Origin: Carcharhinus amblyrhynchos
Taxonomy: Eukaryota
Reading direction: 5' to 3'
DNA: 64,000 bases
NCBI GenBank assembly: GCA_965287045.1
Contig: OZ336873.1
Coordinates: 56,358,001 to 56,422,000 of the forward strand
The translations under genes and the position numbers were made by a program. Shown here piece by piece: positions 1 to 64,000 of the stretch. How positions within the stretch are numbered: position 1 is the first letter of the stretch; the number at the start of each line of letters is the position of its first letter. Below the pieces are notes generated by a model, which saw only the letters and a program-made list of their open reading frames with translations, was not told where the DNA came from and did not search any database.

Positions 1-296
1 ACCTTGTGCGAATATGAAGACACTACACTTTACACTCCTATACCAAATATTGAAACCCGCTAATTTCACTTGACATGATTGTTGTATAAATGTTGAAACA
101 GGCGGCAACTTCATTACGTACAGGTTATCTTCGATCTGAATGCATACATGAATTGATGAAAACTTATTAACCGTATTTCCATCGAGACAAGCCGTTCTCT
201 TTTCTAAACGTTTACCGCTGCTTGCCAATAAAGCACTGGGTGGCAACTAAATTTCCACATCCGATTGAAATGTGGAATTTCATTGAGACAAAACAA

Positions 297-453
297 GATG
301 CGGAGATGCCAGCGTTGGACTGGGGTGGGCGCAGTAAGAGGTCTTACAGCGCCAGGTTAAAAGTTCGCCTGATGCAGGCACAGCGTCCCCAAACTTCGTG
401 ATTCCAAACAAAAACCCTGTTGGACTTTAACCTGGTGTTGTGAGACCTCTTAC
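297..453 (-). mobile_element. Short palindromic Penelope-type non-autonomous element with 13-bp target-site duplication, in an intron of gene A
   Basis: TGAGACAAAACAA at 284-296 and 454-466. Internal inverted repeat gtaagaggtcttacagcgccaggttaaa / tttaacctggtgttgtgagacctcttac. Decayed hammerhead core (ctgatgc...). Same family as 42516-42738, opposite orientation. Confidence 0.75.
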
Positions 454-575
454 TGAGACAAAACAATTACATTTATTAAATGGACTTAAACTGGTCTGAC
501 GTAATTATATTAACTTTCCATTATATCAATCTTCCCTGGTGTTTCAACAAACTGCCTGTAAATGAATGAACTTAC

Positions 576-619
576 CAGCTCCTGGCTCCGGTTCCCTCCT
601 GTTACACGTCCGTCTTTAC
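576..619 (-). CDS. Gene A cytoplasmic exon (GKDGRVTGGNRSQEL)
   Basis: ttccag| acceptor and |gtaag donor on minus strand. 44 nt, phase 1 in and phase 0 out, in frame with the TM exon, no stop. Confidence 0.75.
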
Positions 620-649
620 CTGGAAATAAGTGAAATTTAATGATATTGA

Positions 650-755
650 AAGAAAAACGTTCTGATGATGAGTCTTACGGACCCGAAATGTTAATTTTGT
701 GTGCCTCTGCACAGGCGCTACTACAAGTGTTGTGCAGGATTTTCTGTTTTTCAAT
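650..755 (+). ncRNA. Hammerhead-ribozyme-like short repeat (minimal type I core, Penelope-associated)
   Basis: CTGATGA(662-668)-t-GAGTC-ttacg-GACCC-GAAA(685-688)-tg-TTA. Stem II has one mismatch. Followed by the family tail also seen at 28550-28680 and 41600-41705. Confidence 0.55.
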
Positions 756-1339
756 TCATTTTTCACGTCAGAGATTGCATACGTCCGAAATGGCCAGAAA
801 AATAAAAGCCCAAGATGATTTTCAATTTCGCAACGCGCGGAAAATAATTGAAATCCTTACCAGCAACAGGGTGCTTTAAAATATTTCGCGGAAACTCTCG
901 GAATACTTCGCATTCTTCGAGAAGGCGGGCAAGTTCCGAACATCAGTAGTGGTAATACTGCGTGACTGAGCAGGTCCGAGGAGCCATCTGGCCTACTAAT
1001 GCTACTGTTTCTTATGTAGCTCTGTGCACAACCGTTCCCGGAGTACAGCCACAGTTAAATCTAATTGTGACTCCACCGAGTAGCAGTTTGGAAACTAATT
1101 TTGCGTCAGAGTGTATTTCGTTCATCTGGTTCCGAAAGGAAATGTATTTGGGAACATCTAGATAACTGTTTAACGTTTATTATATCTCTCTATGTCCTAA
1201 AACATATTTTCAACAATTAGTGCTTCCTCAAAACCATACGACTCTTTTCAACTTTAACTACGAACTGTTCTTCCTGTTGTGTTCCCTGGAAACTATCAGT
1301 AGTCCCAAAGGTATGTACGAAAATCAAGTGTTATCTTAC

Positions 1340-1453
1340 CTTCATTCTTTAGCACTTGTTTCCGCCTCCTAATTACGATCGCAAGCACGAGGAACGACAA
1401 TCCAACCAGCGCACACACTGGAATCGAATAGTAATGTAATTTTGGGACATTTT
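1340..1453 (-). CDS. Gene A transmembrane exon (ENVPKLHYYSIPVCALVGLSFLVLAIVIRRRKQVLKNE)
   Basis: cttgcag| acceptor, G|gtaag donor, 114 nt phase 1-1. Hydrophobic ~20-aa stretch with no charged residue, followed by an RRRK stop-transfer signal. Confidence 0.88.
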
Positions 1454-1654
1454 CTGCAAGATTAATTGTGACATGAGGTAATAGTGGGTATTAACTTAAA
1501 AAAGGCTCCAAGACAGTTTATTATTTAAACCACTGCGATGGTTGCACTAACCCCGCACTGTTCAACGAAAATAGAACGTTTGAATAAAGCTTGTTTGCAG
1601 ATAAGTATCTGCAGGATCTTCTTCCTCCAATATTTGACGCATTATTGATTAGTC

Positions 1655-1915
1655 TACGAAGACTAAAAGACTGGAGTCACATGTAGGCCAGGCCGGGATA
1701 GGGTGCCTGATCTCCTTTCCTCAAAGTCATCAGACAGCCAGATAGGTTTTTTGCGTCTGAATTATAGTTTCATGACGCATTACTAAAACGAATGTTTACT
1801 TCAGTATTTATTAATTAGTTTTAACTGTCATGATGTGATTTGAACCGATATCCTTACAGCTTTAGCCTGCACCTCTTGAGTAATAGGCTCGTGGTATTAA
1901 AATCTCGCCACCATC
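1655..1915 (-). mobile_element. tRNA-derived SINE, degenerate
   Basis: Shares ggagtcacatgtaggccag...tttcct...tttgaacc blocks with the copies at 2480, 6935, 9395, 32995 and 38980. Confidence 0.55.
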
Positions 1916-2479
1916 TTCCCTTCGTAGTATGCCATTGGAGATAATGGGACAACACCCAAATGATTCACTCTTAATTGCCGCCTGAAAGGGCCCATCAAGC
2001 TACTCCGTTTAAGGGCAATTAGGTATTAACAATAAATGTTGGCCTAGCCAGCGACGTTCACATTCCTTGAAAGAGTTTACTTTCAAAAATTTAGTGAACT
2101 GGACGTACAGTGTTTTTACCGGTTACAGTTGAAATGAGATTTATGAGACTGGTTTCAGTTAAACCCATCATGATCTGTAAGTAGGATGAGAAGCTGGCTA
2201 TTTGGTTATTCCAAAACTCTGCACTGAACGTAATCGAACGCGTGACAATATCGGAAATCCCACGGCAATCAGTCCTTGCGCAAACAACGGGCCTTCAGAT
2301 CAAAGCAATAGTTTTCAAGCAAGAGGAGTTCGCAATGATCAAGTTTAAAGCATTTTCAACAAAATAAACAGAAAGTGAAAAAGACTAATAATATTCAGGT
2401 TAAGAACTATTACACTAGAAAATTTGAACGAATACTTAATATTGTTCCGTTAGAAATAGAGGAATTTGAAAGCAAATAC

Positions 2480-2850
2480 GTTTGGATTTTTGTTCTTATA
2501 TGGGATGTGAGCATTGCTCACGAAGCCAGCATTGCCCGTTCCCAATTGCCCCTGAACAAAATGGCCTGCTAGAAAGTTGCAGGGGGCAGTTAAGATTCAA
2601 CCACTATGCTCTGGCTCTGAAGTCGCATGTAAACCTGGCTGAGTAAGGAGGGCAGATTTCCTTCCCTGAAGGACATTCGTGAACCACTTTGTTTTTTTAC
2701 CACAATCGATCATAGTCATATGGTCAACATTACTGAGACTAGTCTGATATTCCATAGCTATTAATTGAATTATGTTTCCAGAAGTTGCTCTTGTGGGATG
2801 CGAATCCATGTCCTTAGATTGATTACCAGCCTGAGTGCATCGCTGCCTAT
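2480..2850 (-). mobile_element. tRNA-derived SINE
   Basis: ggcagatttccttccctgaaggacattcgtgaacc core; B-box-like remnant gggatgcgaatcc. Confidence 0.6.
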
Positions 2851-3019
2851 ATATATATCGATTTCAACACATTGCACTAAATTCAGTGTAAAGGCACTTC
2901 AATGTTTCTGTTGGTATTTCCCGTGACATTTCCGTGATTATTAATATACATAAAACTTGCGAAAAATTTCACAATGAATTCTACTGTAGGTGGCTTTCCT
3001 TTTAAAAGTTGCCCCCTAC

Positions 3020-3331
3020 CTTGGTTAGGTTGAGAAATCGTGAACGCCACAATAGCCGGAGTCTTGAGGGTGACATGAGATACCAGGCATGTATAATTGA
3101 CGTCTCTCGGTACAGGCTGATTCTCAAGCAAAGTGCTGGAAACTTCATACAGTCCGTCTCTGTTCTGCGTTTTATTGGTGTGTATTCCTGATGCAGTTTC
3201 GACGCCATTTTTATACCAAGTGAGGGTGTAATTTTCCGGATAAAATGCAGCCGTTTCACAGACGAGGATCAGAGGTGCAGGCGAATTCCCTTCCGTTGTC
3301 CTGGAGAAAAGATTCAGTGGGGTTGGGGCCA
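3020..3331 (-). CDS. Gene A Ig C1-set exon
   Basis: ctccgcag| acceptor, G|gtagg donor, 312 nt. VAPTPL...LVCETAAFYPENYTLTWYKNG...DGLYEVSSTL...YTCLVSHVTL contains the C1-set motifs CxxxxFYP, W and YxCxVxH. Confidence 0.93.
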
Positions 3332-4345
3332 CTGCGGAGCAGAAAGTGAACAAACTACTTTGCACGGTTTGGAAAACATAAATATACGTCTGACGTTCGG
3401 TTAATATTCTTACTCACTGGCAATTCCTATTTCCTGCATTTGAATATTACACACAAGATCAGTATAGATCTAATCCATATAAAGACCGGCATTCGATCAA
3501 TTCCAATATTTTTTGAATTCCCTGTCGGATAAGGTGAAGTGATTTGCTAATCAACGTTCTGTTTAAAGCGGCTAGAGAATTAAATCCTGATGAGACAGTC
3601 GTCTCGCTGAGTTCTTACGTGTTTAATGTACAATGACATAACAGAGAGTGACGAATAATATTTATATTATTGATGATGAAATGAGCGTTTTAATGCTCCT
3701 TTAAAGCCGCAGGTTGATATTTGATTAAATAAATTACTTTCAATTGAATGGAGAAGTTTCACCAACACGGTCTCTCTGTTAAATTATAGGCAAAATGCAG
3801 ATGCTGGAATCTGCAAAAGCCTCTCTGTGTTGTTTATTTATTTGAAAATTAGTGAACTGGCAGCCACGTATGTCGGAAACTCCAATCTGTTGAGTAAATC
3901 GATTTTGTCAACAGTTAAACATTGAGTATTTGAATACGCGCGGTATCGTACTTTGAAATTTACTTGAAGGAATACTGATATTCATAGACTATTAAAACTA
4001 AGCCAAAAGCTTTGTATATTTATCGTGGGAATGGCCCAGTAGTATAAAAGATTTTCAGTTAATTTTACTTTAGGAATTCATTCAGAATGCCACCAGTGTA
4101 AATCTGGTGCATGAATTGGCTTTATAGTTGTGATGTGTTTGATAAACATCACTAATATATTCGGTATACTCTGAGTGGCATTGTAGGTATAATTAGCATT
4201 TTTAATGCAGAGGACACGAATATACAACTACCTTATCGCGAAATATGTCCGTAGACATGATTTCACTGACAAAAAGTATGCACATCCCCGATTGTTGTGT
4301 TTGATATAATATGGCGATCTCCCTCGCCCTGTATTTCAATCTTAC

Positions 4346-4666
4346 CATGTACAGTTAGATTCGATCCGGTTCCATTTCGTTGACCTACTCCCTGACAGAT
4401 CACCGTACAGTGATAGATTCCAGAGTCTTGAAATGTCACATTTATTAAGCGAAAGAAACCGCTCACTTTATTTGCCATACCAAATATTTTTCTCTTGTCT
4501 GGGCTTGAATGCAGGAATTGGTTCTCACCATGTTTCCACCATAATACCCGTACCCAGGATTGGGATGGAAAAATGGGGAATATGCAGTAGAAGGTGATGT
4601 TTTCCCCTCTGGATACAATCGTTTCGACTGGTGCTTGAGACACACTGAACGAAGTGTCGTCCGCAG
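4346..4666 (-). CDS. Gene A Ig V-set exon with germline-joined J-like G strand
   Basis: ctgacag| acceptor, G|gtaag donor, 321 nt. VSQAP...GENITFYC...WWK...DSGIYHC...NGTGSNLTVH. Confidence 0.93.
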
Positions 4667-4820
4667 CTGTCAGAAAGACAGATAGAAACAGGTTAATTGC
4701 ATTAGGTACAACATAAATGTAGAAAAGTGAAGAGAGGAATTAAGTTACTTTAAATTGGTATGAAAATTACGTCCTCGGAAGTTATTAATTAAAGTAGCAT
4801 GGCAAGTGAAAAACTAGAAC

Positions 4821-4875
4821 CTGTATGAATAATTCCTCGGAGGATCAAGCACAGAAGTACCATGATCGTTGTCAT
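4821..4875 (-). CDS. Gene A leader exon (MTTIMVLLCLILRGIIHT)
   Basis: ATG at 4875-4873, hydrophobic signal peptide, 55 nt ending in phase 1 at acag|gttct. Same length as the gene B leader exon. Confidence 0.85.
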
Positions 4876-4949
4876 AATTTGCAAGGCTTCCAACTGTTGT
4901 CTCTGTAGGAACTGCGAATTTACAACTGTTAAAAATAGCTTGCTGTTAG

Positions 4950-5110
4950 TTTTCCTTCAGAGACGTCGCAGTGACGTTTAACATCCGGGAAGTGAGGTTT
5001 CAAAAACTACGCTTCCATTTTCAAGTGAGATTTTCTCATTTTTGCAACTACTTAGTTTCCTGGAATTACATGTTTTACTGGCAGCACAAAGCAAGGGGAA
5101 TTTAGATTTT
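4950..5110 (-). promoter_or_regulatory. Putative proximal promoter of gene A (ETS/GAS-like and CRE-like motifs)
   Basis: ACTTCCCGGA on the minus strand at 4984-4993 is identical to 36941-36950 upstream of gene B. TTCCTGGAA GAS palindrome at ~5057. TGACGT half-site at ~4972. Confidence 0.45.
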
Positions 5111-5149
5111 CTGAAACTGAATTTATGAACATTCTCCGAGTTGGTTTGT

Positions 5150-5900
5150 TTCCTGACAGGTAATGGTATTGTAATCACGCTGGACAGCAGAGAGGTTGTG
5201 AACGAAAATGAATTCAGAATACGCACCATGGTCATATTCAGACCTACTGTAATTAGGGACAGTTGTCTGGCTATTTTTATATTGCACAAGAGCTGGAGAG
5301 ACATGATCTGGGAGCTGACAACATATGCACTGTCTTCAGTGAGGACCAGAAGGTTGGGGATATGTTGACTATTTCCAAGGAGACCACAGTCGAATACGAG
5401 CGTTTTGAAAAGGAGTGATGACAATGATATCCATGGGCATAAAGTCGTCAGATAAGCCGTCTGTTAGCATGTTAGCTGTGATGGGGACTGAAAAAGTGGG
5501 CGACAAGTTGTTCATTCGCATGTAGGCTATGGCACAGAAAATGGTTCTTAGATAATACGTGTTTAGAGTGTGTTTGGGGAAGAAGACGAGAGGTATCTGC
5601 GTTACAGAGTTTCTCGGTTATGGTAGGATGCGGAGTAGCAATTTGGTTCGCTAGATAAATGGAAAGAAGGAAGCAGTAGAAATCATTGGCTGGAAGATAA
5701 TTTGATGACAAAGGATTCCTTGAACTTCTTGTAATATTCGCTAAGCCAGGAAGGTTGAGAGATTTAAGCAGAAGTTTTAGGGTTTGAGGATGGGTAGGGA
5801 GGATGAATGTGTGGGGTGGTGGTTTGTTTCTGATGAACATGGCAGTCGAGGTGCAGGGGAACAAATAATTACTTATCGTTGCTCTCCAGCACAATTGTCC
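5150..5900 (-). mobile_element. Ancient L2-like LINE reverse-transcriptase relic
   Basis: Minus-strand translation SLLFKTLVFDCGLLG...AYVVSSQIMS resembles the L2 motifs H.ILL.RL...GI.G and YADDxQxY; heavily decayed. Confidence 0.4.
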
Positions 5901-6934
5901 AGTAATGAGCATTGTGGTTGTGAACGGTAAGACTTTGGGAAGCTTCTCTTGATTTAACCAGATGAGCTCTGGATGGTTAGGCCAGTTGTTTGTAAGAGCT
6001 GATCAATCCTTTTGGAATTGAGAATGCGAAGGTTAATGTCATACCATTATTACAGTAATCATTCGAGATCGTGAGGCATTTATTTTGACTACGTGCGCTT
6101 ACCCTTTATATCCTTTCCTTTCTCAACAGATTTCCAAATTATTTCATTCGAGGAGTGCACTGCTTCCAATCTTTATCCCAGAAAAATATTTTGCTGCAAA
6201 GCTGTATAACCTGTTCGTCGTCACGGGAAATTGTCTTCGATAGTATTGTCGCAAGCTTCTTCTCAAAGTAATTTTTTGGATACAGTTATTCAACCAGAGA
6301 GCGTACTTCATTCTCAATGGTATCTCATGTCCAGCTCAGTAGATTATGAGTTGGATGCTCACTCCGGAGGATTCAACAATAAATCTGAACTGCAAGATAT
6401 AGCTCTGCTCGGCGAATGCTACCATATTAGAGACGTCGCATTTCAGATGAGGTGTTCAGTAGCCGCAACTGCTTTGCAAAACGATCTTTCTTTCTCCAGT
6501 GTTTGCTTCCTGTTTTTTTTCACCTTTCCATGTAACATTTGAATCTCGATGTGAATTGGATCACTTCGAAGATTAACTACTGCTATGGAGAGAACACCAA
6601 GGTGAATGGTGAAAAAACGAGATAAAATTGGCACAGCCATCAGAGAGAGCCAACCCTCTTAGTGTGAAGATGAGATTGGAAATGGGAGAGATTGTGCCCA
6701 GGTTCACAGAATTCAGTTGTGCAGACAAGCAGAAGACGCTGGGAACATTCTTTTCAGAACAGAAACAATGAAGAATAAATGTGATAATAGTATTCGAAAC
6801 TATGAGTAGTTTTAGAGAAGTAAATGGAGAAATTGTTTCTAGGATTTGTAAGGTAAACATGCACATCTATGATGATTAGCAAAGCAGTCAGAGGTGAGAA
6901 ACATTTATGGTCACTGCACTATATTCTCCCTTAT

Positions 6935-7265
6935 TCCTTCAGGGATGTTGATGTCGCAGGGAAGATCACCATTTGTTATTCATCCCGAATTGTCCTATCA
7001 GAGCATAGTCAAGAATCAACCATTTTGTTGTAGATCAGGAGTCACGTGCCGGCCAGACTGGACAATAAGACAAATTTCCTTCCCTAAGGGCATTACTGAA
7101 AAAAAAACACTGATAGTAGATTTAGATTCCGGATAAAATAGCTGCAGTCAAATACCGTAATAACTTAAATCCTAGCTGACGTGCTGGTATTGGATCCAAT
7201 GCTGCCAAATCGTTACAATCAGTCCTCTTAATTATTTGGTCAGCCATTAGCACCTAAGCCACCGT
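6935..7265 (-). mobile_element. tRNA-derived SINE
   Basis: ggagtcacgtgccggccagactgg...atttccttccctaagggcattactgaa core shared with the other copies. Confidence 0.55.
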
Positions 7266-8202
7266 CTTCGCACTCTGCACTGCTCATCCTGAGCAATGTT
7301 TGGCTAACATCAAACAAACGGATGCCAAAATGGCCTAAATACTTGACTGAAAAATGTGTTAATTGCAGCCTATCAAAGGAGCAGCGTTAAGAATTGAATT
7401 ATGTCGCACTGAAAAAAGTTGCAAGAGATAACACTGACGAGGAGAGAAAATGTGTGTGTTTATGTGAGACCGAGTTTCCACGAAATTTTAAAGCTGCCGT
7501 CCTGCATTTATGTGGTACCGGAACATTTTGGTTTATGCTGATATGGATCGAGTATTACATCTTAAGAAAGTGGATGTTTTGAGCAATAAACCACTAACCA
7601 GTAAGGAAAGGGAGAATATGTCTCCAAACCGTGGCTTGACCAAAAAAAGGCCCTTGACCAGTTGAAATTCACGATTATTACCTCGAAGGGAAATACGGGC
7701 ATATTTAACAGACCACAGAAAATTCAGAGGTAAAGGCGAACATTCAAAGATGAATAAAAGTGGGCATTTATAAGAAAGCAAGCACCAAATATATTGATAG
7801 AATTCTAGTTACCAACACTTAATAGTGAATGTTCATGTCAAATCTGTATGCATTAGCAGGACAAAAGAAATGGTGCTAACATAATCTTGATATTCTTTAT
7901 AGTTATCCAGTCAATTGCCTTTTCTGGATTTAAAAGCTTAATTAAAGTGTATAGTTCAATATCTAATCCTGGTACAAAAACAAATTAATTCTTGTTTACC
8001 GCGCGACATTTGCAGTGCGTTCCGATTTTCGGAAGTTGACAGAATTTTACCACAGGCCTTTTTTTAATTCTCGGTATTCCGGCTTTCTTTTTTTTTCTGC
8101 AAATTATTGTTAGTTTCATAATCACAAATGCAATGAGACTATCCTTTTGTAGCTTGGATTCATATGTTCTGAAGGATTTTCTGTTCAAATTGATGAATCC
8201 AT

Positions 8203-8427
8203 TTAACAAAAGGAAAAAACAGAATTATTGGAAACCAGACAGTTTAGTTCAGGAGACAGCCATAATTGTGGGACAATTAACAAAAGCAAAACCAGAATTA
8301 TTGGAAACGAGACAGGTTAGTTAAGGATACAGCTTTAATTGTGCGACAGTTAACAAAAGCAAAACCAGAATTATTGGAAACCAGACAGGTTAGTTCAGGA
8401 GACAGATTTAATTGAGCGACAATTAAG
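8203..8427. repeat. Minisatellite, 73-bp unit x3
   Basis: agaattattggaaac recurs at 8221, 8294 and 8367 (period 73); the whole unit is repeated with few substitutions. Confidence 0.92.
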
Positions 8428-9394
8428 GAATAATTAGTACATTGATAGAAATGCTAGGAATTCTGGAAACGTAATTTGGGAAAGAAAACTTTCTTTTATA
8501 ATTATGAACAAATCATTAACACTTGCTTATTAATACAGTTTCTTAAAGTGCTGTAGGAATAAAAATCGAGTGTACTTCTGAGGCCACAGAGTAAAAAGAG
8601 ATAATATGACGTGTTAATCTTATCTAGAAAGAATGAATAGGCACTTGATTAAAGAGATGTTGAAAGATGTGGGTCGCGAGGGAGAGAGAGAGCTTTTGAT
8701 GGATAGGCGTTGAGAATTATTTTCTAAGTTTTTCAGAGTGGTCACTTCAGAACGTGGCCTTTGAAGGGTGACAAAAAATCTCTTCAATAGTAAAGATAAC
8801 TCTCTCCTCTTATTGCTATTAACGAATAGCATATTGCTATTAATTACCAGCTTGCCTTTTATCTTTCTGACATTTTACTTTTTTCATAATTAATAAACAT
8901 TTTGTACTCGCCATTTAGAGTGACCCTTCTTCCAATATGGTTAAGTCTCTGGAATCTGATGCGATTTAAATGGGTAATAATTGCAAATAAGTGATCCCCA
9001 CAAATCTTAGATCATGTGAATAAAAAACATATAATACTGCCTCTGCTTGAAGAAGATTCTGGAGGATACAGGGAACGTCGGCTCTCTCTTGATTGATTGA
9101 GAATTGCGTTGCCTTTTTCTAAAAGGCTTTGAAATAAATTTGAGATTGAAGTCTCCAGACATATATATTTCGTGTGAAATCATTTATTTTGTATTGTACT
9201 CGACAACAGCTTGCACAACATCTCTCAGCATCAGATTGTTGACAGCGTACTTGGTGATTGTTGTTCCCACAACTATCTTGTTGTTTATTAAAAATGCTGT
9301 TAAAGTCAAAGCTTGTTGTGTTGATCGCAATAACTGCGACAATAGACGAGCAAAACTGACAGTGTCGGCAATATTGTTGCTATATCATTAATTC

Positions 9395-9690
9395 AGAAAC
9401 TCAGTTAAGGTTCTGGGGATCGGGGTTCGAATCCTGCCACGGCAGCTGGTGGACTTTGAATTCAATAAAACTTATCTGCAATTCAGAATCCACCGATGAC
9501 CATGAAACCATTGTCAATTGTTGGAAGAACCCATCTGGTTCACTAATGTCCTGTGGAAAAGGAAATCTGCGGACCTTTCCTTACATGATCTAGATGTGAC
9601 TCCAGAACGACAGCAATGTGGTTGACTCGCAACTGCTTCCTGAACAAGGCTGAAGCCTGGGCAATGTCCTACGAATTAATAAAAAAAAAA
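9395..9690 (+). mobile_element. tRNA-derived SINE
   Basis: B-box ggttcgaatcc at ~9424; ccatctggttcactaatgtcc core; A-rich tail at ~9680. Confidence 0.65.
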
Positions 9691-11194
9691 TTCTATGGTC
9701 ATTGTTCGCATCCGCTCCATAATATCCATTAACTGTAAGAAATAGAATTGCTCTGTGTCGGCACCCATGGATACAAAAGGACATATAGTTGTGTTGTAAC
9801 AACTTGAAAACTATTTAATATTATCACAAACTGGGGTTTGGTGACTTGAAAGAAACATACGTGGTTTATGTCATATTCTTCTCGACACACCTTATCTGCG
9901 AGATCTCCCTCTCCCTTTCCTGGCAGTTCTTAGGATCACACGGTGATAACCGTCGATATTACGTCGTTATTGCGGCTGACATGTCGAAAGTAATTATCTG
10001 AATATATTCTTTGTTTTTTTTTTAAATGAAGATGTTTATTTTTCTTCATAGTTGAGAAACTGAGTAGGATGCATAGATATAGCCAAAAGCCAATTGAATG
10101 TAGAATCACAGGCACAAATTCACTCAGTTATACATTTTATACCTTTCCTGTGACCAAAGTCTACCCAACTAACTAAACAATTAAAACAGGCATGAAAACA
10201 AAACCCAACCAAAATGGGAAAGACATAAAGTGCACAGGGCCTTAAACTGTTTAAGTTTAAACCCCATGGCCTACTTAAAAAACAACTGTTACTGCAGCGT
10301 AACACGGCATTTCTAATTTTTGAGAGGTGTCCATTACCCTGCCACACAGCAGACAACGGCACTTCTTTTCGCAGTGATTACGTTTCAATCAGGTAGGCTT
10401 AACTTTGGTATGAAATAAATGCAGCGCATCTCTGCCTCGCCCAATGCATGTCTGATAACTATTTGTATTTTGCGTTCGGCTTTCAAATAACTCTTTGTTA
10501 ACCAAACGCCTACACCTACCTAACGACGTGAGCCCAGGTTTTGTGTCTCAAATGTTTACGTGATGCTTTCAAACAAATGCACAATTCATTTTGGACATTA
10601 TAATTACTGTTTTGGAATGGGTGCCAAGACCAGCGGTCCTGAGATTCGTTTTTAGTGCTCACAAAACGTTTAACTATATTTCAAGTGATTCCTGATACTA
10701 GAACTACCGCCATTACCGTCAGACGTGGAATAAAATTCAGCATTAATCTCACTGTAGTCACAGCATGATATGCCTCTCATCAGTGTTACCGGGAACTCGT
10801 TAATATTTTCAGAATAACAGGCTCTCTATTAATGTTTTAGATCCCGAGACCATGAAAAGGTAGCTCAACTCTATCTAACATTTCTAAATATTCCGGACGT
10901 TCCGAGATTCCAGGGTTGCTGGAGTAGTGCTTAACCTGATTCCACTCTGAACATTCAAGTGTTCTATTGGAGTATTGTTCTTTCAAAACTTGCCAGAAGT
11001 GCCACGGAGACTTTCCATGCTTAATAAAACTGATGTGGCGCCGTTTCTCCCAAATAATCCACAATACACATTTGTGCTTTGTTTTTATATACCGGTACTT
11101 TCTTCCACTAACCAACGCGAGTAATACTTCCAGCAGTTCTAATTACAGGCGTTTTGCTTTTTTATGGGCTCTTACGATCTTCCAGTGAGCAGTT

Positions 11195-11345
11195 TAAGTA
11201 TCAATCATGGCGCAGTTGACAACAGTTCCACCAGTGATTCAGAAGGTTTTTAGTTCAAGTCGCACTGCAAACATCAAGGCTGACACCACAGTACAGTTCT
11301 GAAGGAACGATTCAGAGTTGTATCTGTTGCCTTTCGGACGCAACT
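11195..11345 (+). mobile_element. DeuSINE-like relic
   Basis: tcagaaggtt...ttcaagtc...aggctgacacc.cagtacag.tctga...cctttcgga pattern recalled from Deu-domain SINEs. Similar relics at ~6320-6460 and ~41790-42060. Confidence 0.4.
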
Positions 11346-11609
11346 TCATACTGAGGCCCCGCCTGCTGGAAGGCGCTTGAAAAGAATTCCCAAACATGAT
11401 CTGCTTCACCTCGCCTGCCTTATGGAACGCAGCTGGCGGGAATGCCAGGAACGAAGTGGCAAGTCGAGCAAAAATGAAAGCAGGTAACCATTTGGGCCTG
11501 CAGCTTATGCACCTCGTGGAAAGCATGACAAACGCCACTCTCATCATTACGCACCGGGCTAGGTACAACGTCAAGAGCGCCGCCCTCAGCAAGCATTGTC
11601 TAGGATAAG

Positions 11610-11710
11610 TATGTGGGGTTGAGGGCATAGGGTCCGGGATGGGATTGTTGTCGGTGCAAACTCAATGGGCCAAACGGCCTCCTTCTGCACTGCAGGGATT
11701 CTATTCTATG
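11610..11710 (+). mobile_element. HE1-like SINE 3' fragment
   Basis: gtcggtgcaaactcaatgggccaaacggcctccttctgcactgcagggattctattctatg is a CR1-type stem-loop plus microsatellite tail. Confidence 0.6.
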
Positions 11711-11869
11711 TGGCACTTTGCAGTAGGAGGCTGTCCATTAGCTTTAATCTTTTCATTAAACATTCATTCCCTCCAGCACCTTTGCACCCAAGTAGCTGTA
11801 TGCACAATTACACGGTATACTGCAAAAATTTAAAAGTTTTCCTTGACAGATTAGGTTAGGACTTTATTC

Positions 11870-12115
11870 TCTGGAGCAGAGAAGGATGAGGGGAGATTTG
11901 ATAGAGGTGTATAAAATTATGATGGGTATAGATAGAGTGAATGCAAGCAAGCTTGTTTTCCACTGAAGCTAGGGGAGAAAAAAAACTAGAGGACATGGGT
12001 TAAGGATGAAGGGGGAAAAGTTTAAAGGGAATTGTTTGGGTGGGGGCGTCTTCACAAGAGAGTGGTGGGAGTGTAGAATGAGCTGCCAGATGAAGTGGTA
12101 AATGCGGGCCCACTT
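11870..12115 (+). mobile_element. CR1 LINE 3' fragment
   Basis: Encodes RRMRGDLIEVYKIMMG...TRGH. Confidence 0.75.
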
Positions 12116-12117
12116 AT

Positions 12118-12850
12118 GGCTGTCTGAACTGAGACGGCTCCGAATAGTAAGGTCTCCAAGACCGTATTTGACGATTTCATGTTTGTTGATGACAGAGAGC
12201 GAACTGCCAGACCCGATCTTGCCATCCATCGTAGCATGTGCGTGTGTTCTATTGCACGTGACAATGTTGGCTTCATGATCAGCGCAACGAAAACCGAAGC
12301 AACGTACCAGCTTGTTCCAGCGAAGCTCTATCTCAAGTTCGGTAGTCCACAGTGATTCATTTATCTTGATTGCCCTCTCTCTCGCTGCCCCCGCTCCCTT
12401 CTTTCTCGATCATCAGCAAAACGCCTGCAAGAATTGTAATCATTAAAACACCACAAACAGCAGTCATGTTATGAAGGCGATCAGTCTGCCTACCAGACTG
12501 AAATTCTATGGAGCAATGCTCCTCTCTATGCAGGCCATTGCGCTGGAAATTGTACTTCAGCCATGCCAAAAAGTTCGACGGCTTCAACTTGAGTTTTCCT
12601 TGGAAGCTTCTGAAGATTGGATGATCGTACAAAATACCAGACAATCATTGTTTGACCCGAGTTTGTATGTCAAACATCCGCACAATAAAGAGAGGTCACA
12701 ACTGAATTGAATTGGTCTGATGGCCAGAATGCCTGACACTCGTTCACCAAAGTTAATCTCCTATGGAGATTTTGAGTAAAGGGACTCCCACAGTCAAAAG
12801 GAACAGCTACGAGGACATTCTGAAGACTTTGCTTTGGCGTGTTAATATCG
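12118..12850 (+). mobile_element. RTE (BovB-like) LINE fragment, decayed
   Basis: KVSKTVFDDFMFVDD, GFMISATKTEATYQ and ISLPTRLKFYGAMLL match the RTE RT motifs LLFADD, FGLTISxKKTEVMYQ and GISLxTKLKVYRAVVL. Confidence 0.65.
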
Positions 12851-13201
12851 ACACTGATTCTTTTGTAACTCTATAGTTATTTTAAATTCCAACATATATT
12901 AGTTGAATGTGCTGTGTTATATTTAACACACAAATCACTTTCAAATATTGATTCTACATGTATTTTCTGTAGCTTTACGTTTGGCAAAACGATTCTGCAA
13001 TTTTAGTAGACTCATACCAAGCACAGCAACAACAAAAGCACACTATAACAAAGCAGTTGCCCTAACAAAACCACGTTGAAGAGCATCTGTTTTAATGAAG
13101 TTCTACATCCATTAGACTTCTGGACGAATGAGTGCACTTTCCCAGGCATCTCATTCTGTCTTATCTCAAGTAAAAGTAGAACTATTCTTAGTTATATTCT
13201 T

Positions 13202-13213
13202 TGTGTGCGTGTG

Positions 13214-13249
<36 letters not shown>
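13202..13249. repeat. (GT)n microsatellite
   Basis: Direct reading of the sequence. Confidence 0.95.
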
Positions 13250-13251
<2 letters not shown>

Positions 13252-13669
13252 CTCACACGCATTATGCACTATGTCAGTCCTTTGTAAATTGCTTTATTAC
13301 TTTTAAGGTTATAAGCAAGTTTATCACTCAATGTTTTGTTATAAAAATAAATTAACTCATCCCAAATAACCACTGAGCAAGGTAATATCAACTTTCTCAT
13401 CGCCTATGCAAAACAGAAAGTCGCTGATAAGAATCTGATTTGATTGCAAATAAATGGAATCTGAGACTATGAGCTCAAGATATCAATCATGGGGGCATGA
13501 CAACATTTTTCCCCCATTTTGAATGAAGATAGGGGAATAAAGATTGCATGAAATATATTACCTTAACAAGAAGTAAGTAAATTAACAAACTAACTTTGGT
13601 GACTGGACTTTTCCCACAAGTAACTGAAATCTTCGAGGGCTCCTCAGGGGACAGTAGTAAATATCAGCA

Positions 13670-15185
13670 CATATTTCCTTTGCTAAGAGGACCAAAACTG
13701 TCCACAGTATTCCCGTTGTTGTCTGCCTGGTGCTTTGTGTGGTTTTAGCAAGACTTCCCTATTTCACGCACAATTCATTTGAAATAAAATGCAACAATCC
13801 ATTTGCCTTCCCTATCACTTTCTGAATATTCAGGCAAGCTTTTTGTGATTTATGCCCGGGGACACCCAAATCCCTCTGGGTTGCAGCTTTCTTCAGTCTT
13901 TCTCCACTTAAACAACATAAGAACGTAAGAACACAAGAAATAGGAGCAGGAGCAAGCCATCTAGCCCTTCGAGCCTGTCCCGCCCTTCAGTAAGATCAAG
14001 GCTGATCTGAAATGGATCAGTTCCACTTTCCCGCTTTCTCCCCATGGCCCTTAATTCCCTTGTCTATCAAAAACCTATCTACCCGTGACTTAAATATATT
14101 TAGCGAGGAAGCCTCCACCACTTCAACGTGCAGAGAATTCCAGAGATTCACCACCCTTTGAATGAAGAAGTTCCTCCTCAACTCTGATCTAAACTGCACC
14201 CCCCCCCACCCCCCACTTATCTTAAGGCTGTGTCCTCTAGTCTTGCTATCCTTTCTAAGCAGGAAGAATCTCTCTACCTCGACCCTATCCATCCCCTTCA
14301 TTATCTTATACGTCTCTATAAGATCCCCCCTCATCCTCGTAAACTCCAACGAGTACAGACCCAGTCTATTTATTCTCTATAATCAATATTCAGCTCCTTT
14401 ATTTTTCCTGCTAACGTGCATAAATTCACATCCTCCTATATTGTATTCTAAATGTTTGCCCACTCACTTAAGCTATCTGTATCCTCTGTAGACTATTTGT
14501 GTCATCCACAACACTTGTCTTTTCATCTATTTTGTGTCATTAGCAAATTTGGTAATTGGACAATTACTTTGCTCATCTACGTCACTGATATATATTGTAA
14601 ATAATTGTGGCCCCAGCACTGATTCCTGTGACACTCCACCAGTTATATTTTGCCATCCTGAAAATGTCCTTCTTATTCCAAAACACTATCTTCCCGTAGG
14701 TTGCCGCCCCTCTATCCATGCTCATCTACTTGCTCGACACAATGGAATCTTACCATATGACATAGCCTTTTGTGCAGCATCTTATCGAATGGTTTTTGTA
14801 AATTCAAGTATGCTACATCTAAAGGTCCCTCTTTATTAATCCTGCTCATTATCACCTCAAAGAATTGTAATTATTTTTTCAGGAATATCTTCCTTTCACA
14901 AAGTCATAACTGACTCTGCTTTATTATGGTATGCATCCCTACACCCCCTGCTAAAACATACTTTATGATACGCTCTAACATTGTCCCAATAACAAATATT
15001 AAGCTAACTAGCGTATACTCATCTGATTTTCTCCACCTTCCTTTTTGAATGGTGTTACATTGGCAGTTTTTCGATCCTCAGGGAATGTTCCAGAACGTAA
15101 GGGTCTTGGAAACTTGCAATCAATGCACTTACTGTCTCTGTCGCTACTTCCTTTAAAATCCTAGGATGCAACCAATCAGGTTGCG
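13670..15185 (-). mobile_element. Old CR1 LINE fragment interrupted by a younger CR1
   Basis: Decayed minus-strand RT ([14 protein letters not shown]...KFAND) on both sides of 13916-14375. Confidence 0.7.
13916..14375 (-). mobile_element. Young CR1 (HER1-like) 3' end, nested
   Basis: ORF 14017-14349 RGDLIETYKIM...RVVNLWNSL; (TTCTTATG)n-type tail at 13916. Confidence 0.9.
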
Positions 15186-15629
15186 TGATCGTCTTATCTC
15201 GAAGATCGAGTAATATCACTTTCCTATCAATTCAAATTGCCCAAAACTATATCAAAAATATATTTCGTGGTACTCGGGTGTCAACAGATGATATAATTCA
15301 TACATGATCTGGAAACATTCTCCATCGTCTGGATTGAAACGAATAGAGAACTGATTGCAGCGTTATTCTCATTTGTAGGGTTGCAATGCAGTTCATTTTT
15401 AAAGGAATGTAAACGTGATTATGTGGCTGTACGAACTTGTATACTTGCCTACGTTGAACAATTACAAACGTTTTCAAGAAGACGCATTTGCAATATGAAT
15501 TCTTCTGCCATGACATATTTTAAAATGTTCATGGCGAAACCACGGAATTGTTATGGTACAAAAAGAGACCATTTGTCTCATCGTATCTGCGTCAGATCTA
15601 AAAATGAGCCCCATGCTTGAGTGCAATTC

Positions 15630-18420
15630 ACCTGCATTTGCCCCCTGGCTCTGCATTTTTTCTATTCAAATAATCACCTAATGCTCTTTCGAATGCCTCT
15701 GTTGAATCGACATCCACCTCGCTTCCAGGCAGCGCATTCCAGACCAGAAGCATTCATTTTCCGAAGAGATATTTTCTCACATCACATTTGGTTCTTTTGA
15801 AAATTGCTTTAAACCTGTGCCCTCTCGTTACTGATCCTTTTACGAACAGGAACAGTTTGGCTCTATTTACACTGTACAGCCCTCTCATGATTTTGAACAT
15901 CTCTATTAAATTTCCTCTGAGCTGCATTCTCTCCAAGGAGAACAATCATAACCGCTCACATCTGTCCTCATAACTGATGTTTCTCTCTCTTCAGACATTC
16001 TTGTAAACCTTTTCTGCGCTCTCCAATGCGTTCATACTGTTCCCATAATGTGGCACCCAGAACTGTATAGAATTTTCCAGCTGAGATCTAATTAGTGTCA
16101 GTTTAACCTCCTTGTATACGTACTCCAAGCACGTATTAATCGAGTTCAGAATACTATATGCTTTAGTAAATGTTCTCTACACCTTTCCTAACGATCTATT
16201 CATATATACACCCAGGTTGATCTTCTCCTGCATCCCTTTAAGAATTTTACCCCTTACTTCATTTTGTCTCTCCATGCTCCTCCGACAAAAATACATCCCC
16301 TCACATTTCTCCATACTTAATGTTATCTACCACTTATCTACCCATTCCAGCAATTTATCTGAAATTTTCCACTACTCTTTGATTTGATTTGATTTATTAT
16401 TGTCACATGTATTAGCAGACAGTGAATGGCTTTGTTTCTTGTTCCTTGCGCGCTATACAGACAGAGAATATCGTTCGTGGAGAAGGAAACGAAAGAGTGC
16501 AAAATGTAATGTTATAGTCATAGCTAGGGTGTAGAGAAAGATCAACTTAATGCAAGGTACGTCCATTCAAATGTCCGACAGCAGAGGGAAGAAGCTGTTT
16601 TTGAGTTGTTTGATACTGACCTCAGACTTTGCTATCTTTTTCCCGACGAAAGAAGGTGGAAGAGAGAACGTCCAGAATGAGTGGGGCCCCTGATTACGCT
16701 GGCTGCTTTGCGGAGGCAGGGGGAAGCGTAGACAGAGTGTACTCATCACAGTTTACAATAATTATGGTTTTGTATCATCTGCAAACTTTGGAATTATCCC
16801 CTGACACCAAGGTCTGGATAGTTAACATTTCTCAGGAAATGCAAGGCTCTTAATACCAACACCTGGGGAACATAACTATAAATTTTTCTTCAGTCCGAAA
16901 AATATCCATTAACAATTACATTTTGCTTCCTATTATTCAACCAATTTTGTATAGCCGCTATAACTCTCCCTTTTATTCCATGAGCTATAACTTTTCCCAC
17001 AAGTGTGTTGTATGGCTCTGCATCAAAAACCTTCTGAAAATCCATTTATACGATAGCAACACCATTGCACTCATTGATCCTTTCTGTTATTCCTCACGCC
17101 ACCCCTTCCCTCAAAAAACTCCAGCAAGTTAGTTTCGCATGACTTCCCCTTCCGAAATCTATTTTGGATCTTCCTAACAGCGCACATGTATCCCATCGGA
17201 CTACCAATTTTATCCCGAAAAATTGTTTCTAGAAGCTTGCCCATTACGAATGTTAGCAATTATTGACTGGCCAATAATTGCTGGGGCTATTTTTACAATC
17301 TTTTTTGGACAAGTGCATAACATTGCCAATTCTCTGTCCTCTGACACCACCTCTGACTCCAGAGAAGACTTGATTGTTTTGACCATTCTCACTTTCTTCA
17401 AAGTATTTGGATACATTCCATCTATTCCGGCTGCCTTGTCGACTTTCAACTCTCAGTCTATTCCATGCTTTCTGAGTATCAATTTTGATCTCCTCTAGGG
17501 GCCGAATTTCCTTGTCTGCGACCAAGTCCTGGACAGTATTATCCGCTTGGTAAAGATGGATACAATAGATGCCCCTGCCTCCATGTGTATATTCCCTTTC
17601 AGCCCTACTGCTTTTACAACCTTTTCACTATTTGTATGCTTCGAGAAGTATTTTGGATTCCCCTTTATGTTTGCTGCCAACCCTTTCTCAAATACCTCTC
17701 CGCTTTTTTATTGTGCTGATTGCTTCCCCTCTGAACCTTCTGCATTTCTCCCGGCCCTCAACTCTATTTTCACCTGACACTATTTCTTCTGTATCCTAAC
17801 TTATATCATCTTTTTCATCCAGGGAGATCTCGATTTTTTTGCCCTTGTTTTCCCCTTTAGAAAATATACCTTGACCGTGCCCAGATAATTTATACTTTGG
17901 AAGCAACGTATTGTTCAGCTCCAGCTCTTTCCCGCCAATATTTGGTTGCAGTCTAAGCGGCCAAGCATTGTTCTTGACGCATTGAAGTTGCCTATCTCGC
18001 AGTTTAGTAATTTTATCATTGATTACCCTTCCCATCATCATCTTAAAACTTCTGATACAAGGTCACTGTCTCCTAAATGTCTTCCCTTTGACACTAGATC
18101 TAATTTATCCACCTCATTTCAAAGAACTAGGTCCAACATTGCGTCCTTTCTTCGTGAACTGGACAGATACTGCTGTTGAAAATTTTCCTAAACACGCTAC
18201 AAGAATTTTTGCCCGTCTCCACCTGTTACGTTATTACCATTCTAGCCTACCGTTGACTAATTAAAGTCACCCATTAAAACTGCTCAATAATGTTTGTACT
18301 TTTCTCAATTTTTCTATTCCTATACATACTTCTCGGTAACTGGCGAAATGTAGCGTTCACCGAAGAACATACCTGCACACTATGCTCTTTGTTTTTCTTC
18401 CATTCTGCCCTTTTTCTGCA
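15630..18420 (-). mobile_element. CR1 LINE, decayed, ~2.8 kb
   Basis: RGNLIEMFKIM, GKSCETNLLEFF and DKAAGIDGMYP fragments in several frames. Confidence 0.8.
16381..16740 (-). mobile_element. Rex1/Babar-like LINE 3' end nested in CR1
   Basis: KNSFFP C-terminal motif; aataaatcaaatcaaatc tail; related copy at 24195-24445. Confidence 0.6.
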
Positions 18421-19699
18421 AATATATTTTTACATTGGATTTCCTCTTTTAATAATCATAGATTCGTATAGTGATAGAATGCCACGCCACATAATTTGGC
18501 TTTAGGGTTGGATCTGCAAATTCGGGTTTAATTGATTCCTACACTCGACTTCATGATCTCCCACCGCACCTCCCCCGCCCCCACCCCCCCCCCCCCCCCC
18601 CACCCCCCGGCCACCACCATCTCGAATAATTCTTCAGGTAAAATGGAAATTTGATTTTATACCCACTTCTACCATTCTTTCAAGTAGCACATTCTAAAAC
18701 TTAAATCCGTTTGAAAACAGTTCTCCTACTTTCCATTTATATTCTGTTCCCAACTATTTTGCCAAATTTCTGCGACCTTGAGTTACCGACGCAATCGTTC
18801 CAAATTAGGTGTTTTATAATTTCGGTCTCTATTGTTTTGACAAACTGATCGCGAATTATAGGATATTTCAGAAACGGCAGCTTTAGATGTGCATATGTTC
18901 CAATGATCACCCATTCTCTAGAAACGTAGGAAATCAGTGGAGATTTTGTGGCTTGATGCAGTTCTCAAGTTTGTCTGCAACAGCGGGACATACACGTTAC
19001 ATTCCCCAGCTAAATAAAGAATGCGGTCCATTAGTTCACTTCTCCGCAGCAACGGTTTAATTCTAAATTTAGTTCGTTGCAACATCCTAGGAAACCACCG
19101 CATGCATATGAACAAGATTAATTTTCGTATTTCATTTCTTAGCTTCTAGAATATGAAATCCTTTATCCTGAATATATCATATCTAATCGTTTCTTTCTAT
19201 TTCTCGATATTATACAAAATACGCAATTAATCGCCGTATGTTTTTCTCAATCCTGACGCTTTGTGGGTTTTTTTTGTGTGACTTGTCTACTACGACGACA
19301 TTTCTTGAATGTTTTGTACCAAATTTCTCCATGCACTACATCAAGCTTCCGGTGATCATATGGGATCCAACCATGTTTTCGTTGATTAGTATGGCAAAGG
19401 CCGAGCAGGTTTTCCATAATTATTACTGTTTTAGGCTAATGCTGCTGATCAAGGTTGCCCATTGTGATTACATTGTTCATGATATTTAATCTCGGCTAAA
19501 GCTGGAGGGTTCCTCTCAAGCCTATATAGCCATGTATTGAATGGGAACACCTGCTCCAGAGATTTCTCGCTGAATGCGCTTACTTGTCCGGAAAGACGAT
19601 GCCACTTACAACTGCTATTGTAGCTTCTTTTCAGAAAAACGGCAGACACTTGATTGGGCTGCTTGCACACTAATTGGAGACTGATACAATGTAAGTCAT

Positions 19700-21190
19700 T
19701 TTCTCTCCATAAAGATCACCGACTGCTGTGTGAGATTCTTAATGGCCAGATAAATGCAACAGATTATACCTTTTATAAGATGCAACATAATGATGGCTGG
19801 GAATCCAATTAACTTATCTACCTGTTGCACTAATAGATTTGGTTATGAACAGTATCATTTGCCTTCTCGAGCCTGAAATTGTTCACTTCCTAGGTGCAAC
19901 GAAGAATTGCAAGCTGGGAGATTTCATACACATTCTTAGTGGATTAATGGAAAGATGTGGAACCATATATGTTGGGAAAGATGTCACTGGAAGTGTTGTC
20001 CAACAAATCCCATTGATCTCCGCTCGACTTGCAGAATTGTGAATAGATCAAAGATGACCTCTGTGGCCTTTGGAGAGCCCCTATGGATCAACCCCACGCC
20101 GGGTGGTCCTACCATTCTTTTGGAAGATTTTGGCAGCACAATTCTGTCAAAACATGCCAAAAAATACCAATTCCGTTGGTAGCAAGTGCATCGCCCCCAT
20201 CAACACCCACATCCCTCCTTCCACCTCCCCCCGCGCCCCCCCCCCCACCCCCGCCACCACCAACAGCGCCAATGAACACCACCCATTACGCAGTATGCAT
20301 GTTGGTGGCAGAGCTTCCTGCCTTCCATCTATTGGCGACATTTCCCTCCGAGGACTTCAGCCTCTGGTAGGCAACGCCTCCGCTCTCCACTTAGCTTTTC
20401 ACTTGCTCCGCAACTTATCTTTCAGAACGAATGGCTGGTGGATATTCCGCCTCACTACAGTATGAAATCGATGTTCTTTCCCATTCTTTGTCACAATGGG
20501 AGGCAAGTTCGCAACAGTTTGCTTCTTGTTGAGTCGATCAAGGCTACACTTACGCTCCTCTCCCATATCAAACATCAACCTACCCTGCTGTTACAGGTCC
20601 CATAAATTCTACGCTCACCCCTACGGTAGGACCGAATTGCGTGATTGTTTTATGTGTAAGCATAATGCTTATAATGCATCATTTAACAGCTTGATTGTTA
20701 ATTTCTGGAACTGTGAGCCCTCACTATACGGCGAACACGGGGTAGAAGACATTAATGGAGGGCGTAGAATGAGACTAATGGTGAATGCCTTAATGTAATG
20801 ACGTGATCAATGGGGATAAAAGGCCTACACGGCTACCTCTATGAGAAGACTAAATCGCTTCTGCCGACAGTTTAAGGCATGTTAAGAGGAACATGAGCTT
20901 GTGAGTGAGTGGCGTTTTTCCATGGCATGTACACCAATGTTTAGTAACTTCGGTAACACGAGTGCATTTGCACATGCTGCCTGGTCTGGAGCACCCGCTC
21001 CACTCCTTTTCAGGGACATGGAGAAAACGTTGAGCCCATTAAAATTGTGATGTTTCAATGCTATTGCCCCGGTTTCTGTGTACTACGACGATACGCGAGT
21101 AACACGCTGGGGCGTAGTGCAGGGATTCCTCGCATTTACTGAAGAATTTGAACCGCATTTTCAGAGAGGGTTGAATGTTGAGTCTTTAAA
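19700..21190 (-). mobile_element. Gypsy-like LTR retrotransposon pol relic (RNase H/integrase)
   Basis: Minus-strand fragments FSKCEESLHYAP (F..LK..L..AP), VTEVTKHW (RNase H) and IDF...KW..EALPT (integrase) occur in Gypsy order; many stops and frameshifts. Confidence 0.5.
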
Positions 21191-23614
21191 CTTGTAATCA
21201 TAGAATCATGGAATCATACATTGAAGAGGCTCTGCCGCCCATTGAGCCTGAATCGACATATTAGAAACACCTGAACTCCCACCTAATCTCATCAGCCGGC
21301 ACTTGGTCCATAACCCTGAATGTTATGACGTGCCAACCGCTCATCCAGGTGCATTTTAAAGTATGTGAAACAACCCGCCTTGACCACCCTCCGAGGGGTG
21401 CATACCAGGCCGTCACCATCCCCTGGGTAAAAAAAGGGTTTTCCTCACATCCCCACTAAATCTCCTGCCCCTCACCTTGAACCTATGGCTTCTTGCGACT
21501 GACCCTTCAACTAACGGAACTTCCTACCCATTCTGTCCATGCCCTTCATTACCCTGTACACCTCAATCAAGTCGCCCCTCAGTCATCGCTGCTCCAACGA
21601 ATACAAGCCTATCCACCCCCCCTTCATAACATTAAATGTTCCATTTCAGGCAGCATCCTGGTGAATCTCCTCTGCACCTCATCGAGTGCAATCAAATCTT
21701 ACTATAATGTGGTGAACAGAACTGCACACAATACTCTAGCTGTGTTCTCACCAAAATTCTAAGCAACTCCAAGATTACTTTCCTGCTTTTGTAATCTATG
21801 CCTCGATTGATAAAGGCAAGTGTCCCATATGCATTTTCACCACTTTACTAATATGCCCTTCCGGCTCCAGAGATCTGTGGATAAACACGCCAAAGTCCCT
21901 TCATTCCACAGAACATTCTAGCGTCGACCATTCATTGAATGCTTCTTTATCAAATTACTCTTTCTGATGTGTATCCCCTTCCACTTTTCAGGGTTAAATT
22001 CCATGTGCCACTTATCCGCCCATTTGATAACTCCATTTATAAATTCTTATAGGTAGTTAACGTCGCTGCTAACCACCTGAAAAATCTTGGTGTCATCTGC
22101 AACTTATTAATGCTTCCCCACAAAGTCATCTATGCCATTTCCAAAAACGACAGGTAATATAGGATCCAACACGGATCCCTGTGGTATGCAAATCGACTAT
22201 GGCTTCCAGTCACTAAAGCAGCCTTCTGCTATCTCTCTCTCATACAATAGAACCGATTCTGAACCCACTTTATCAAATTGTCCTGTATCCCATGTGTGTT
22301 TACCTTCTTTACAAATCTCCCATATGGAACACTGTCAAAGGTTTTGCTGAAATCCATTTTAACTACGTCAACAGCACTACCTGCGTTCACACACCTGGTA
22401 ACCGCCTCAAAAAAATCAATCAAATTTGTTAGGCATGATCCCACCCTCCCCCTCCCCCCCCCCGCTACCCCACGTGCCCCGACGAAGCAGCAATGACTAT
22501 CCAAGTGGACATGGATGCTATCCTTCAGAATTTTCTCTAAAGGTTTCCCTTCACTGGCAGTTAGTTATTTGAATTATTTCAGCAATCCTTCTTAAAGAGT
22601 GAAACAGCATTCGCCGTTCTCCAGTCATCTGACAACACCTCGCGGCCAGAAAGGAATGGAAAATTTGGGTCAGAACTCCTGCAATCTCCTCCCTTGTCTC
22701 CCAGAGCAGCCTAGGGCACAATCCATGGGGTCTGGAGCTTTATTCTCTTTCAAAGGTTGCCATCGCTTCCATTACCTTGTCCTTCCCTATGTCAGTTTCC
22801 TCAAGAACCTCACAGTCCCTTTCCCTGAATCCCATACCATCGTCCTCATTGTCTTGTGTGACAAAGGATTTATTCAAACTTTACCAATTTCCTCTGGTGC
22901 CACCTATGGATTGCCCTCTTGGTCCCTAATGGGCCCCACTCCTTCCCTCATTTACATCTTCCAATTGATAATATAAGAGGATATCCTGAGATTTTCTCTT
23001 CTTTTACCAGACTGAAATTTCGCATACCCCCTTTACGCTTTCCTAATTTCTTCCGTAAACTCCATCCTGCACTTCCTATACCTCACTAATGCTTCCACTG
23101 ATTTGCTTCCCTTTTACTTTTTAAAAAGGCTTTCTTTTCCTTCTCATTGTATTGTGAATATCTCTGGTCATCCATGGTTCTCTTAGCTTTTTTATCCCTT
23201 CCTATCACTCTAGGGGGAACATGCAGGACGTGTACCCTCCCCATTTCATTTTTGAATGCCTCTCCCCCTCCCCCATCACATTGCTCATCAGAAGATTTTG
23301 TCATTAGCAGATGTTCCCAGTCTATATTGGCCAGATCCTGAACTATTTTACTAAAATCCGCTCTCCCCAATCTAAAGCCCTTTTTGCAGCTTATTTCCTT
23401 GTCCATAACAAGTTTGAATTGTACCATGTTGTGACCATTATCAATAAAATGCTCCCTCACCAGTTCCTCAACCTCTTGTTTGGCTTTATTCCACATAATT
23501 GGGTCCAGCATAGATCGTTCCCTTGTTGGGCCCTCTACATGTTGATCTGCAAAGTTCTGCTGCACATATTTCAAGTAGTCTATTCCATCCAAGCCCTTCA
23601 CTCTATGTATATTC

Positions 23615-23900
23615 CATTTAATGGTTGCTACGAGAGGACACAGGTTTAAGGTGCTGGGGAGGAGGTACAGAGGAGATATCAGTAGTAAGTTTTTCATTCA
23701 GAGGGTGGTGGGAAAGTGGAATCGGCTGCCGTCTGTGGTGGTGGAGGCAAATACGATAGGGTCTTTCAAGACACTTTTGGATGAGTACATGGAAATTAAC
23801 AGAATTAAGAGTTATAGGTAAGCCTAGTAGGCATGGAAAACATCGATATAACTTGTGTGCCAAAGGGCCTGTTTGTGCTGTAGTTTTTCTATGTTCTAAT
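23615..23900 (+). mobile_element. CR1 3' fragment nested antisense
   Basis: TRGHRFKV...FFIQRVVGKWN; ttctatgttcta tail. Confidence 0.8.
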
Positions 23901-24194
23901 GTTGGGAAACTTGGAACCATCTAATATAATAATCATATTGATACTGTTTTACACACATCTGCAAACTTGAGCACATATTTTTCCTCAATGTCCCTGTTCT
24001 ATTCTTAAGCTCTATCTACAAAGTTTTATCAGATTCCCTTTCCAAAATTGATTCCTTAGTTAATCATGCAATGCCTCTTCCTCTTTTATCTCCTCCTCTG
24101 TCCTGTTTGAAGACTCTATATCCTAGATGTTGAGTTGCCAATCGTGCCCTTCCCTCAACCATGTCCCTGTGATGGCAACTATATCACATTATGT

Positions 24195-24445
24195 ACGTAC
24201 CAATCAATTCAACCGAATCAAGGGATTCAAGAACAGTAACTTTCCTGCTGCCGTCAGACCTTTGAATGGGGCCTATCTCATACTGAGTTGATCATTAGCT
24301 ATATCCTAGCCATGACTGTAACACCACATTCTGTGCCCTCTCCTTTCTTTCTTTATATATGGTATGCTTTACTTGTATAGCATGAAACAAACAATACCTT
24401 TCACTGTATAATAATACATATAACAATAATAAATCAAATCAAAAG
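24195..24445 (+). mobile_element. Rex1/Babar-like LINE 3' end
   Basis: ttcaagaacag...ttcctgctgccgtcagac; aataaatcaaatcaaa tail. Confidence 0.6.
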
Positions 24446-25699
24446 TATCAACTTCAATTCATTTTTACCTGCAATTCTCCTAGCGTTGAAATAGAGACCA
24501 TCCAACCTGGTCTTACTCCCTTGTAACTTAAAACAGCTGCAACCCCTCTGACTTGATTGTTTTACTGTATGATTTGGTGCCCTTATTCAGTGCCCTCCCC
24601 CCACCACCGCCGCCCACCGCCATCCACCACCACCCCCCCCCTCCGGCTCCGCCCACCTTACCCCCGCCATGTTAATTTAAACTCCGCCCAACAGCATTAG
24701 TAAGAATGTTAGTTCCAATCTGATTCAGATATAGAACACTCTCTTATACAGGTCGCACCTTCCCCAGAAATTGTCCCAGTGATCCAGCAGTCTGAAACCT
24801 TCCTTCTGCACCAACTCTTAAGCCACGCATTAATCTGCACCATCCTACTATTTCTGTGATTGCTAGTACATGGCATTCGTATTTCAATTCGACAGGTCCT
24901 GCTTTTTAATCTAATACCGAACTTCCCGAACATTTGTTGCAAGGCCCCACCCCTCTTTTTATTATTGGTACCAATATGTACCATGACCTCGCCTAATCAC
25001 TCTCCCCCTTCAATATACAATGTAGCCGTTCAGTAACATCACGGACCCTAGCATTAGAAAGGCCAGCTATCATCCTAGAGTCACGTTGATGGATACAGTA
25101 GCGCCTATCTCTCACCCAATTATATAATCCCCTATTACCATTGCGCTGCTACTCTCCCCTCCCCCTCTTATACAGATAGGCTGCTTGTGGTCCCATAAGC
25201 TTCGCTCTGCCAACACCACCTGGAGGAACCAGCGCCCCCATCAGGCTCTAAAATAGAGTACCGATTTGCAATCAAGCCATCAGGGGGCTCCTGAACTACC
25301 GTTCTACATCTCTTGGACTGCCTGATGGTCATCCTTCCTTCCACAAATCCCTTCAGCTGCGTTGCAAACACCTTCCTAAATGTGCTATCCACGATGTTCT
25401 AAGATTCCCGGGTGCTCCACGATGTCTCCAGCTTTGGCTCCAGTTCCGAAACCCGAGCTTCAAGGAGCTGCAGCTGCTCCCTCTTTAGCACACATGACGG
25501 CCCCGGGCACTGGAAATGTGCCCGGCCTCCCACATGGAGTAAGAAGAACAAACCACTGCTCTGAGCTCTGTCACATTGCAGAGATTGCTTTGGAAATGTG
25601 CCCTTACATTGGAAGAAATTAAATGCTACCCATTATTCAAAGAGAAAACAGTGAATAAGAAACAAGTTAACCTGACCTCAGGAATGGGGAAAAGACATG

Positions 25700-27200
25700 C
25701 TAACAGAGGAAGTAGAAACTTAGGCAGAGCTAATTCAGATTTATGAAACCAGCATTGTGTTTGACGAGTTCATCACATAGTTGTAGGTTGTAACCGGTAA
25801 GACAAATGAGGGATAATTAATGGCTCTGATACAGTTGAACATTCAAAAACAAAATAGCCCATATGAGCCAGATGATAAGCCATCACACTGTGCGACTTTG
25901 GAAGGGCGTACTGAATGAACGTGGCTGAAAGATGTATCAGTAGAGAGGAAAGAGAGCTTAGAAATATATTGGCCATTTTGGGTTGACAGGCTATAACTAA
26001 AATAACACCAGAAGAATCATCGCTTGCGCTTGGCGATTTACAATATACGTGATCAATAGAAATGACTAGGTTTAATGCAATGATCCTTTTTAGGCGGTGG
26101 AATGTTACATGGCGAGGTAAACTGCGAGAAGGGCGCAAAAAACATTGCAAAGAAATATAAGCTGAAGTGAGTGCTGAAGAAAATTGCGGATGAGAAGCAA
26201 TGTTTGGAAAAGTGAAGCTATTCATGTTGCAAGGAACAAAAAACGAAAACCATAATATGTTTTAAACCTGAGGGAATCAGAAACGCTCGAATTTCAAAGG
26301 ACTTCGGCGTCATTTTGCCCCAGTGACCGAATGCTAACGTTCACTACGGGAAAGCAAGAAATATGCTGATCGTTATTGCGATTGGATTGTAGTATACGTG
26401 AAAATGACGCAATCATTTTCGACTGCTTCGTCAGATACCTTCCTTCCATCATAGGGTCAGCAGTGGGGATGTTCGCTGATAATCTGGGGGACTCTGGTGT
26501 CGTAGAAGTGTCATTGGTTTGTGATCCAGAACCCTGGACCAATTCTCTGGAGACATGGGTTTTGATCCCTCCACAGTTGCTGGTGAAGTTTGAATTCATA
26601 AATGAATCTAGAATTGTAAAACTAGCCTTAGCAATGCTGGAGATGGTCCTTACCTAACGCTCAAGTTGTGTTGTCCAGCGCCTGATATTTCTAGAAATGG
26701 GTGTTTCATTAAATGAGGAGTTTTGAATTAAATGTTCCGCCATCATTAGCGAACACCCACAACTCTGATATATAATGGATGGAAGGCAATTGAGATTTCG
26801 GAAGATGGTTTCAGAACGTCAACTTGTGAGTCCCTTGCAGCGATCCCTGGCCTATGACGATTGAACTGCAAAAATCATTGCTAACTTTCTTCCAGCTAGA
26901 TATGATTCCATCCTGTTAAGAGTTTTCGTTCATGTTCCAATCGACTTTTCAGTTACCAGGAGCCTATGATGCCACACTCTGTCAGGTGCTGTCAAAGTCA
27001 GTCACTCTGGAATTCAGCGCTTTTGTCAAGTTTGGACAAAGTCTGCAATGAGACTGAGAGCCGGCTGTTCCCGGCAAGGAAGCCAAGTTGGGCACTGGAA
27101 CATTGATGAATAACTGTCGTTTCGCCGCACCGTTAATGACAGACTGCGTTACAATTTCCATGATTTAGTGTAGAATGACAGGGTGCAATTGGGCGGCTAG
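25700..27200. mobile_element. Cluster of ancient LINE relics plus a SINE head (26480-26650)
   Basis: IFDCFVRYLPSIIGSAVGMFAD (RT FADD region); decayed CR1-group pieces on both strands. Confidence 0.5.
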
Positions 27201-28549
27201 TATTACTCCGGGAAGTAAGTTAACTGTTGTGGAAAAAATGCCGAGTGGAAAAATTACGTGGATGTTTAATGATTTATAACGCAATGCTACACAGGCAAGT
27301 TCCAAGGATCCTAAACAAAAGCCTGCAAATAAATAGAGTTGCAATTTTGTTTTAAGATGGTATCTTTGAAATTTGGAACGCATTCATCCAATATTGCTCT
27401 TTTTCTTATTTTAGCCTTGCATGGAGCAATTTAAACAGACGGATAAATGCGTCCGTTTGAAGAGGTGACAAAGTGAAAGTAATGCCCAAATTTCATTTAT
27501 CGAATTACTTTTAAGTTTAGGACTTATTGCCACAGATCAGGCTTAAGAATGGGCTTGATTTGAAACTTGGTACTGGCCTGTTTCTAATCATTTAATGTGG
27601 CAGCACTGAACTGAACATCAGATCAAATGTAAACCTAGCCATTTACGAAGTGAGAGTTATGGTTTAAACGTTCACTACAAAGACAATAAATAATTATTTG
27701 GATACTGTTTCAATTAGCAGCGAAAGAAATTGAAGTAGCCCTCGTTCAAAGCCCTGTTCATAAAATCAAAGCTACGAGTGTTCTCACCGGCCAGGCTGAA
27801 AACAAACGTAATAATGTTACATCAACTCAAACACAGTTGAAAAAAATGAGTAGCACGACAACACTGCGTTTTGAAAATCACTGTCTCCTTCCCACCGCCT
27901 ATACTACTTTTAATTCTACTACGCCGTTATTGTCTAAAAAAAATTAAACTTGGGCAAATAAATCGACCTATGGCAGAAGACAATTAATGAATTTACATTC
28001 TTATCCTGACTCCAGCTACGTTGACCTGCTCAATCTAAAAGGCTACTGCTACCAATAGCTGTTTAGATGACCACATAGAATTCCAAGGCCAGTTGTGCAA
28101 ATATACAATTACATAAACCAAATACTTTCTGGAAAGCAAAAGCAAGAACAGGAGGGTCAAAGTCACAATCAACTTTCTGAGTTATTCGTAGTTGCTCGCA
28201 ATGTATTTAAATATATTACTATCTCTGCCGAGGTAAAAAAAAATCCGGTTTAAAACTTTGCAGTCAAGAAGATCAATAACAAGTACCAAATGGAAAATGC
28301 AGGTGAATATTATAAATCGCCAAACAACAATTATAATTGCAGTAAATAAAACTAGAGTGCGACCTTGTAAAGTATATTAATTAACAATTGCATGAAATAC
28401 ATTCTGTTTCCTAGGAAGGCACACATGCAGGAACTTACTAGGCAGGAATAGGCCATTCAATTATTCGAGCCTGCTGCGCCATTTAATGACATTATGGCTG
28501 ATCATCCCTTTCAAGGTCATTTTTTCGCACGATCCCCATATTCCTCAAG

Positions 28550-28680
28550 ACACAAAGGCAAAATACTGCGGACCCTGGAATCTAGAACAAAAGCAGAAAA
28601 TGCTGGGGTACCTCAGAAGGTCTGAGAACATCTTTGGAGAGAGAATAGAGCTAAGGTTTTGAGTCTGGATAACCTTTCAT
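28550..28680 (-). mobile_element. Hammerhead-family short repeat split by a CR1 insertion (other half ~29704-29720)
   Basis: Joining the two flanks gives gagtcCTGACGAaaggttatccagactcAAAAccttagctct on the minus strand. Confidence 0.6.
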
Positions 28681-29704
28681 AAGAACATAAGAAATAGGAG
28701 CAGGAGTAGGCCATCCAGCCCCTCAAGCCTGCCCCGCCACTCAACAAGATCATGGCTGATCTGTCGTGGCTCAGTTCCACATTCCCGCCCTCTCCCCATA
28801 ACCCTTAATCCCCTCTCTTATCAAGAACCCATCAACCCGCTTCTTAAAAATATTTAGCGAGGCAGCCTCCACCACCTCAACGGGCAGAGAATTCCAGAGA
28901 TTCACCACCCTTTGAGTGAAGAAGTTCCTCCTCAACTCCGTTCTAAACCGCCCCCCCCCCCCCTTTATCTTGAGGCTGTGCCCCCTAGCCCTACTGTCCT
29001 TTCTGAGCGGGAAGAGTCTCTCCACCTCTATCCTATCCATCCCATTCATCATCTCATATGTCTCAATGAGATCTCCCCTCATTCTTCTAAACTCTAACGA
29101 GTACAAGCTTAGTTTATTCAGCCTCTCCTTCATAGCTCAACCCCCGTATCAGCCTAGTAAACCTCCTCTGCACTCCCTCCAAGGCCAAAATATCCTTGCG
29201 TAAGTACGGCGACCAAAACTGCACGCAGTACTCCAGCTGCGGCCTCACCAATGCCCTATACAGCCGCAGCAAGACCTCCCTACTTTTATATTCAATCCCC
29301 CTCGCTATGAAGGCCAGCATCCCATTCGCCTTCCTGACCACCTGCTGCACCTGCAGGCTGGGTTTTTGCGACGCCGACGGACCCCGACGGTCCCTCTGCA
29401 CCGTCGCCTGCTGCAGTTTTTCGCCACATAAGTAATAGTCCTTCCTACCATTATTCCTACCAAAGTGGACCACCTCGCACTTGCCAACATTAAATTCCAT
29501 TTGCCATTTCCTGGCCCATTCGCCCAGCCTATCTAGATCCTTCTGCAGACTCTCCACACCCTCCGCGCAATTTGCCGTTCCACCAATCTTGGTGTCATCA
29601 GCAAATTTCGACACCATACACTCGGTTCCCTCCTCCAGATCATCTATATAAATGGTAAATAGCTGAGGCCCCAGCACCGACCCCTGGGGCACTCCACTAG
29701 TCAC
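28681..29704 (-). mobile_element. Young 5'-truncated CR1 LINE
   Basis: [15 protein letters not shown]...SKFADDTK; aagaacataagaa tail. Confidence 0.93.
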
Positions 29705-30269
29705 TTTCGTCAGGACTCAAATACTCCTTAATAGTTTCGCTGTTTAGAAATCTTTTGGTGTCTGTTTTGAGCAGACTCAGTGACGTCAGAGTCCTCCGGG
29801 GTAGAGCATTCTAAAGATTTGTCACGCTCTGAGTGAAGAAATTACTCCTCATCTTTGTCCTAAAATGCCTATCCTTATTATGAAGCAGCATATTCTGCTC
29901 CTGTCGGCCGGCATCCACCCTCACGGACACTACCCACCCTCACACGCGAAAATTATCACTAATATTACTAATTAAGTAAAGAACAGACTTGCTTAGGGGT
30001 AGGATCTATATTTTATTTTTACTTGTTTCATTTTGCACGCAATAGTTTTGAAACTAGACCAAAATAATAAACATGCAGCCAAAGATTCCAGCAATTTCTA
30101 CACATTTTCATACAGAAGTGTAATGAGCAACTGATGAGCAGTGAACTTCCGTTGTGGATTTATCGTATCAACTGGACATCCCTGACACATTAAAGTGAGT
30201 CGCCTGCGGCGCAGAATATCTGGAACAATTACACTAATATTGTATACACGGAACAAAATGTTTCTAATC

Positions 30270-30375
30270 TTGCACATCCCGAACAGGTGCCGGAGTGTGG
30301 CGACCAGGGGATTTTCACGATAACTTAATTGCCATGTTAACGTAAGACTACCTGTGACACTAAGAAATGAACTAA
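30270..30375 (+). repeat. SINE 3' tail fragment
   Basis: ggtgccggagtgtggcgac..ggggattttcac...cctgtgacactaa, recalled as a common chondrichthyan SINE tail. Confidence 0.4.
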
Positions 30376-31275
30376 AAAAATTCTTAATATATAAATGCCA
30401 CTTAATTTAGATATTGTTTGATTCCTTCAGGAAAACTTCACACTTTCTCATGTTGGTTATATATTGCTCTGCTTTAACTGGTAAATGATTCATTATTGTT
30501 TATAACTGGGTAGATTGGTACACGGAAGTAGCTAAGAATGATCTTTGCTATGCCTTCCTCAACTCTATTCCACGATTGAGCGTATAAATTAAAATCCTAC
30601 TCACTTCGTAACAGCTCATGTCCCATTTGTGTCGTTTGCTTTGTGGCACCACAATATTGTACCTCAGTGGAAAGCACCAGTTTGAACCACCTGATGCCAA
30701 TCTTATTGCGATCTTAAGGTTGACTGATTGTTGAAAAATAAAGCAAGTGTTTCGGTATTTGGTCCAAGCTGTGTTTTGTAAAAGTACTGGCACAGTCAAC
30801 TGATTCGATAGGGCATTTACGACTTAAAAGTTGAAAGTGGTAAATTCGATGGTGAGGAATGTTTCAGGACTGGTCGTTATGTTTCGTGCTCTGAATGAAT
30901 CTTCTACAGTTTTCCAATTTGCGAATATATCTGCAAACTAAACAAAAAGAAAGCAGAAGTGCTTTCTGTCTATCAACCTGTCTATCAAAATGACAGGCTA
31001 CAAAATAATTCAGTGGTAGAAATGAATATGTAAAGATAAAGATGGGCGGTCTAGAAATGTACTACTCAAAGCCAACTAGCGTAATGATCTACTAATTGTA
31101 TTGGACCCATGTTTCTGATATTTTAATTTGAATGTTGCGAAACTAAGAAGAGAACTTGCGCAATAACATTTATCCCATTCATCCTATTGTGGCGATACGG
31201 CAATGTTTCATAATGTGACTAAATCGGTGGTGCCGCGGAGATATATGCGCTTACAATCCTTTCGCTTTAGAGTTA

Positions 31276-32545
31276 AGAACATAAGAACATAAGAAATAGG
31301 AGCAGGAGTAGGCCATCTAGCCCCTCGAGCCTGCCCCGCCATTCAATAAGATCATGGCTGATCTGAAGTGCATCAGTTCCACTTTCCCGTTTTCTCCCCA
31401 TAACCCTTAATTCTCCTGTCTATCAGAAACCTATCCACCCGTGACTTAAATATATTCAGCCAGGGAGCCTCCACCACTTCAACGGGCAGAAAATTCCAGA
31501 GATTCACCACCCTTTGAAGAAGTTCCTCCTCAACTCTGATCTAAACTGACCCCTCCCCCACCGCCCCCCCCCCCCCCCAGCAATCACCCCTCCCCCCCAA
31601 CCCCCAGGATCTTGAGGCTGTGTCCTCTAATCCTGCTATCCTTTCTAAGCGGGCAGAATCTCTCTACCTCTACCCTATCCATCCCCTTCATTATCTTATA
31701 CGTCTCTATAAGGTCTGCCCTCATCCTTCTAAACTCCAACGAGTTCAGACCTAGTCTATTTAGTCTCTCTTCATAATCCAATCCCCTCATCTCCGGTATC
31801 AGCCTAGAGAACCTCCTCAGCACTCCCTCCAAGGCCAATATATCCTTCCGCAAGTGCGGCGACCAAAACTGCACACAGTACTCCAGCTGCGGCCTCATCA
31901 GTACCCTGTACAGTTGCAGCAAGACCTCCCTACCTTTATATTCTATTCCCCTCGCTATAACGGCCAACATTCCATTCGCCTTCTTGGTTACCTGCTGCAC
32001 CTGCAGACTGGGTTTTTTGCGACTCTTGCACAAGGACGCTCAGCTCCCTCTGCATCGTAGCATGCTGCAGCTTTTCGCCTTTTAAATAATAATCCCTCCT
32101 ACTATTATTTTTTCCAAAGTGGATAACGTCACACTTGCTAACATTATACTCCATCTGCCAGGTCCTCGCCACTTGCTAAGCCTATCCAGATCTCTCTGCA
32201 GACTTTCCACACCCTCCATGCAATTTGCTTTTCCACTCATCTTTGTGTCATCAGCAAATTTCGTCACCCTACACTCAGCCCCCTCCTCCAGATCATCAGT
32301 ATAAATTGTAAATAGTTGAAGCCCTATCACCGATCCCTGCGGCACTCCACTAGTCACCAACCGCCAACCAGAATAGCACCCATTGATACCAACTCTCTGC
32401 TTCCTATTAGACAGCCAATCCTCTATCCACGCTAACACCTTGCCCCCAACTCCGTGCACCCTAACCTTCTGTAGCAACCTTCTATGAAGCACCTATCAAA
32501 CGCCTTTTGGAAATCTAAAAACACCACATCCACCGCTTCCTCTCT
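31276..32545 (-). mobile_element. Young 5'-truncated CR1 LINE
   Basis: ORFs 31584-32492 with GVPQGS and KFADDTK; (aagaacat)n tail. Confidence 0.93.
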
Positions 32546-32994
32546 GTCTGCCCCTCTGTCCAGAGTTCGGGTCAGGAAGCCTCAGTTCTCTTCGTGCTAT
32601 TGTTAATATTAAGTCGTCCGGTAAAACTCGCTGCCAAGCAGCCATGTACCATAAACCGTGTATCGGTTATGAAGAAATTCGCCGTAAATCCAATGATATC
32701 AGTCACAAGAAACAATAAGCCAATTGGCAGTTTTCTGTCCTAGTGCGAGAATGGACTTTCGCAAGAGAAGCGTACTCGCGTTCTTGCCACTGAAGTTGCG
32801 CCACTAACAGAACACTAGCCTGTTGTTACCTGTCCGAAGAATTGCAAAAACTGTGGTTGCGCAATGTTTGTGCGACTAGCCTCAATCCAACGAATTTTGC
32901 TGGAAATCTGAGGTGGAGAATTTGAAATCAGATTTAAAAATACAACTAGCAACATGATTTGGAAATGTATGTTTCAAGCAAACTGTTGGCTTTT

Positions 32995-33360
32995 TAATGT
33001 TTGGATGCGGGTGTCGCAGGCTGAGCCTTTGCTAATTACTCTTGAATTGGATGGCATGCCAGGTCGTTTCTGAGGGCTGTTTAGAGTCAACCATATTGTT
33101 GTAGACATCAGATCATTTACACGAAAGCGGGTAAAGGCGGCAGATTTACTTCTCTAAATGCCATGAGTGAACCAGAAGAGGTTTACAACAACCAACAATG
33201 AATGGTTTCATGGCTATCGTTCCAACTTTAATTCTAGATTTCCTTTAATCATTTAATTCAAATTGACTTCATCGGCTGCGCTCCAATTCGAACCCTGGTC
33301 CTCGGCACATTATCCTGGGTCTCTGGAATACGAGTGGCAATACTACAGCCCAGTTTGCTA
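32995..33360 (-). mobile_element. tRNA-derived SINE
   Basis: ggcggcagatttact...gtgaaccaga core; attcgaaccc B-box complement. Confidence 0.6.
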
Positions 33361-33739
33361 TCCCTGTTCCCCCCCCCCCCCCCCCCCTGTAGTGGAAGCG
33401 TTTTGGCAATCATCTTTCTGTTACAGAAACATACGTGGCCTCTGGACTATATATGACCCCAGTCCGAAACTATTATGGTGGACTCTAATCTGTCCTCTGA
33501 AAAGGGGAAGTAACTTAGAGCGTTGTAACAAAACTTCAGGGAGAACAGCACGTGCCTCAAGACAAAGCAATGAGCCCAAAGCACTAGCAAAACGAAGATG
33601 GAAACCTACTCACTAAATGTCAGTAAACCTCCTGTTTCAAAAATGAAGCAGTTTTATTTGAAACAAATTTGCACACTTTTCACCCGTTGCTCTTCTGATC
33701 TTGAAAGTGATTCAGGTCAGTGTTCTTTGACGCCATTAG

Positions 33740-34160
33740 GCCGCGTACTCCATTCAACCTGACCGAACTAACCGTTCTACATCCCTGTGTCCCAATAGAG
33801 AAAGGAGAAGTCTCTTAAAAATCAGAGGCGACTCTTGGCTTTATACTATATACAGAATACACGGCAAGGATGGCACCTTTATAAGGAACCAGTTTGGCGT
33901 CAGCTGAAGTGTTACGTTCCAATCTGCACACCACGTTTTACAAAGGATGCTCAACGCGCAGAGAGGTTGCAAAACGGATCTAAAGGAATAGTAGAATAGG
34001 ACGATATGGGGTCGTCAGTTGTAAAGAAAGATTGCAAAAGCTGGAATCATTCCCCTTAACGTTGAGGGGGTTAAGAGGAGATTTGCTAGCTGTCTTCCCA
34101 ATGATGAACAGTTTTAATAGATTAACTGAAGTGACACTATTGCAGAAAAGTCGGTAACCA
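33740..34160 (+). mobile_element. Ancient CR1 3' relic
   Basis: Decayed RRLRGDL motif (ttgagggggttaagaggagatttg). Confidence 0.45.
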
Positions 34161-36170
34161 GAACATAAGAACATAAGAAATAGGAGCAGGAGTAGGTCAT
34201 CTGGCCCCTCGAGCCTGCACCGCCATTCAATAAGGTCATGGTTGATCTTTTTGCGGACTCAGCTCCACTTACCCACCTGTTCACTATAACCCTTAATTCC
34301 TTTACTGTTCAAAAAATTATCTATCCTTGTCTGAAAAACATTTATTGAGGTAGTCTCAACTGCTTCACTGGGCAGGGAATTCCACAGATCACAACGCTTT
34401 GTGTGAAGAAGTTCCTCCTCAATTCAGTACTAAATCTGCTTCCCCTTATTTTGAGGCTATGCCCCCTAGTTCTACTTTCACCTGCCAGTGGAAACAACTT
34501 CCTTGCTTCTATCTTATCTATTCCCTTCAAAATCTTATATGTTTCTATAAGACCTCCCTTCATTCTCCTGAATTGCAATGAGTATAGCCCAAACTACTCA
34601 GTCTTTCCTCAAAAGCCAACCCTTTCAACTCCAAAATCTACCTAGTGAATCTCTGCACCCCCTTCAGTGCCAGTATATCCTTTCTCAGGTAAGGAGACCA
34701 AAACTGTACACAGTACTCCAGGTGTGGCCCCACCAGCACCTTATGTAGCTGCAACATAACCTTGCTGTTTTTAAACTCCATCCCTCTAACAATGAAGGAC
34801 AACATTCAATTTGCCTTCTCAATTATGTGCTGCACCTACAACCCAGCTCCTTGAGATTCCGGCATAAGGACACCTAGGTCCCTCTGCACAGTAGAATGTT
34901 GCATTTTTTTACCATTTAAATAATAGTCCATTTTGCTTTTATTCCTATCAAAATGGATGACCTCACATTTACCAACATTGTCCTCCATCTGTCAAATCCT
35001 TTCCCACTCACTTAGATTATCTATATCCCTTTGTAGACGTTCAGCGTCCTCTGCACACTTTGCTCTTCCACCCATCTTAGTGTCATCTGTGAATTTTGAC
35101 ATGCTGTACATGGTCCCCAAGTCCAAATCATCCATGTAAATCGTAAACAATTGTGGTTCTAACAGTGATCGCTGAGGCACACCACTAGTCACCAACTAGA
35201 AAAACAACCATTTATCCCCACCCTTTGCTTTTGGTTGGTTAACCAATCCTCTTTCCATGTTAATACATTACCCGTAAAATTGTGCACGTTTATCATGTGT
35301 AACAATTTTTGGTGCGGCGCCTTGTCAAATGCCTTCTTGAAATCCAGATACACCGCATCCACAGGTTCCCCATTGTCCACTGCACATATAATGTTCTCAA
35401 CGAATTCCACCAAAATAGTCAATCATTACCTGCCCTTTATGAACCCTTGCTACGTCTTACCAATGGAACAATTTATATCCAGAAGTCTCACTATTTCTTC
35501 CCTGATGATAGATCCAAGCATTTTTCCCACTACCGAAGTTAAGCTGACCGGCCTATAGTTACCTGCCTTTTGTCTACCTCCTTTTTTAAACACTGGCGTC
35601 ACATTTGCAGTTTTCCAAACTGCGAGAACCACCCCAGAGTCCAGTGAATTTTGCCGTGTGCATTTGCTATTTCTCCCACCATTTCTATTAGTACCCTGGG
35701 ATGCATTCCATCAGGACCAGGAGATTTGTCTACTTTTAGTCCCCATTAACTTGCCCAACACTATCCCTTTCATGATAGTGATAGTTTCTCTGTTCTCACC
35801 TGCCATAGCCTTGCTGTCATCAATTTTTGACAAGTTATTTGCATCTTCCATGTGAAGACTGACAGAAAATACTTGTTCAATGCCTCAGCCATTTCCTGTT
35901 ATTGCATCCCCCTTATCGGGTGCTAAAGGACCAATGTTTACTTCAGCCATTCTTTTTCTTTTTATATATTTGTATGAATTTTTTCTATCTGTTTTTATAT
36001 TCTGAGCTACTTTACTCATAATCCATCTTACTTTTCTTTATAGCTTTTTTCGTGGCTTTCTGCTGACCTTTCAAGATTTTCCAATCCTCTAGGTTCCCAC
36101 TAATCTTTGCCACTTCGTAAGCATTTTCTTTCAATCTGATACCCTTCTTTATCCCCTTAGATATCCATGG
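34161..36170 (-). mobile_element. CR1 LINE, ~2 kb, 5'-truncated
   Basis: WKTANVTPVFKKG...NYRPVSLTS, YLDFKKAFDK and KFTDDTK; agaacataagaacataag tail. Confidence 0.9.
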
Positions 36171-36899
36171 AGACATGGATATCGGAGGACAGAGGTTTAA
36201 AGGAACAGCACAAGGTCAGAGATATCTGACGTTTGGAGTAGAAATATCCTACACCTTAATCCTGTCCCCCGATTAACAAAGGTTAGTCCAGCTCAAATGT
36301 TGCCAGAAGCACGACTCATAATATCATGCTAGCTTTTTGATTCAGATCGACTAAATCGACACAAAGCAGGAACCTACCACAGGCTGAATGTCTGGTCCTT
36401 ACTTCATTAAAGTATCATTTCTCTTTGCAAACATCTGAATGAGTGTCATTTTCCTCTGCTTCTCCTCGCAGCTCCATGCGCAGCTATCACTAAAAGTTTT
36501 CGTGAACATTCTTGGCTGCTGGACTGAAGCACGTGGATTTGGGCCAAAATTTCAGCTCTGGCTGAATGAAGCTAAAATTTGCCCCAGCAATTCTGGTCTA
36601 GAGAAAGACAGATGAGCAGGATGATTAATCCGAATTGCTATTCCTTAGATTTTTGCGAGAATTCTGAATGCCCGGAGGCTGGTGGAGATCTGGGTGGCAC
36701 TTTGCTCAGTGCACCCACGAACACTGCCTACCCTCTTGCACGAAGACAACCTCTTGGATGAGATGCTACAGAATTGCCCAGTCCTGCGGTCTGAATCGAC
36801 ATTTGGAGGAATGTGAAAATGATCAATGGTAGGTGTTGACGAATAAGATTATTAGAACATAGGGATACAGCGATACAGGAGCAGGTGAAATAGCATTGC

Positions 36900-37115
36900 T
36901 TTTCGCACGGAAACTTCGAACGCTTAGGAGGAGACCTCCAACTTCCCGGACTCTTACCATGACTGACCACAATACACAACTTTAGCCATGTGACATCTCG
37001 TGTCATGGTCACACATTCCGTTTCTTTGTACATGAAATCGATTTCTTTGCCAAATCATTCAAGGCATCGTTGCTATTTGCTGCGAGTTGCAAACTTTTAT
37101 TCTTCAATTTACAGC
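36900..37115 (+). promoter_or_regulatory. Putative proximal promoter of gene B
   Basis: ACTTCCCGGA at 36941-36950 (shared with gene A); RUNX-type ACCACA at ~36966. Confidence 0.45.
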
Positions 37116-37170
37116 ATGTCGCTGAAAACTGCAGTTCAGTGTATGGTTCTTCTGTGGATGGTCTGGACAG
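37116..37170 (+). CDS. Gene B leader exon (MSLKTAVQCMVLLWMVWT)
   Basis: ATG 37116, signal-peptide-like, 55 nt, phase-1 donor acag|gtact. Confidence 0.85.
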
Positions 37171-37369
37171 GTACTGTTGCGTGTTATATGTTGACATTCA
37201 GAATACCTTTTTTTCTATTTAAGAATACACGCAAAGATTCTACGTTACAAATTAGATGCGTTACAGCTCCAATTCGATCGTTGGTGATTCTTAACTGTCC
37301 TTGTACTTTACTTATCTTAGTTTTTGTTTTCTTTTGACGCATGCAGTTTACCGCCGCTCTTTTTTATAG

Positions 37370-37675
37370 GTGTGAAAATAACGTGGAGCAAAGTGGATCA
37401 GTTCCCTAAACATTTGACGGTTGCTAGGGGTGACAATGTTTCCATGTTCTGCACATTTCCCATGCTTGAAAGCGCTCCTGAAGTTTCTTGGTGGAAACGG
37501 GGCGAGGAATCGTTTCTGGAACCAGACAACAGAAAGAAAATTTATCTAAAGAAAGGCAGTAGTTCATTTGAAGTTCTGAATGCGAGTGTTGCAGACTCTG
37601 GAATGTACCACTGCTCAGTAAAACATCAACATAATAAGATTGGGGATGGAAGTGGCTCCCGGCTCACCGTGTGTG
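37370..37675 (+). CDS. Gene B Ig V-set exon with germline-joined J-like G strand
   Basis: tttttatag| acceptor, G|gtaag donor, 306 nt. VDQFP...GDNVSMFC...WWK...DSGMYHC...GDGSGSRLTVC. Confidence 0.93.
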
Positions 37676-38979
37676 GTAAGTATCATTGTACCGGGGGAAG
37701 GTCGCTTTTCAGCTGTGTGTGTGATTTGTGTAATTTGAACTTCTATCACTGGATGAAAATCTGGATTGGTTTTTCGCTGCTGGAATTCCTTTTCTATTGA
37801 CCTCCAGGTTCAACGGCCTGTCTCCTGATTCGCACCATTGCCGAAGATCAGTTTCACCCACTCCCTGACTATCCTCGTGACATTCCAAAGTGTTTTTCAT
37901 CCAACCAGTGCCGTTGGTTCAGTTGTAATTGTTACTGAAAAATCATACTGAAATAAAAAGATCGCATCAACTCTGAGATTGAGATTAATCAATTGGATGA
38001 GTTGCTCGATTTTCTTGTCACCGAAACATCAGTACCTAAGTGCAAAAAATGCAACAATTTTAACACGGCCTCTGTCAAATCTTTTGTAACCTATTAACTC
38101 ATGTCATAGGTCCCACAATTTACCATTGTTAAAAGCTCGACAATGTTAATCCCTTCTCATTGCTCTCAAAATGTCACGCCCCAGCTAACTTTTGAACTCC
38201 CTGCTTTATATTGCCAAACTATTACTTTTTAAGCTGAATTTTCCAAATTTGATTTGAGAAAGATTCGTGTACATGCGTATGAAGAGGTTGGTGTTAAGTC
38301 AGACACATCAAGTTGAGGTCTATCCACCAAAATGTAACTGAATTTCAAAGCAACCTAGAGAGAAAGAAAGGCCTAATCCTGTTCCTATGTTGGCACTCAA
38401 CGCTGCACTTTCATGTCAGTTGATAACCATGTTTGAGATGCCTAATCTTCACTGAATATTCATACAATGAATATCAGAGGGCACACAGTGATCTTAACCT
38501 CAGTGTTGCTTTTCAACAAAAGCCCTGGGATGTACAGGGCAGTGAAGATATCAATTGCCTATTTTGAGACCCTTTGGCGTCAGCCAGTTGGGTTTCTCAA
38601 AACCAATCATTCCAGACAGGCTATCACCGAGCGTCCATGTGTATTCCTAGTGTTCAATACGTTTAAATCAGGATTTCTATTTAAATTCCTCAAACCTGAC
38701 ACGGAAGTTACAACAAGACAGCACAGAACAATATCCTCATACGCTTGCACAGATAATCATTACCTATTGCAGCTAAAAGAAAATCTATGGTTTTAAAAGA
38801 TGCAGGCACTCTGAATCGCTAGGAGTAAAGGTTAACATTGTCTTGAAGTTAAAAATTAACTGTTTAATATTAGGGTATATAATGAAAAATTTTCGTAATA
38901 AAGCCAGATACGTTATGACAGTCGATCTAGCTGACACAATTAGTATGAACTTTCTATTCATTTGCGGGTTTTATTCATT

Positions 38980-39240
38980 TATTAGCTGGGCCAACATTTA
39001 CTGCCCATCCCGACTCCAGAGGGAATTTGAGATCAATCATAGGCCAGGTAAGAATGGCAGATTTCTTTCCTGAAAGGAAAGCATGGAACCAGATGGGTCG
39101 CCACTCCAATCGACATTGGTTTCATGGTATTACCAGACGTTTATTGAATTCAAATTTCACCATCGAACTGTGGGCTTTGAAACCAGGTCCCCAAATCTGG
39201 CTCTGGGTCTCTCCAATGACAACAGCACCACGCCACTGTC
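38980..39240 (-). mobile_element. tRNA-derived SINE in the gene B V-C1 intron
   Basis: ggcagatttctttcctgaaagg...gaaccagatggg...ttgaattcaaattt core. Confidence 0.6.
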
Positions 39241-39806
39241 GTTCTGTAAACAACTGTTTGCAGATTTTAATCCATACATTTATAATCAACATTTATAATG
39301 CCTTTATTGACATGAGAGATATTTCGGCGATTCATAGTTTTCATAGTCATAGAATAACATGCATGGTAATAAAAGAAATAATCGAACATTAACTAATATT
39401 GATGTAGGCACGCAAAACAATATACGGCAAGTAGATAATGCCAAAGAAAGAGGACTTCATTGCTCCGTTCTGACTGCGTTCCGCAGTCATTTGCATACAC
39501 ATAAAGATGAATTGCGTTCGGGCCGTCGCTGCTAAATACTTCGCCAAGACCTGATGTTTCCTTTCAATGTCGCTTACCTCCGTGTATGTCAACAATACTG
39601 GGAGATTCAGCCCAACTGTTTACGATACATCCGCATACTTTGCAGTGCGCCGCTAAATTATTTCTAAAATGAATACAAACGCGATGTTTAAGAAATCACT
39701 GAGCGAATAACTATCTCCACTGTAAGAATATAACATAATTGATGCGGCATACAAATGCCATTGTGTTCCTTTACATTAAGATTTACCTTCTATTTCCCTA
39801 TTAAAG

Positions 39807-40103
39807 TTCCCCCAGCCCCCCTGAAACTCGTTCAGGTTGAAGGGTTTTCAGCGACTTCTCTGAGGTTCGAGTGTAAAACGGCTGCCTTTTATCCAGAGGA
39901 TTTAAAAATCTCTTGGCTCCGAGATGGTGTGGAAATTCTGGCCGGAATACAAACTGTGAGAACCAAGACAGAGGATGGTCTTTTTGAGGTCACCAGTTCT
40001 TTGGAACAAGCACAACCTGTCCCGAACCGAATAGTTTATACATGCCTGGCATCTCACATTTCCCTTAAGGTGCCCGCCAGTGTCAGCTATATCGCCATTC
40101 AAG
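39807..40103 (+). CDS. Gene B Ig C1-set exon
   Basis: ttaaag| acceptor, G|gtaag donor, 297 nt. VPPAPL...CKTAAFYPEDLKISWLRDG...DGLFEVTSSL...YTCLASH. Confidence 0.93.
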
Positions 40104-41294
40104 GTAAGATTGGGCACATTGCAGCAGCGAGTGATGCGTTCGAACTATAGTTATTTATTAAACATTTAGCAGGGCAGCTGTTCAAACACAAAGTTGTAGG
40201 GTGAGTGTGGACATTCTTTAATGCCAATGCCATATCAATGGAAATGAATTAAAATATCTAAGATGGTTTGTAACTGCAGGAGAGGGAATGTTTCCCTAAA
40301 AAGGTCTGAAACGGGAGGCCGATGTGGGAGCTGCTCAAAACTGAAAGCTTACTTGTTATCAAATTCTTGCCAAATGAAATGAACCTACACATGAAATGGA
40401 TCAGTTTAGTCAATCTCCCTTTAATTGGGCAATTCCTGCGTGGAACTTTAGTCAACGATATCGTTCAAGGACATTTCCTCCATGATCCAGATCCTTTTGA
40501 CCATCATGAAACTATTTCTCTTTGATCCAAAGGCTTAACTTCGGGGGGAAAAATGCTCTTCCTGTATTTACATCATTCGTTGAATTACTCTCCTCATATT
40601 TCCACTCAAAATGCGAAGGCATTAAAAATGCTTCCAAAACTCCTCTGGTTGCAATTTTGGTTGCGCACCCTTTACTCCAATAAACAAGACTCTATTACAG
40701 TTATTAGCACTGTGGGTGTAAACTTTAAAAATGAGGAAACTACGGTGCAAATACAGAGAGTTTGGCGCTTGATCGGTGTTCTGGTGAGAGTGCATCTGCC
40801 ATGAGAGAAACGAGCCAAGGTACCAAACTGAATATCAGAATCCGAAAGCATAACTTTCGTACTAATGAAGTTAGCCATGCGGGAAGATCACAACCTGATC
40901 GTCAGCGAGTTAAATTGTGATCGCTGAGGGCAGTGTTGTGTGGTCGAGTAGTACTGTCCCACGTTATTATTATAGGGTCCAGAGGGGCATTTCTGTTTTT
41001 TCCTACAGAGCCAAAAATATTTTTAAGCCATTTGTTTGGCGCCGGCACCAAGCACCAGGCTGTCTTGGAAGATGGAGTGCATTATGTTAAAATGTTCACA
41101 TGGCGCTCAATTTGCGGAGCGTCCTTTGGGGGTATTTTCTGTTCGATTGACTTTGGAAATTTAATATCGGTCACAAAGTTTGGAGCAGCAATTTTATGGA
41201 CCTCTTTCATGTCTAGAAGCCAGTACTACTTGGTTTCATTCAATAATTCGTATGTACAGAAAATTTATGTGCATATTTTAATCTTGCATTGTAG

Positions 41295-41398
41295 ATAACA
41301 GTTTCCGGAACGTGATGATTTCACGACATGTTCTGAGTTTTTTGATAATTCTTGGATTGCTGGCTATAATTGTGGACCATGTTATATATTTCAATTGA
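41295..41398 (+). CDS. Gene B TM/terminal coding exon (DNSFRNVMISRHVLSFLIILGLLAIIVDHVIYFN*)
   Basis: ttgcattgtag| acceptor in phase 1 with the C1 exon. Hydrophobic core preceded by Arg. TGA at 41396-41398, then ag|gtaagg donor at 41401. Not in the ORF track. Confidence 0.8.
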
Positions 41399-41599
41399 AG
41401 GTAAGGGGACACTGTTTTAATTCAGCAAACCACGTTCAAAGTATATACACGCAGTTAACACTGGTGGGCTGGAAATGGGAAATGTGCTTTTGTCCGTCGT
41501 TTCTCCGGTAATTTAAGAGTCACGGGTAGTGATATTAAATATTCCTATTAAGTAACTCACAATATAGAAGGCCACCACTTTTACCACGACGATGCTCAT

Positions 41600-41705
41600 A
41601 TTTAGTGCTGCTAAAAAGTCGCAGAGATGAAATGTTAAATCTGTTTCCCTCCCAAGCCGCGCCGCCTGATCTGCCAAGTTTTTGCCGCGTTTTCTGGTTT
41701 TGTTT
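41600..41705 (+). mobile_element. Degenerate hammerhead-family short repeat
   Basis: gaaatgttaaatctgtttccctc...gtttttgccgcgtttctggttttg matches the tail of 650-755; the core is decayed. Confidence 0.45.
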
Positions 41706-42515
41706 AATATTATATTAGTTTTCGTATTAAATTGAGTTTCACGCATGATATGCCAAGTGATAAACACCGAACGTCAGTTTTGAGCGTTGGTTTAGTTTTA
41801 TCTCCTTTCGTGAAAAAGATTTTGGTTTAACCTTCTCACTTGAGATAGTTGAGCACAAAACTCCAGCTATCATTGCAGCGCCTCACTGCTGGAGGTTTGG
41901 TCTTTTTTCAATGACTGAAACCGAGACCCTCTACTCTTTATTGTGACCGTAAAAGCCTAATTGGTCAATTCATAACTGAGCATCATGGAGCTCGCTTGTG
42001 ACCTGATCAGAAATTAGTTTTCAATCTGCCTCGCTGAAATCGATTCATTTTTCATTTATTTCAATAATCTACGTGATTAAGAACGTCCCTTGTTTTTATT
42101 TTAAGTACACGTTGCACATCCAGCTACTGTGAAAGACTGCATATCAGTATTGATCCGTTCTTCTGTTTTTCAAAGTTTTTATGTACGGTTAGAAAATTCA
42201 TCATGCAAACGCCACTTTCTGGGCTCTGTTTTCCATTTTGCGTTAAACTCTGCTAAAATTATGAGGTTAGGAATCTGGCAGAAGTATTTAATTTCGGAAA
42301 TATGCTTCTCATGATGAAATTTTCAGTACTTTTACATCATTTTATCTATTTTGCTTCCCTTCTCAAGGCACTGGATCTAGGTGCCATGCCCACAATATTC
42401 TCACGCCACTAGGTCATTTGGTATTACACTTAAGGCGTGAGCATCACGTTGTTGAACTCAGAGTCGTCATTTTTAGATTAGCAGTTTAAATCGAGGCCCT
42501 GGGATAAGTATCTGG

Positions 42516-42738
42516 TAAGAAGTATCACAACGCCAGGTTGAAGAACAGTAGGTTTATTTGGTACGAAACGCCACTAGCTTTCGGAGCGCTGCCCCTTCAT
42601 CAGGTGACTCACCTACTCACTCGCCTGACGAAGGCGCAGCGCTCCAAAAGCTTGTGGCGATTCCTACCAAATAAGCCTGTTGGACTTTAATCTGGTGTTG
42701 TGAGAATTCTTACTGTGTTTTCCCGACATCTCCACATC
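42516..42738 (+). mobile_element. Palindromic Penelope-type non-autonomous element with 12-bp TSD and two divergent hammerhead cores
   Basis: ATAAGTATCTGG at 42504-42515 and 42739-42750; ~95-bp imperfect inverted arms centred at ~42614. Confidence 0.85.
42571..42607 (-). ncRNA. Minimal type I hammerhead ribozyme (intact core)
   Basis: Minus strand reads UCAC-CUGAUGA-A-GGGGC-AGC-GCUCC-GAAA-GC-UA-GUGG: stem I UCAC/GUGG, 5-bp stem II, palindromic AGCU mini stem III. Confidence 0.7.
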
Positions 42739-43194
42739 ATAAGTATCTGGAGCAGAATGTATTGCTAATTTTCGCTAACTATCCCTGAATACATACACAG
42801 CTTCATCTTTTCAACTGTTGCAGAGCAGTGCATATAGTACACGACATAGAGGAAATGTAACCTCCCATCTTCTGATGAGTATGTCTGGGTGTGACACGTA
42901 TTCATTCAGTGCTAAATGGAATTTTTTTTAACATGTGCAAGAGATCACGGGATACCAAGAGACGGCTTGAAATTTTCAATTCAAATATGTAACAAAAGCC
43001 TTTTTTTTTTAATTTGAATGTCGTTCTAAATTGAATGAGTGGAAATCCGTCAATTCCGGATAGGTAATGATGAGGTAACGTTTGCCCTTTATATAAAAGG
43101 GATGTAACACATGATTACTCACACGCACAATAATCAAAGTTTTCACCAAATGAAACTGAAAACACAAATTCAACTTTGGCAAGCTGATATTCTG

Positions 43195-44900
43195 AAATCC
43201 CATTTTCCAGCTTTTGGTCCACAGACTTGTATGCTATGGCATTTCAAATGATTGTCTAAATAATTCTTAAATGTTGTGCGGATTGCCGCTCTTTACCACC
43301 CTTCAGACAGTGAATTCCACATGCCCATTACATTGGGTGAAATGAATTCCTCTATCATCCCCTGGAAACCTCTTACCCCATAACTTCAATCTGTGCCCTC
43401 TCATTATTGACCCCACTCCTAAGAGGAAATGTTCCTTCCGAGACACCATACTTATGCCCCTCATAATTTATCTCAATCAGGTCCCCCACCCCCATAGCCT
43501 TCGGTGATCCACGGAGGCCAACCCCAGCCCTATTCAGTCTCTCTTGCTAGCTGAAATGCACGAGCCCCAGCTGAATCTCGTCTGCACCTTCATCAGCACA
43601 ATCAATTCTTCCCTATCGTATGGCGACCAAAACTGCATACACTATTCTAGCTATTGCCTAACTAGCGTTCATACAGTTCCATAATAAATAGCCTGCTCTA
43701 ATATTAAATGCCTCTGGTGATAGACAAATGTCCCATATGTTTTCTTAACGGCTTATCTACCTGTCCTGCCGTCATCAGAAATCTATGAAGAGGCGCACCA
43801 AATCCCTCTGATTCTTCGCACTCCCTAGAATCTGAACATTGATTGTACATTCCTTTGCCTTTTAGTGCTCCAAAGTATATTACTTCACACCTTTTGAGGT
43901 TGAATTTCATTTGCCATTGTTCTGCCTATAGAACCAACCCGCCAATATTGTCCTGTTCTAAGGCTTTGCTCCTCGCAGTTTACCACAACACCAATTTTTG
44001 TGTCCTCTGCTAACCTAATTATCAAACTACCTATATCCACGTCCAGAATATTATTGTATACTACAAACAACAAATGGCCCAGTACCAATCCTGTGGAAGA
44101 TGACTGGACGCCGGCTTCCAGTCACAAAAAACAATCTACGGACATCATTCTCTCCCTCCTGCCGGTCAACCAGTTTGTTAAATTGTCCTGGATCTCATGG
44201 CAATCCCATCTTTATCAGTCTCCCATATGGGACCTTGTCAAAAGCTTTACTGACTTCTATGTAGAATACATCAAGTGTACTACCCTCACCGAAACTCCAA
44301 ATCACCTCCTCGAAAAAGTCAATCACATTTGTAAGGGATGATCTCTCTTTGACAACACTGTGCTGATTATCCTTGATTAATTCTTGCGTCCCCAAGTGCA
44401 GATTAATTACGTCCCACAGAACTTTTTCCGATAGTTTCCTGTCACAGACGTTAGTCTCACTGGCTTGTAACTTCCTGTTTTTTTTTCCTACTTTCCTTTT
44501 TGAATAACGGTGCCACATCAGCTATCATCCAGTCCTCTGGCACCTCAGCTATTGGACTTTAAACTGGTGTTGTGAGTCTTCTTACTGTGCTTACGCCGTC
44601 ATCGCCACATAATGGCTCTGCTGTGACCGGAGAAGGTTTGAAAATTATCGTCAGAACTGCTGCAATCTATTCCTTTGCCTAACACAGCAGCGGAGGATGC
44701 GTCTCATCTGGGCCTTGTCATTTATCAACGTAAGGCCTGTTTAAGCTTCCTCTCTCTTAATGGTTATCAACATCAGGCCCGTTAAAACCTCCTCTCTCTT
44801 AATGTTTGTCAACATAAGGCCCGTTAAAATCTCCTGGCTCTTAACATTTATCAACGTAAGGCCCGTTAAAACTTCTTCTCGCTTAATGCTAAGTTCTAAG
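43195..44900 (-). mobile_element. Decayed CR1 LINE
   Basis: SSLTNVIDFFEE...SKAFDKVPYG and RLAEDTKIG. Contains a Penelope-type tail fragment at ~44552-44612. Confidence 0.8.
44721..44888. repeat. Minisatellite, 42-bp unit x4, derived from CR1 ORF2
   Basis: Units start at 44721, 44763, 44805 and 44847; minus strand reads IKREEVLTGLxLIx repeatedly. Confidence 0.9.
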
Positions 44901-47080
44901 GTTGGAAATGGTGGCATATTCATTTAAATTAAATTTGCCTAGGTCTTGATTGTGAATATAAAATTGAAACTGTAATTAAAAGATAGTGCATCGTTCAGAA
45001 AACAAATTTCAATTTTCTTTTTGATAGGTTAAGATCGATTGATAATCTCCGCCTCTGTTTATATCTGCACGAAAGCAATACCTTAGACAATGTTAAAGAA
45101 GAACAGATATAGGCAAAGGAAGAAACACTGGAAGCAAGGAACAAGGCAAAGGAGCCACAATCGAGAGGATCAGGAGCACGTCCAGCATTAGCTCACAACC
45201 ATTTTCAGTTGTGTTTAGATACACTTTTTTTCCTACAACATTAAAATATAAAAATATAGTTGTTAGTTGGTGCCCGTGCATAAAATGAGTTACTGCATTC
45301 CTTGTATGTGCAGTAACAGGAATGGAGAGTTGTACGTGGATCAATTCTCATGTTGAAATTTTAGCAGGGCTGGCACCTATATTGATGTATGAGTCTCCTC
45401 AATTGAAAGTATTTTAAAATTAAATATAACTCTTGATTTTTATACGTGTCACATTATTTTAAGAAAGTAAACATTTCATATGTCTTGTTATCGTCGACTT
45501 TGGAAATGACCGAGCGAGCCTTCCCTGTTCATAGAATTTAAACCTGAGTTGTATTCTTCAACACCAATCCGTGCTGGTCTGTAAATATTCCATGAACGAA
45601 ATTTTAAAACAAAAACGAAGAAACGATGCATAGTCCACTTTCTTCACTTCCGGAGAAAATCTTAAACCAGAACTCTGCTTCCCTCTCCTGGGCATCAGTC
45701 GACTGCAAAACATCTCTGAGAACAAGGAGGTCTTCCAGTCAGCGAGTCCTCAACACTCGGCTCTTAAATTCGAGTATACCTTTGAGAAATATCCCAACAT
45801 TATTTTGTGTTTAGGTTCTAAAACAGCATCTGTTTACCAAGTTAAAACTAATAACTTTTACATTAATTGTTGGTTTTGTGAAATGCTATAGGATGACTGC
45901 GTAGGCCTTATGGCGCCACGTCATTGGAAACTCGCTACTTTCCTTTACAATTGTAAGTCTATAGTCGGGGAAACGTTCACATTGTAAAGTGAATGTATTC
46001 AGTTCCCATATTTGTACAAACAAATGCCTGAATTTGAATTGAGAATGTTTAGATATCCATTAAGGTTAAATATTAAATATTTCAATTAATCTTAAAAGCA
46101 TGTAATCGTTGAGAATATGAGACGCAAATCAATGAGTGAGACATAAGTTAATATAAATATAACTCAAGCAGGGAGGGATCTAATCAGCTCGCAAAGCGAT
46201 ACCGTCTAGTCAAACGAGTTGTTTCCCGCACTCAAACTGGATTAGTTTGAGATGACCCCTGTCGTTAATGCGAAGTGTGTCCGAAATAAAATAACTGCAA
46301 TTCGGACCAGAAAAGTAAATAACATACGCAACGGTCGTTTTTCTTCAACGTGATTATCTCTAATGTGGAACCTTGCAAATATTTCACCCTCACATGATAC
46401 ATGCAGGTGGAAATCATTGCCGAGCGAACAAGAGTGGACGCTCTAACAAATGAACACATTTGGTTCACCAGTGTATTTTAAGATAGGCAGACAGCCATCC
46501 TGGTATGGTCTGGGCTATATGTGACATTTAACGCACAGCAATGTTCTCATTCTCAACTGCTTTCCGAAATGCCTAGCAAGCTACTTAGTTGTATCAAAAA
46601 GTTACAGCGAAGATGAAAAATATTAGAAACGGTGAGCGCTGCCGAATGGAATTTGCAAAGTCCTGCTGACCAATATTTATATATTATAAACAAAATTGGC
46701 AGAACTGAGAGAGCCTGACTTAATCAAACTCATCTAGCAAGCAATTTCCGAGTGTACACACTGTCCCACTAGCAGGACAGACTCATCAGACGTGGCATCC
46801 TTGTAGTTTACAGTTAGCAGAGTACGACCATAGGCGTCCTCAGCATTGGCACTCTGCTGCTTGAAGTTCAACGATACCTGATCAATTGCAGCCAAGGAAA
46901 ACCTCTACCTGATCATAGTATGCTGACACCCCTCAGGTGAAGAACCAGAGTTCTTTACTGTTGAACACTACTTGAAAGGACACTAAAAATAGAGGAAACA
47001 GAATATATTCTGCATAGAAGATTTCAATGTGTTTCACCGAGAATGGCTCGATAAATCCCTACTTTTTGGATATTAGTTTT

Positions 47081-47390
47081 CATAGAATCCTGCAGTGCAG
47101 AAGAAGGTCATTGAGTCTGCACCGACCAAAATCCCACCCAACTCTATCCCCATAACCCCATGCATTTACACTCGCTTGTCCCCCTGACACTAAGCGGCAA
47201 TTTAGCCTGGCAATCCACCTAACCCGCATCTCTTTGGACTGTGGGAGAAAACGGGCGAACCCGGGGGAAACCTACGCAAACACGGGGAGCATTTACAAGC
47301 TCCACACAGACTGTGTCCCAAGTCAGTAACCGAACCCGGGTCCCAATCTCTGTGAGGCAGCAGTGCTAACTACTGTGCCACCATGCTGCA
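47081..47390 (-). mobile_element. HE1-like V-SINE, full length
   Basis: Minus strand gcatggtggcacagtagttagcactgctgcctcac (A box)...cccgggttcg (B box)...tgtgtggag V-domain...CR1-type tail. Confidence 0.85.
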
Positions 47391-48459
47391 TAAGTCCCCA
47401 CCCCTTGGCAGGTGAAGCCCTCGTGAATATTCATACTTGGGGCCCAATTCTATAATTTAAGCCACAACGTTATTTTGACCCTGAGCCATGTGACATGCTT
47501 ATAGTGCTAACCCTGCCTAGGGAGTCTGCTGAAACAGAGGTCCAGGACCTTAGAAGAGCCCAGGAGAGTACAAATATTTCATAAAATGAATGTTTTCTTG
47601 TGGGCCTGGAGGAATTGATTTGCTCCTCCGGCCCTCATAAGAATTCCCAGGGTGCCTGCTCACGAGGATTTTCTTTCCCTTCATGTGATTGTCACCCGCT
47701 CAGGTCTCTGTCATCATTTACCAAATTTCCGTGCGTCGCTGGTGACGATCTGTGACCTCATAATTCCCCGCTTCCCAATATTGGTTGTTTCTGTAAATTG
47801 TATGTTTGATGTCTTCATGATTCACCTTCTAATGGTCTTACTCAATTGCAAGTCACATGCTTGATTTTTCCTTCTAAATCCATCACTAAACCCCAATGCG
47901 TACTCTTTCACTGAAATTGAAATGTAGACATCCCAGAACGATTGAATTTAAGCTGGTGCAATGAGACTATAAAATATTCAGTTGTTTCAGTTGTAATTTT
48001 CTCTGTCAATGAAGGTGAGCAGAGCCCAGCCTCAGAGGCTTATGACATAATTTTGCGTGTCTTAGCATTGCTGTACACTGGGTGCCTGAGCACCATCTTA
48101 TTGTTATAAACTACGCTTGAAGCTGGCTCACTATCCATTGCACATCTCACTTCATAAGTGCAAATTGGAAGCGCCTTTGGTATTGGCAGATTGTGCAATG
48201 TTGTGTTTAAGGTGCTGACCGAAGTGCCAATGTAAACAGATTCCATATTGTCTTCAGATTGATGATTGTAGCATTTCAAAAATCGCTTCAAATGCTGAAT
48301 ACCCATTGATGGGAGGGGAAGTCTTCATATTGGCCCAGACGTGCACGGCAGCCGCCCAGGCCGAGTTGTGCTTGCGTTTGGTGAACTTGGCCCGTAACAA
48401 GATCTGCTCGCACATTCACTGTGGCCCCACAAATTGGAAGAAACTTGCCCCATGAATCA

Positions 48460-48868
48460 GACGGGGCTCGATGGCACAGTGGTTCTGCATCACAGCGCCA
48501 GGGATCTGGGTTCAATTCCAAGGATGGATATCTCAGGACTAGAGGGCACAGCCTCAAGGTAAGGGGGGTGGAGGGGGGTGGGGGCGGGAGCAGTTTAGAT
48601 CAGAGTTGAGGAGGAACTTCTTCACTCAAACGATGGTGAATCTCTGGAATTCTCTGCCCGTTGAAGTGGTGGAGGTTCCTTCGCTAAATATATTTAAGTC
48701 ACGAGTAGATAGGTTTTTGATAGACAAGGGAATTAAGGGTTATGGGGAGAAAGTGGGAAAGTGGAACTGATCCACTTCAGATCAGCCGTGATCTTATTGA
48801 ATGGCGGGGCAGGCTTGAAGGGCTAGATGGCCTACACCTGCTCCTATTTCTTATGTTCTTATGTTCTG
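48460..48868 (+). mobile_element. HE1 head (48460-48523) joined to a CR1 3' end
   Basis: tggcacagtggtt...cacagcgccagggatctgggttcaattcc, then RTRGHSLKV...ttcttatgttcttatgttct. Confidence 0.75.
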
Positions 48869-48869
48869 A

Positions 48870-49690
48870 TGTAATTTCTTTAATATTGACTTCTGATATT
48901 TTCCCTATGACAGTTGTCTGGTCGGTAATTTCTCACTTTCTGTTTGTTTCCCTTTTTAATTTATGGAACTACATTTGCTACCTTTAAATCTCAAGCGACC
49001 TTCCCCAAAATCAGGGAGTTTTGGAAAATTAAATCCAATGCATCAACTTTCTTGCTACACATTAAGCACCAGAATGAACTCCATTAAGGTCTCTACTCAT
49101 GTCAGCCCGCAGCTCCAACGTGTTTGCTCGGAATGGATTATCTGGTGGCTGAAAATATTTTCAATTCCTCCCTTCCGTCCATTTCCTAGTTTAAAACTGA
49201 TGTTGGTTTGTTACTTCGATTCTCCATGGTGAGGATTATTCAATTCATCTTCCATGTACTAATTTTCCATTATCAATTCCAGAGGCTCACTTTCTATGGT
49301 AACACTTCTCACTTTGTTAACACTTCACTTCTTTCAATATTTACGAAAGCTCATTCCATTTGTTTGTATATTTTGGCTAATTTGTATTAGGTTCCAGCTT
49401 CTTAATTTTTAAGCCATTCCTTACTGTTCTTGATGTTTCTACGAATCTTCTAATCTGCCACCTGTCTTTGCACAATTATAAGCTTTCACTTAAAGTTTGA
49501 CACTATCTTTAAACTTTCGAGTTAATCATGGATGGTGGGCTCATCCCTTGGATTTTTCACACTCATGGGAATATACCTGTTCTGTGTATTCTGAAATATT
49601 ACTTAAATAATTGCCACTTCATCTTTGATGACCTATCACTTGATCTATTTTGCCAATCCGCTTTAGCCAGCTCAGCTTCCATGCCCTCAC
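48870..49690 (-). mobile_element. Old CR1 relic, continuing at ~52500-53030 after nested insertions
   Basis: Decayed tether/endonuclease-region sequence on the minus strand. Confidence 0.5.
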
Positions 49691-49699
49691 AGCAATCCC

Positions 49700-52100
49700 G
49701 AGGTTAAAACATCCTTTTGGATCTGGTGTTATGTAATGAGGCAGGTAGAATTAGGGACCTTGTGGTGAAGGATCCTCTTGGGAAGAGTGATCATTGTATC
49801 GTGGAGTTTCTGATGCAGATGGAGGAGGAGAAAGTGGGTTCCCGGACCTGTGTTCTTTGTTTGAACAGAGGGGAGTACGATAGGATGAGAGAGGAATTGG
49901 CGAATGTTGATTGGGGGTGCACATTGGAAGGTAGGTCTGCTGAGGAACAGTGGAGGTTCTTTAAGGAGATCTTTCTTGGTGCTCAGCAGAAATTTATTCC
50001 GATAGTTAAAAAAGGATCGTAGGAGGAGAGATAATCAGCCGTGGATAACGAAGGAGGTAAAGGAGAGTATTAAATTAAAAGCTGATGCGTTCAGAGTGGC
50101 TAAGAGTAATGGGCGAGAAGAGGATTGGGAGAGGTTTAAATATCAACAAAGAATGACAAAGAAGTTGATAAAGAAAGGAAGGATAAACTATGAAGCTGGG
50201 CTAGCGCTAAATATAAAAAAGGATAGTAAGAGTTTTTATACATATATGAAAAGGAAGAGGCTGGCTAGGGTGAACGTTGGACCCTTAGAGGATGAGAGGG
50301 GGGACTTAATGGTGGGGGATGAGGAAATGGATGAGGCCTTGAATAACTTTTTTGTTTCGGTCTTCACGGAGGAGGACGTGAATAGTTTGCCGGGTGTTAA
50401 CGATGGAAAGATTTTAGGAGTGGAGGGCCTGAATGACGTTATTGTTACTAGAGAGGCAGTGCTAGACAGACTGGAGGGACTGACTGTGGACAAGTCCCCA
50501 GGACCGGATGGAATGCATCCAAGGGTTCTGAAAGAAATGGCGGAGGTGACAGTGGATGCCTTGATGATTATTTTCCAAACCTCGCTGGATTCCGGGGAAG
50601 TGCCGGAAGATTGGAAAATGGCTAATGTTACGCTGTTGTTTAAAAAGGGTAGCAGGCAAAAGGCAGGGAATTATAGGCCGGTTAGTTTAACGTCTGTTGC
50701 AGGTAAAAAGCTCGAATCCATAATCAAGGAGAAAATAGCAAGGCATCTTGAGGAGAATTGTTTGACAGAGTAGATGCAGCACGGTTTCATTAAAGGAAGT
50801 CGTGTCTGACGAATTTATTGGAATTCTATGAGGATGTGTCTAGTGCAGTGGATAGAGGAGAACCGGTGGATGTGGTGTTTCTTGATTTTCAAAAGGCATT
50901 TGATAAGGTGCCACACAAGAGGTGGTTACAGAAAGTTAGGGGGTATGGAGTTGGGGGTAGGGTGTTAGCATGGATAGAGGATTGGCTGTCAACTAGGAGG
51001 CAGAGAGTGGGGGTCAATGGGTGCTATTCGGATTGGCGGTTGGTGACTAGTGGAGTGCCCCAGGGATCGGTGCTGGGGCCTCAGCTATTTGCCATTTATA
51101 TAGATGATCTGGAGGAGGGAACCGAGTGTAAGGTGTTCAAATTTGCTGATGACACAAAGATTGGTGGAAAGGCAAATCGTGCGGAGGCTGTGGAAAGTCT
51201 GCAGAGGGATCTAGATAGGCTGGGCGAATGGGCGAGGAACCGGCAAATGGAATTTAATGTTGGCAAGTGTGAGGTTGTCCACTTTGGTAGGAATAATGGT
51301 AGGAAGGACTGCTACTAACATGGCGAAAGGCTGCAGCATTCTACGGTGCAGAGGGACCTCGGGGTCCCTGTGCATGAGTCGCAAAAACCCAGCCTGCAGG
51401 TGCAACAGGTGGTCAGGAAGGTGAATGGGATGCTGGCCTTCATAGCGAGGGGGATTGAATATAAATCTAGGGAGGTCTTGCTGCAACTGTACAGGGCACT
51501 GGTGAGGCCGCAGCTGGAGTACTGTGTGCAGGTTTAGTCGCCGCACTTACGCAAGGATATTTTGGCCTTGGAGGGAGTGCAGAGGAGGTTTGCTAGGCTG
51601 ATACCGGAGTTGAGGGGGTTGAGCTATCAGGAGAGGCTGAATAAACTAGGCTTGTACTCGTTGGAGTTTAGAAGAATGAAGGGAGATCTCATTGAGACAT
51701 ATAAGATGATGAATGGGATGGATAGGATAGAGGTGGAGAGGCTCTTCCCGCTCAGAAAGGACAGTAGGATTAGAGGGCACAGCCTCAGGATAAGCGGGGG
51801 GGAGGGGGGGGGGTGGGGGGGGTGCAGTTTGGAACGGAGTTGAGGAGGAAGTTCTTCACTCAAAGGGTGGTGAATCTGTGGAATTCTCTGCTTGTTGAAG
51901 TGGTGGAGGCTGCCTCGCTAAATATATTTAAGACGCGGGTAGATAGGTTTTTGATAGGCAAGGGGATTAAGGGTTATGGGGAGAAGGCGGGAAAGTGGAA
52001 CTGAGCCACTTCAGATCAGCCATGATCTTATTGAATGGCGGGGCAGGCTCGAAGGGCTAGATGGCCTACTCCTGCTCCTATTTCTTATGTTCTTATGCTC
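49700..52100 (+). mobile_element. Young CR1 LINE ORF2 (end of endonuclease, RT, 3' end) with few disablements
   Basis: [35 protein letters not shown] and FADDTK; ttcttatgttcttatg tail. Confidence 0.95.
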
Positions 52101-52130
52101 TTTTTCCTTCAAACTGCATGCAAAGTTTGC

Positions 52131-52490
52131 TCATTGAATCCATTCAGTGCAGAAGGAGGCCATTCTTCCCACTGACTCTGCACCGACATTCTGACAGGGT
52201 ACTTTGGCCAGGCCCTCACCCCGGCCTATCCCCATAACGCTGCATGACTTACCATGGCTAATCCATCTAACCCACATATCATGGGACACTAAGAGGCAAT
52301 TTAGCATGGCCAATGCACCTAAGCTGCAAAACTTTGGAGCCTGCGACGAAACCAGAGGACCCGCAGGAAACCCCACAGACACAAAGAGAATGTACTAACG
52401 TCACACAGGCAGTCAGGCAAGGCCAGAATGGAATCCGGATCCTTGGCGCTGTGAAGCAGCAGTACTAACCACTTTTCCACCATGCTGCCC
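52131..52490 (-). mobile_element. HE1-like V-SINE
   Basis: Minus strand gggcagcatggtggaaaagtggttagtactgctgcttcacagcgcc...gccatgctaaattgcc. Confidence 0.85.
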
Positions 52491-55400
52491 ATATCATATC
52501 ATTGCTGCTGCTACATCAGGGTGCCTTCACAATGAGAACATTAATTGCTCCAATCTCGTTGCATAATACCAGGCCTAGCATAGCCTTGTCTCTGGTTGGG
52601 TGCAGAACATATTATTCTAAGCAACTTTCCAAAAGACATTCAATGAACAGCTCAACCAGGCTACCTTTGTCCTTCTGACTTTTCTCGTCCATATGTAAAC
52701 TAAAATCTTCCACGATTACCATTGTACCTCTATAAGAAGCTCCAATTATTTTTCCCTTTATGCCACCCTACCATGTGATTACTGTTCGAGGGCCTGTACA
52801 CAACTCCCACAAGTGACTTCTGACATTTACCATTTCTCAACGGGACCCAAATCATTTCATCGTCCCGATTTTCTGAATTTCGGACATCTATTCTATTGCG
52901 TTCATACAATCTTTAACTTATAGAACCACTGGTTTACATTTGTCAGGCTTGCTGCCGTCTCTAAATATCTTCTGCCTTTCATTAGTAAATTCTCAAAACA
53001 TGTCCTGTTGCGGTCATGCCCCTGTAGATCCTCCAAATTCGGTGGCAAAAATGGTGATCCAATAACACCATCATCTCCCAAGGTAAATATTGAACGTCGA
53101 GACACTAATCACTCCAAACCGTTTCCGCCCGACTGGACATAACCGCTCTTCTAGGAAATCGATCTCTGCAGGAACCTCCCAGGATAGACCCCCAGGAGGA
53201 GAGCAGACGTATTTTTTGGATGTTCCGAAAGATTCGCAAATGGGTCAAATATGCCGACTGACTCATGTGTGAACCAGGCTTAAGCATAACGAAAATTCAG
53301 AAGGTTCTTTGGGAATGAACCAATAACATCGGGCGCATTCATCGCCTTGTGCGCAATTACACTTGAGGCTGCGCAAAAAGCGCAGGAGCCTCCGGGCAAA
53401 TTATCTAATCAATCCCTCAGGATCACCTTTTATACGTGTGCCAGGGTGTGCAGATCACACATGGGGCTTATCAACCATCTCGGAACCTATCGACCTGCAG
53501 TAGGAACAAGTCACCCTTGATCCCGAAGGATTATCTATGGGAAAGAGAAAAAGAACATTGCAAGACAGCTTCAATGTGATCTGCATTTCCATCATTCATC
53601 AGAACTCGACCAAGCATCCCAAGTGTTGTACATGATAATCTAACTGTAGAATCTCTACATTATTCGGCCCACTGAGTCTGCACCGTCTCTCAGAAACAGC
53701 ATCATACTCAGGCCTCCCCGCTGCCTATCCCCGCAAATTCAGCAAATCTGATCTTGGATACGAAGAGCAAAATCATTGTAACCACTTTGAATTTCGGCAA
53801 TCTAATTTAAATCTCCCACATTGTAACTGGGAGTCAATAAACAATTCATTCAGACATGATTTTTGAAGCATTTTGTGCGTCGTCTGGACTGAAAATAAGT
53901 GGTCTGATTGCTTCGTATTCTCTTTCGTACAGTTTGAATATGTCGTTGTTTTTAAGAACCAACCCATAATAAACCTGAAGGAAGAACTTTTCTGTCGGTG
54001 TTTACTGATAATAAGATTTTCCAACAAGGATCAAATTTGCAACACTAATTGTTATGCCGTGACCCTGTTTTTTAAAAAAGTGAACAAACTGTTCAGCGAT
54101 TGCTTGTATTTAATTATATTGTATACTCCATTTACTTTTCTAATAATTACAGACAGGATAATGTTATTCGGCCTGAAGTGCCTATGCGTGTTTAATCGAT
54201 TTTCGCACTCCAATTTAATCCCAATAGCGCGTCAAATTAGCCTTCCTCATGTGCATGTCCAACTGCCTTCAGAAATACCCTCTGAAATCCAATTCCAATA
54301 CTCTTTCAGGTAACGCATTCCAAAACTTAAATCTTTGTTTGAAACCAATTCTCTTCATTTCCTTTCAGGTCACCTTTCCAACTATTTTGGCATATTTCTG
54401 TGACTTCTCGTAACTGACCCAACAGTTTTAAACTGGAGTTGTTTAATTCGGGTCTAGATAGTTTTGATCTGGTGGGGGATTGCAACATATTTCAGGCAGT
54501 CCGCATGTTCGAATTCTCATGTATGCTATTGAAATGTAGCGATGCAGAGAAGATTTTGACCGTTTGGTTTATGCACCTGTCAAATTTATTTGTACAGCGG
54601 GACAAGTGCGCGACGCTCCCCTGCAAAGAACAAGTTGTGGTCTATTACTTCACTTCTCCATAGCAACAATACAATTTTAAATATAGCTCATTGCAACATC
54701 GTGCGGTACCGCCACATATATATCAACAAGAGTCACGATCACAATCAACCACCTGCATTTTATTTCTTAGCATCCATACCTAAATTCGTCTATCCTGAAG
54801 ATAGATTATCGGAGCCTTTCTAATGTTTTTCGAAATTATGCAAAATATAAAGTTAATCGCAGACATGATTTTGCTATCCCTCGTCGACAAAGACGTTACA
54901 TGACTTCCACGCTGTTTCTCCATAGATTGCAACACTCTTCCGCTTATCATATCGGATCCAGAAATGTTTTTTGTTGGCCAGTATGGTAGAATTAACACAC
55001 AACTGAATTTCCTGCAATTGTAAGTGCTTTGGCTGGAATGCATCTGCTTAAGGTTGCTCTTTTTACAGTACCATAGCCGATATTTCACTCCGCTCTGCTG
55101 TAGCAGACGGGGTGCTCACGGGGCTGAGTAGCAATGTACTGAATCGCGCGATTTTGCCGCCGAGAATCCACACGTGAAAGCGTTCAGGTTACAGGAAAGA
55201 CTGTACCATTTTGTACTGTCATTGTAGCAGCTGTCCTCAAGGCAGGCAGACATTGAATGAAGTGTTTTTTTTGTGGTCACTGACTGATTGGACGTTGATT
55301 GAACGAATGCCTTTTACTGATTAGGGTCACTGAATGGTGCATGAGGTCTTGCAGGCCGCATGCAGGCGGTGTGTGGCACGTTCTGTGCAGCGTATTTCAT

Positions 55401-56529
55401 CGATGGCCCCAAGTACAATTAACATATCCGCCTGGTGGGTTTACACATAATCGCTGACCCTCTTGAGCATAACATTGGTCATTCCTTCATCTTACAGGGA
55501 ATTGTAACCTGTGAGATCCGCATCTTCCCAGTAAATTCATGAAAGATACGCACCCATGGACATTGTAAGAAATTGTGCTCTTCTGAGGCACTGTAACTGG
55601 ACTCCCCAAACCCAATTGGTCGAGCTCGAATTGAGGTAGTGTGAATAAACTAATGATGACCTCTATGTACAGCCTCCGAGGCCATGCGGCCCATTCCCTT
55701 AGAACATAGGGACGTACAAAATAAGAGCAGGAATAAGCAATTCAGCCGCTGAAGTCTGTTGCGCCATTCAGTTCAATCATAGCTGATCTTATCTCGGCCT
55801 CATTTCCAGCTCCCCGAATTAAAAGACCATATTTCTCCTCCTTAATTTTGTTTAGTGTTGCGTCATCCATTGCAATCTGCGCGACGCTTTGAGTGAAGTA
55901 ATTCTTCCTCATTCTTGTTTTAAATCTGCTACAACTTAACCTACAACTACGGCCTTACCTTCCAGAATGCGCAATATTTTAGCACTATCCTTTGCACTAT
56001 CTTTAAAATCCACCTCAGCCAAAACCTTCCTCTTGAAATTATTCTGGTAGAAAGTATAATCCCTCCCCACCACGCCATGTTCAGCCACCCCTCCATCCAT
56101 TTCCTCCCCCACCAGCCTCTCCCACACCCGCCCCCAGCACCGCCACCGTTCAGCAGCATTTGTGTTGCTGCCGCTGTTGCTCGATTGCAACGAATCGTAA
56201 ACTTAGGGAACGCCAATGGTTATGGTGCATTTGGATTTAAAAGAAACAATTTATGAAGCTCTGTTTGTTAAACTATTAAAACTGGAGATCGTGGGATGGT
56301 CATTTTAAAAAAGCTTCACCTGAAGATTTATCAATGGACAGTAAAAAGATGTTATGAATATATTGGTTACTTTGGGTTGGTAAGCTATAAGGAACACTGC
56401 ACCACAAGGGCCAGCACATGATCTGAACTATTTATAAAGCATGCTAGCGACACATAGAATAGGACTCAATGTAAACGATCCAAGTTCACAGGCGATGCAG
56501 TTGCATGACAAAGCAAGTTGTGAAGAGGA

Positions 56530-58560
56530 TGCTAAATTGGAAAACTGAAATGGATGCAGGAAAGGCACGTGCCTGTTAGGAGGAAGGATGGGAAATGTAG
56601 GATTAGAGAGCCGTGGATTACTAGAGATACTGAGGACCTGGTCAGGAAGAAACGAGAAGCGTATGTTAGTCTAAGCAACTGGAAACGGAGACAGTGTTGG
56701 AGGAGTACAGAGAGAGTAGGAGGGATCTCAAAAGGGGAGTTAGGAGGGCAAAAAAAGGGCATGAAATGGCTTTGGCAGGTAGGATTAAGAAAAATCCAAA
56801 GGCGTTTTACTCCTATGTTAGGAACAAAAGGGTGGCTAGGAGAAAAATCGGTCCCCCCAGGGACAGACGTGGCGAATTGTGCTTAGAGGCAGAGGGAATG
56901 GGGAAGAACCTGAATGAATACTTTGAACAAAGAACAACCCAGCACGGGAAACAGGCCCTTCGGCCCAACGAAGGTCGGTATTCATGAAGGAGAGGGGCTT
57001 GATGTCTGGTACGGTCTTCGAGGGAGCGGTAGACCAATTGAAGGAACTATCGATTACGAGGGAAGAAGTGTTAGGGCTTTTAGGTAGCATTAAAACTGAT
57101 AAATCTCCAGGGCCTGATGGCAATTAACCTAGCCTGCTTAGGGAGGCGAGAGATGAAATTGCTGGGGCTCTGACGCAAATCTTTGTCTCTTCTTTGGACA
57201 CAGGTGAGGTCCCAGAGGACTGGAGGATAGCGAACGTGGTACCGTTGTTTAAAATGGGTAGGAGGGATAACCCAGGTAACTATAGGCCGGTGAGTTTGAC
57301 GTCAGTGGTAGGCAAGTTGATGGAGAGGATTCCTAGGGATAGGATATATGAGCACTTAGACCGTTGCAATCTGATTAAGGATAGGCAGCATGGCTTTTAA
57401 AGGGGAAGTCTTGCCTTACGAATCTGGTAGAATTTTTTGAGGAGGTGATAAAAACGGTCGACGAAGGACGAGCCGTTGATGTCGTCTATATGGATTTCAG
57501 TAAGGCGTTTGACAAAGTCCCTCAGGATAGGTTGGTAGAAAAAATTAAGGCTCATGGAATACAAGGCCAGGTATCTAGATGGTTTGAGAACTGGCTTGCT
57601 AAGAGGAGGCAAAGAGTAGTAGTGGAGGGGTCCTTTTCTAGCTGGAGATCTGTCAGTAGTGGTGTGCTGCAGGGCTCAGTACTGGGACCTCTTCTCTTTG
57701 TAGTATATATAAATGACTTGGAAGAGGGAGTAAGTGGTGTGATCAGCAAATTTGCAGATGACACTAAGATGGCTGGATTGGCGGGCAGTGAGGAGCAGTA
57801 TCTGGCAATACAACGGGATATTGATAGGCTGGTATATTGGGCAGATATATGGCAACTGCAGTTTAATCCTGATAAATGTGAGGTGATGCATTTTGGCCGG
57901 AATAATGTAGGGGGAAGTTATAAATGGCAAGCCTATAAAGAGTATAGAAATGCAGCGAGACCTGGGGCTGCAAGTGCACATGTCTTTGAAGGTGGCAGTA
58001 CAAGTGGAGAAGGTTGTGAAGAAAACCTATGGTATGTTAGCCTTTATAGGAAGGGGTATAGAGTATAAGGGCTGGAGTCTAATGTTGCAGTTGTATAGAA
58101 TGTTGGTTAGGCCGCATTTAGAGTTCTGGTCACCTTACTACCGGAAGACGTGGAGACTCTGGAGAGAGATCAGAGGAGGTTTACCAGGATGTTGCCTGGT
58201 ATGGAAGGACTGGGTTATGAGGAAAGACTGAGCGAGTTGGGGCTGTTTTCCCTTGAAAGACGTCGACTGAGGGGGGATCTAATAGAGGTATATAAGATTA
58301 TGAAGGGTATAGATAGAGTAAACAGAGGTAAGCTATTTCCTATGTTAGAGACACACAGGTCGAGGGGCACGGGCTTAGGGTGAGGGGGGAGAGGTATAAC
58401 ACAGATATTAGAGGGAGGTTTTTCACACAGAGGGTAGTGGGGGTATGGAATGCTCTGCCAAGTGAGGTGGTGGAGACAGGCACGCGGGAGTTGTTTTAGA
58501 GTAACTTAGACAAGCACATGAGTTGGTTGGAGATGGGAGGATATAGGAGATTGTTTTAAA
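56530..58560 (+). mobile_element. CR1 LINE ORF2 (same subfamily as 61295-64000), 5'-truncated
   Basis: QERHVPVRRKDGK, WRIANVVPLFK, DFSKAFDKVP, FADDTK and RRLRGDLIEVYK. Confidence 0.93.
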
Positions 58561-58774
58561 TAAGGTTCATTAGAATTGGGACGTCCCTGGTAATGTAAAA
58601 GGATGTGGTATGATAATAATGTTTTTCTCTTTTAATTCACAGGTTTTAAGTCTGTCCGCCTTGTTGTCCAACGAGAGGCATACACGCAATGGGTCGTACT
58701 TGGGCTGCTCTTGAATGTTCGAGAATAGCCTAGTTCTTCATGTCGTTAGCGTGTGCTTAAGCTGGACCAGATGC

Positions 58775-59112
58775 TGGGCAACACGACAGCTCAGTGACGA
58801 TCACTGTTTGCTGTGCAGACGCATGAATTTGGGCCAGGGTCTGGGGGAGTTTGCGCATTCTGCCCGTGCTTGCGTGGGTTTTCTCCGGGTGCTCTGGTTT
58901 CCTCCCATACCCCAAAGATGTGCTATTAGCTGACTGGAGGTAATAAATTGTCCCTAAATTAGTTTCCCTCAATGTGCAATGCCATAAACAATAGATAAGG
59001 GTCATGGGTGGAGGGGAGGGGGGCGGGGGGACACTGGTAATTTTAAAATGGCGGCGCGGCCTCGTTGGGCCGAAGGGCCTGTTTCCCGGGCTCTTTTTGT
59101 TCTTTGTTCTTT
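58775..59112 (+). mobile_element. HE1/V-SINE-like sequence with CR1-type tail
   Basis: ggagtttgcgcattctgcccgtgcttgcgtgggttttctccgggtgctctggtttcctccca V-domain; gggccgaagggcctgtt...(ttctttg)n. Confidence 0.75.
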
Positions 59113-59119
59113 GTAAAGG

Positions 59120-59750
59120 AATATAAACTGAAATGCGCGGTAAATAAAAATGGGAGATGGAATATAAGGCGAGGGAAAGCAAAGTTATCCAATTTGGAAT
59201 TAAGAATATGAAAAGCAGACAATGTTATTAACAGCGAGACAATAATTAATGTATATATTCAAAGAGACTTGGGTATCCTTGATCATGAATCTCAGAATCT
59301 TAAGATGCAAGTCAATAATTGCACGAAACCATGCTAGCCCTTTTGCAAATGGATTGAAGTACAACAATAGCAGTTTCCTACTATTATAATTGCCCTTTTG
59401 ATACAAATCTGCTATCCCTGAAAGACTGTGTGCAATTTCTATCTTCCTATCGATGCTTAGCTTAGATGGGCTGGAACAGAGTTAATGAACTGATTTATGT
59501 GATGAGGGTGTTGTCCTACGAGAGAGAAAATAATAGACTAGGCCTACATTCTACCTAAATGAGAAGAGTAAGTGGATTGCATATTGCAATTTACAAATTA
59601 TTGAGGAGATCCACAGAGTGGACACATTTTTAACTACTTGAAAGATGCTTCCCATTACTGCAGAATACAAAACTAAGAGTTATAGACTCAGGATAAATGG
59701 CCAGTCATTTAGGACTGAGTTGACAAGAAGTATCATGACTCCAAGATTGC
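59120..59750 (+). mobile_element. Ancient CR1 relic
   Basis: Decayed QRDLG.L.HES and 3' RT motifs. Confidence 0.5.
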
Positions 59751-59849
59751 GTTAATTTATGCCTCAAGAATAGGGAACCATTTTCTGTACAAGCGCAGTA
59801 TCAGTCTAAATGTGTGCTGTTATTTTATATGAATAAGTTTGGTTACCAA

Positions 59850-60398
59850 ACTGTGTGCAGTTTTGGGCGCCGCACCTGCGCAAAGATATTTTGGCCTTGG
59901 AGGGAGTGCAGAGGAGGTTTACTAGGCTGATACCGGAGTTGAGGGGGTTGAGCTATGAGGAGAGGCTGAATAAACTAGGCTTGTACTCGTTAGAGTTTAG
60001 AAGAATGAGGGGAGATCTCATTGAGACGTATAAGATGATGAATGGGATGGATAGGATAGAGGTGGAGAGACTCTTCCCGCTCAAAAAAGACAGTAGGACT
60101 AGGGGGCACAGCCTCAAGATAAAGGGGGGGCGGTTTAGAACGGAGTTGAGGAGGAACTTCTTCACTCAAAGGGTGGTGAATCTCTGGAATTCTCTGCCCG
60201 TTGAAGTGGTGGAGGCTGCCTCGCTAAATATTTTTAAGAAGGGGTTGATGGGTTCTTGATAAGAGAGGGGATTAAGGGTTATGGGGAGAGGGCGGGAAAG
60301 TGGAACTGAGTCACGACAGATCAGCCATGATCTTATTGAATGGCGGGGCAGGCTCGAAGGGCTAGATGGCCTACTCCTGCTCCTATTTCTTATGTTCT
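59850..60398 (+). mobile_element. Young CR1 3' end
   Basis: ORF 59855-60259, nearly identical to the 28681 copy; ttcttatgttct tail. Confidence 0.93.
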
Positions 60399-61609
60399 AA
60401 ACATACAGTGCAGTTCTTAATGAAGAGCAAGTTCTTGAATTCACTTTTATGTATCAACAATTGACGCTGGGCAACATGTTTTTGGCGAGTCAGTGAATGA
60501 TGAATGTGTAGAATCAGGCTATTTCAGTAAACGAATTTCCCAAATCCTTTGATCTCAGAAGCTGTGAATAATTGATTGATTTTTTTTGTTAAACACCAAG
60601 AAATATTTTCTGAACCACGTGCTTCAGAAGAAATCTCTTACCACATGATCTGTCGGAACAATGTGCCTGGGATTATGGGAATTTATTCCCTTAGAGCATT
60701 GCGAATCTTTGGAATATTCAACCCCCGAGAGCAGTGGAGGCTAAGTCATTGAATTACTGAATTGGACAAATTTCGACCTATCGGGGAGACAATGGTCGTG
60801 GAACAATGTTAAGAACGTGGAGTTGAGGTCAAGGTCCATGGCCTTATTGCATGAAGCAGCAACAGAATTGCACGTAGCTACAATGTATAACCTGATGTAT
60901 TGGCACTTCAGACCACTGAATAATTCCCTGGATGCTAATCAACGGTTAGTGAAGGCAATTGAAGTAACTCTTGTTACAAACCCCCGTTTTTAAAATCAAA
61001 ACTTCAATGGTTCTTGCCTACATGGTTGCAACACGTAACTCAGTCAAACACAATTGAACAAAATGGATAACACAATAACAGTGAAATCTCAAAATTGCTG
61101 TGAGGCCAAACATGTCTCCTTCGCACTGCCGATATTACTTTCAATTCTGCTGCCATTTTTGTCTGGAAAGATGATTCGGTGTTTTAAAAAAATCGGCACA
61201 TGACAGAAGCAAATTACGGAATTTACATTAATTTTATGATTCTTTAATAGGTTGTATACTTGAGTTATTCCCGTGAGGAAAAATAATGAATTTCAGCTCA
61301 CTGTTCTCTGGAGCTGTGATTTCGACGAGTGGCTGCCTTTTGGTGAGTGTGCTGCATTGTAATTACTGCATTTTGACTTACTTCTAGTTCGGGAGGGTTT
61401 TTGTTTATTTTGGCGCTCCGTAGCGGGAGATAGGCGCGGGGGCTGCTGGGAAGGGAGCGCGGGAGTATAAAAAGGCCAAGGTAGATAGCGGGCAGCGGAG
61501 TGAGGCGGGAAGCAGAGTGAGAGGTAAAAGGGCTTAAGCTCACTGGGCTTGGGCGAGCGTAGGCTCGGTAACAGGAATTAATAGGACACCTTAAAAGGGG
61601 GCAAACATA

Positions 61610-62518
61610 ATGGCAGGGCCTAGGGTTACACGTGTTCACTGTGTTCGTTGTCATATGTGGACATTTCTGGAGCCAGCACATCTCCCGAAAGCCCACATAT
61701 GCAGGAAATGTCTAGAGGTGCAGCGATTAAGGGCCTGGGTGAGGCAGCTGGAACTGAGGCTGGAGGATATGTTTTTAGTTAGGGAAAATGAGGAAATAAT
61801 GGATAGGGACAGTAACACTGAGCAGATACCAGGACCTAGGAGGAGAGATGGATGGGTTACAGTTAGGAAGAGCAAAAAGAAAAGGAGTCATGGCACTAGG
61901 ACCGCCCTGGAGGAATTACCCCAGAATATCAAGGGTGGGGTGACAGCTGGGGTAGAGAAGGCAAGGGAGGGAGATCAGAATACCTCGGAGGAAGGGAAGA
62001 GTGCAGGGTGTGAGATAGTGGTGGGGGATGGGAAAGTCAAAGGGATTGACAGGTGGTTCTGTGGGCAAAAGTGGGACTCCAGGATGGTAGTCTGCCTCCC
62101 TGGAGCAGGGGTACAGGATGTTTCAGAAAGGGTAGAGGGAATTTTGAAGGGTGGAGGGACTGAGTCTGATGTGATTGTTCCTACATCCTTCTCTCCTACG
62201 TGCACTAAGTGCAGGGGGGACATACGTATGCAGTTCAGGGAGTTGGGGGCTAGGCTGAAATGTAGGGCCTCCAGGGTGGCGTTCTCTGGGCTGCTGCTGG
62301 TGCCTGGGGCTAGCAGGGCTAGAAATAATGAGATACTCCAACTAAATGCGTGGTTGAAGGATTGGTGTAGGGCAGAGGGTTTTAGATTCGTAGACCACTG
62401 GGAAGTCTTTATGAAAGAGGGGCAAATATACAAGAGGGATGGGGTACAGTTAACTGGGAAGGGCATGCATATCTTAGCTGGAAGGTTAGCTGGAGTGTTT
62501 CGGCAGGGTTTAAACTAA
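61610..62518 (+). CDS. CR1 ORF1 protein: CxxC...CxxC zinc finger, leucine zipper, SGNH-esterase-like domain
   Basis: CVRC...CRKC, LRAWVRQLELRL, VVGDG, CLPGAGVQDV, NAWLKDWC, FVDHW, YKRDGVQL. Confidence 0.88.
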   Translation: MAGPRVTRVHCVRCHMWTFLEPAHLPKAHICRKCLEVQRLRAWVRQLELRLEDMFLVRENEEIMDRDSNTEQIPGPRRRDGWVTVRKSKKKRSHGTRTALEELPQNIKGGVTAGVEKAREGDQNTSEEGKSAGCEIVVGDGKVKGIDRWFCGQKWDSRMVVCLPGAGVQDVSERVEGILKGGGTESDVIVPTSFSPTCTKCRGDIRMQFRELGARLKCRASRVAFSGLLLVPGASRARNNEILQLNAWLKDWCRAEGFRFVDHWEVFMKEGQIYKRDGVQLTGKGMHILAGRLAGVFRQGLN

Positions 62519-62538
62519 TATGGAGGGGGGGTGGGGAG

Positions 62539-63756
62539 GTGGACGGAACTGGGATTGGGGATAGGGTAAGCCCGGAGGGTAGGAAGAAGGATCGGATTGT
62601 TTCTGAGGGTCTTCAGTGCATGTGTTTCAGTGCTAGGAGTGTGACTGGCAAAACAGATGGACTGAAGGCATTAATGTTCGAAAGGAAGTTGGAAGTGGTG
62701 GCAGTGACAGAGACTTGGTTAAAGGAAGGGCAGGACTGGCAGTTGAATGTTCCTGGGTATAAGTGTTTCAGGCACGATAGGGGTGGGTCGCTGAGAGGTG
62801 GGGGAGTGGCGTTGTTAGTTAAGGATTGCATCATAGCAGTGCAGAGGGAGGGAGGTATAAAGAATATAGGAATCGAGTCGCTATGGGTGGAGTTGAGGAA
62901 TAGGAAGGGAGATGTTACTATGTTGGGTGTGTACTACAGACCGCCCAACAGCCCGAGGGCTGTGGAAGAAGGGATAAGCAGGGACATTCTAGATAAGTGC
63001 AGGAAGAATAGGGTGGTGGTAGTGGGAGATTTTAATCTCCCCGGGGTAGATTGGAAGGTGCCGAGATCAGAGGGTGCTGACGGGGAGGAATTTGTACAGT
63101 GTGTAATGGAAGGATCCCTGGAGCAGTATGTGGATAGCCCGACCAGAGAGGGGGCGAGACTGGACTTGGTTCTGGGGAATGAGCTTGGGCAGGTGGTTGA
63201 CGTTGAAGTAGGAGAGCATGTGGCTAACAGTGACCACAACTCTGTCTGGTTTAAGATATTAATGGATAAAGATGAAGCCTGTCCTAAGGGGAGGGTGTTA
63301 AACTGGGGGAGGGCTAGATACAACCGGATTAGGCAGGATCTTAAAGATACGGACTGGGGTAAGCTGTTTGATGGCAGGTCGACGCTGGGTATGTGGGAGT
63401 CTCTCAAGGGAAAACTAAAATCTTTGCAGGAAAGACATGTGCCGGTCAAGAGGAAGGATGCGAAGGGTAGGATTAGAGAGCTGTGGGTAACTAGGGATAT
63501 TGAGGACCTGGTCAGGAGGAAGAGGGAGGCGTACATTGGATCTAGGCATTTGAGGACAGAGATAGCATTAGAAGAATACAGAGAATGTAGGAGAGAACTT
63601 AAAAGGGGCATCAGAAAGGCAAAAAGGGGCCACGAAATGGCTTTGGCGGGTAGGATTAAGGAAAATCCTAAGGCATTTTACTCCTATGTTAGAAACAAAA
63701 CAGGGACAGAGGAGGGGAACTATGCTTGGAGCCTGGGGGAATGGGGGAGATCTTGA
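62539..63756 (+). pseudogene. CR1 ORF2 N-terminus (apurinic-like endonuclease), frameshifted near 63700
   Basis: VTETWL, RGGGVAL, YYRPP, VGDFN, LDLVL and SDH. A 28-nt deletion relative to the sister copy (56830-56857) shifts the frame. Confidence 0.88.
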
Positions 63757-64000
63757 ATGAATACTTTGCGTCAGTATTCACGCAGGAGAGGGGCCTGATG
63801 TCTGGTGCTGTGCTTGAGGAGTTTGAGGATCCGTTGAGGGAAATAGTCATCACGAGGGAAGAGGTGTTGGGACTTTTAGACAGTATAAAGACGGATAAAT
63901 CTCTGGGGCCTGATGGCATCTATCCCAGGCTGCTAAGGGAGGTGAGGGATGAAATTGCTGGGCCTCTGACGCAAACCTTTGTCTCTTCTTTGGACACAGG

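Follow-up and report, generated by a model that had tools for sequence, protein, structure and literature searches.

Genes A and B, which lie in a window of 64,000 nucleotides of Carcharhinus amblyrhynchos DNA, belong to a family of about 55 genes for non-rearranging VJ–C1 membrane proteins that are probably paired immune receptors. Long-tailed members with ITIM-like exons and short-tailed members with a transmembrane (TM) Arg occur side by side with closely matched ectodomains, and together they are likely to be a system, so far undescribed, of brake and accelerator receptors in shark immune cells. Of the living groups that have Ig, TCR, and MHC, sharks are the oldest, and to our knowledge no large activating-inhibitory family of Ig receptors like KIR, LILR, or NITR has been established in them. 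No prior description of the family was found in the literature searched, from which key papers on the subject were out of reach. The excerpt of a 2024 paper on joined-VJ genes names CD79, NITR, SIRP, CD8, NKp30, and PRARP and contains no family like this one (PMC11599192).

Structures of genes A and B

The exon models and the Pfam matches (V-set 5e-7 and C1-set 6e-12 for gene A; 2e-9 and 3e-8 for gene B) bear out the leader–VJ–C1–TM plan with a 55-nt leader exon that the earlier note describes for both genes, and both are intact (Table 1). All introns are GT-AG and are in phase 1 through the TM exon, and the frames are open; the evidence behind the splice models consists of splice sites, paralogues, and predicted RefSeq models. 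V and J occupy one exon that ends in a J-like sequence, GTGSNLTV in gene A and GSGSRLTV in gene B, and an RSS was found in neither. Both are therefore non-rearranging, as had been proposed, and a rearranging Ig/TCR identity is ruled out for them. The AlphaFold model of the gene A V domain (pLDDT 92.6) has a V-type Ig fold. Reads of four sequencing runs cover the introns and exons of gene A alike, with no splice joint among the joints listed, so that these runs say nothing on splicing.

Table 1. Exons of genes A and B (window positions, or chromosome positions where preceded by C4)
Feature	Position	Strand	Basis or remark
Gene A leader exon, 55 nt	4821..4875	-	exon model; leader paralogues 5' of two sister genes
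Gene A VJ domain, single exon	4346..4666	-	Cys-Cys 59 residues, J-like end
Gene A C1-set exon	3020..3331	-	exon model and Pfam
Gene A TM exon, uncharged, RRRK stop-transfer	1340..1453	-	exon model
Gene A first cytoplasmic exon	576..619	-	exon model
Gene A second cytoplasmic exon, VHYAAL	C4:56357863-56357795	-	left of window
Gene A last exon, LIYSRV, TEYAQL, and stop	C4:56357572-56357408	-	left of window
Gene B leader exon, 55 nt	37116..37170	+	exon model
Gene B VJ domain, single exon	37370..37675	+	exon model and Pfam
Gene B C1-set exon	39807..40103	+	exon model and Pfam
Gene B TM exon	41295..41400	+	Arg at outer end; stop 41396-41398; splice donor next
Gene B likely last exon, untranslated (after stop), end undefined	42176..42313	+	tblastn; splice inferred

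The gene A protein has 359 residues, of which a partial sequence of 282 is encoded inside the window. Its uncharged TM segment and RRRK are followed by the further cytoplasmic exons that had been predicted, two of them beyond the window, and a scan of these for inhibitory Tyr motifs, suggested in the earlier note, found two ITIMs and one ITSM-like motif (VHYAAL, LIYSRV, and TEYAQL) at 137–592 bases left of the window edge. Three such motifs in a tail of 102 residues were equalled in 4 of 20000 shuffles. The last exon shares 93% identity with a Mustelus RefSeq model, P0001, in which the middle tail exon is skipped. Gene B encodes 253 residues and, as described before, has an Arg at the outer membrane end of its TM segment (in ISRHVL) and almost no tail (7 residues). 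The in-frame stop that ends it is common to all six B-type paralogues, where it follows in-frame deletions in two, and an assembly error is thereby ruled out. The likely last exon resembles the coding tail of the Heptranchias Arg-TM model P0003 (tblastn, E 2e-4).

The divergent orientation of the two genes stands, but 32 kb separate their start codons, and this interval contains LINE fragments; a shared bidirectional promoter has no support in view of this LINE-rich spacer. The arrangement is one junction of a three-gene cassette that is repeated three times (3/7 of the head-to-head junctions in the family). Genes A and B are also not the matched partners that they were taken for: they are from different subfamilies, their V and C1 domains are 42 and 48% identical, respectively, and near-identical partners of the opposite type are found elsewhere. 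The five motifs named as private to the two genes are present in both but are family-wide, the WW-type motif being found in 53 of 55 V exons.

Composition of the family

The proposal of a chondrichthyan paired-receptor family holds as to kind, but a two-gene pair was too small a count. On C4, the chromosome of the window, at least 57 C1 exons, one per gene and 55 of them with a V exon, are arranged in two clusters; a J-like motif is present in 41 of the 55 V exons. TM classes were assigned by reading candidate TM exons, giving 15 Arg genes, 35 neutral genes, and 7 in which the TM was not found. ITIM-like tail exons accompany 25/35 neutral-TM genes versus 2/15 Arg genes, both of the latter having an in-frame tail stop; in the other 10 neutral-TM genes, inspection of 5.5-41 kb showed no ITIM exon. 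The neutral class includes four genes (g55852, g56251, g56322, and g56544) with an Arg at the outer edge of the TM or close to it, and ITIM exons are present in three of the four; when all four are recounted as Arg, the figures become 5/19 Arg versus 22/31 neutral. The family is flanked by AMFR-like exons, for which neither Pfam nor the ESM Atlas gave a name. The GPI gene is on an unplaced contig.

Named relatives occur in 17 species of sharks, rays, and chimaeras, and their names (SIRP-like, NCR3LG1-like, and tapasin-like) are automatic labels only, as the earlier note had expected. The median tail is 29 residues in 23 Arg-class models of other species versus 98 in 61 neutral models, these classes having been set by an automatic rule that misplaced a few models; a loose ITIM motif was matched in 6 of the 23. 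Both TM classes are present in Callorhinchus (P0022; P0029 and P0031). The genome also contains two zeta-family adaptor genes, on C15 and C189, with CD3zeta-like and FcRgamma-like TM exons that include Cys and Asp.

Matched ectodomains and origin of the Arg forms

Genes of the clusters carry near-identical ectodomains on inhibitory and activating halves, as in paired receptors. The inhibitory form, with neutral TM and ITIM tail, is exemplified by gene A, 25 of the 35 neutral-TM genes having such a tail as noted above, and the activating form is represented by genes with a charged TM and a short tail, with ITAM adaptor genes elsewhere in the genome. The twins g56236 (ITIM) and g56293 (Arg) differ at three bases in V and four in C1, and g64496 and g64608 at two in V. 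The gene A V domain has 89% identity to that of an Arg-TM gene, and the gene B V domain has 95-96% identity to those of three neutral-TM genes 0.4-0.9 Mb distant, two with full ITIM tails and a third (g55448) in which the only Tyr exon seen is non-canonical.

Arg genes are dispersed across the ectodomain (V+C1) tree of 52 rows, 48 of them labelled: 14 changes are required to place all 15 (shuffled mean 13.0), and at least 8 of these are forced by starred branches. Among eight independent pairs, tail loss goes with the Arg 5.7 times and against it 0 times (median p 0.03). Activating members thus appear to have arisen repeatedly. In the V exon, the three Arg genes of subfamily B2 (3/3) differ from an ITIM gene at 9, 5, and 18 positions per 300 versus 37, 29, and 37 from another Arg gene, and in the intron the relationship is reversed (49, 53, and 49 versus 8, 21, and 8), the sister genes for this comparison having been picked after the tree was seen. 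This pattern suggests gene conversion of the V exon in B2. Recent conversion of gene B by its ITIM partners is ruled out by a V pS of 0.19-0.21 and the absence of V/intron discordance; a pN of 0.02 indicates strong purifying selection on the gene B V domain, which would account for the match in its subfamily.

Relationship to known receptors

Among the alternatives, the one that fares best, although we consider it improbable, is that the family is the chondrichthyan branch of a named VJ–C1 group (PRARP or Xenopus VJC1) that may already be in the literature. PRARP is a VJ-C1 protein with ITIM/ITSM tails, and by description the shark proteins resemble the PRARP/VJC1 group as non-rearranging VJ-C1-TM chains similar to IgL/TCR with an ITIM/ITSM tail. 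We know of no large Arg/ITIM paired expansion in that group, and the literature searched contains no description of such a branch. The family profile is matched by a V-C1 protein of whitefish and by multi-VJ proteins of reptiles (ITIM and Arg-TM forms), but neither joins the family with support in the V tree. PRARP and VJC1 genes are described from bony vertebrates; in the excerpt of PMC10751288, PRARP is placed in the MHC and is named with "several VJ-C1-type genes" of tetrapods. In contrast, the shark family on C4 and the NCR3-like gene on C9, which served as a proxy for the MHC (best PDB match NKp30, 4e-9; a relative is named NCR3-like), are on different chromosomes; a search of the genome for MHC class II beta gave no match.

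Somewhat less probable is that the family represents the SIRPs of sharks, moved to another location, increased in number, and with a single C1 in place of two; on phagocytes, its inhibitory members would then recognize a CD47-like self signal. SIRPs share with the present family a germline VJ and C1-set ectodomain, a tandem cluster, inhibitory members with several spaced Tyr motifs, and activating members with a charged TM. SIRPalpha is the best PDB match of the gene A C1 domain, the nearest ESM Atlas clusters are SIRPalpha (0.97), the first named non-shark V-C1 match to the family profile is pig SIRPbeta1-like, and the AU test does not reject a clade of family and SIRP V domains (p 0.446). 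A search of the genome with pig SIRP gave no V match and weak C1 matches only, 10 of 18 in the VJ–C1 family. However, the family forms a clade of its own in V (84/96) and in C1 (98/98), the genes have one C1 and number about 55, and their activating TM has an outer Arg, unlike SIRPbeta1, which has a central Lys and pairs with DAP12. Human SIRP genes adjoin NSFL1C, whereas the SEP-domain gene that we take from its sequence to be NSFL1C-like is on C16, where none of the 18 matches lies.

Other likenesses are partial. The family resembles NKp30 in its single-exon VJ, a similar G-x-G-[TS]-x-L-x-V end, and an Arg-type TM as in FcRgamma/CD3zeta coupling, but NCR3 is without C1, has its own counterpart on C9, and has V domains in a separate clade. 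In deep V and C1 trees no sister group of the family gains support, and a sister position of its V domain to NCR3 is not rejected (AU p 0.432); fold searches tie NKp30 with VNAR, CD79b, TCR, and NCAM, with no single family standing out, and PDB searches, run with the gene A V domain or with a V profile of 15 sequences, gave only generic Ig matches. NITRs, which are known only from bony fish, have a V-like I domain in second position in place of the C1-set domain found here. They are similar in forming a large cluster whose VJ domains are diversified, in having both activating and inhibitory forms, and in their birth-and-death evolution (excerpt of PMC7916673). The shark genes UrIg and UrIg2 likewise join a non-rearranging VJ to C1 (part of PMC12227049), but UrIg has several C1 domains, is antibody-like, and is in the MHC or an antigen-receptor complex; UrIg-like C1 domains fall in another clade of the C1 tree. 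CD300A/CD300C, Siglec, and KIR-type receptors also have matched ectodomains on opposite signalling halves and gene conversion (excerpt of PMC12447643), but their domain plans are unrelated and none has VJ-C1.

It is very unlikely that the short-tailed Arg-TM genes have no signalling role, being copies in decay or decoys: the cluster does contain broken genes (g64911, g65011, and g56051) and Arg genes whose tails are in decay (g64197 and g64292), but an Arg-TM exon of the gene B type is conserved in Callorhinchus, Mustelus, and Heptranchias, and the low pN of the gene B V domain and the intact frames argue against decay. B7-type V domains are without a J motif, and the B7H6 locus is beside RPS13. 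Hardly credible is a family of ligands of the B7H6/NCR3LG1 type (V–C1 with tail Tyr motifs) in which the Arg is incidental, despite C1 domains of the same general type and several RefSeq models auto-named NCR3LG1-like or CD276 homolog, because most family V exons have the J-like motif, B7-like V domains fall in a clade apart, the Arg is associated with tail loss, and a separate multi-C1 B7H6-like cluster on C6 adjoins an intron-containing RPS13 gene. The check for one-to-one orthology with B7H6 accordingly showed, by locus, orthologues of neither B7H6 nor NCR3.

Proposed function

In the paired-receptor reading, long-tailed members like gene A would damp the leukocyte through phosphatases bound to their ITIMs, with SHP-1/2 as the predicted recruits, and tailless Arg-TM members like gene B would be activating through association with FcRgamma or CD3zeta, with a predicted Arg-Asp contact inside the membrane. 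Such coupling of NKp46 and NKp30 to adaptors is described in part of PMC6514059. By analogy, expression may be on NK-like or myeloid cells, where inhibitory members would read a self ligand and their activating twins would counter pathogen mimics. Activating members could have originated either when an ectodomain was joined to an ancient Arg-TM exon or when Gly was replaced by Arg and the tail decayed, the match to inhibitory members then being maintained by V-exon conversion (B2) or purifying selection (the gene B subfamily).

A broader view, which we offer only tentatively, is that cartilaginous fishes have in this family their main germline NK/myeloid receptor complex, one predating the shark-chimaera split and signalling through zeta adaptors as TCR does, and that its single VJ-C1 chain is a still-diversifying relative of the chain split by RAG. 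A large family of such chains that extends from chimaeras to rays, outside the chromosomes now invoked, is an addition to the debate on the gene invaded by RAG. With about 55 genes per genome, including matched twins, the family provides direct markers by which NK-like or myeloid cells of sharks can be recognized, and the twins make the tuning of self/non-self responses testable in sharks. A single cluster would exhibit two ways of keeping pairs matched, conversion and purifying selection.

Overall Structure of Genes A and B

The receptor genes described in the earlier note appear, from gene models, to belong to a family of paired receptors that spans the chondrichthyans and has one VJ-C1 unit as ectodomain; the observation is real and larger than first noted. 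A six-frame motif search found both genes at their described places, and every junction of the exon models is GT-AG and in phase. Pfam assigns the domains as V-set and C1-set, a single exon holds the V and J-like parts in each gene, and a search of both genes found no RSS. The predicted model of the gene A V domain (pLDDT 92.6) has a compact V-type fold, and fold searches with it gave a tie among VNAR, CD79b, NKp30, TCR, and NCAM. Cys-Cys spacing is 54-59 across 53 measured family V exons; shark NCR3 has 63 and SIRP 60-66.

The scan for inhibitory Tyr motifs left of the window, proposed earlier, was successful. The window itself spans G000:C4:56358001-56422000. Two further gene A tail exons, matched by tails of shark relatives, lie directly left of the window and extend the protein to 359 residues, with a 102-residue tail containing VHYAAL, LIYSRV, and TEYAQL; three such motifs were reached in 4 of 20000 shuffles of this tail. 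The middle tail exon is counted as predicted only because models disagree: it is skipped in Mustelus model P0001 and has a homologue in Heterodontus and Heptranchias models. The gene B stop is 2 bases ahead of a splice donor. All six B-type paralogues have this stop in frame, including two that carry in-frame deletions; two cluster 2 genes also terminate in this manner. An exon 3' of gene B, similar to coding tail sequence in a Heptranchias model, would be untranslated in gene B.

Locations of genes A and B and of other features (G000, this genome; C, contig; L, DNA piece)
Feature	Location	Strand	Content
Gene A	window ~576-4875	-	55-nt leader, V, C1, TM, 44-nt cytoplasmic exon (exon model)
Gene B	window ~37116-41400	+	55-nt leader, V, C1, TM exon containing stop (exon model)
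Exon 3' of gene B	window ~42176
Tandem repeat	window 8209-8426		unit 73 nt
LINE-type retroelement fragments	window 13920-35192, 49700-51850, 56500-63760		endonuclease- and reverse-transcriptase-like ORFs
L130, L119	G000:C4:55510822-55512294; 55961703-55963262		additional B-type ITIM tail exons; V/C1 not seen in DNA examined there
L041	G000:C4:56310592-56312735		degenerate exons for an inhibitory TM and tail, 16 kb behind g56293 (an Arg gene); a stop precedes the TM and Tyr is missing
L071-L079, L088	G000:C4:64070-64317 kb; 64766 kb		V exons of subfamily that lost J-like G-x-G motif
L151-L153	G000:C4:64172839, 64226795, 64264321	+	inverted V exons, no C1 within 10 kb
L183	G000:C4:43.55-43.71 Mb		8 tandem GPCR genes; leukotriene B4 receptor nearest to the one tested
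AGTR2-like gene	C4, 74.9 Mb
Cluster 1 left flank	L202:2178-8284		exons presumed AMFR
Cluster 1 right flank	L190:9603-9689		GST exon
NCR3/NKp30-like V exon	L102:7706-8029 = G000:C9:110357706-110358029	-	genome's own NCR3 candidate
B7H6-like genes	L104-L107, L135 (G000:C6:28.71-29.01 Mb)		many tandem C1 exons
C1-set array	G000:C9:83.8-96.4 Mb		~50 near-identical tandem exons, among matches listed; probably Ig or MHC-like
CD3zeta-like TM exon	L181:1501-1587, C15		Cys and Asp near outer end
FcRgamma-like TM exon	L182:1507-1596, C189		Cys and Asp near outer end

Family Size and Transmembrane Classes

As genome queries, gene A C1 gave at least 130 matches (150 of 542 candidates scored) and gene A V gave 59. 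In DNA around genome matches, 57 C1 exons were catalogued on C4, a lower bound that includes several broken genes; 55 have an upstream V, and they comprise one at 51.3 Mb, 30 in cluster 1 (55.41-56.60 Mb), and 26 in cluster 2 (64.03-65.11 Mb). Reading of the TM segments assigned 15 genes to the Arg class (TM core with Arg at its outer end) and 35 to the neutral class; in seven the TM was not found. ITIM-like tail exons accompany 25 of 35 neutral genes versus 2 of 15 Arg genes, in both of which an in-frame stop interrupts the tail; absence of tail exons is soft because the search covered 5.5-41 kb of downstream DNA per gene. Four "neutral" TMs have an edge Arg, and reclassing them as Arg changes the counts to 22 of 31 versus 5 of 19.

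Three TM types bear Arg. The old type is found in gene B, paralogues g64608, g64659, and g64767, and Callorhinchus protein P0022; the other two are Gly-to-Arg changes away from neutral sisters (WISRC/WISGC and WSRG/WSGG). A conserved single member, g56129 (L065/L113) with P0083, P0089, and P0115, extends from Callorhinchus to rays; its juxtamembrane part is rich in Cys, and its tail is basic, lacks Tyr, and contains C-x-x-C.

Pairing and Sequence Exchange

The proposal that A and B are a head-to-head activating/inhibitory pair stands as regards divergent genes of opposite type, but they are not matched partners: they are 42% identical in V and 48% in C1, and each has closer partners elsewhere. 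Gene B V is 95-96% identical to that of three minus-strand neutral genes (two with full ITIM tails, the third showing just a non-canonical Tyr exon), and gene A V is 89% identical to that of Arg gene g56219. Of seven such head-to-head junctions, three are copies of the A/B junction, each within a repeated A,B,B' cassette. In the tree built from V+C1 of 52 genes (48 labelled; five excluded, two lacking V and three broken), the 15 Arg genes imply 14 changes of the Arg label, which is not below the shuffled mean of 13.0, and at least eight are forced by starred branches. In eight independent pairs, tail loss goes with Arg 5.7 times and against it 0 times (median p 0.03).

In all three Arg genes of subfamily B2, the V exon is closer to an ITIM gene and the C1-flanking intron to another Arg gene (Fisher p 1e-8 or less, with sister genes chosen from the tree), a discordance that points to V-exon gene conversion. 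Pooled B2 V pN/pS is 0.91. A 1.8-kb V-C1 block is common to g56293 and g56236. Paralogue g64608, which resembles g64496 over more than 4.6 kb reaching past C1 and is 92% g64659-like around the TM, is likely a chimera. Gene B V, unlike B2, appears to be under purifying selection: in comparisons with its partners, pS is 0.19-0.21 and pN 0.02. Such selection would be consistent with a conserved ligand.

Distribution in Other Species

The suggestion of a chondrichthyan family under automatic labels was borne out by named V-C1-TM relatives in 17 species of sharks, rays, and one chimaera, all with automatic names only; among 20 proteins looked up, 18 are chondrichthyan, one is pig SIRP, and one is unnamed. 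Family C1 is present in 118 proteins, which are predicted, non-independent models, and a TM in 84. The median tail is 29 residues in the 23 Arg-class models (loose motif match in six) and 98 in the 61 neutral models (40). The V tree splits Callorhinchus V domains among several sub-lineages, and diversification therefore likely predates the shark-chimaera split. The next-best matches are multi-VJ proteins of turtles, lizards, and snakes, which occur in ITIM and Arg-TM versions (P0038-P0053, P0109, P0164, P0185; automatic names unrelated). Unlike the family, they lack C1, and they show no supported grouping with it; they are possibly another undescribed paired family.

Relationship to Named Receptors

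B7H6 orthology, raised earlier as an alternative, is contradicted by a separate B7H6-like multi-C1 cluster on C6, 0.8 Mb from intron-containing RPS13 (an intronless copy is on C13). The NCR3-like gene is on C9 and the family on C4. Family V and C1 each form their own clade (support 84/96 and 98/98), and AU tests rejected neither a SIRP grouping (p 0.45) nor an NCR3 one (p 0.43). SIRPalpha is nearest to a full-length member in the ESM Atlas; a pig SIRP query against the genome gave no V match and nothing on C16, where a gene lies that we take from its sequence to be NSFL1C-like. Between 0.9 and 24 Mb, C4 carries five cadherins along with two C/EBP genes, presumably the human 16q/19q12-13 set; Pfam gave no confirmation of the AMFR-like exons. 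The family does not show those features of SIRP, NCR3, B7H6, and NITR membership that were testable; it may be related to PRARP/VJC1. SIRP is placed at Tetrapoda in PMC13262535.

Predicted Signaling

A literature search for a shark VJ-C1 paired family found no description, and an earlier mention is possible. The family would work in the same mode as SIRP, NITR, and KIR-type paired receptors, with coupling, ligand, and cell type inferred: ITIM-tailed members may recruit phosphatases, and Arg-TM members may couple to zeta-family adaptors via Arg-Asp, a rule stated for NKp46 and NKp30 in PMC6514059. The family Arg is mostly 16-17 residues ahead of the inner end of the TM core, level with the adaptor Asp.

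What the first reader, a model, noticed from the sequence alone, without database searches (positions are those of the whole stretch)
3020..4666. Antigen-receptor architecture without recombination: J-like strand encoded in the V exon
Seen: both V exons end in a GxGSxLTV strand (NGTGSNLTVH; GDGSGSRLTVC at ~37642-37675) directly before a phase-1 donor, with no heptamer at the V end, followed by one C1 domain and a TM. Established: V-J-C1-TM is the TCR chain plan, and C1 domains are largely limited to Ig, TCR, MHC, tapasin, SIRP and B7 relatives. Inference: candidates for descendants of the pre-RAG proto-antigen receptor in the oldest jawed-vertebrate lineage with adaptive immunity.
Basis: partly seen in the sequence, partly recalled or inferred. 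Interest (0 to 1): 0.7.

Follow-up and report, generated by a model that had tools for sequence, protein, structure and literature searches.

The report
Shark paired immune receptor genes
Two shark genes shaped like antibody or T-cell-receptor chains but fixed in the germline are most likely an off-switch and an on-switch receptor from a large, little-studied immune gene family, not a direct relic of the first antigen receptor.

Summary
Gene A (the finding) has an uncharged TM and a multi-exon tail; its Mustelus orthologue (80% identical) carries ITIM and ITSM motifs. Gene B has an Arg...Asp TM and no tail. They belong to a large chondrichthyan multigene family (118 related proteins; 42 with ITIM-type tails) that databases mislabel SIRP-, tapasin- or MHC-II-like. 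The J strand is non-canonical (F/W in 0 of 77, Asn in 59), the V is short like VNAR/CD79b, and catshark and sawfish members lie off the MHC and antigen-receptor chromosomes. Trees make the family its own clade, weakly nearest NCR3-like VJ-C1 genes; a SIRP, Ig/UrIg or B7-H6 sister is not rejected, and TCR was not sampled. Best reading: paired inhibitory/activating innate receptors working like SIRPs or LILRs. Joined-VJ-C1 'proto-receptor' genes are an established idea with better candidates (UrIg, UrIg2); this family was not found described in the searchable literature.

The parts
4821..4875 (-). Gene A leader exon (55 nt, phase 1 donor), 154-nt intron to the V exon
   Evidence: resembles leaders of Heptranchias/Heterodontus family members
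4346..4666 (-). Gene A V exon with joined J-like G strand (4373-4350), Asn sequon at the J-Phe position
   Evidence: model pLDDT 93
3020..3331 (-). Gene A C1-set exon
   Evidence: Pfam C1-set 44.5 bits; model matches C1 domains at Z about 13
1340..1453 (-). Gene A transmembrane exon, no charged residue in the hydrophobic core
   Evidence: 85% identical to Mustelus P0002 262-299
576..619 (-). Gene A first cytoplasmic exon; no stop codon, the tail continues outside the window
   Evidence: 80% identical to P0002 299-313, whose tail then carries LIYSRV and TEYAQL
37116..37170 (+). Gene B leader exon (55 nt), 199-nt intron to the V exon
37370..37675 (+). Gene B V exon with joined J-like G strand (37648-37671) followed by an unpaired Cys
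   Evidence: 42% identical to gene A V
39807..40103 (+). Gene B C1-set exon
   Evidence: Pfam C1-set 33.3 bits; 47% identical to gene A C1
41295..41400 (+). Gene B transmembrane exon: Arg at the outer edge, Asp-His at the inner edge, stop after a tail of about 5 residues
   Evidence: same TM type as catshark P0062 and P0013

Best explanation
Genes A and B are an inhibitory and an activating member of a large, clustered family of non-rearranging VJ-C1 paired receptors of cartilaginous fishes. The single short V domain binds a ligand; C1 is a spacer. On binding, gene A-type chains are phosphorylated on ITIM/ITSM tyrosines and recruit SHP-1/SHP-2-type phosphatases; gene B-type chains have no tail and pair through the TM arginine with an ITAM adaptor, most likely FcR-gamma or CD3-zeta. 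Diversity comes from gene duplication and divergence of germline loops, not from recombination. Shown: exon plan, motifs, family breadth, two TM/tail classes. Inferred: gene A's own ITIMs (from its orthologue), adaptor, phosphatases, leukocyte (NK/myeloid) expression, and ligand (self protein for the inhibitory chains, pathogen decoys countered by the activating ones).
For: Orthologue P0002 is 79.8% identical over 272 aa and ends in ITIM + ITSM. Of 205 stored proteins 118 score 97 bits or more on family domain profiles, the next 59; of these 42 have ITIM/ITSM-type tails, 9 rows (6 genes) an Arg...(D/E)H TM, 6 another Arg TM, 17 a TM without motif, 44 no called TM. Many tails hold four Tyr motifs spaced 22-23/14/23. 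Named members come from 10 species of chimaera, sharks and rays, with several paralogues on one contig length per species. PMC6557307 (passages): FcR-gamma-associating TMs have an N-terminal Arg and acidic residues at the C-end; PMC3974974 (passages) defines paired receptors this way. FG-loop length is fixed (10 residues in 56 of 66). Domain number varies (V-V-C1, V-C1-C1, V only).
Against: Gene A's tyrosine motifs lie outside the window. No expression, ligand or signalling data. Gene B's Arg is not in the NxxR motif of the LRC-type TM. Only about a quarter of the 118 proteins carry a species name, many are fragments or isoforms. Short leader introns (154, 199 nt) and the rank of Ig-lambda/UrIg2 keep an antigen-receptor kinship open.
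Confidence: 0.8

Rival explanations
1. The family is the cartilaginous-fish SIRP lineage (one C1 instead of two), recognising CD47-like self. Compatible with the paired-receptor mechanism; it is a claim about membership.
For: SIRP-alpha is the top PDB hit for gene A's C1 and for profile A1 (V+C1 stretch 59.2 bits against 40.4 UrIg2 and 40.1 Ig-lambda); NCBI names most members after SIRP-alpha; four-tyrosine tail like SIRP-alpha (recalled); family+SIRP clade not rejected, p-AU 0.31.
Against: SIRP V domains score 21-26 bits on the family V profile against 53-56 for NCR3-like V; SIRP forms its own clade without the family in all four trees; V is 5-10 residues shorter; activating TM uses edge Arg, not the mid-membrane Lys of SIRP-beta (recalled); profile A7 ranks SIRP-alpha fifth.
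Confidence: 0.25
2. The family is the chondrichthyan expansion of the NCR3-like VJ-C1 lineage still present as single genes in coelacanth, frog and turtles (possibly the PRARP/VJC1 group). Also compatible with the best explanation.
For: These are the best non-family V matches (53-56 bits), have the same V-C1-TM plan and the same Cys-to-GxG spacing, are named NCR3-like, and are sister in the C1 tree (97/91) and the V+C1 tree (83/79).
Against: The sister grouping dissolves under the mixture model on C1 alone and is unresolved in the V tree; they were found by similarity to the query, which biases the sample; their TM has Lys; turtle/lizard multi-V receptors score as high on V.
Confidence: 0.35
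3. One reading: direct, little-changed descendants of the VJ-C1 gene that the RAG transposon invaded.
For: Joined VJ exon, C1, short leader intron; profile A7 best stretch is Ig-lambda V-C (74.8 bits), UrIg2 second; V model ties with VNAR, IgL and TCR V; family+UrIg+IgH not rejected, p-AU 0.15.
Against: No F/W at J118, Ser for Thr in 48 of 66; C1 falls on the non-Ig side of the Ig/UrIg branch (95/97 and 87/92); not on the MHC or antigen-receptor chromosomes; fast-diverging multigene family; UrIg/UrIg2 have the linkage (PMC12227049, sections 6, 7, 12).
Confidence: 0.1
4. Germline-rejoined shark Ig or TCR clusters, or NAR-TCR/IgNAR offshoots.
For: 18 of the 50 best structural rows for the V model are titled VNAR/IgNAR; VNAR is the best single-domain chain for the V profile (57.5 bits).
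Against: All those rows tie within 1 Z with NCAM, PD-1, CD79b and IgL; 16-25% identity; no octamer; no canonical J; fixed loop length from chimaera to rays; ITIM tails.
Confidence: 0.03
5. B7-family or tapasin-like ligands rather than receptors.
For: V+C1 plan; some NCBI names (CD276, tapasin-related); sister position not rejected, p-AU 0.22.
Against: B7-H6-like V lack GxG and form a separate clade (99/96, 100/98); V profile scores at most 21 bits; paired signalling ends.
Confidence: 0.03

Closest known systems
SIRP family (SIRP-alpha/beta)
   Same: [quoted passage not shown]
   Different: One C1 typically; V shorter; separate clade in four trees; edge-Arg TM; far larger expansion.
NCR3/NKp30 and NCR3-like VJ-C1 genes of coelacanth, frog, turtle
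   Same: Non-rearranging VJ exon, same FG-loop spacing, charged TM; nearest neighbours in two of four trees; NKp30 among top Foldseek rows (TM 0.78).
   Different: Shark NCR3 proper is on the MHC chromosome; NKp30 has no C1 and no inhibitory partner (recalled).
UrIg / UrIg2 (Flajnik 2023, 2025)
   Same: Elasmobranch, non-rearranging VJ in one exon plus C1 domains.
   Different: UrIg2 has nine C1 domains, Fc-like dimers, liver/gill expression, and lies in the antigen-receptor complex; its V is 18 residues longer between Trp and Cys and groups apart.
PRARP / VJC1 (Fu 2019; Ohta 2019)
   Same: Non-rearranging VJ(-C1) membrane proteins listed as precursor remnants; ITIM/ITSM tails (recalled).
   Different: Papers not held and no sequence identified here; canonical J and a gene pair rather than a large cluster (recalled); MHC-linked.
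NITR (teleost) and APAR (hagfish)
   Same: Multigene paired receptors with a joined J-like strand (NITR listed; rest recalled).
   Different: Second domain is I-set or absent, not C1 (recalled); no sequence comparison made.
LILR/PIR/CHIR/NKp46 activating TM class
   Same: Arg at the outer edge and acidic residue at the inner end.
   Different: No NxxR motif; ectodomain unrelated (C2-type in those families).

Membership tests
Paired immunoregulatory receptors (functional class) | Related ectodomains with ITIM-bearing and short-tailed charged-TM forms in one family | tested here: met
   42 ITIM/ITSM tails and 9 Arg...(D/E)H rows among 118; A and B 42-47% identical
Paired immunoregulatory receptors (functional class) | Phosphatase recruitment, adaptor pairing, leukocyte expression | not testable with these tools
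   needs cells or RNA
TCR / Ig chains (rearranging or germline-rejoined) | RSS-flanked V, D, J segments | tested here: not met
TCR / Ig chains (rearranging or germline-rejoined) | J consensus F/W-G-x-G-T | tested here: not met
   F/W 0 of 77, Asn 59 of 77; consensus as given
TCR / Ig chains (rearranging or germline-rejoined) | Short tail without ITIM, CD3/CD79-type TM | tested here: not met
TCR / Ig chains (rearranging or germline-rejoined) | V and C1 group with TCR/IgL in a tree | tested here: inconclusive
   no TCR and no IgL V sampled; C1 outside Ig/UrIg branch but AU p 0.15
UrIg/UrIg2 | Several C1 domains forming Fc-like units | tested here: not met
   one C1 per gene
UrIg/UrIg2 | Location in MHC or antigen-receptor complex | tested here: not met
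   catshark orthologues on a 198.8-Mb contig; chr13 annotation ends at 163.4 Mb; complex is on chr17; indirect, by size
SIRP | VJ + C1 ectodomain with inhibitory and activating forms | tested here: met
SIRP | V-C1-C1 architecture | tested here: not met
   V-C1 in both window genes; one relative has V-C1-C1 by near-exact duplication (P0037)
SIRP | Orthology by tree | tested here: inconclusive
   not grouped; sister not rejected p 0.31; nesting with pig SIRP rejected p 0.002
SIRP | SIRP-locus synteny; CD47 binding | not testable with these tools
   no genome held; no marker gene in the window
NCR3-like VJ-C1 / PRARP | Sister grouping by tree | tested here: inconclusive
   97/91, 83/79, unresolved; PRARP itself not identified
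NCR3 proper | MHC linkage, single V | tested here: not met
B7 / B7-H6-like | V without GxG strand, grouping with B7-H6-like V | tested here: not met

The most novel reading that the evidence does not exclude
This is the main, so far uncharacterised NK/myeloid paired-receptor system of cartilaginous fishes, kept from chimaeras to rays, and an independent surviving branch of the joined VJ-C1 stock from which SIRP, NKp30 and the rearranging receptors arose: a VNAR-like single V wired to ITIM/ITSM or FcR-gamma-type ends, showing that the stock signalled as paired receptors before RAG. Its inhibitory members would be the sharks' missing-self receptors for MHC class I or a CD47/B7-type ligand.
Probability: 0.25. 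Interest if true: 0.78.

Novelty: new variant of a known kind. Interest (0 to 1): 0.5.

Why it matters
Which receptors give shark NK and myeloid cells self-tolerance is open; a large inhibitory/activating cluster conserved across cartilaginous fishes is a direct candidate and can be tested with shark MHC class I, CD47 and B7-H6. It adds a further joined-VJ-C1 lineage to trees on antigen-receptor origins, and it corrects automatic names (SIRP-alpha-, tapasin-, CD276-, MHC-II-like) that hide one family under many labels. It does not by itself identify the RAG target.

Tried and rejected
Whole genome: none held, so no direct synteny and no view of gene A's last exons. Expression: no RNA holder listed; the four runs laid cover introns as evenly as exons, so they behave as genomic DNA and gave no splice joints among the rows shown. 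Complex of an A-type with a B-type ectodomain (P0002 52-262, P0062 20-222): no answer, score 0.02; neither for nor against. Fold searches do not separate families: top rows tie within 1 Z for V (14.0-14.9; 12.7-14.4) and C1; SIRP V is not among the listed V rows, which excludes nothing. PDB profile ranks are dominated by multi-domain chains, so two-domain TCR/IgL chains below the 60-row cut (65.8 bits) were not seen. ESM Atlas gave only generic V+C1 clusters at 0.94-0.95. Pfam scan of 141 of the 250 non-repeat ORFs of 62 aa or more (the 4 Ig ORFs were scanned) found only retroelement domains. Earlier findings: none. Literature: nine searches returned no description of this family; five accession numbers gave 0 papers; Flajnik 2023, Fu 2019 and Ohta 2019 are not held and could describe it. 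A possible hinge exon near 41011 was dropped because the catshark orthologue runs from C1 straight into the TM. The RSS-like motif at 379 was rejected as a repeat variant.

Full report
Observation. The window holds two genes, head to head and about 32 kb apart. Gene A (- strand) has a leader (4875-4821), V (4666-4346), C1 (3331-3020), TM (1453-1340) and a tail exon (619-576) that ends without a stop; gene B (+ strand) has a leader (37116-37170), V (37370-37675), C1 (39807-40103) and a TM exon (41295-41400) with a stop. Junctions are GT-AG and phase 1 around the Ig exons, and frames are open. Pfam calls V-set and C1-set above cut-off. Each V exon ends in GxGSxLTV just before the donor; the combined pattern occurs twice and never in 30 shuffles. 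There is no RSS at either V, no further family exon and no exact octamer upstream. Splicing is predicted, not shown by RNA.

Gene A's TM has no charged residue and is followed by cytoplasmic exons. Its closest relative, Mustelus asterias XP_078066559 (P0002; 79.8% over 272 aa), matches exon by exon through the first tail exon and then carries LIYSRV and TEYAQL, an ITIM and an ITSM-like motif. Gene A's own tyrosines lie beyond the window edge and are inferred. Gene B has an Arg at the outer edge of the TM, Asp-His at the inner edge and about five cytoplasmic residues; its catshark relative (P0062, 60%) has the same TM and a 12-residue tail. PMC6557307 (passages) and PMC2413239 (passages) describe FcR-gamma-associating TMs with an N-terminal Arg and acidic residues at the C-end; gene B fits this but lacks their NxxR motif.

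The family. Searches with P0002 returned 34 proteins and, in 1.84 billion representatives, 65 at E <= 1e-30. Of 205 proteins stored, 118 score at least 97 bits on the family V or C1 profile and the next scores 59. Those with species names come from Callorhinchus, Heptranchias, Heterodontus, Stegostoma, two Scyliorhinus, Mustelus, Mobula, Hemitrygon and Pristis, under names such as SIRP-alpha-, tapasin-, CD276- and MHC-II-like; paralogues of a species share one contig length. Most of the rest are unnamed. Of the 118, 42 have ITIM/ITSM-type tails, 9 rows (6 genes, four rows being isoforms) the Arg...(D/E)H TM, 6 another Arg TM, 17 a TM with neither, and 44 no called TM (mostly fragments). Long tails often hold four tyrosine motifs spaced 22-23, 14, 23, an arrangement I recall from SIRP-alpha. 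This is the definition of paired receptors (PMC3974974 passages).

The V domain is not an antigen-receptor V. Where Ig and TCR J have F/W (consensus quoted), the family has Asn in 59 of 77 and F/W in none, usually as a glycosylation sequon; Ser replaces Thr in 48 of 66, and the FG loop is 10 residues in 56 of 66. The loop is variable in sequence (2.8 bits against 2.1 overall) but not in length. Trp-to-Cys spacing is 39-49 (median 44) against 46-53 in SIRPs, 48-52 in NCR3-like V, 59 in an IgH V and 62 in a UrIg-like V (these last labels are my reading of unnamed proteins). The model (pLDDT 93) has no C'/C'' strands of three or more residues, and ties with VNAR, NCAM-1, CD79b, PD-1, NKp30, IgL and TCR V. 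A glycan at the position that forms the V-V interface suggests a V that binds alone; this is inference. The C1 model is a generic C1.

Affinity. Similarity ranks flip: profile A1 puts SIRP-alpha first, profile A7 puts an Ig-lambda V-C stretch and UrIg2 ahead of it. On the V profile NCR3-like VJ-C1 genes of turtle and coelacanth score 53-56 and reptile multi-V receptors 37-55, against 21-26 for SIRP, at most 21 for B7-H6-like and no hit for UrIg-like V. In trees the family is one clade (C1 99/94; 96/55; V+C1 98/96; V weak, with one long teleost branch inside). It is sister to the NCR3-like genes (97/91, bootstrap not settled; 83/79) but unresolved. Its C1 lies outside the Ig/UrIg branch (95/97; 87/92), though two IgH domains do too. 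AU tests on 27 rows x 211 columns do not reject a sister link to SIRP (p 0.31), UrIg+IgH (0.15), UrIg (0.23) or B7-H6-like (0.22); nesting with pig SIRP is rejected (0.002).

Synteny, indirect. Catshark relatives of both genes are on a 198,790,641-bp contig. In the supplement of PMC10751288 the catshark MHC chromosome 13 is annotated to 163.4 Mb, chr16 is 145.0 Mb and chr21 71.0 Mb; chr17, which holds the antigen-receptor complex, and chr25 are smaller if numbering follows size. Catshark chr4 is not excluded this way, but the sawfish member lies on a 53.95-Mb contig, shorter than sawfish chr3 (genes at 65.5 Mb) and chr12 (55.6 Mb). If the cluster is syntenic between the two species it is on none of the six MHC/antigen-receptor paralogon chromosomes listed.

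Comparison with what is known. Joined-VJ genes as remnants of the receptor precursor are an established theme: NKp30, PRARP, UrIg and tetrapod VJ-C1 genes (PMC10751288 passages); CD79, NITR, SIRP, CD8, NKp30, PRARP (PMC11599192 passage); UrIg2, linked to IgH and TCR alpha/delta, is the named candidate (PMC12227049 abstract, sections 6, 7 and most of 12). This family works like SIRP or LILR pairs, is not shown to be SIRP, and is not UrIg, NCR3 proper, B7 or a rejoined Ig/TCR. Nine searches found no description of it, but three key papers were not held, so it may be described there or in supplements I could not see.

Verdict. Real feature; interpretation partly supported. Most likely an inhibitory (A) and an activating (B) member of a chondrichthyan VJ-C1 paired-receptor cluster (0.8). 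New variant of a known kind; interest 0.5.

Noticed in passing
window 379-416 (+): Heptamer-like CACAGCG, 22-nt spacer and exact nonamer inside a very high-copy repeat in a tail intron of gene A; a second copy at 42621-42715 lacks it, so probably chance.
   Followed up: yes
window 41375-41400 (+): The end of gene B's TM exon reads like the catshark orthologue's last residues in another frame, giving a stop two bases before the donor; a one-base difference (allele or assembly error) that shortens an already short tail.
   Followed up: partly
window 37672-37674 (+): Unpaired Cys right after the G strand of gene B, present in 11 of 69 V domains counted; could form disulfide-linked dimers.
   Followed up: partly
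window 5229-5002 (-): The RefSeq models of P0002 and P0001 start in sequence resembling this upstream stretch (55% and 32%), not in the 55-nt leader exon; their N-termini are probably mis-predicted.
   Followed up: partly
window 4970-4995 and 36940-36970: CRE-like and ETS/PU.1-like motifs upstream of gene A, ETS- and RUNX-like upstream of gene B; no statistics.
   Followed up: no
window 57385-58065, 61595-63753 (+) and many fragments: Non-LTR retroelement remains: reverse transcriptase, endonuclease and GDSL-like ORF1; about 14% of the window repeats within itself.
   Followed up: no
P0149, P0166, P0205: NCR3-like V joined to a C1 and a Lys-bearing TM in turtles, coelacanth and a frog.
   Followed up: partly
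P0024-P0033: Turtle and lizard receptors with 3-5 tandem GxG-bearing V domains, in tyrosine-tailed and Arg-TM forms; another poorly named paired family.
   Followed up: partly
PMC10751288 supplement, reedfish chr12 7.3-12.5 Mb: Dense cluster of SIRP-like, tapasin-like, NCR3-like and killer-lectin-like genes; may be a ray-finned counterpart, sequences not compared.
   Followed up: no
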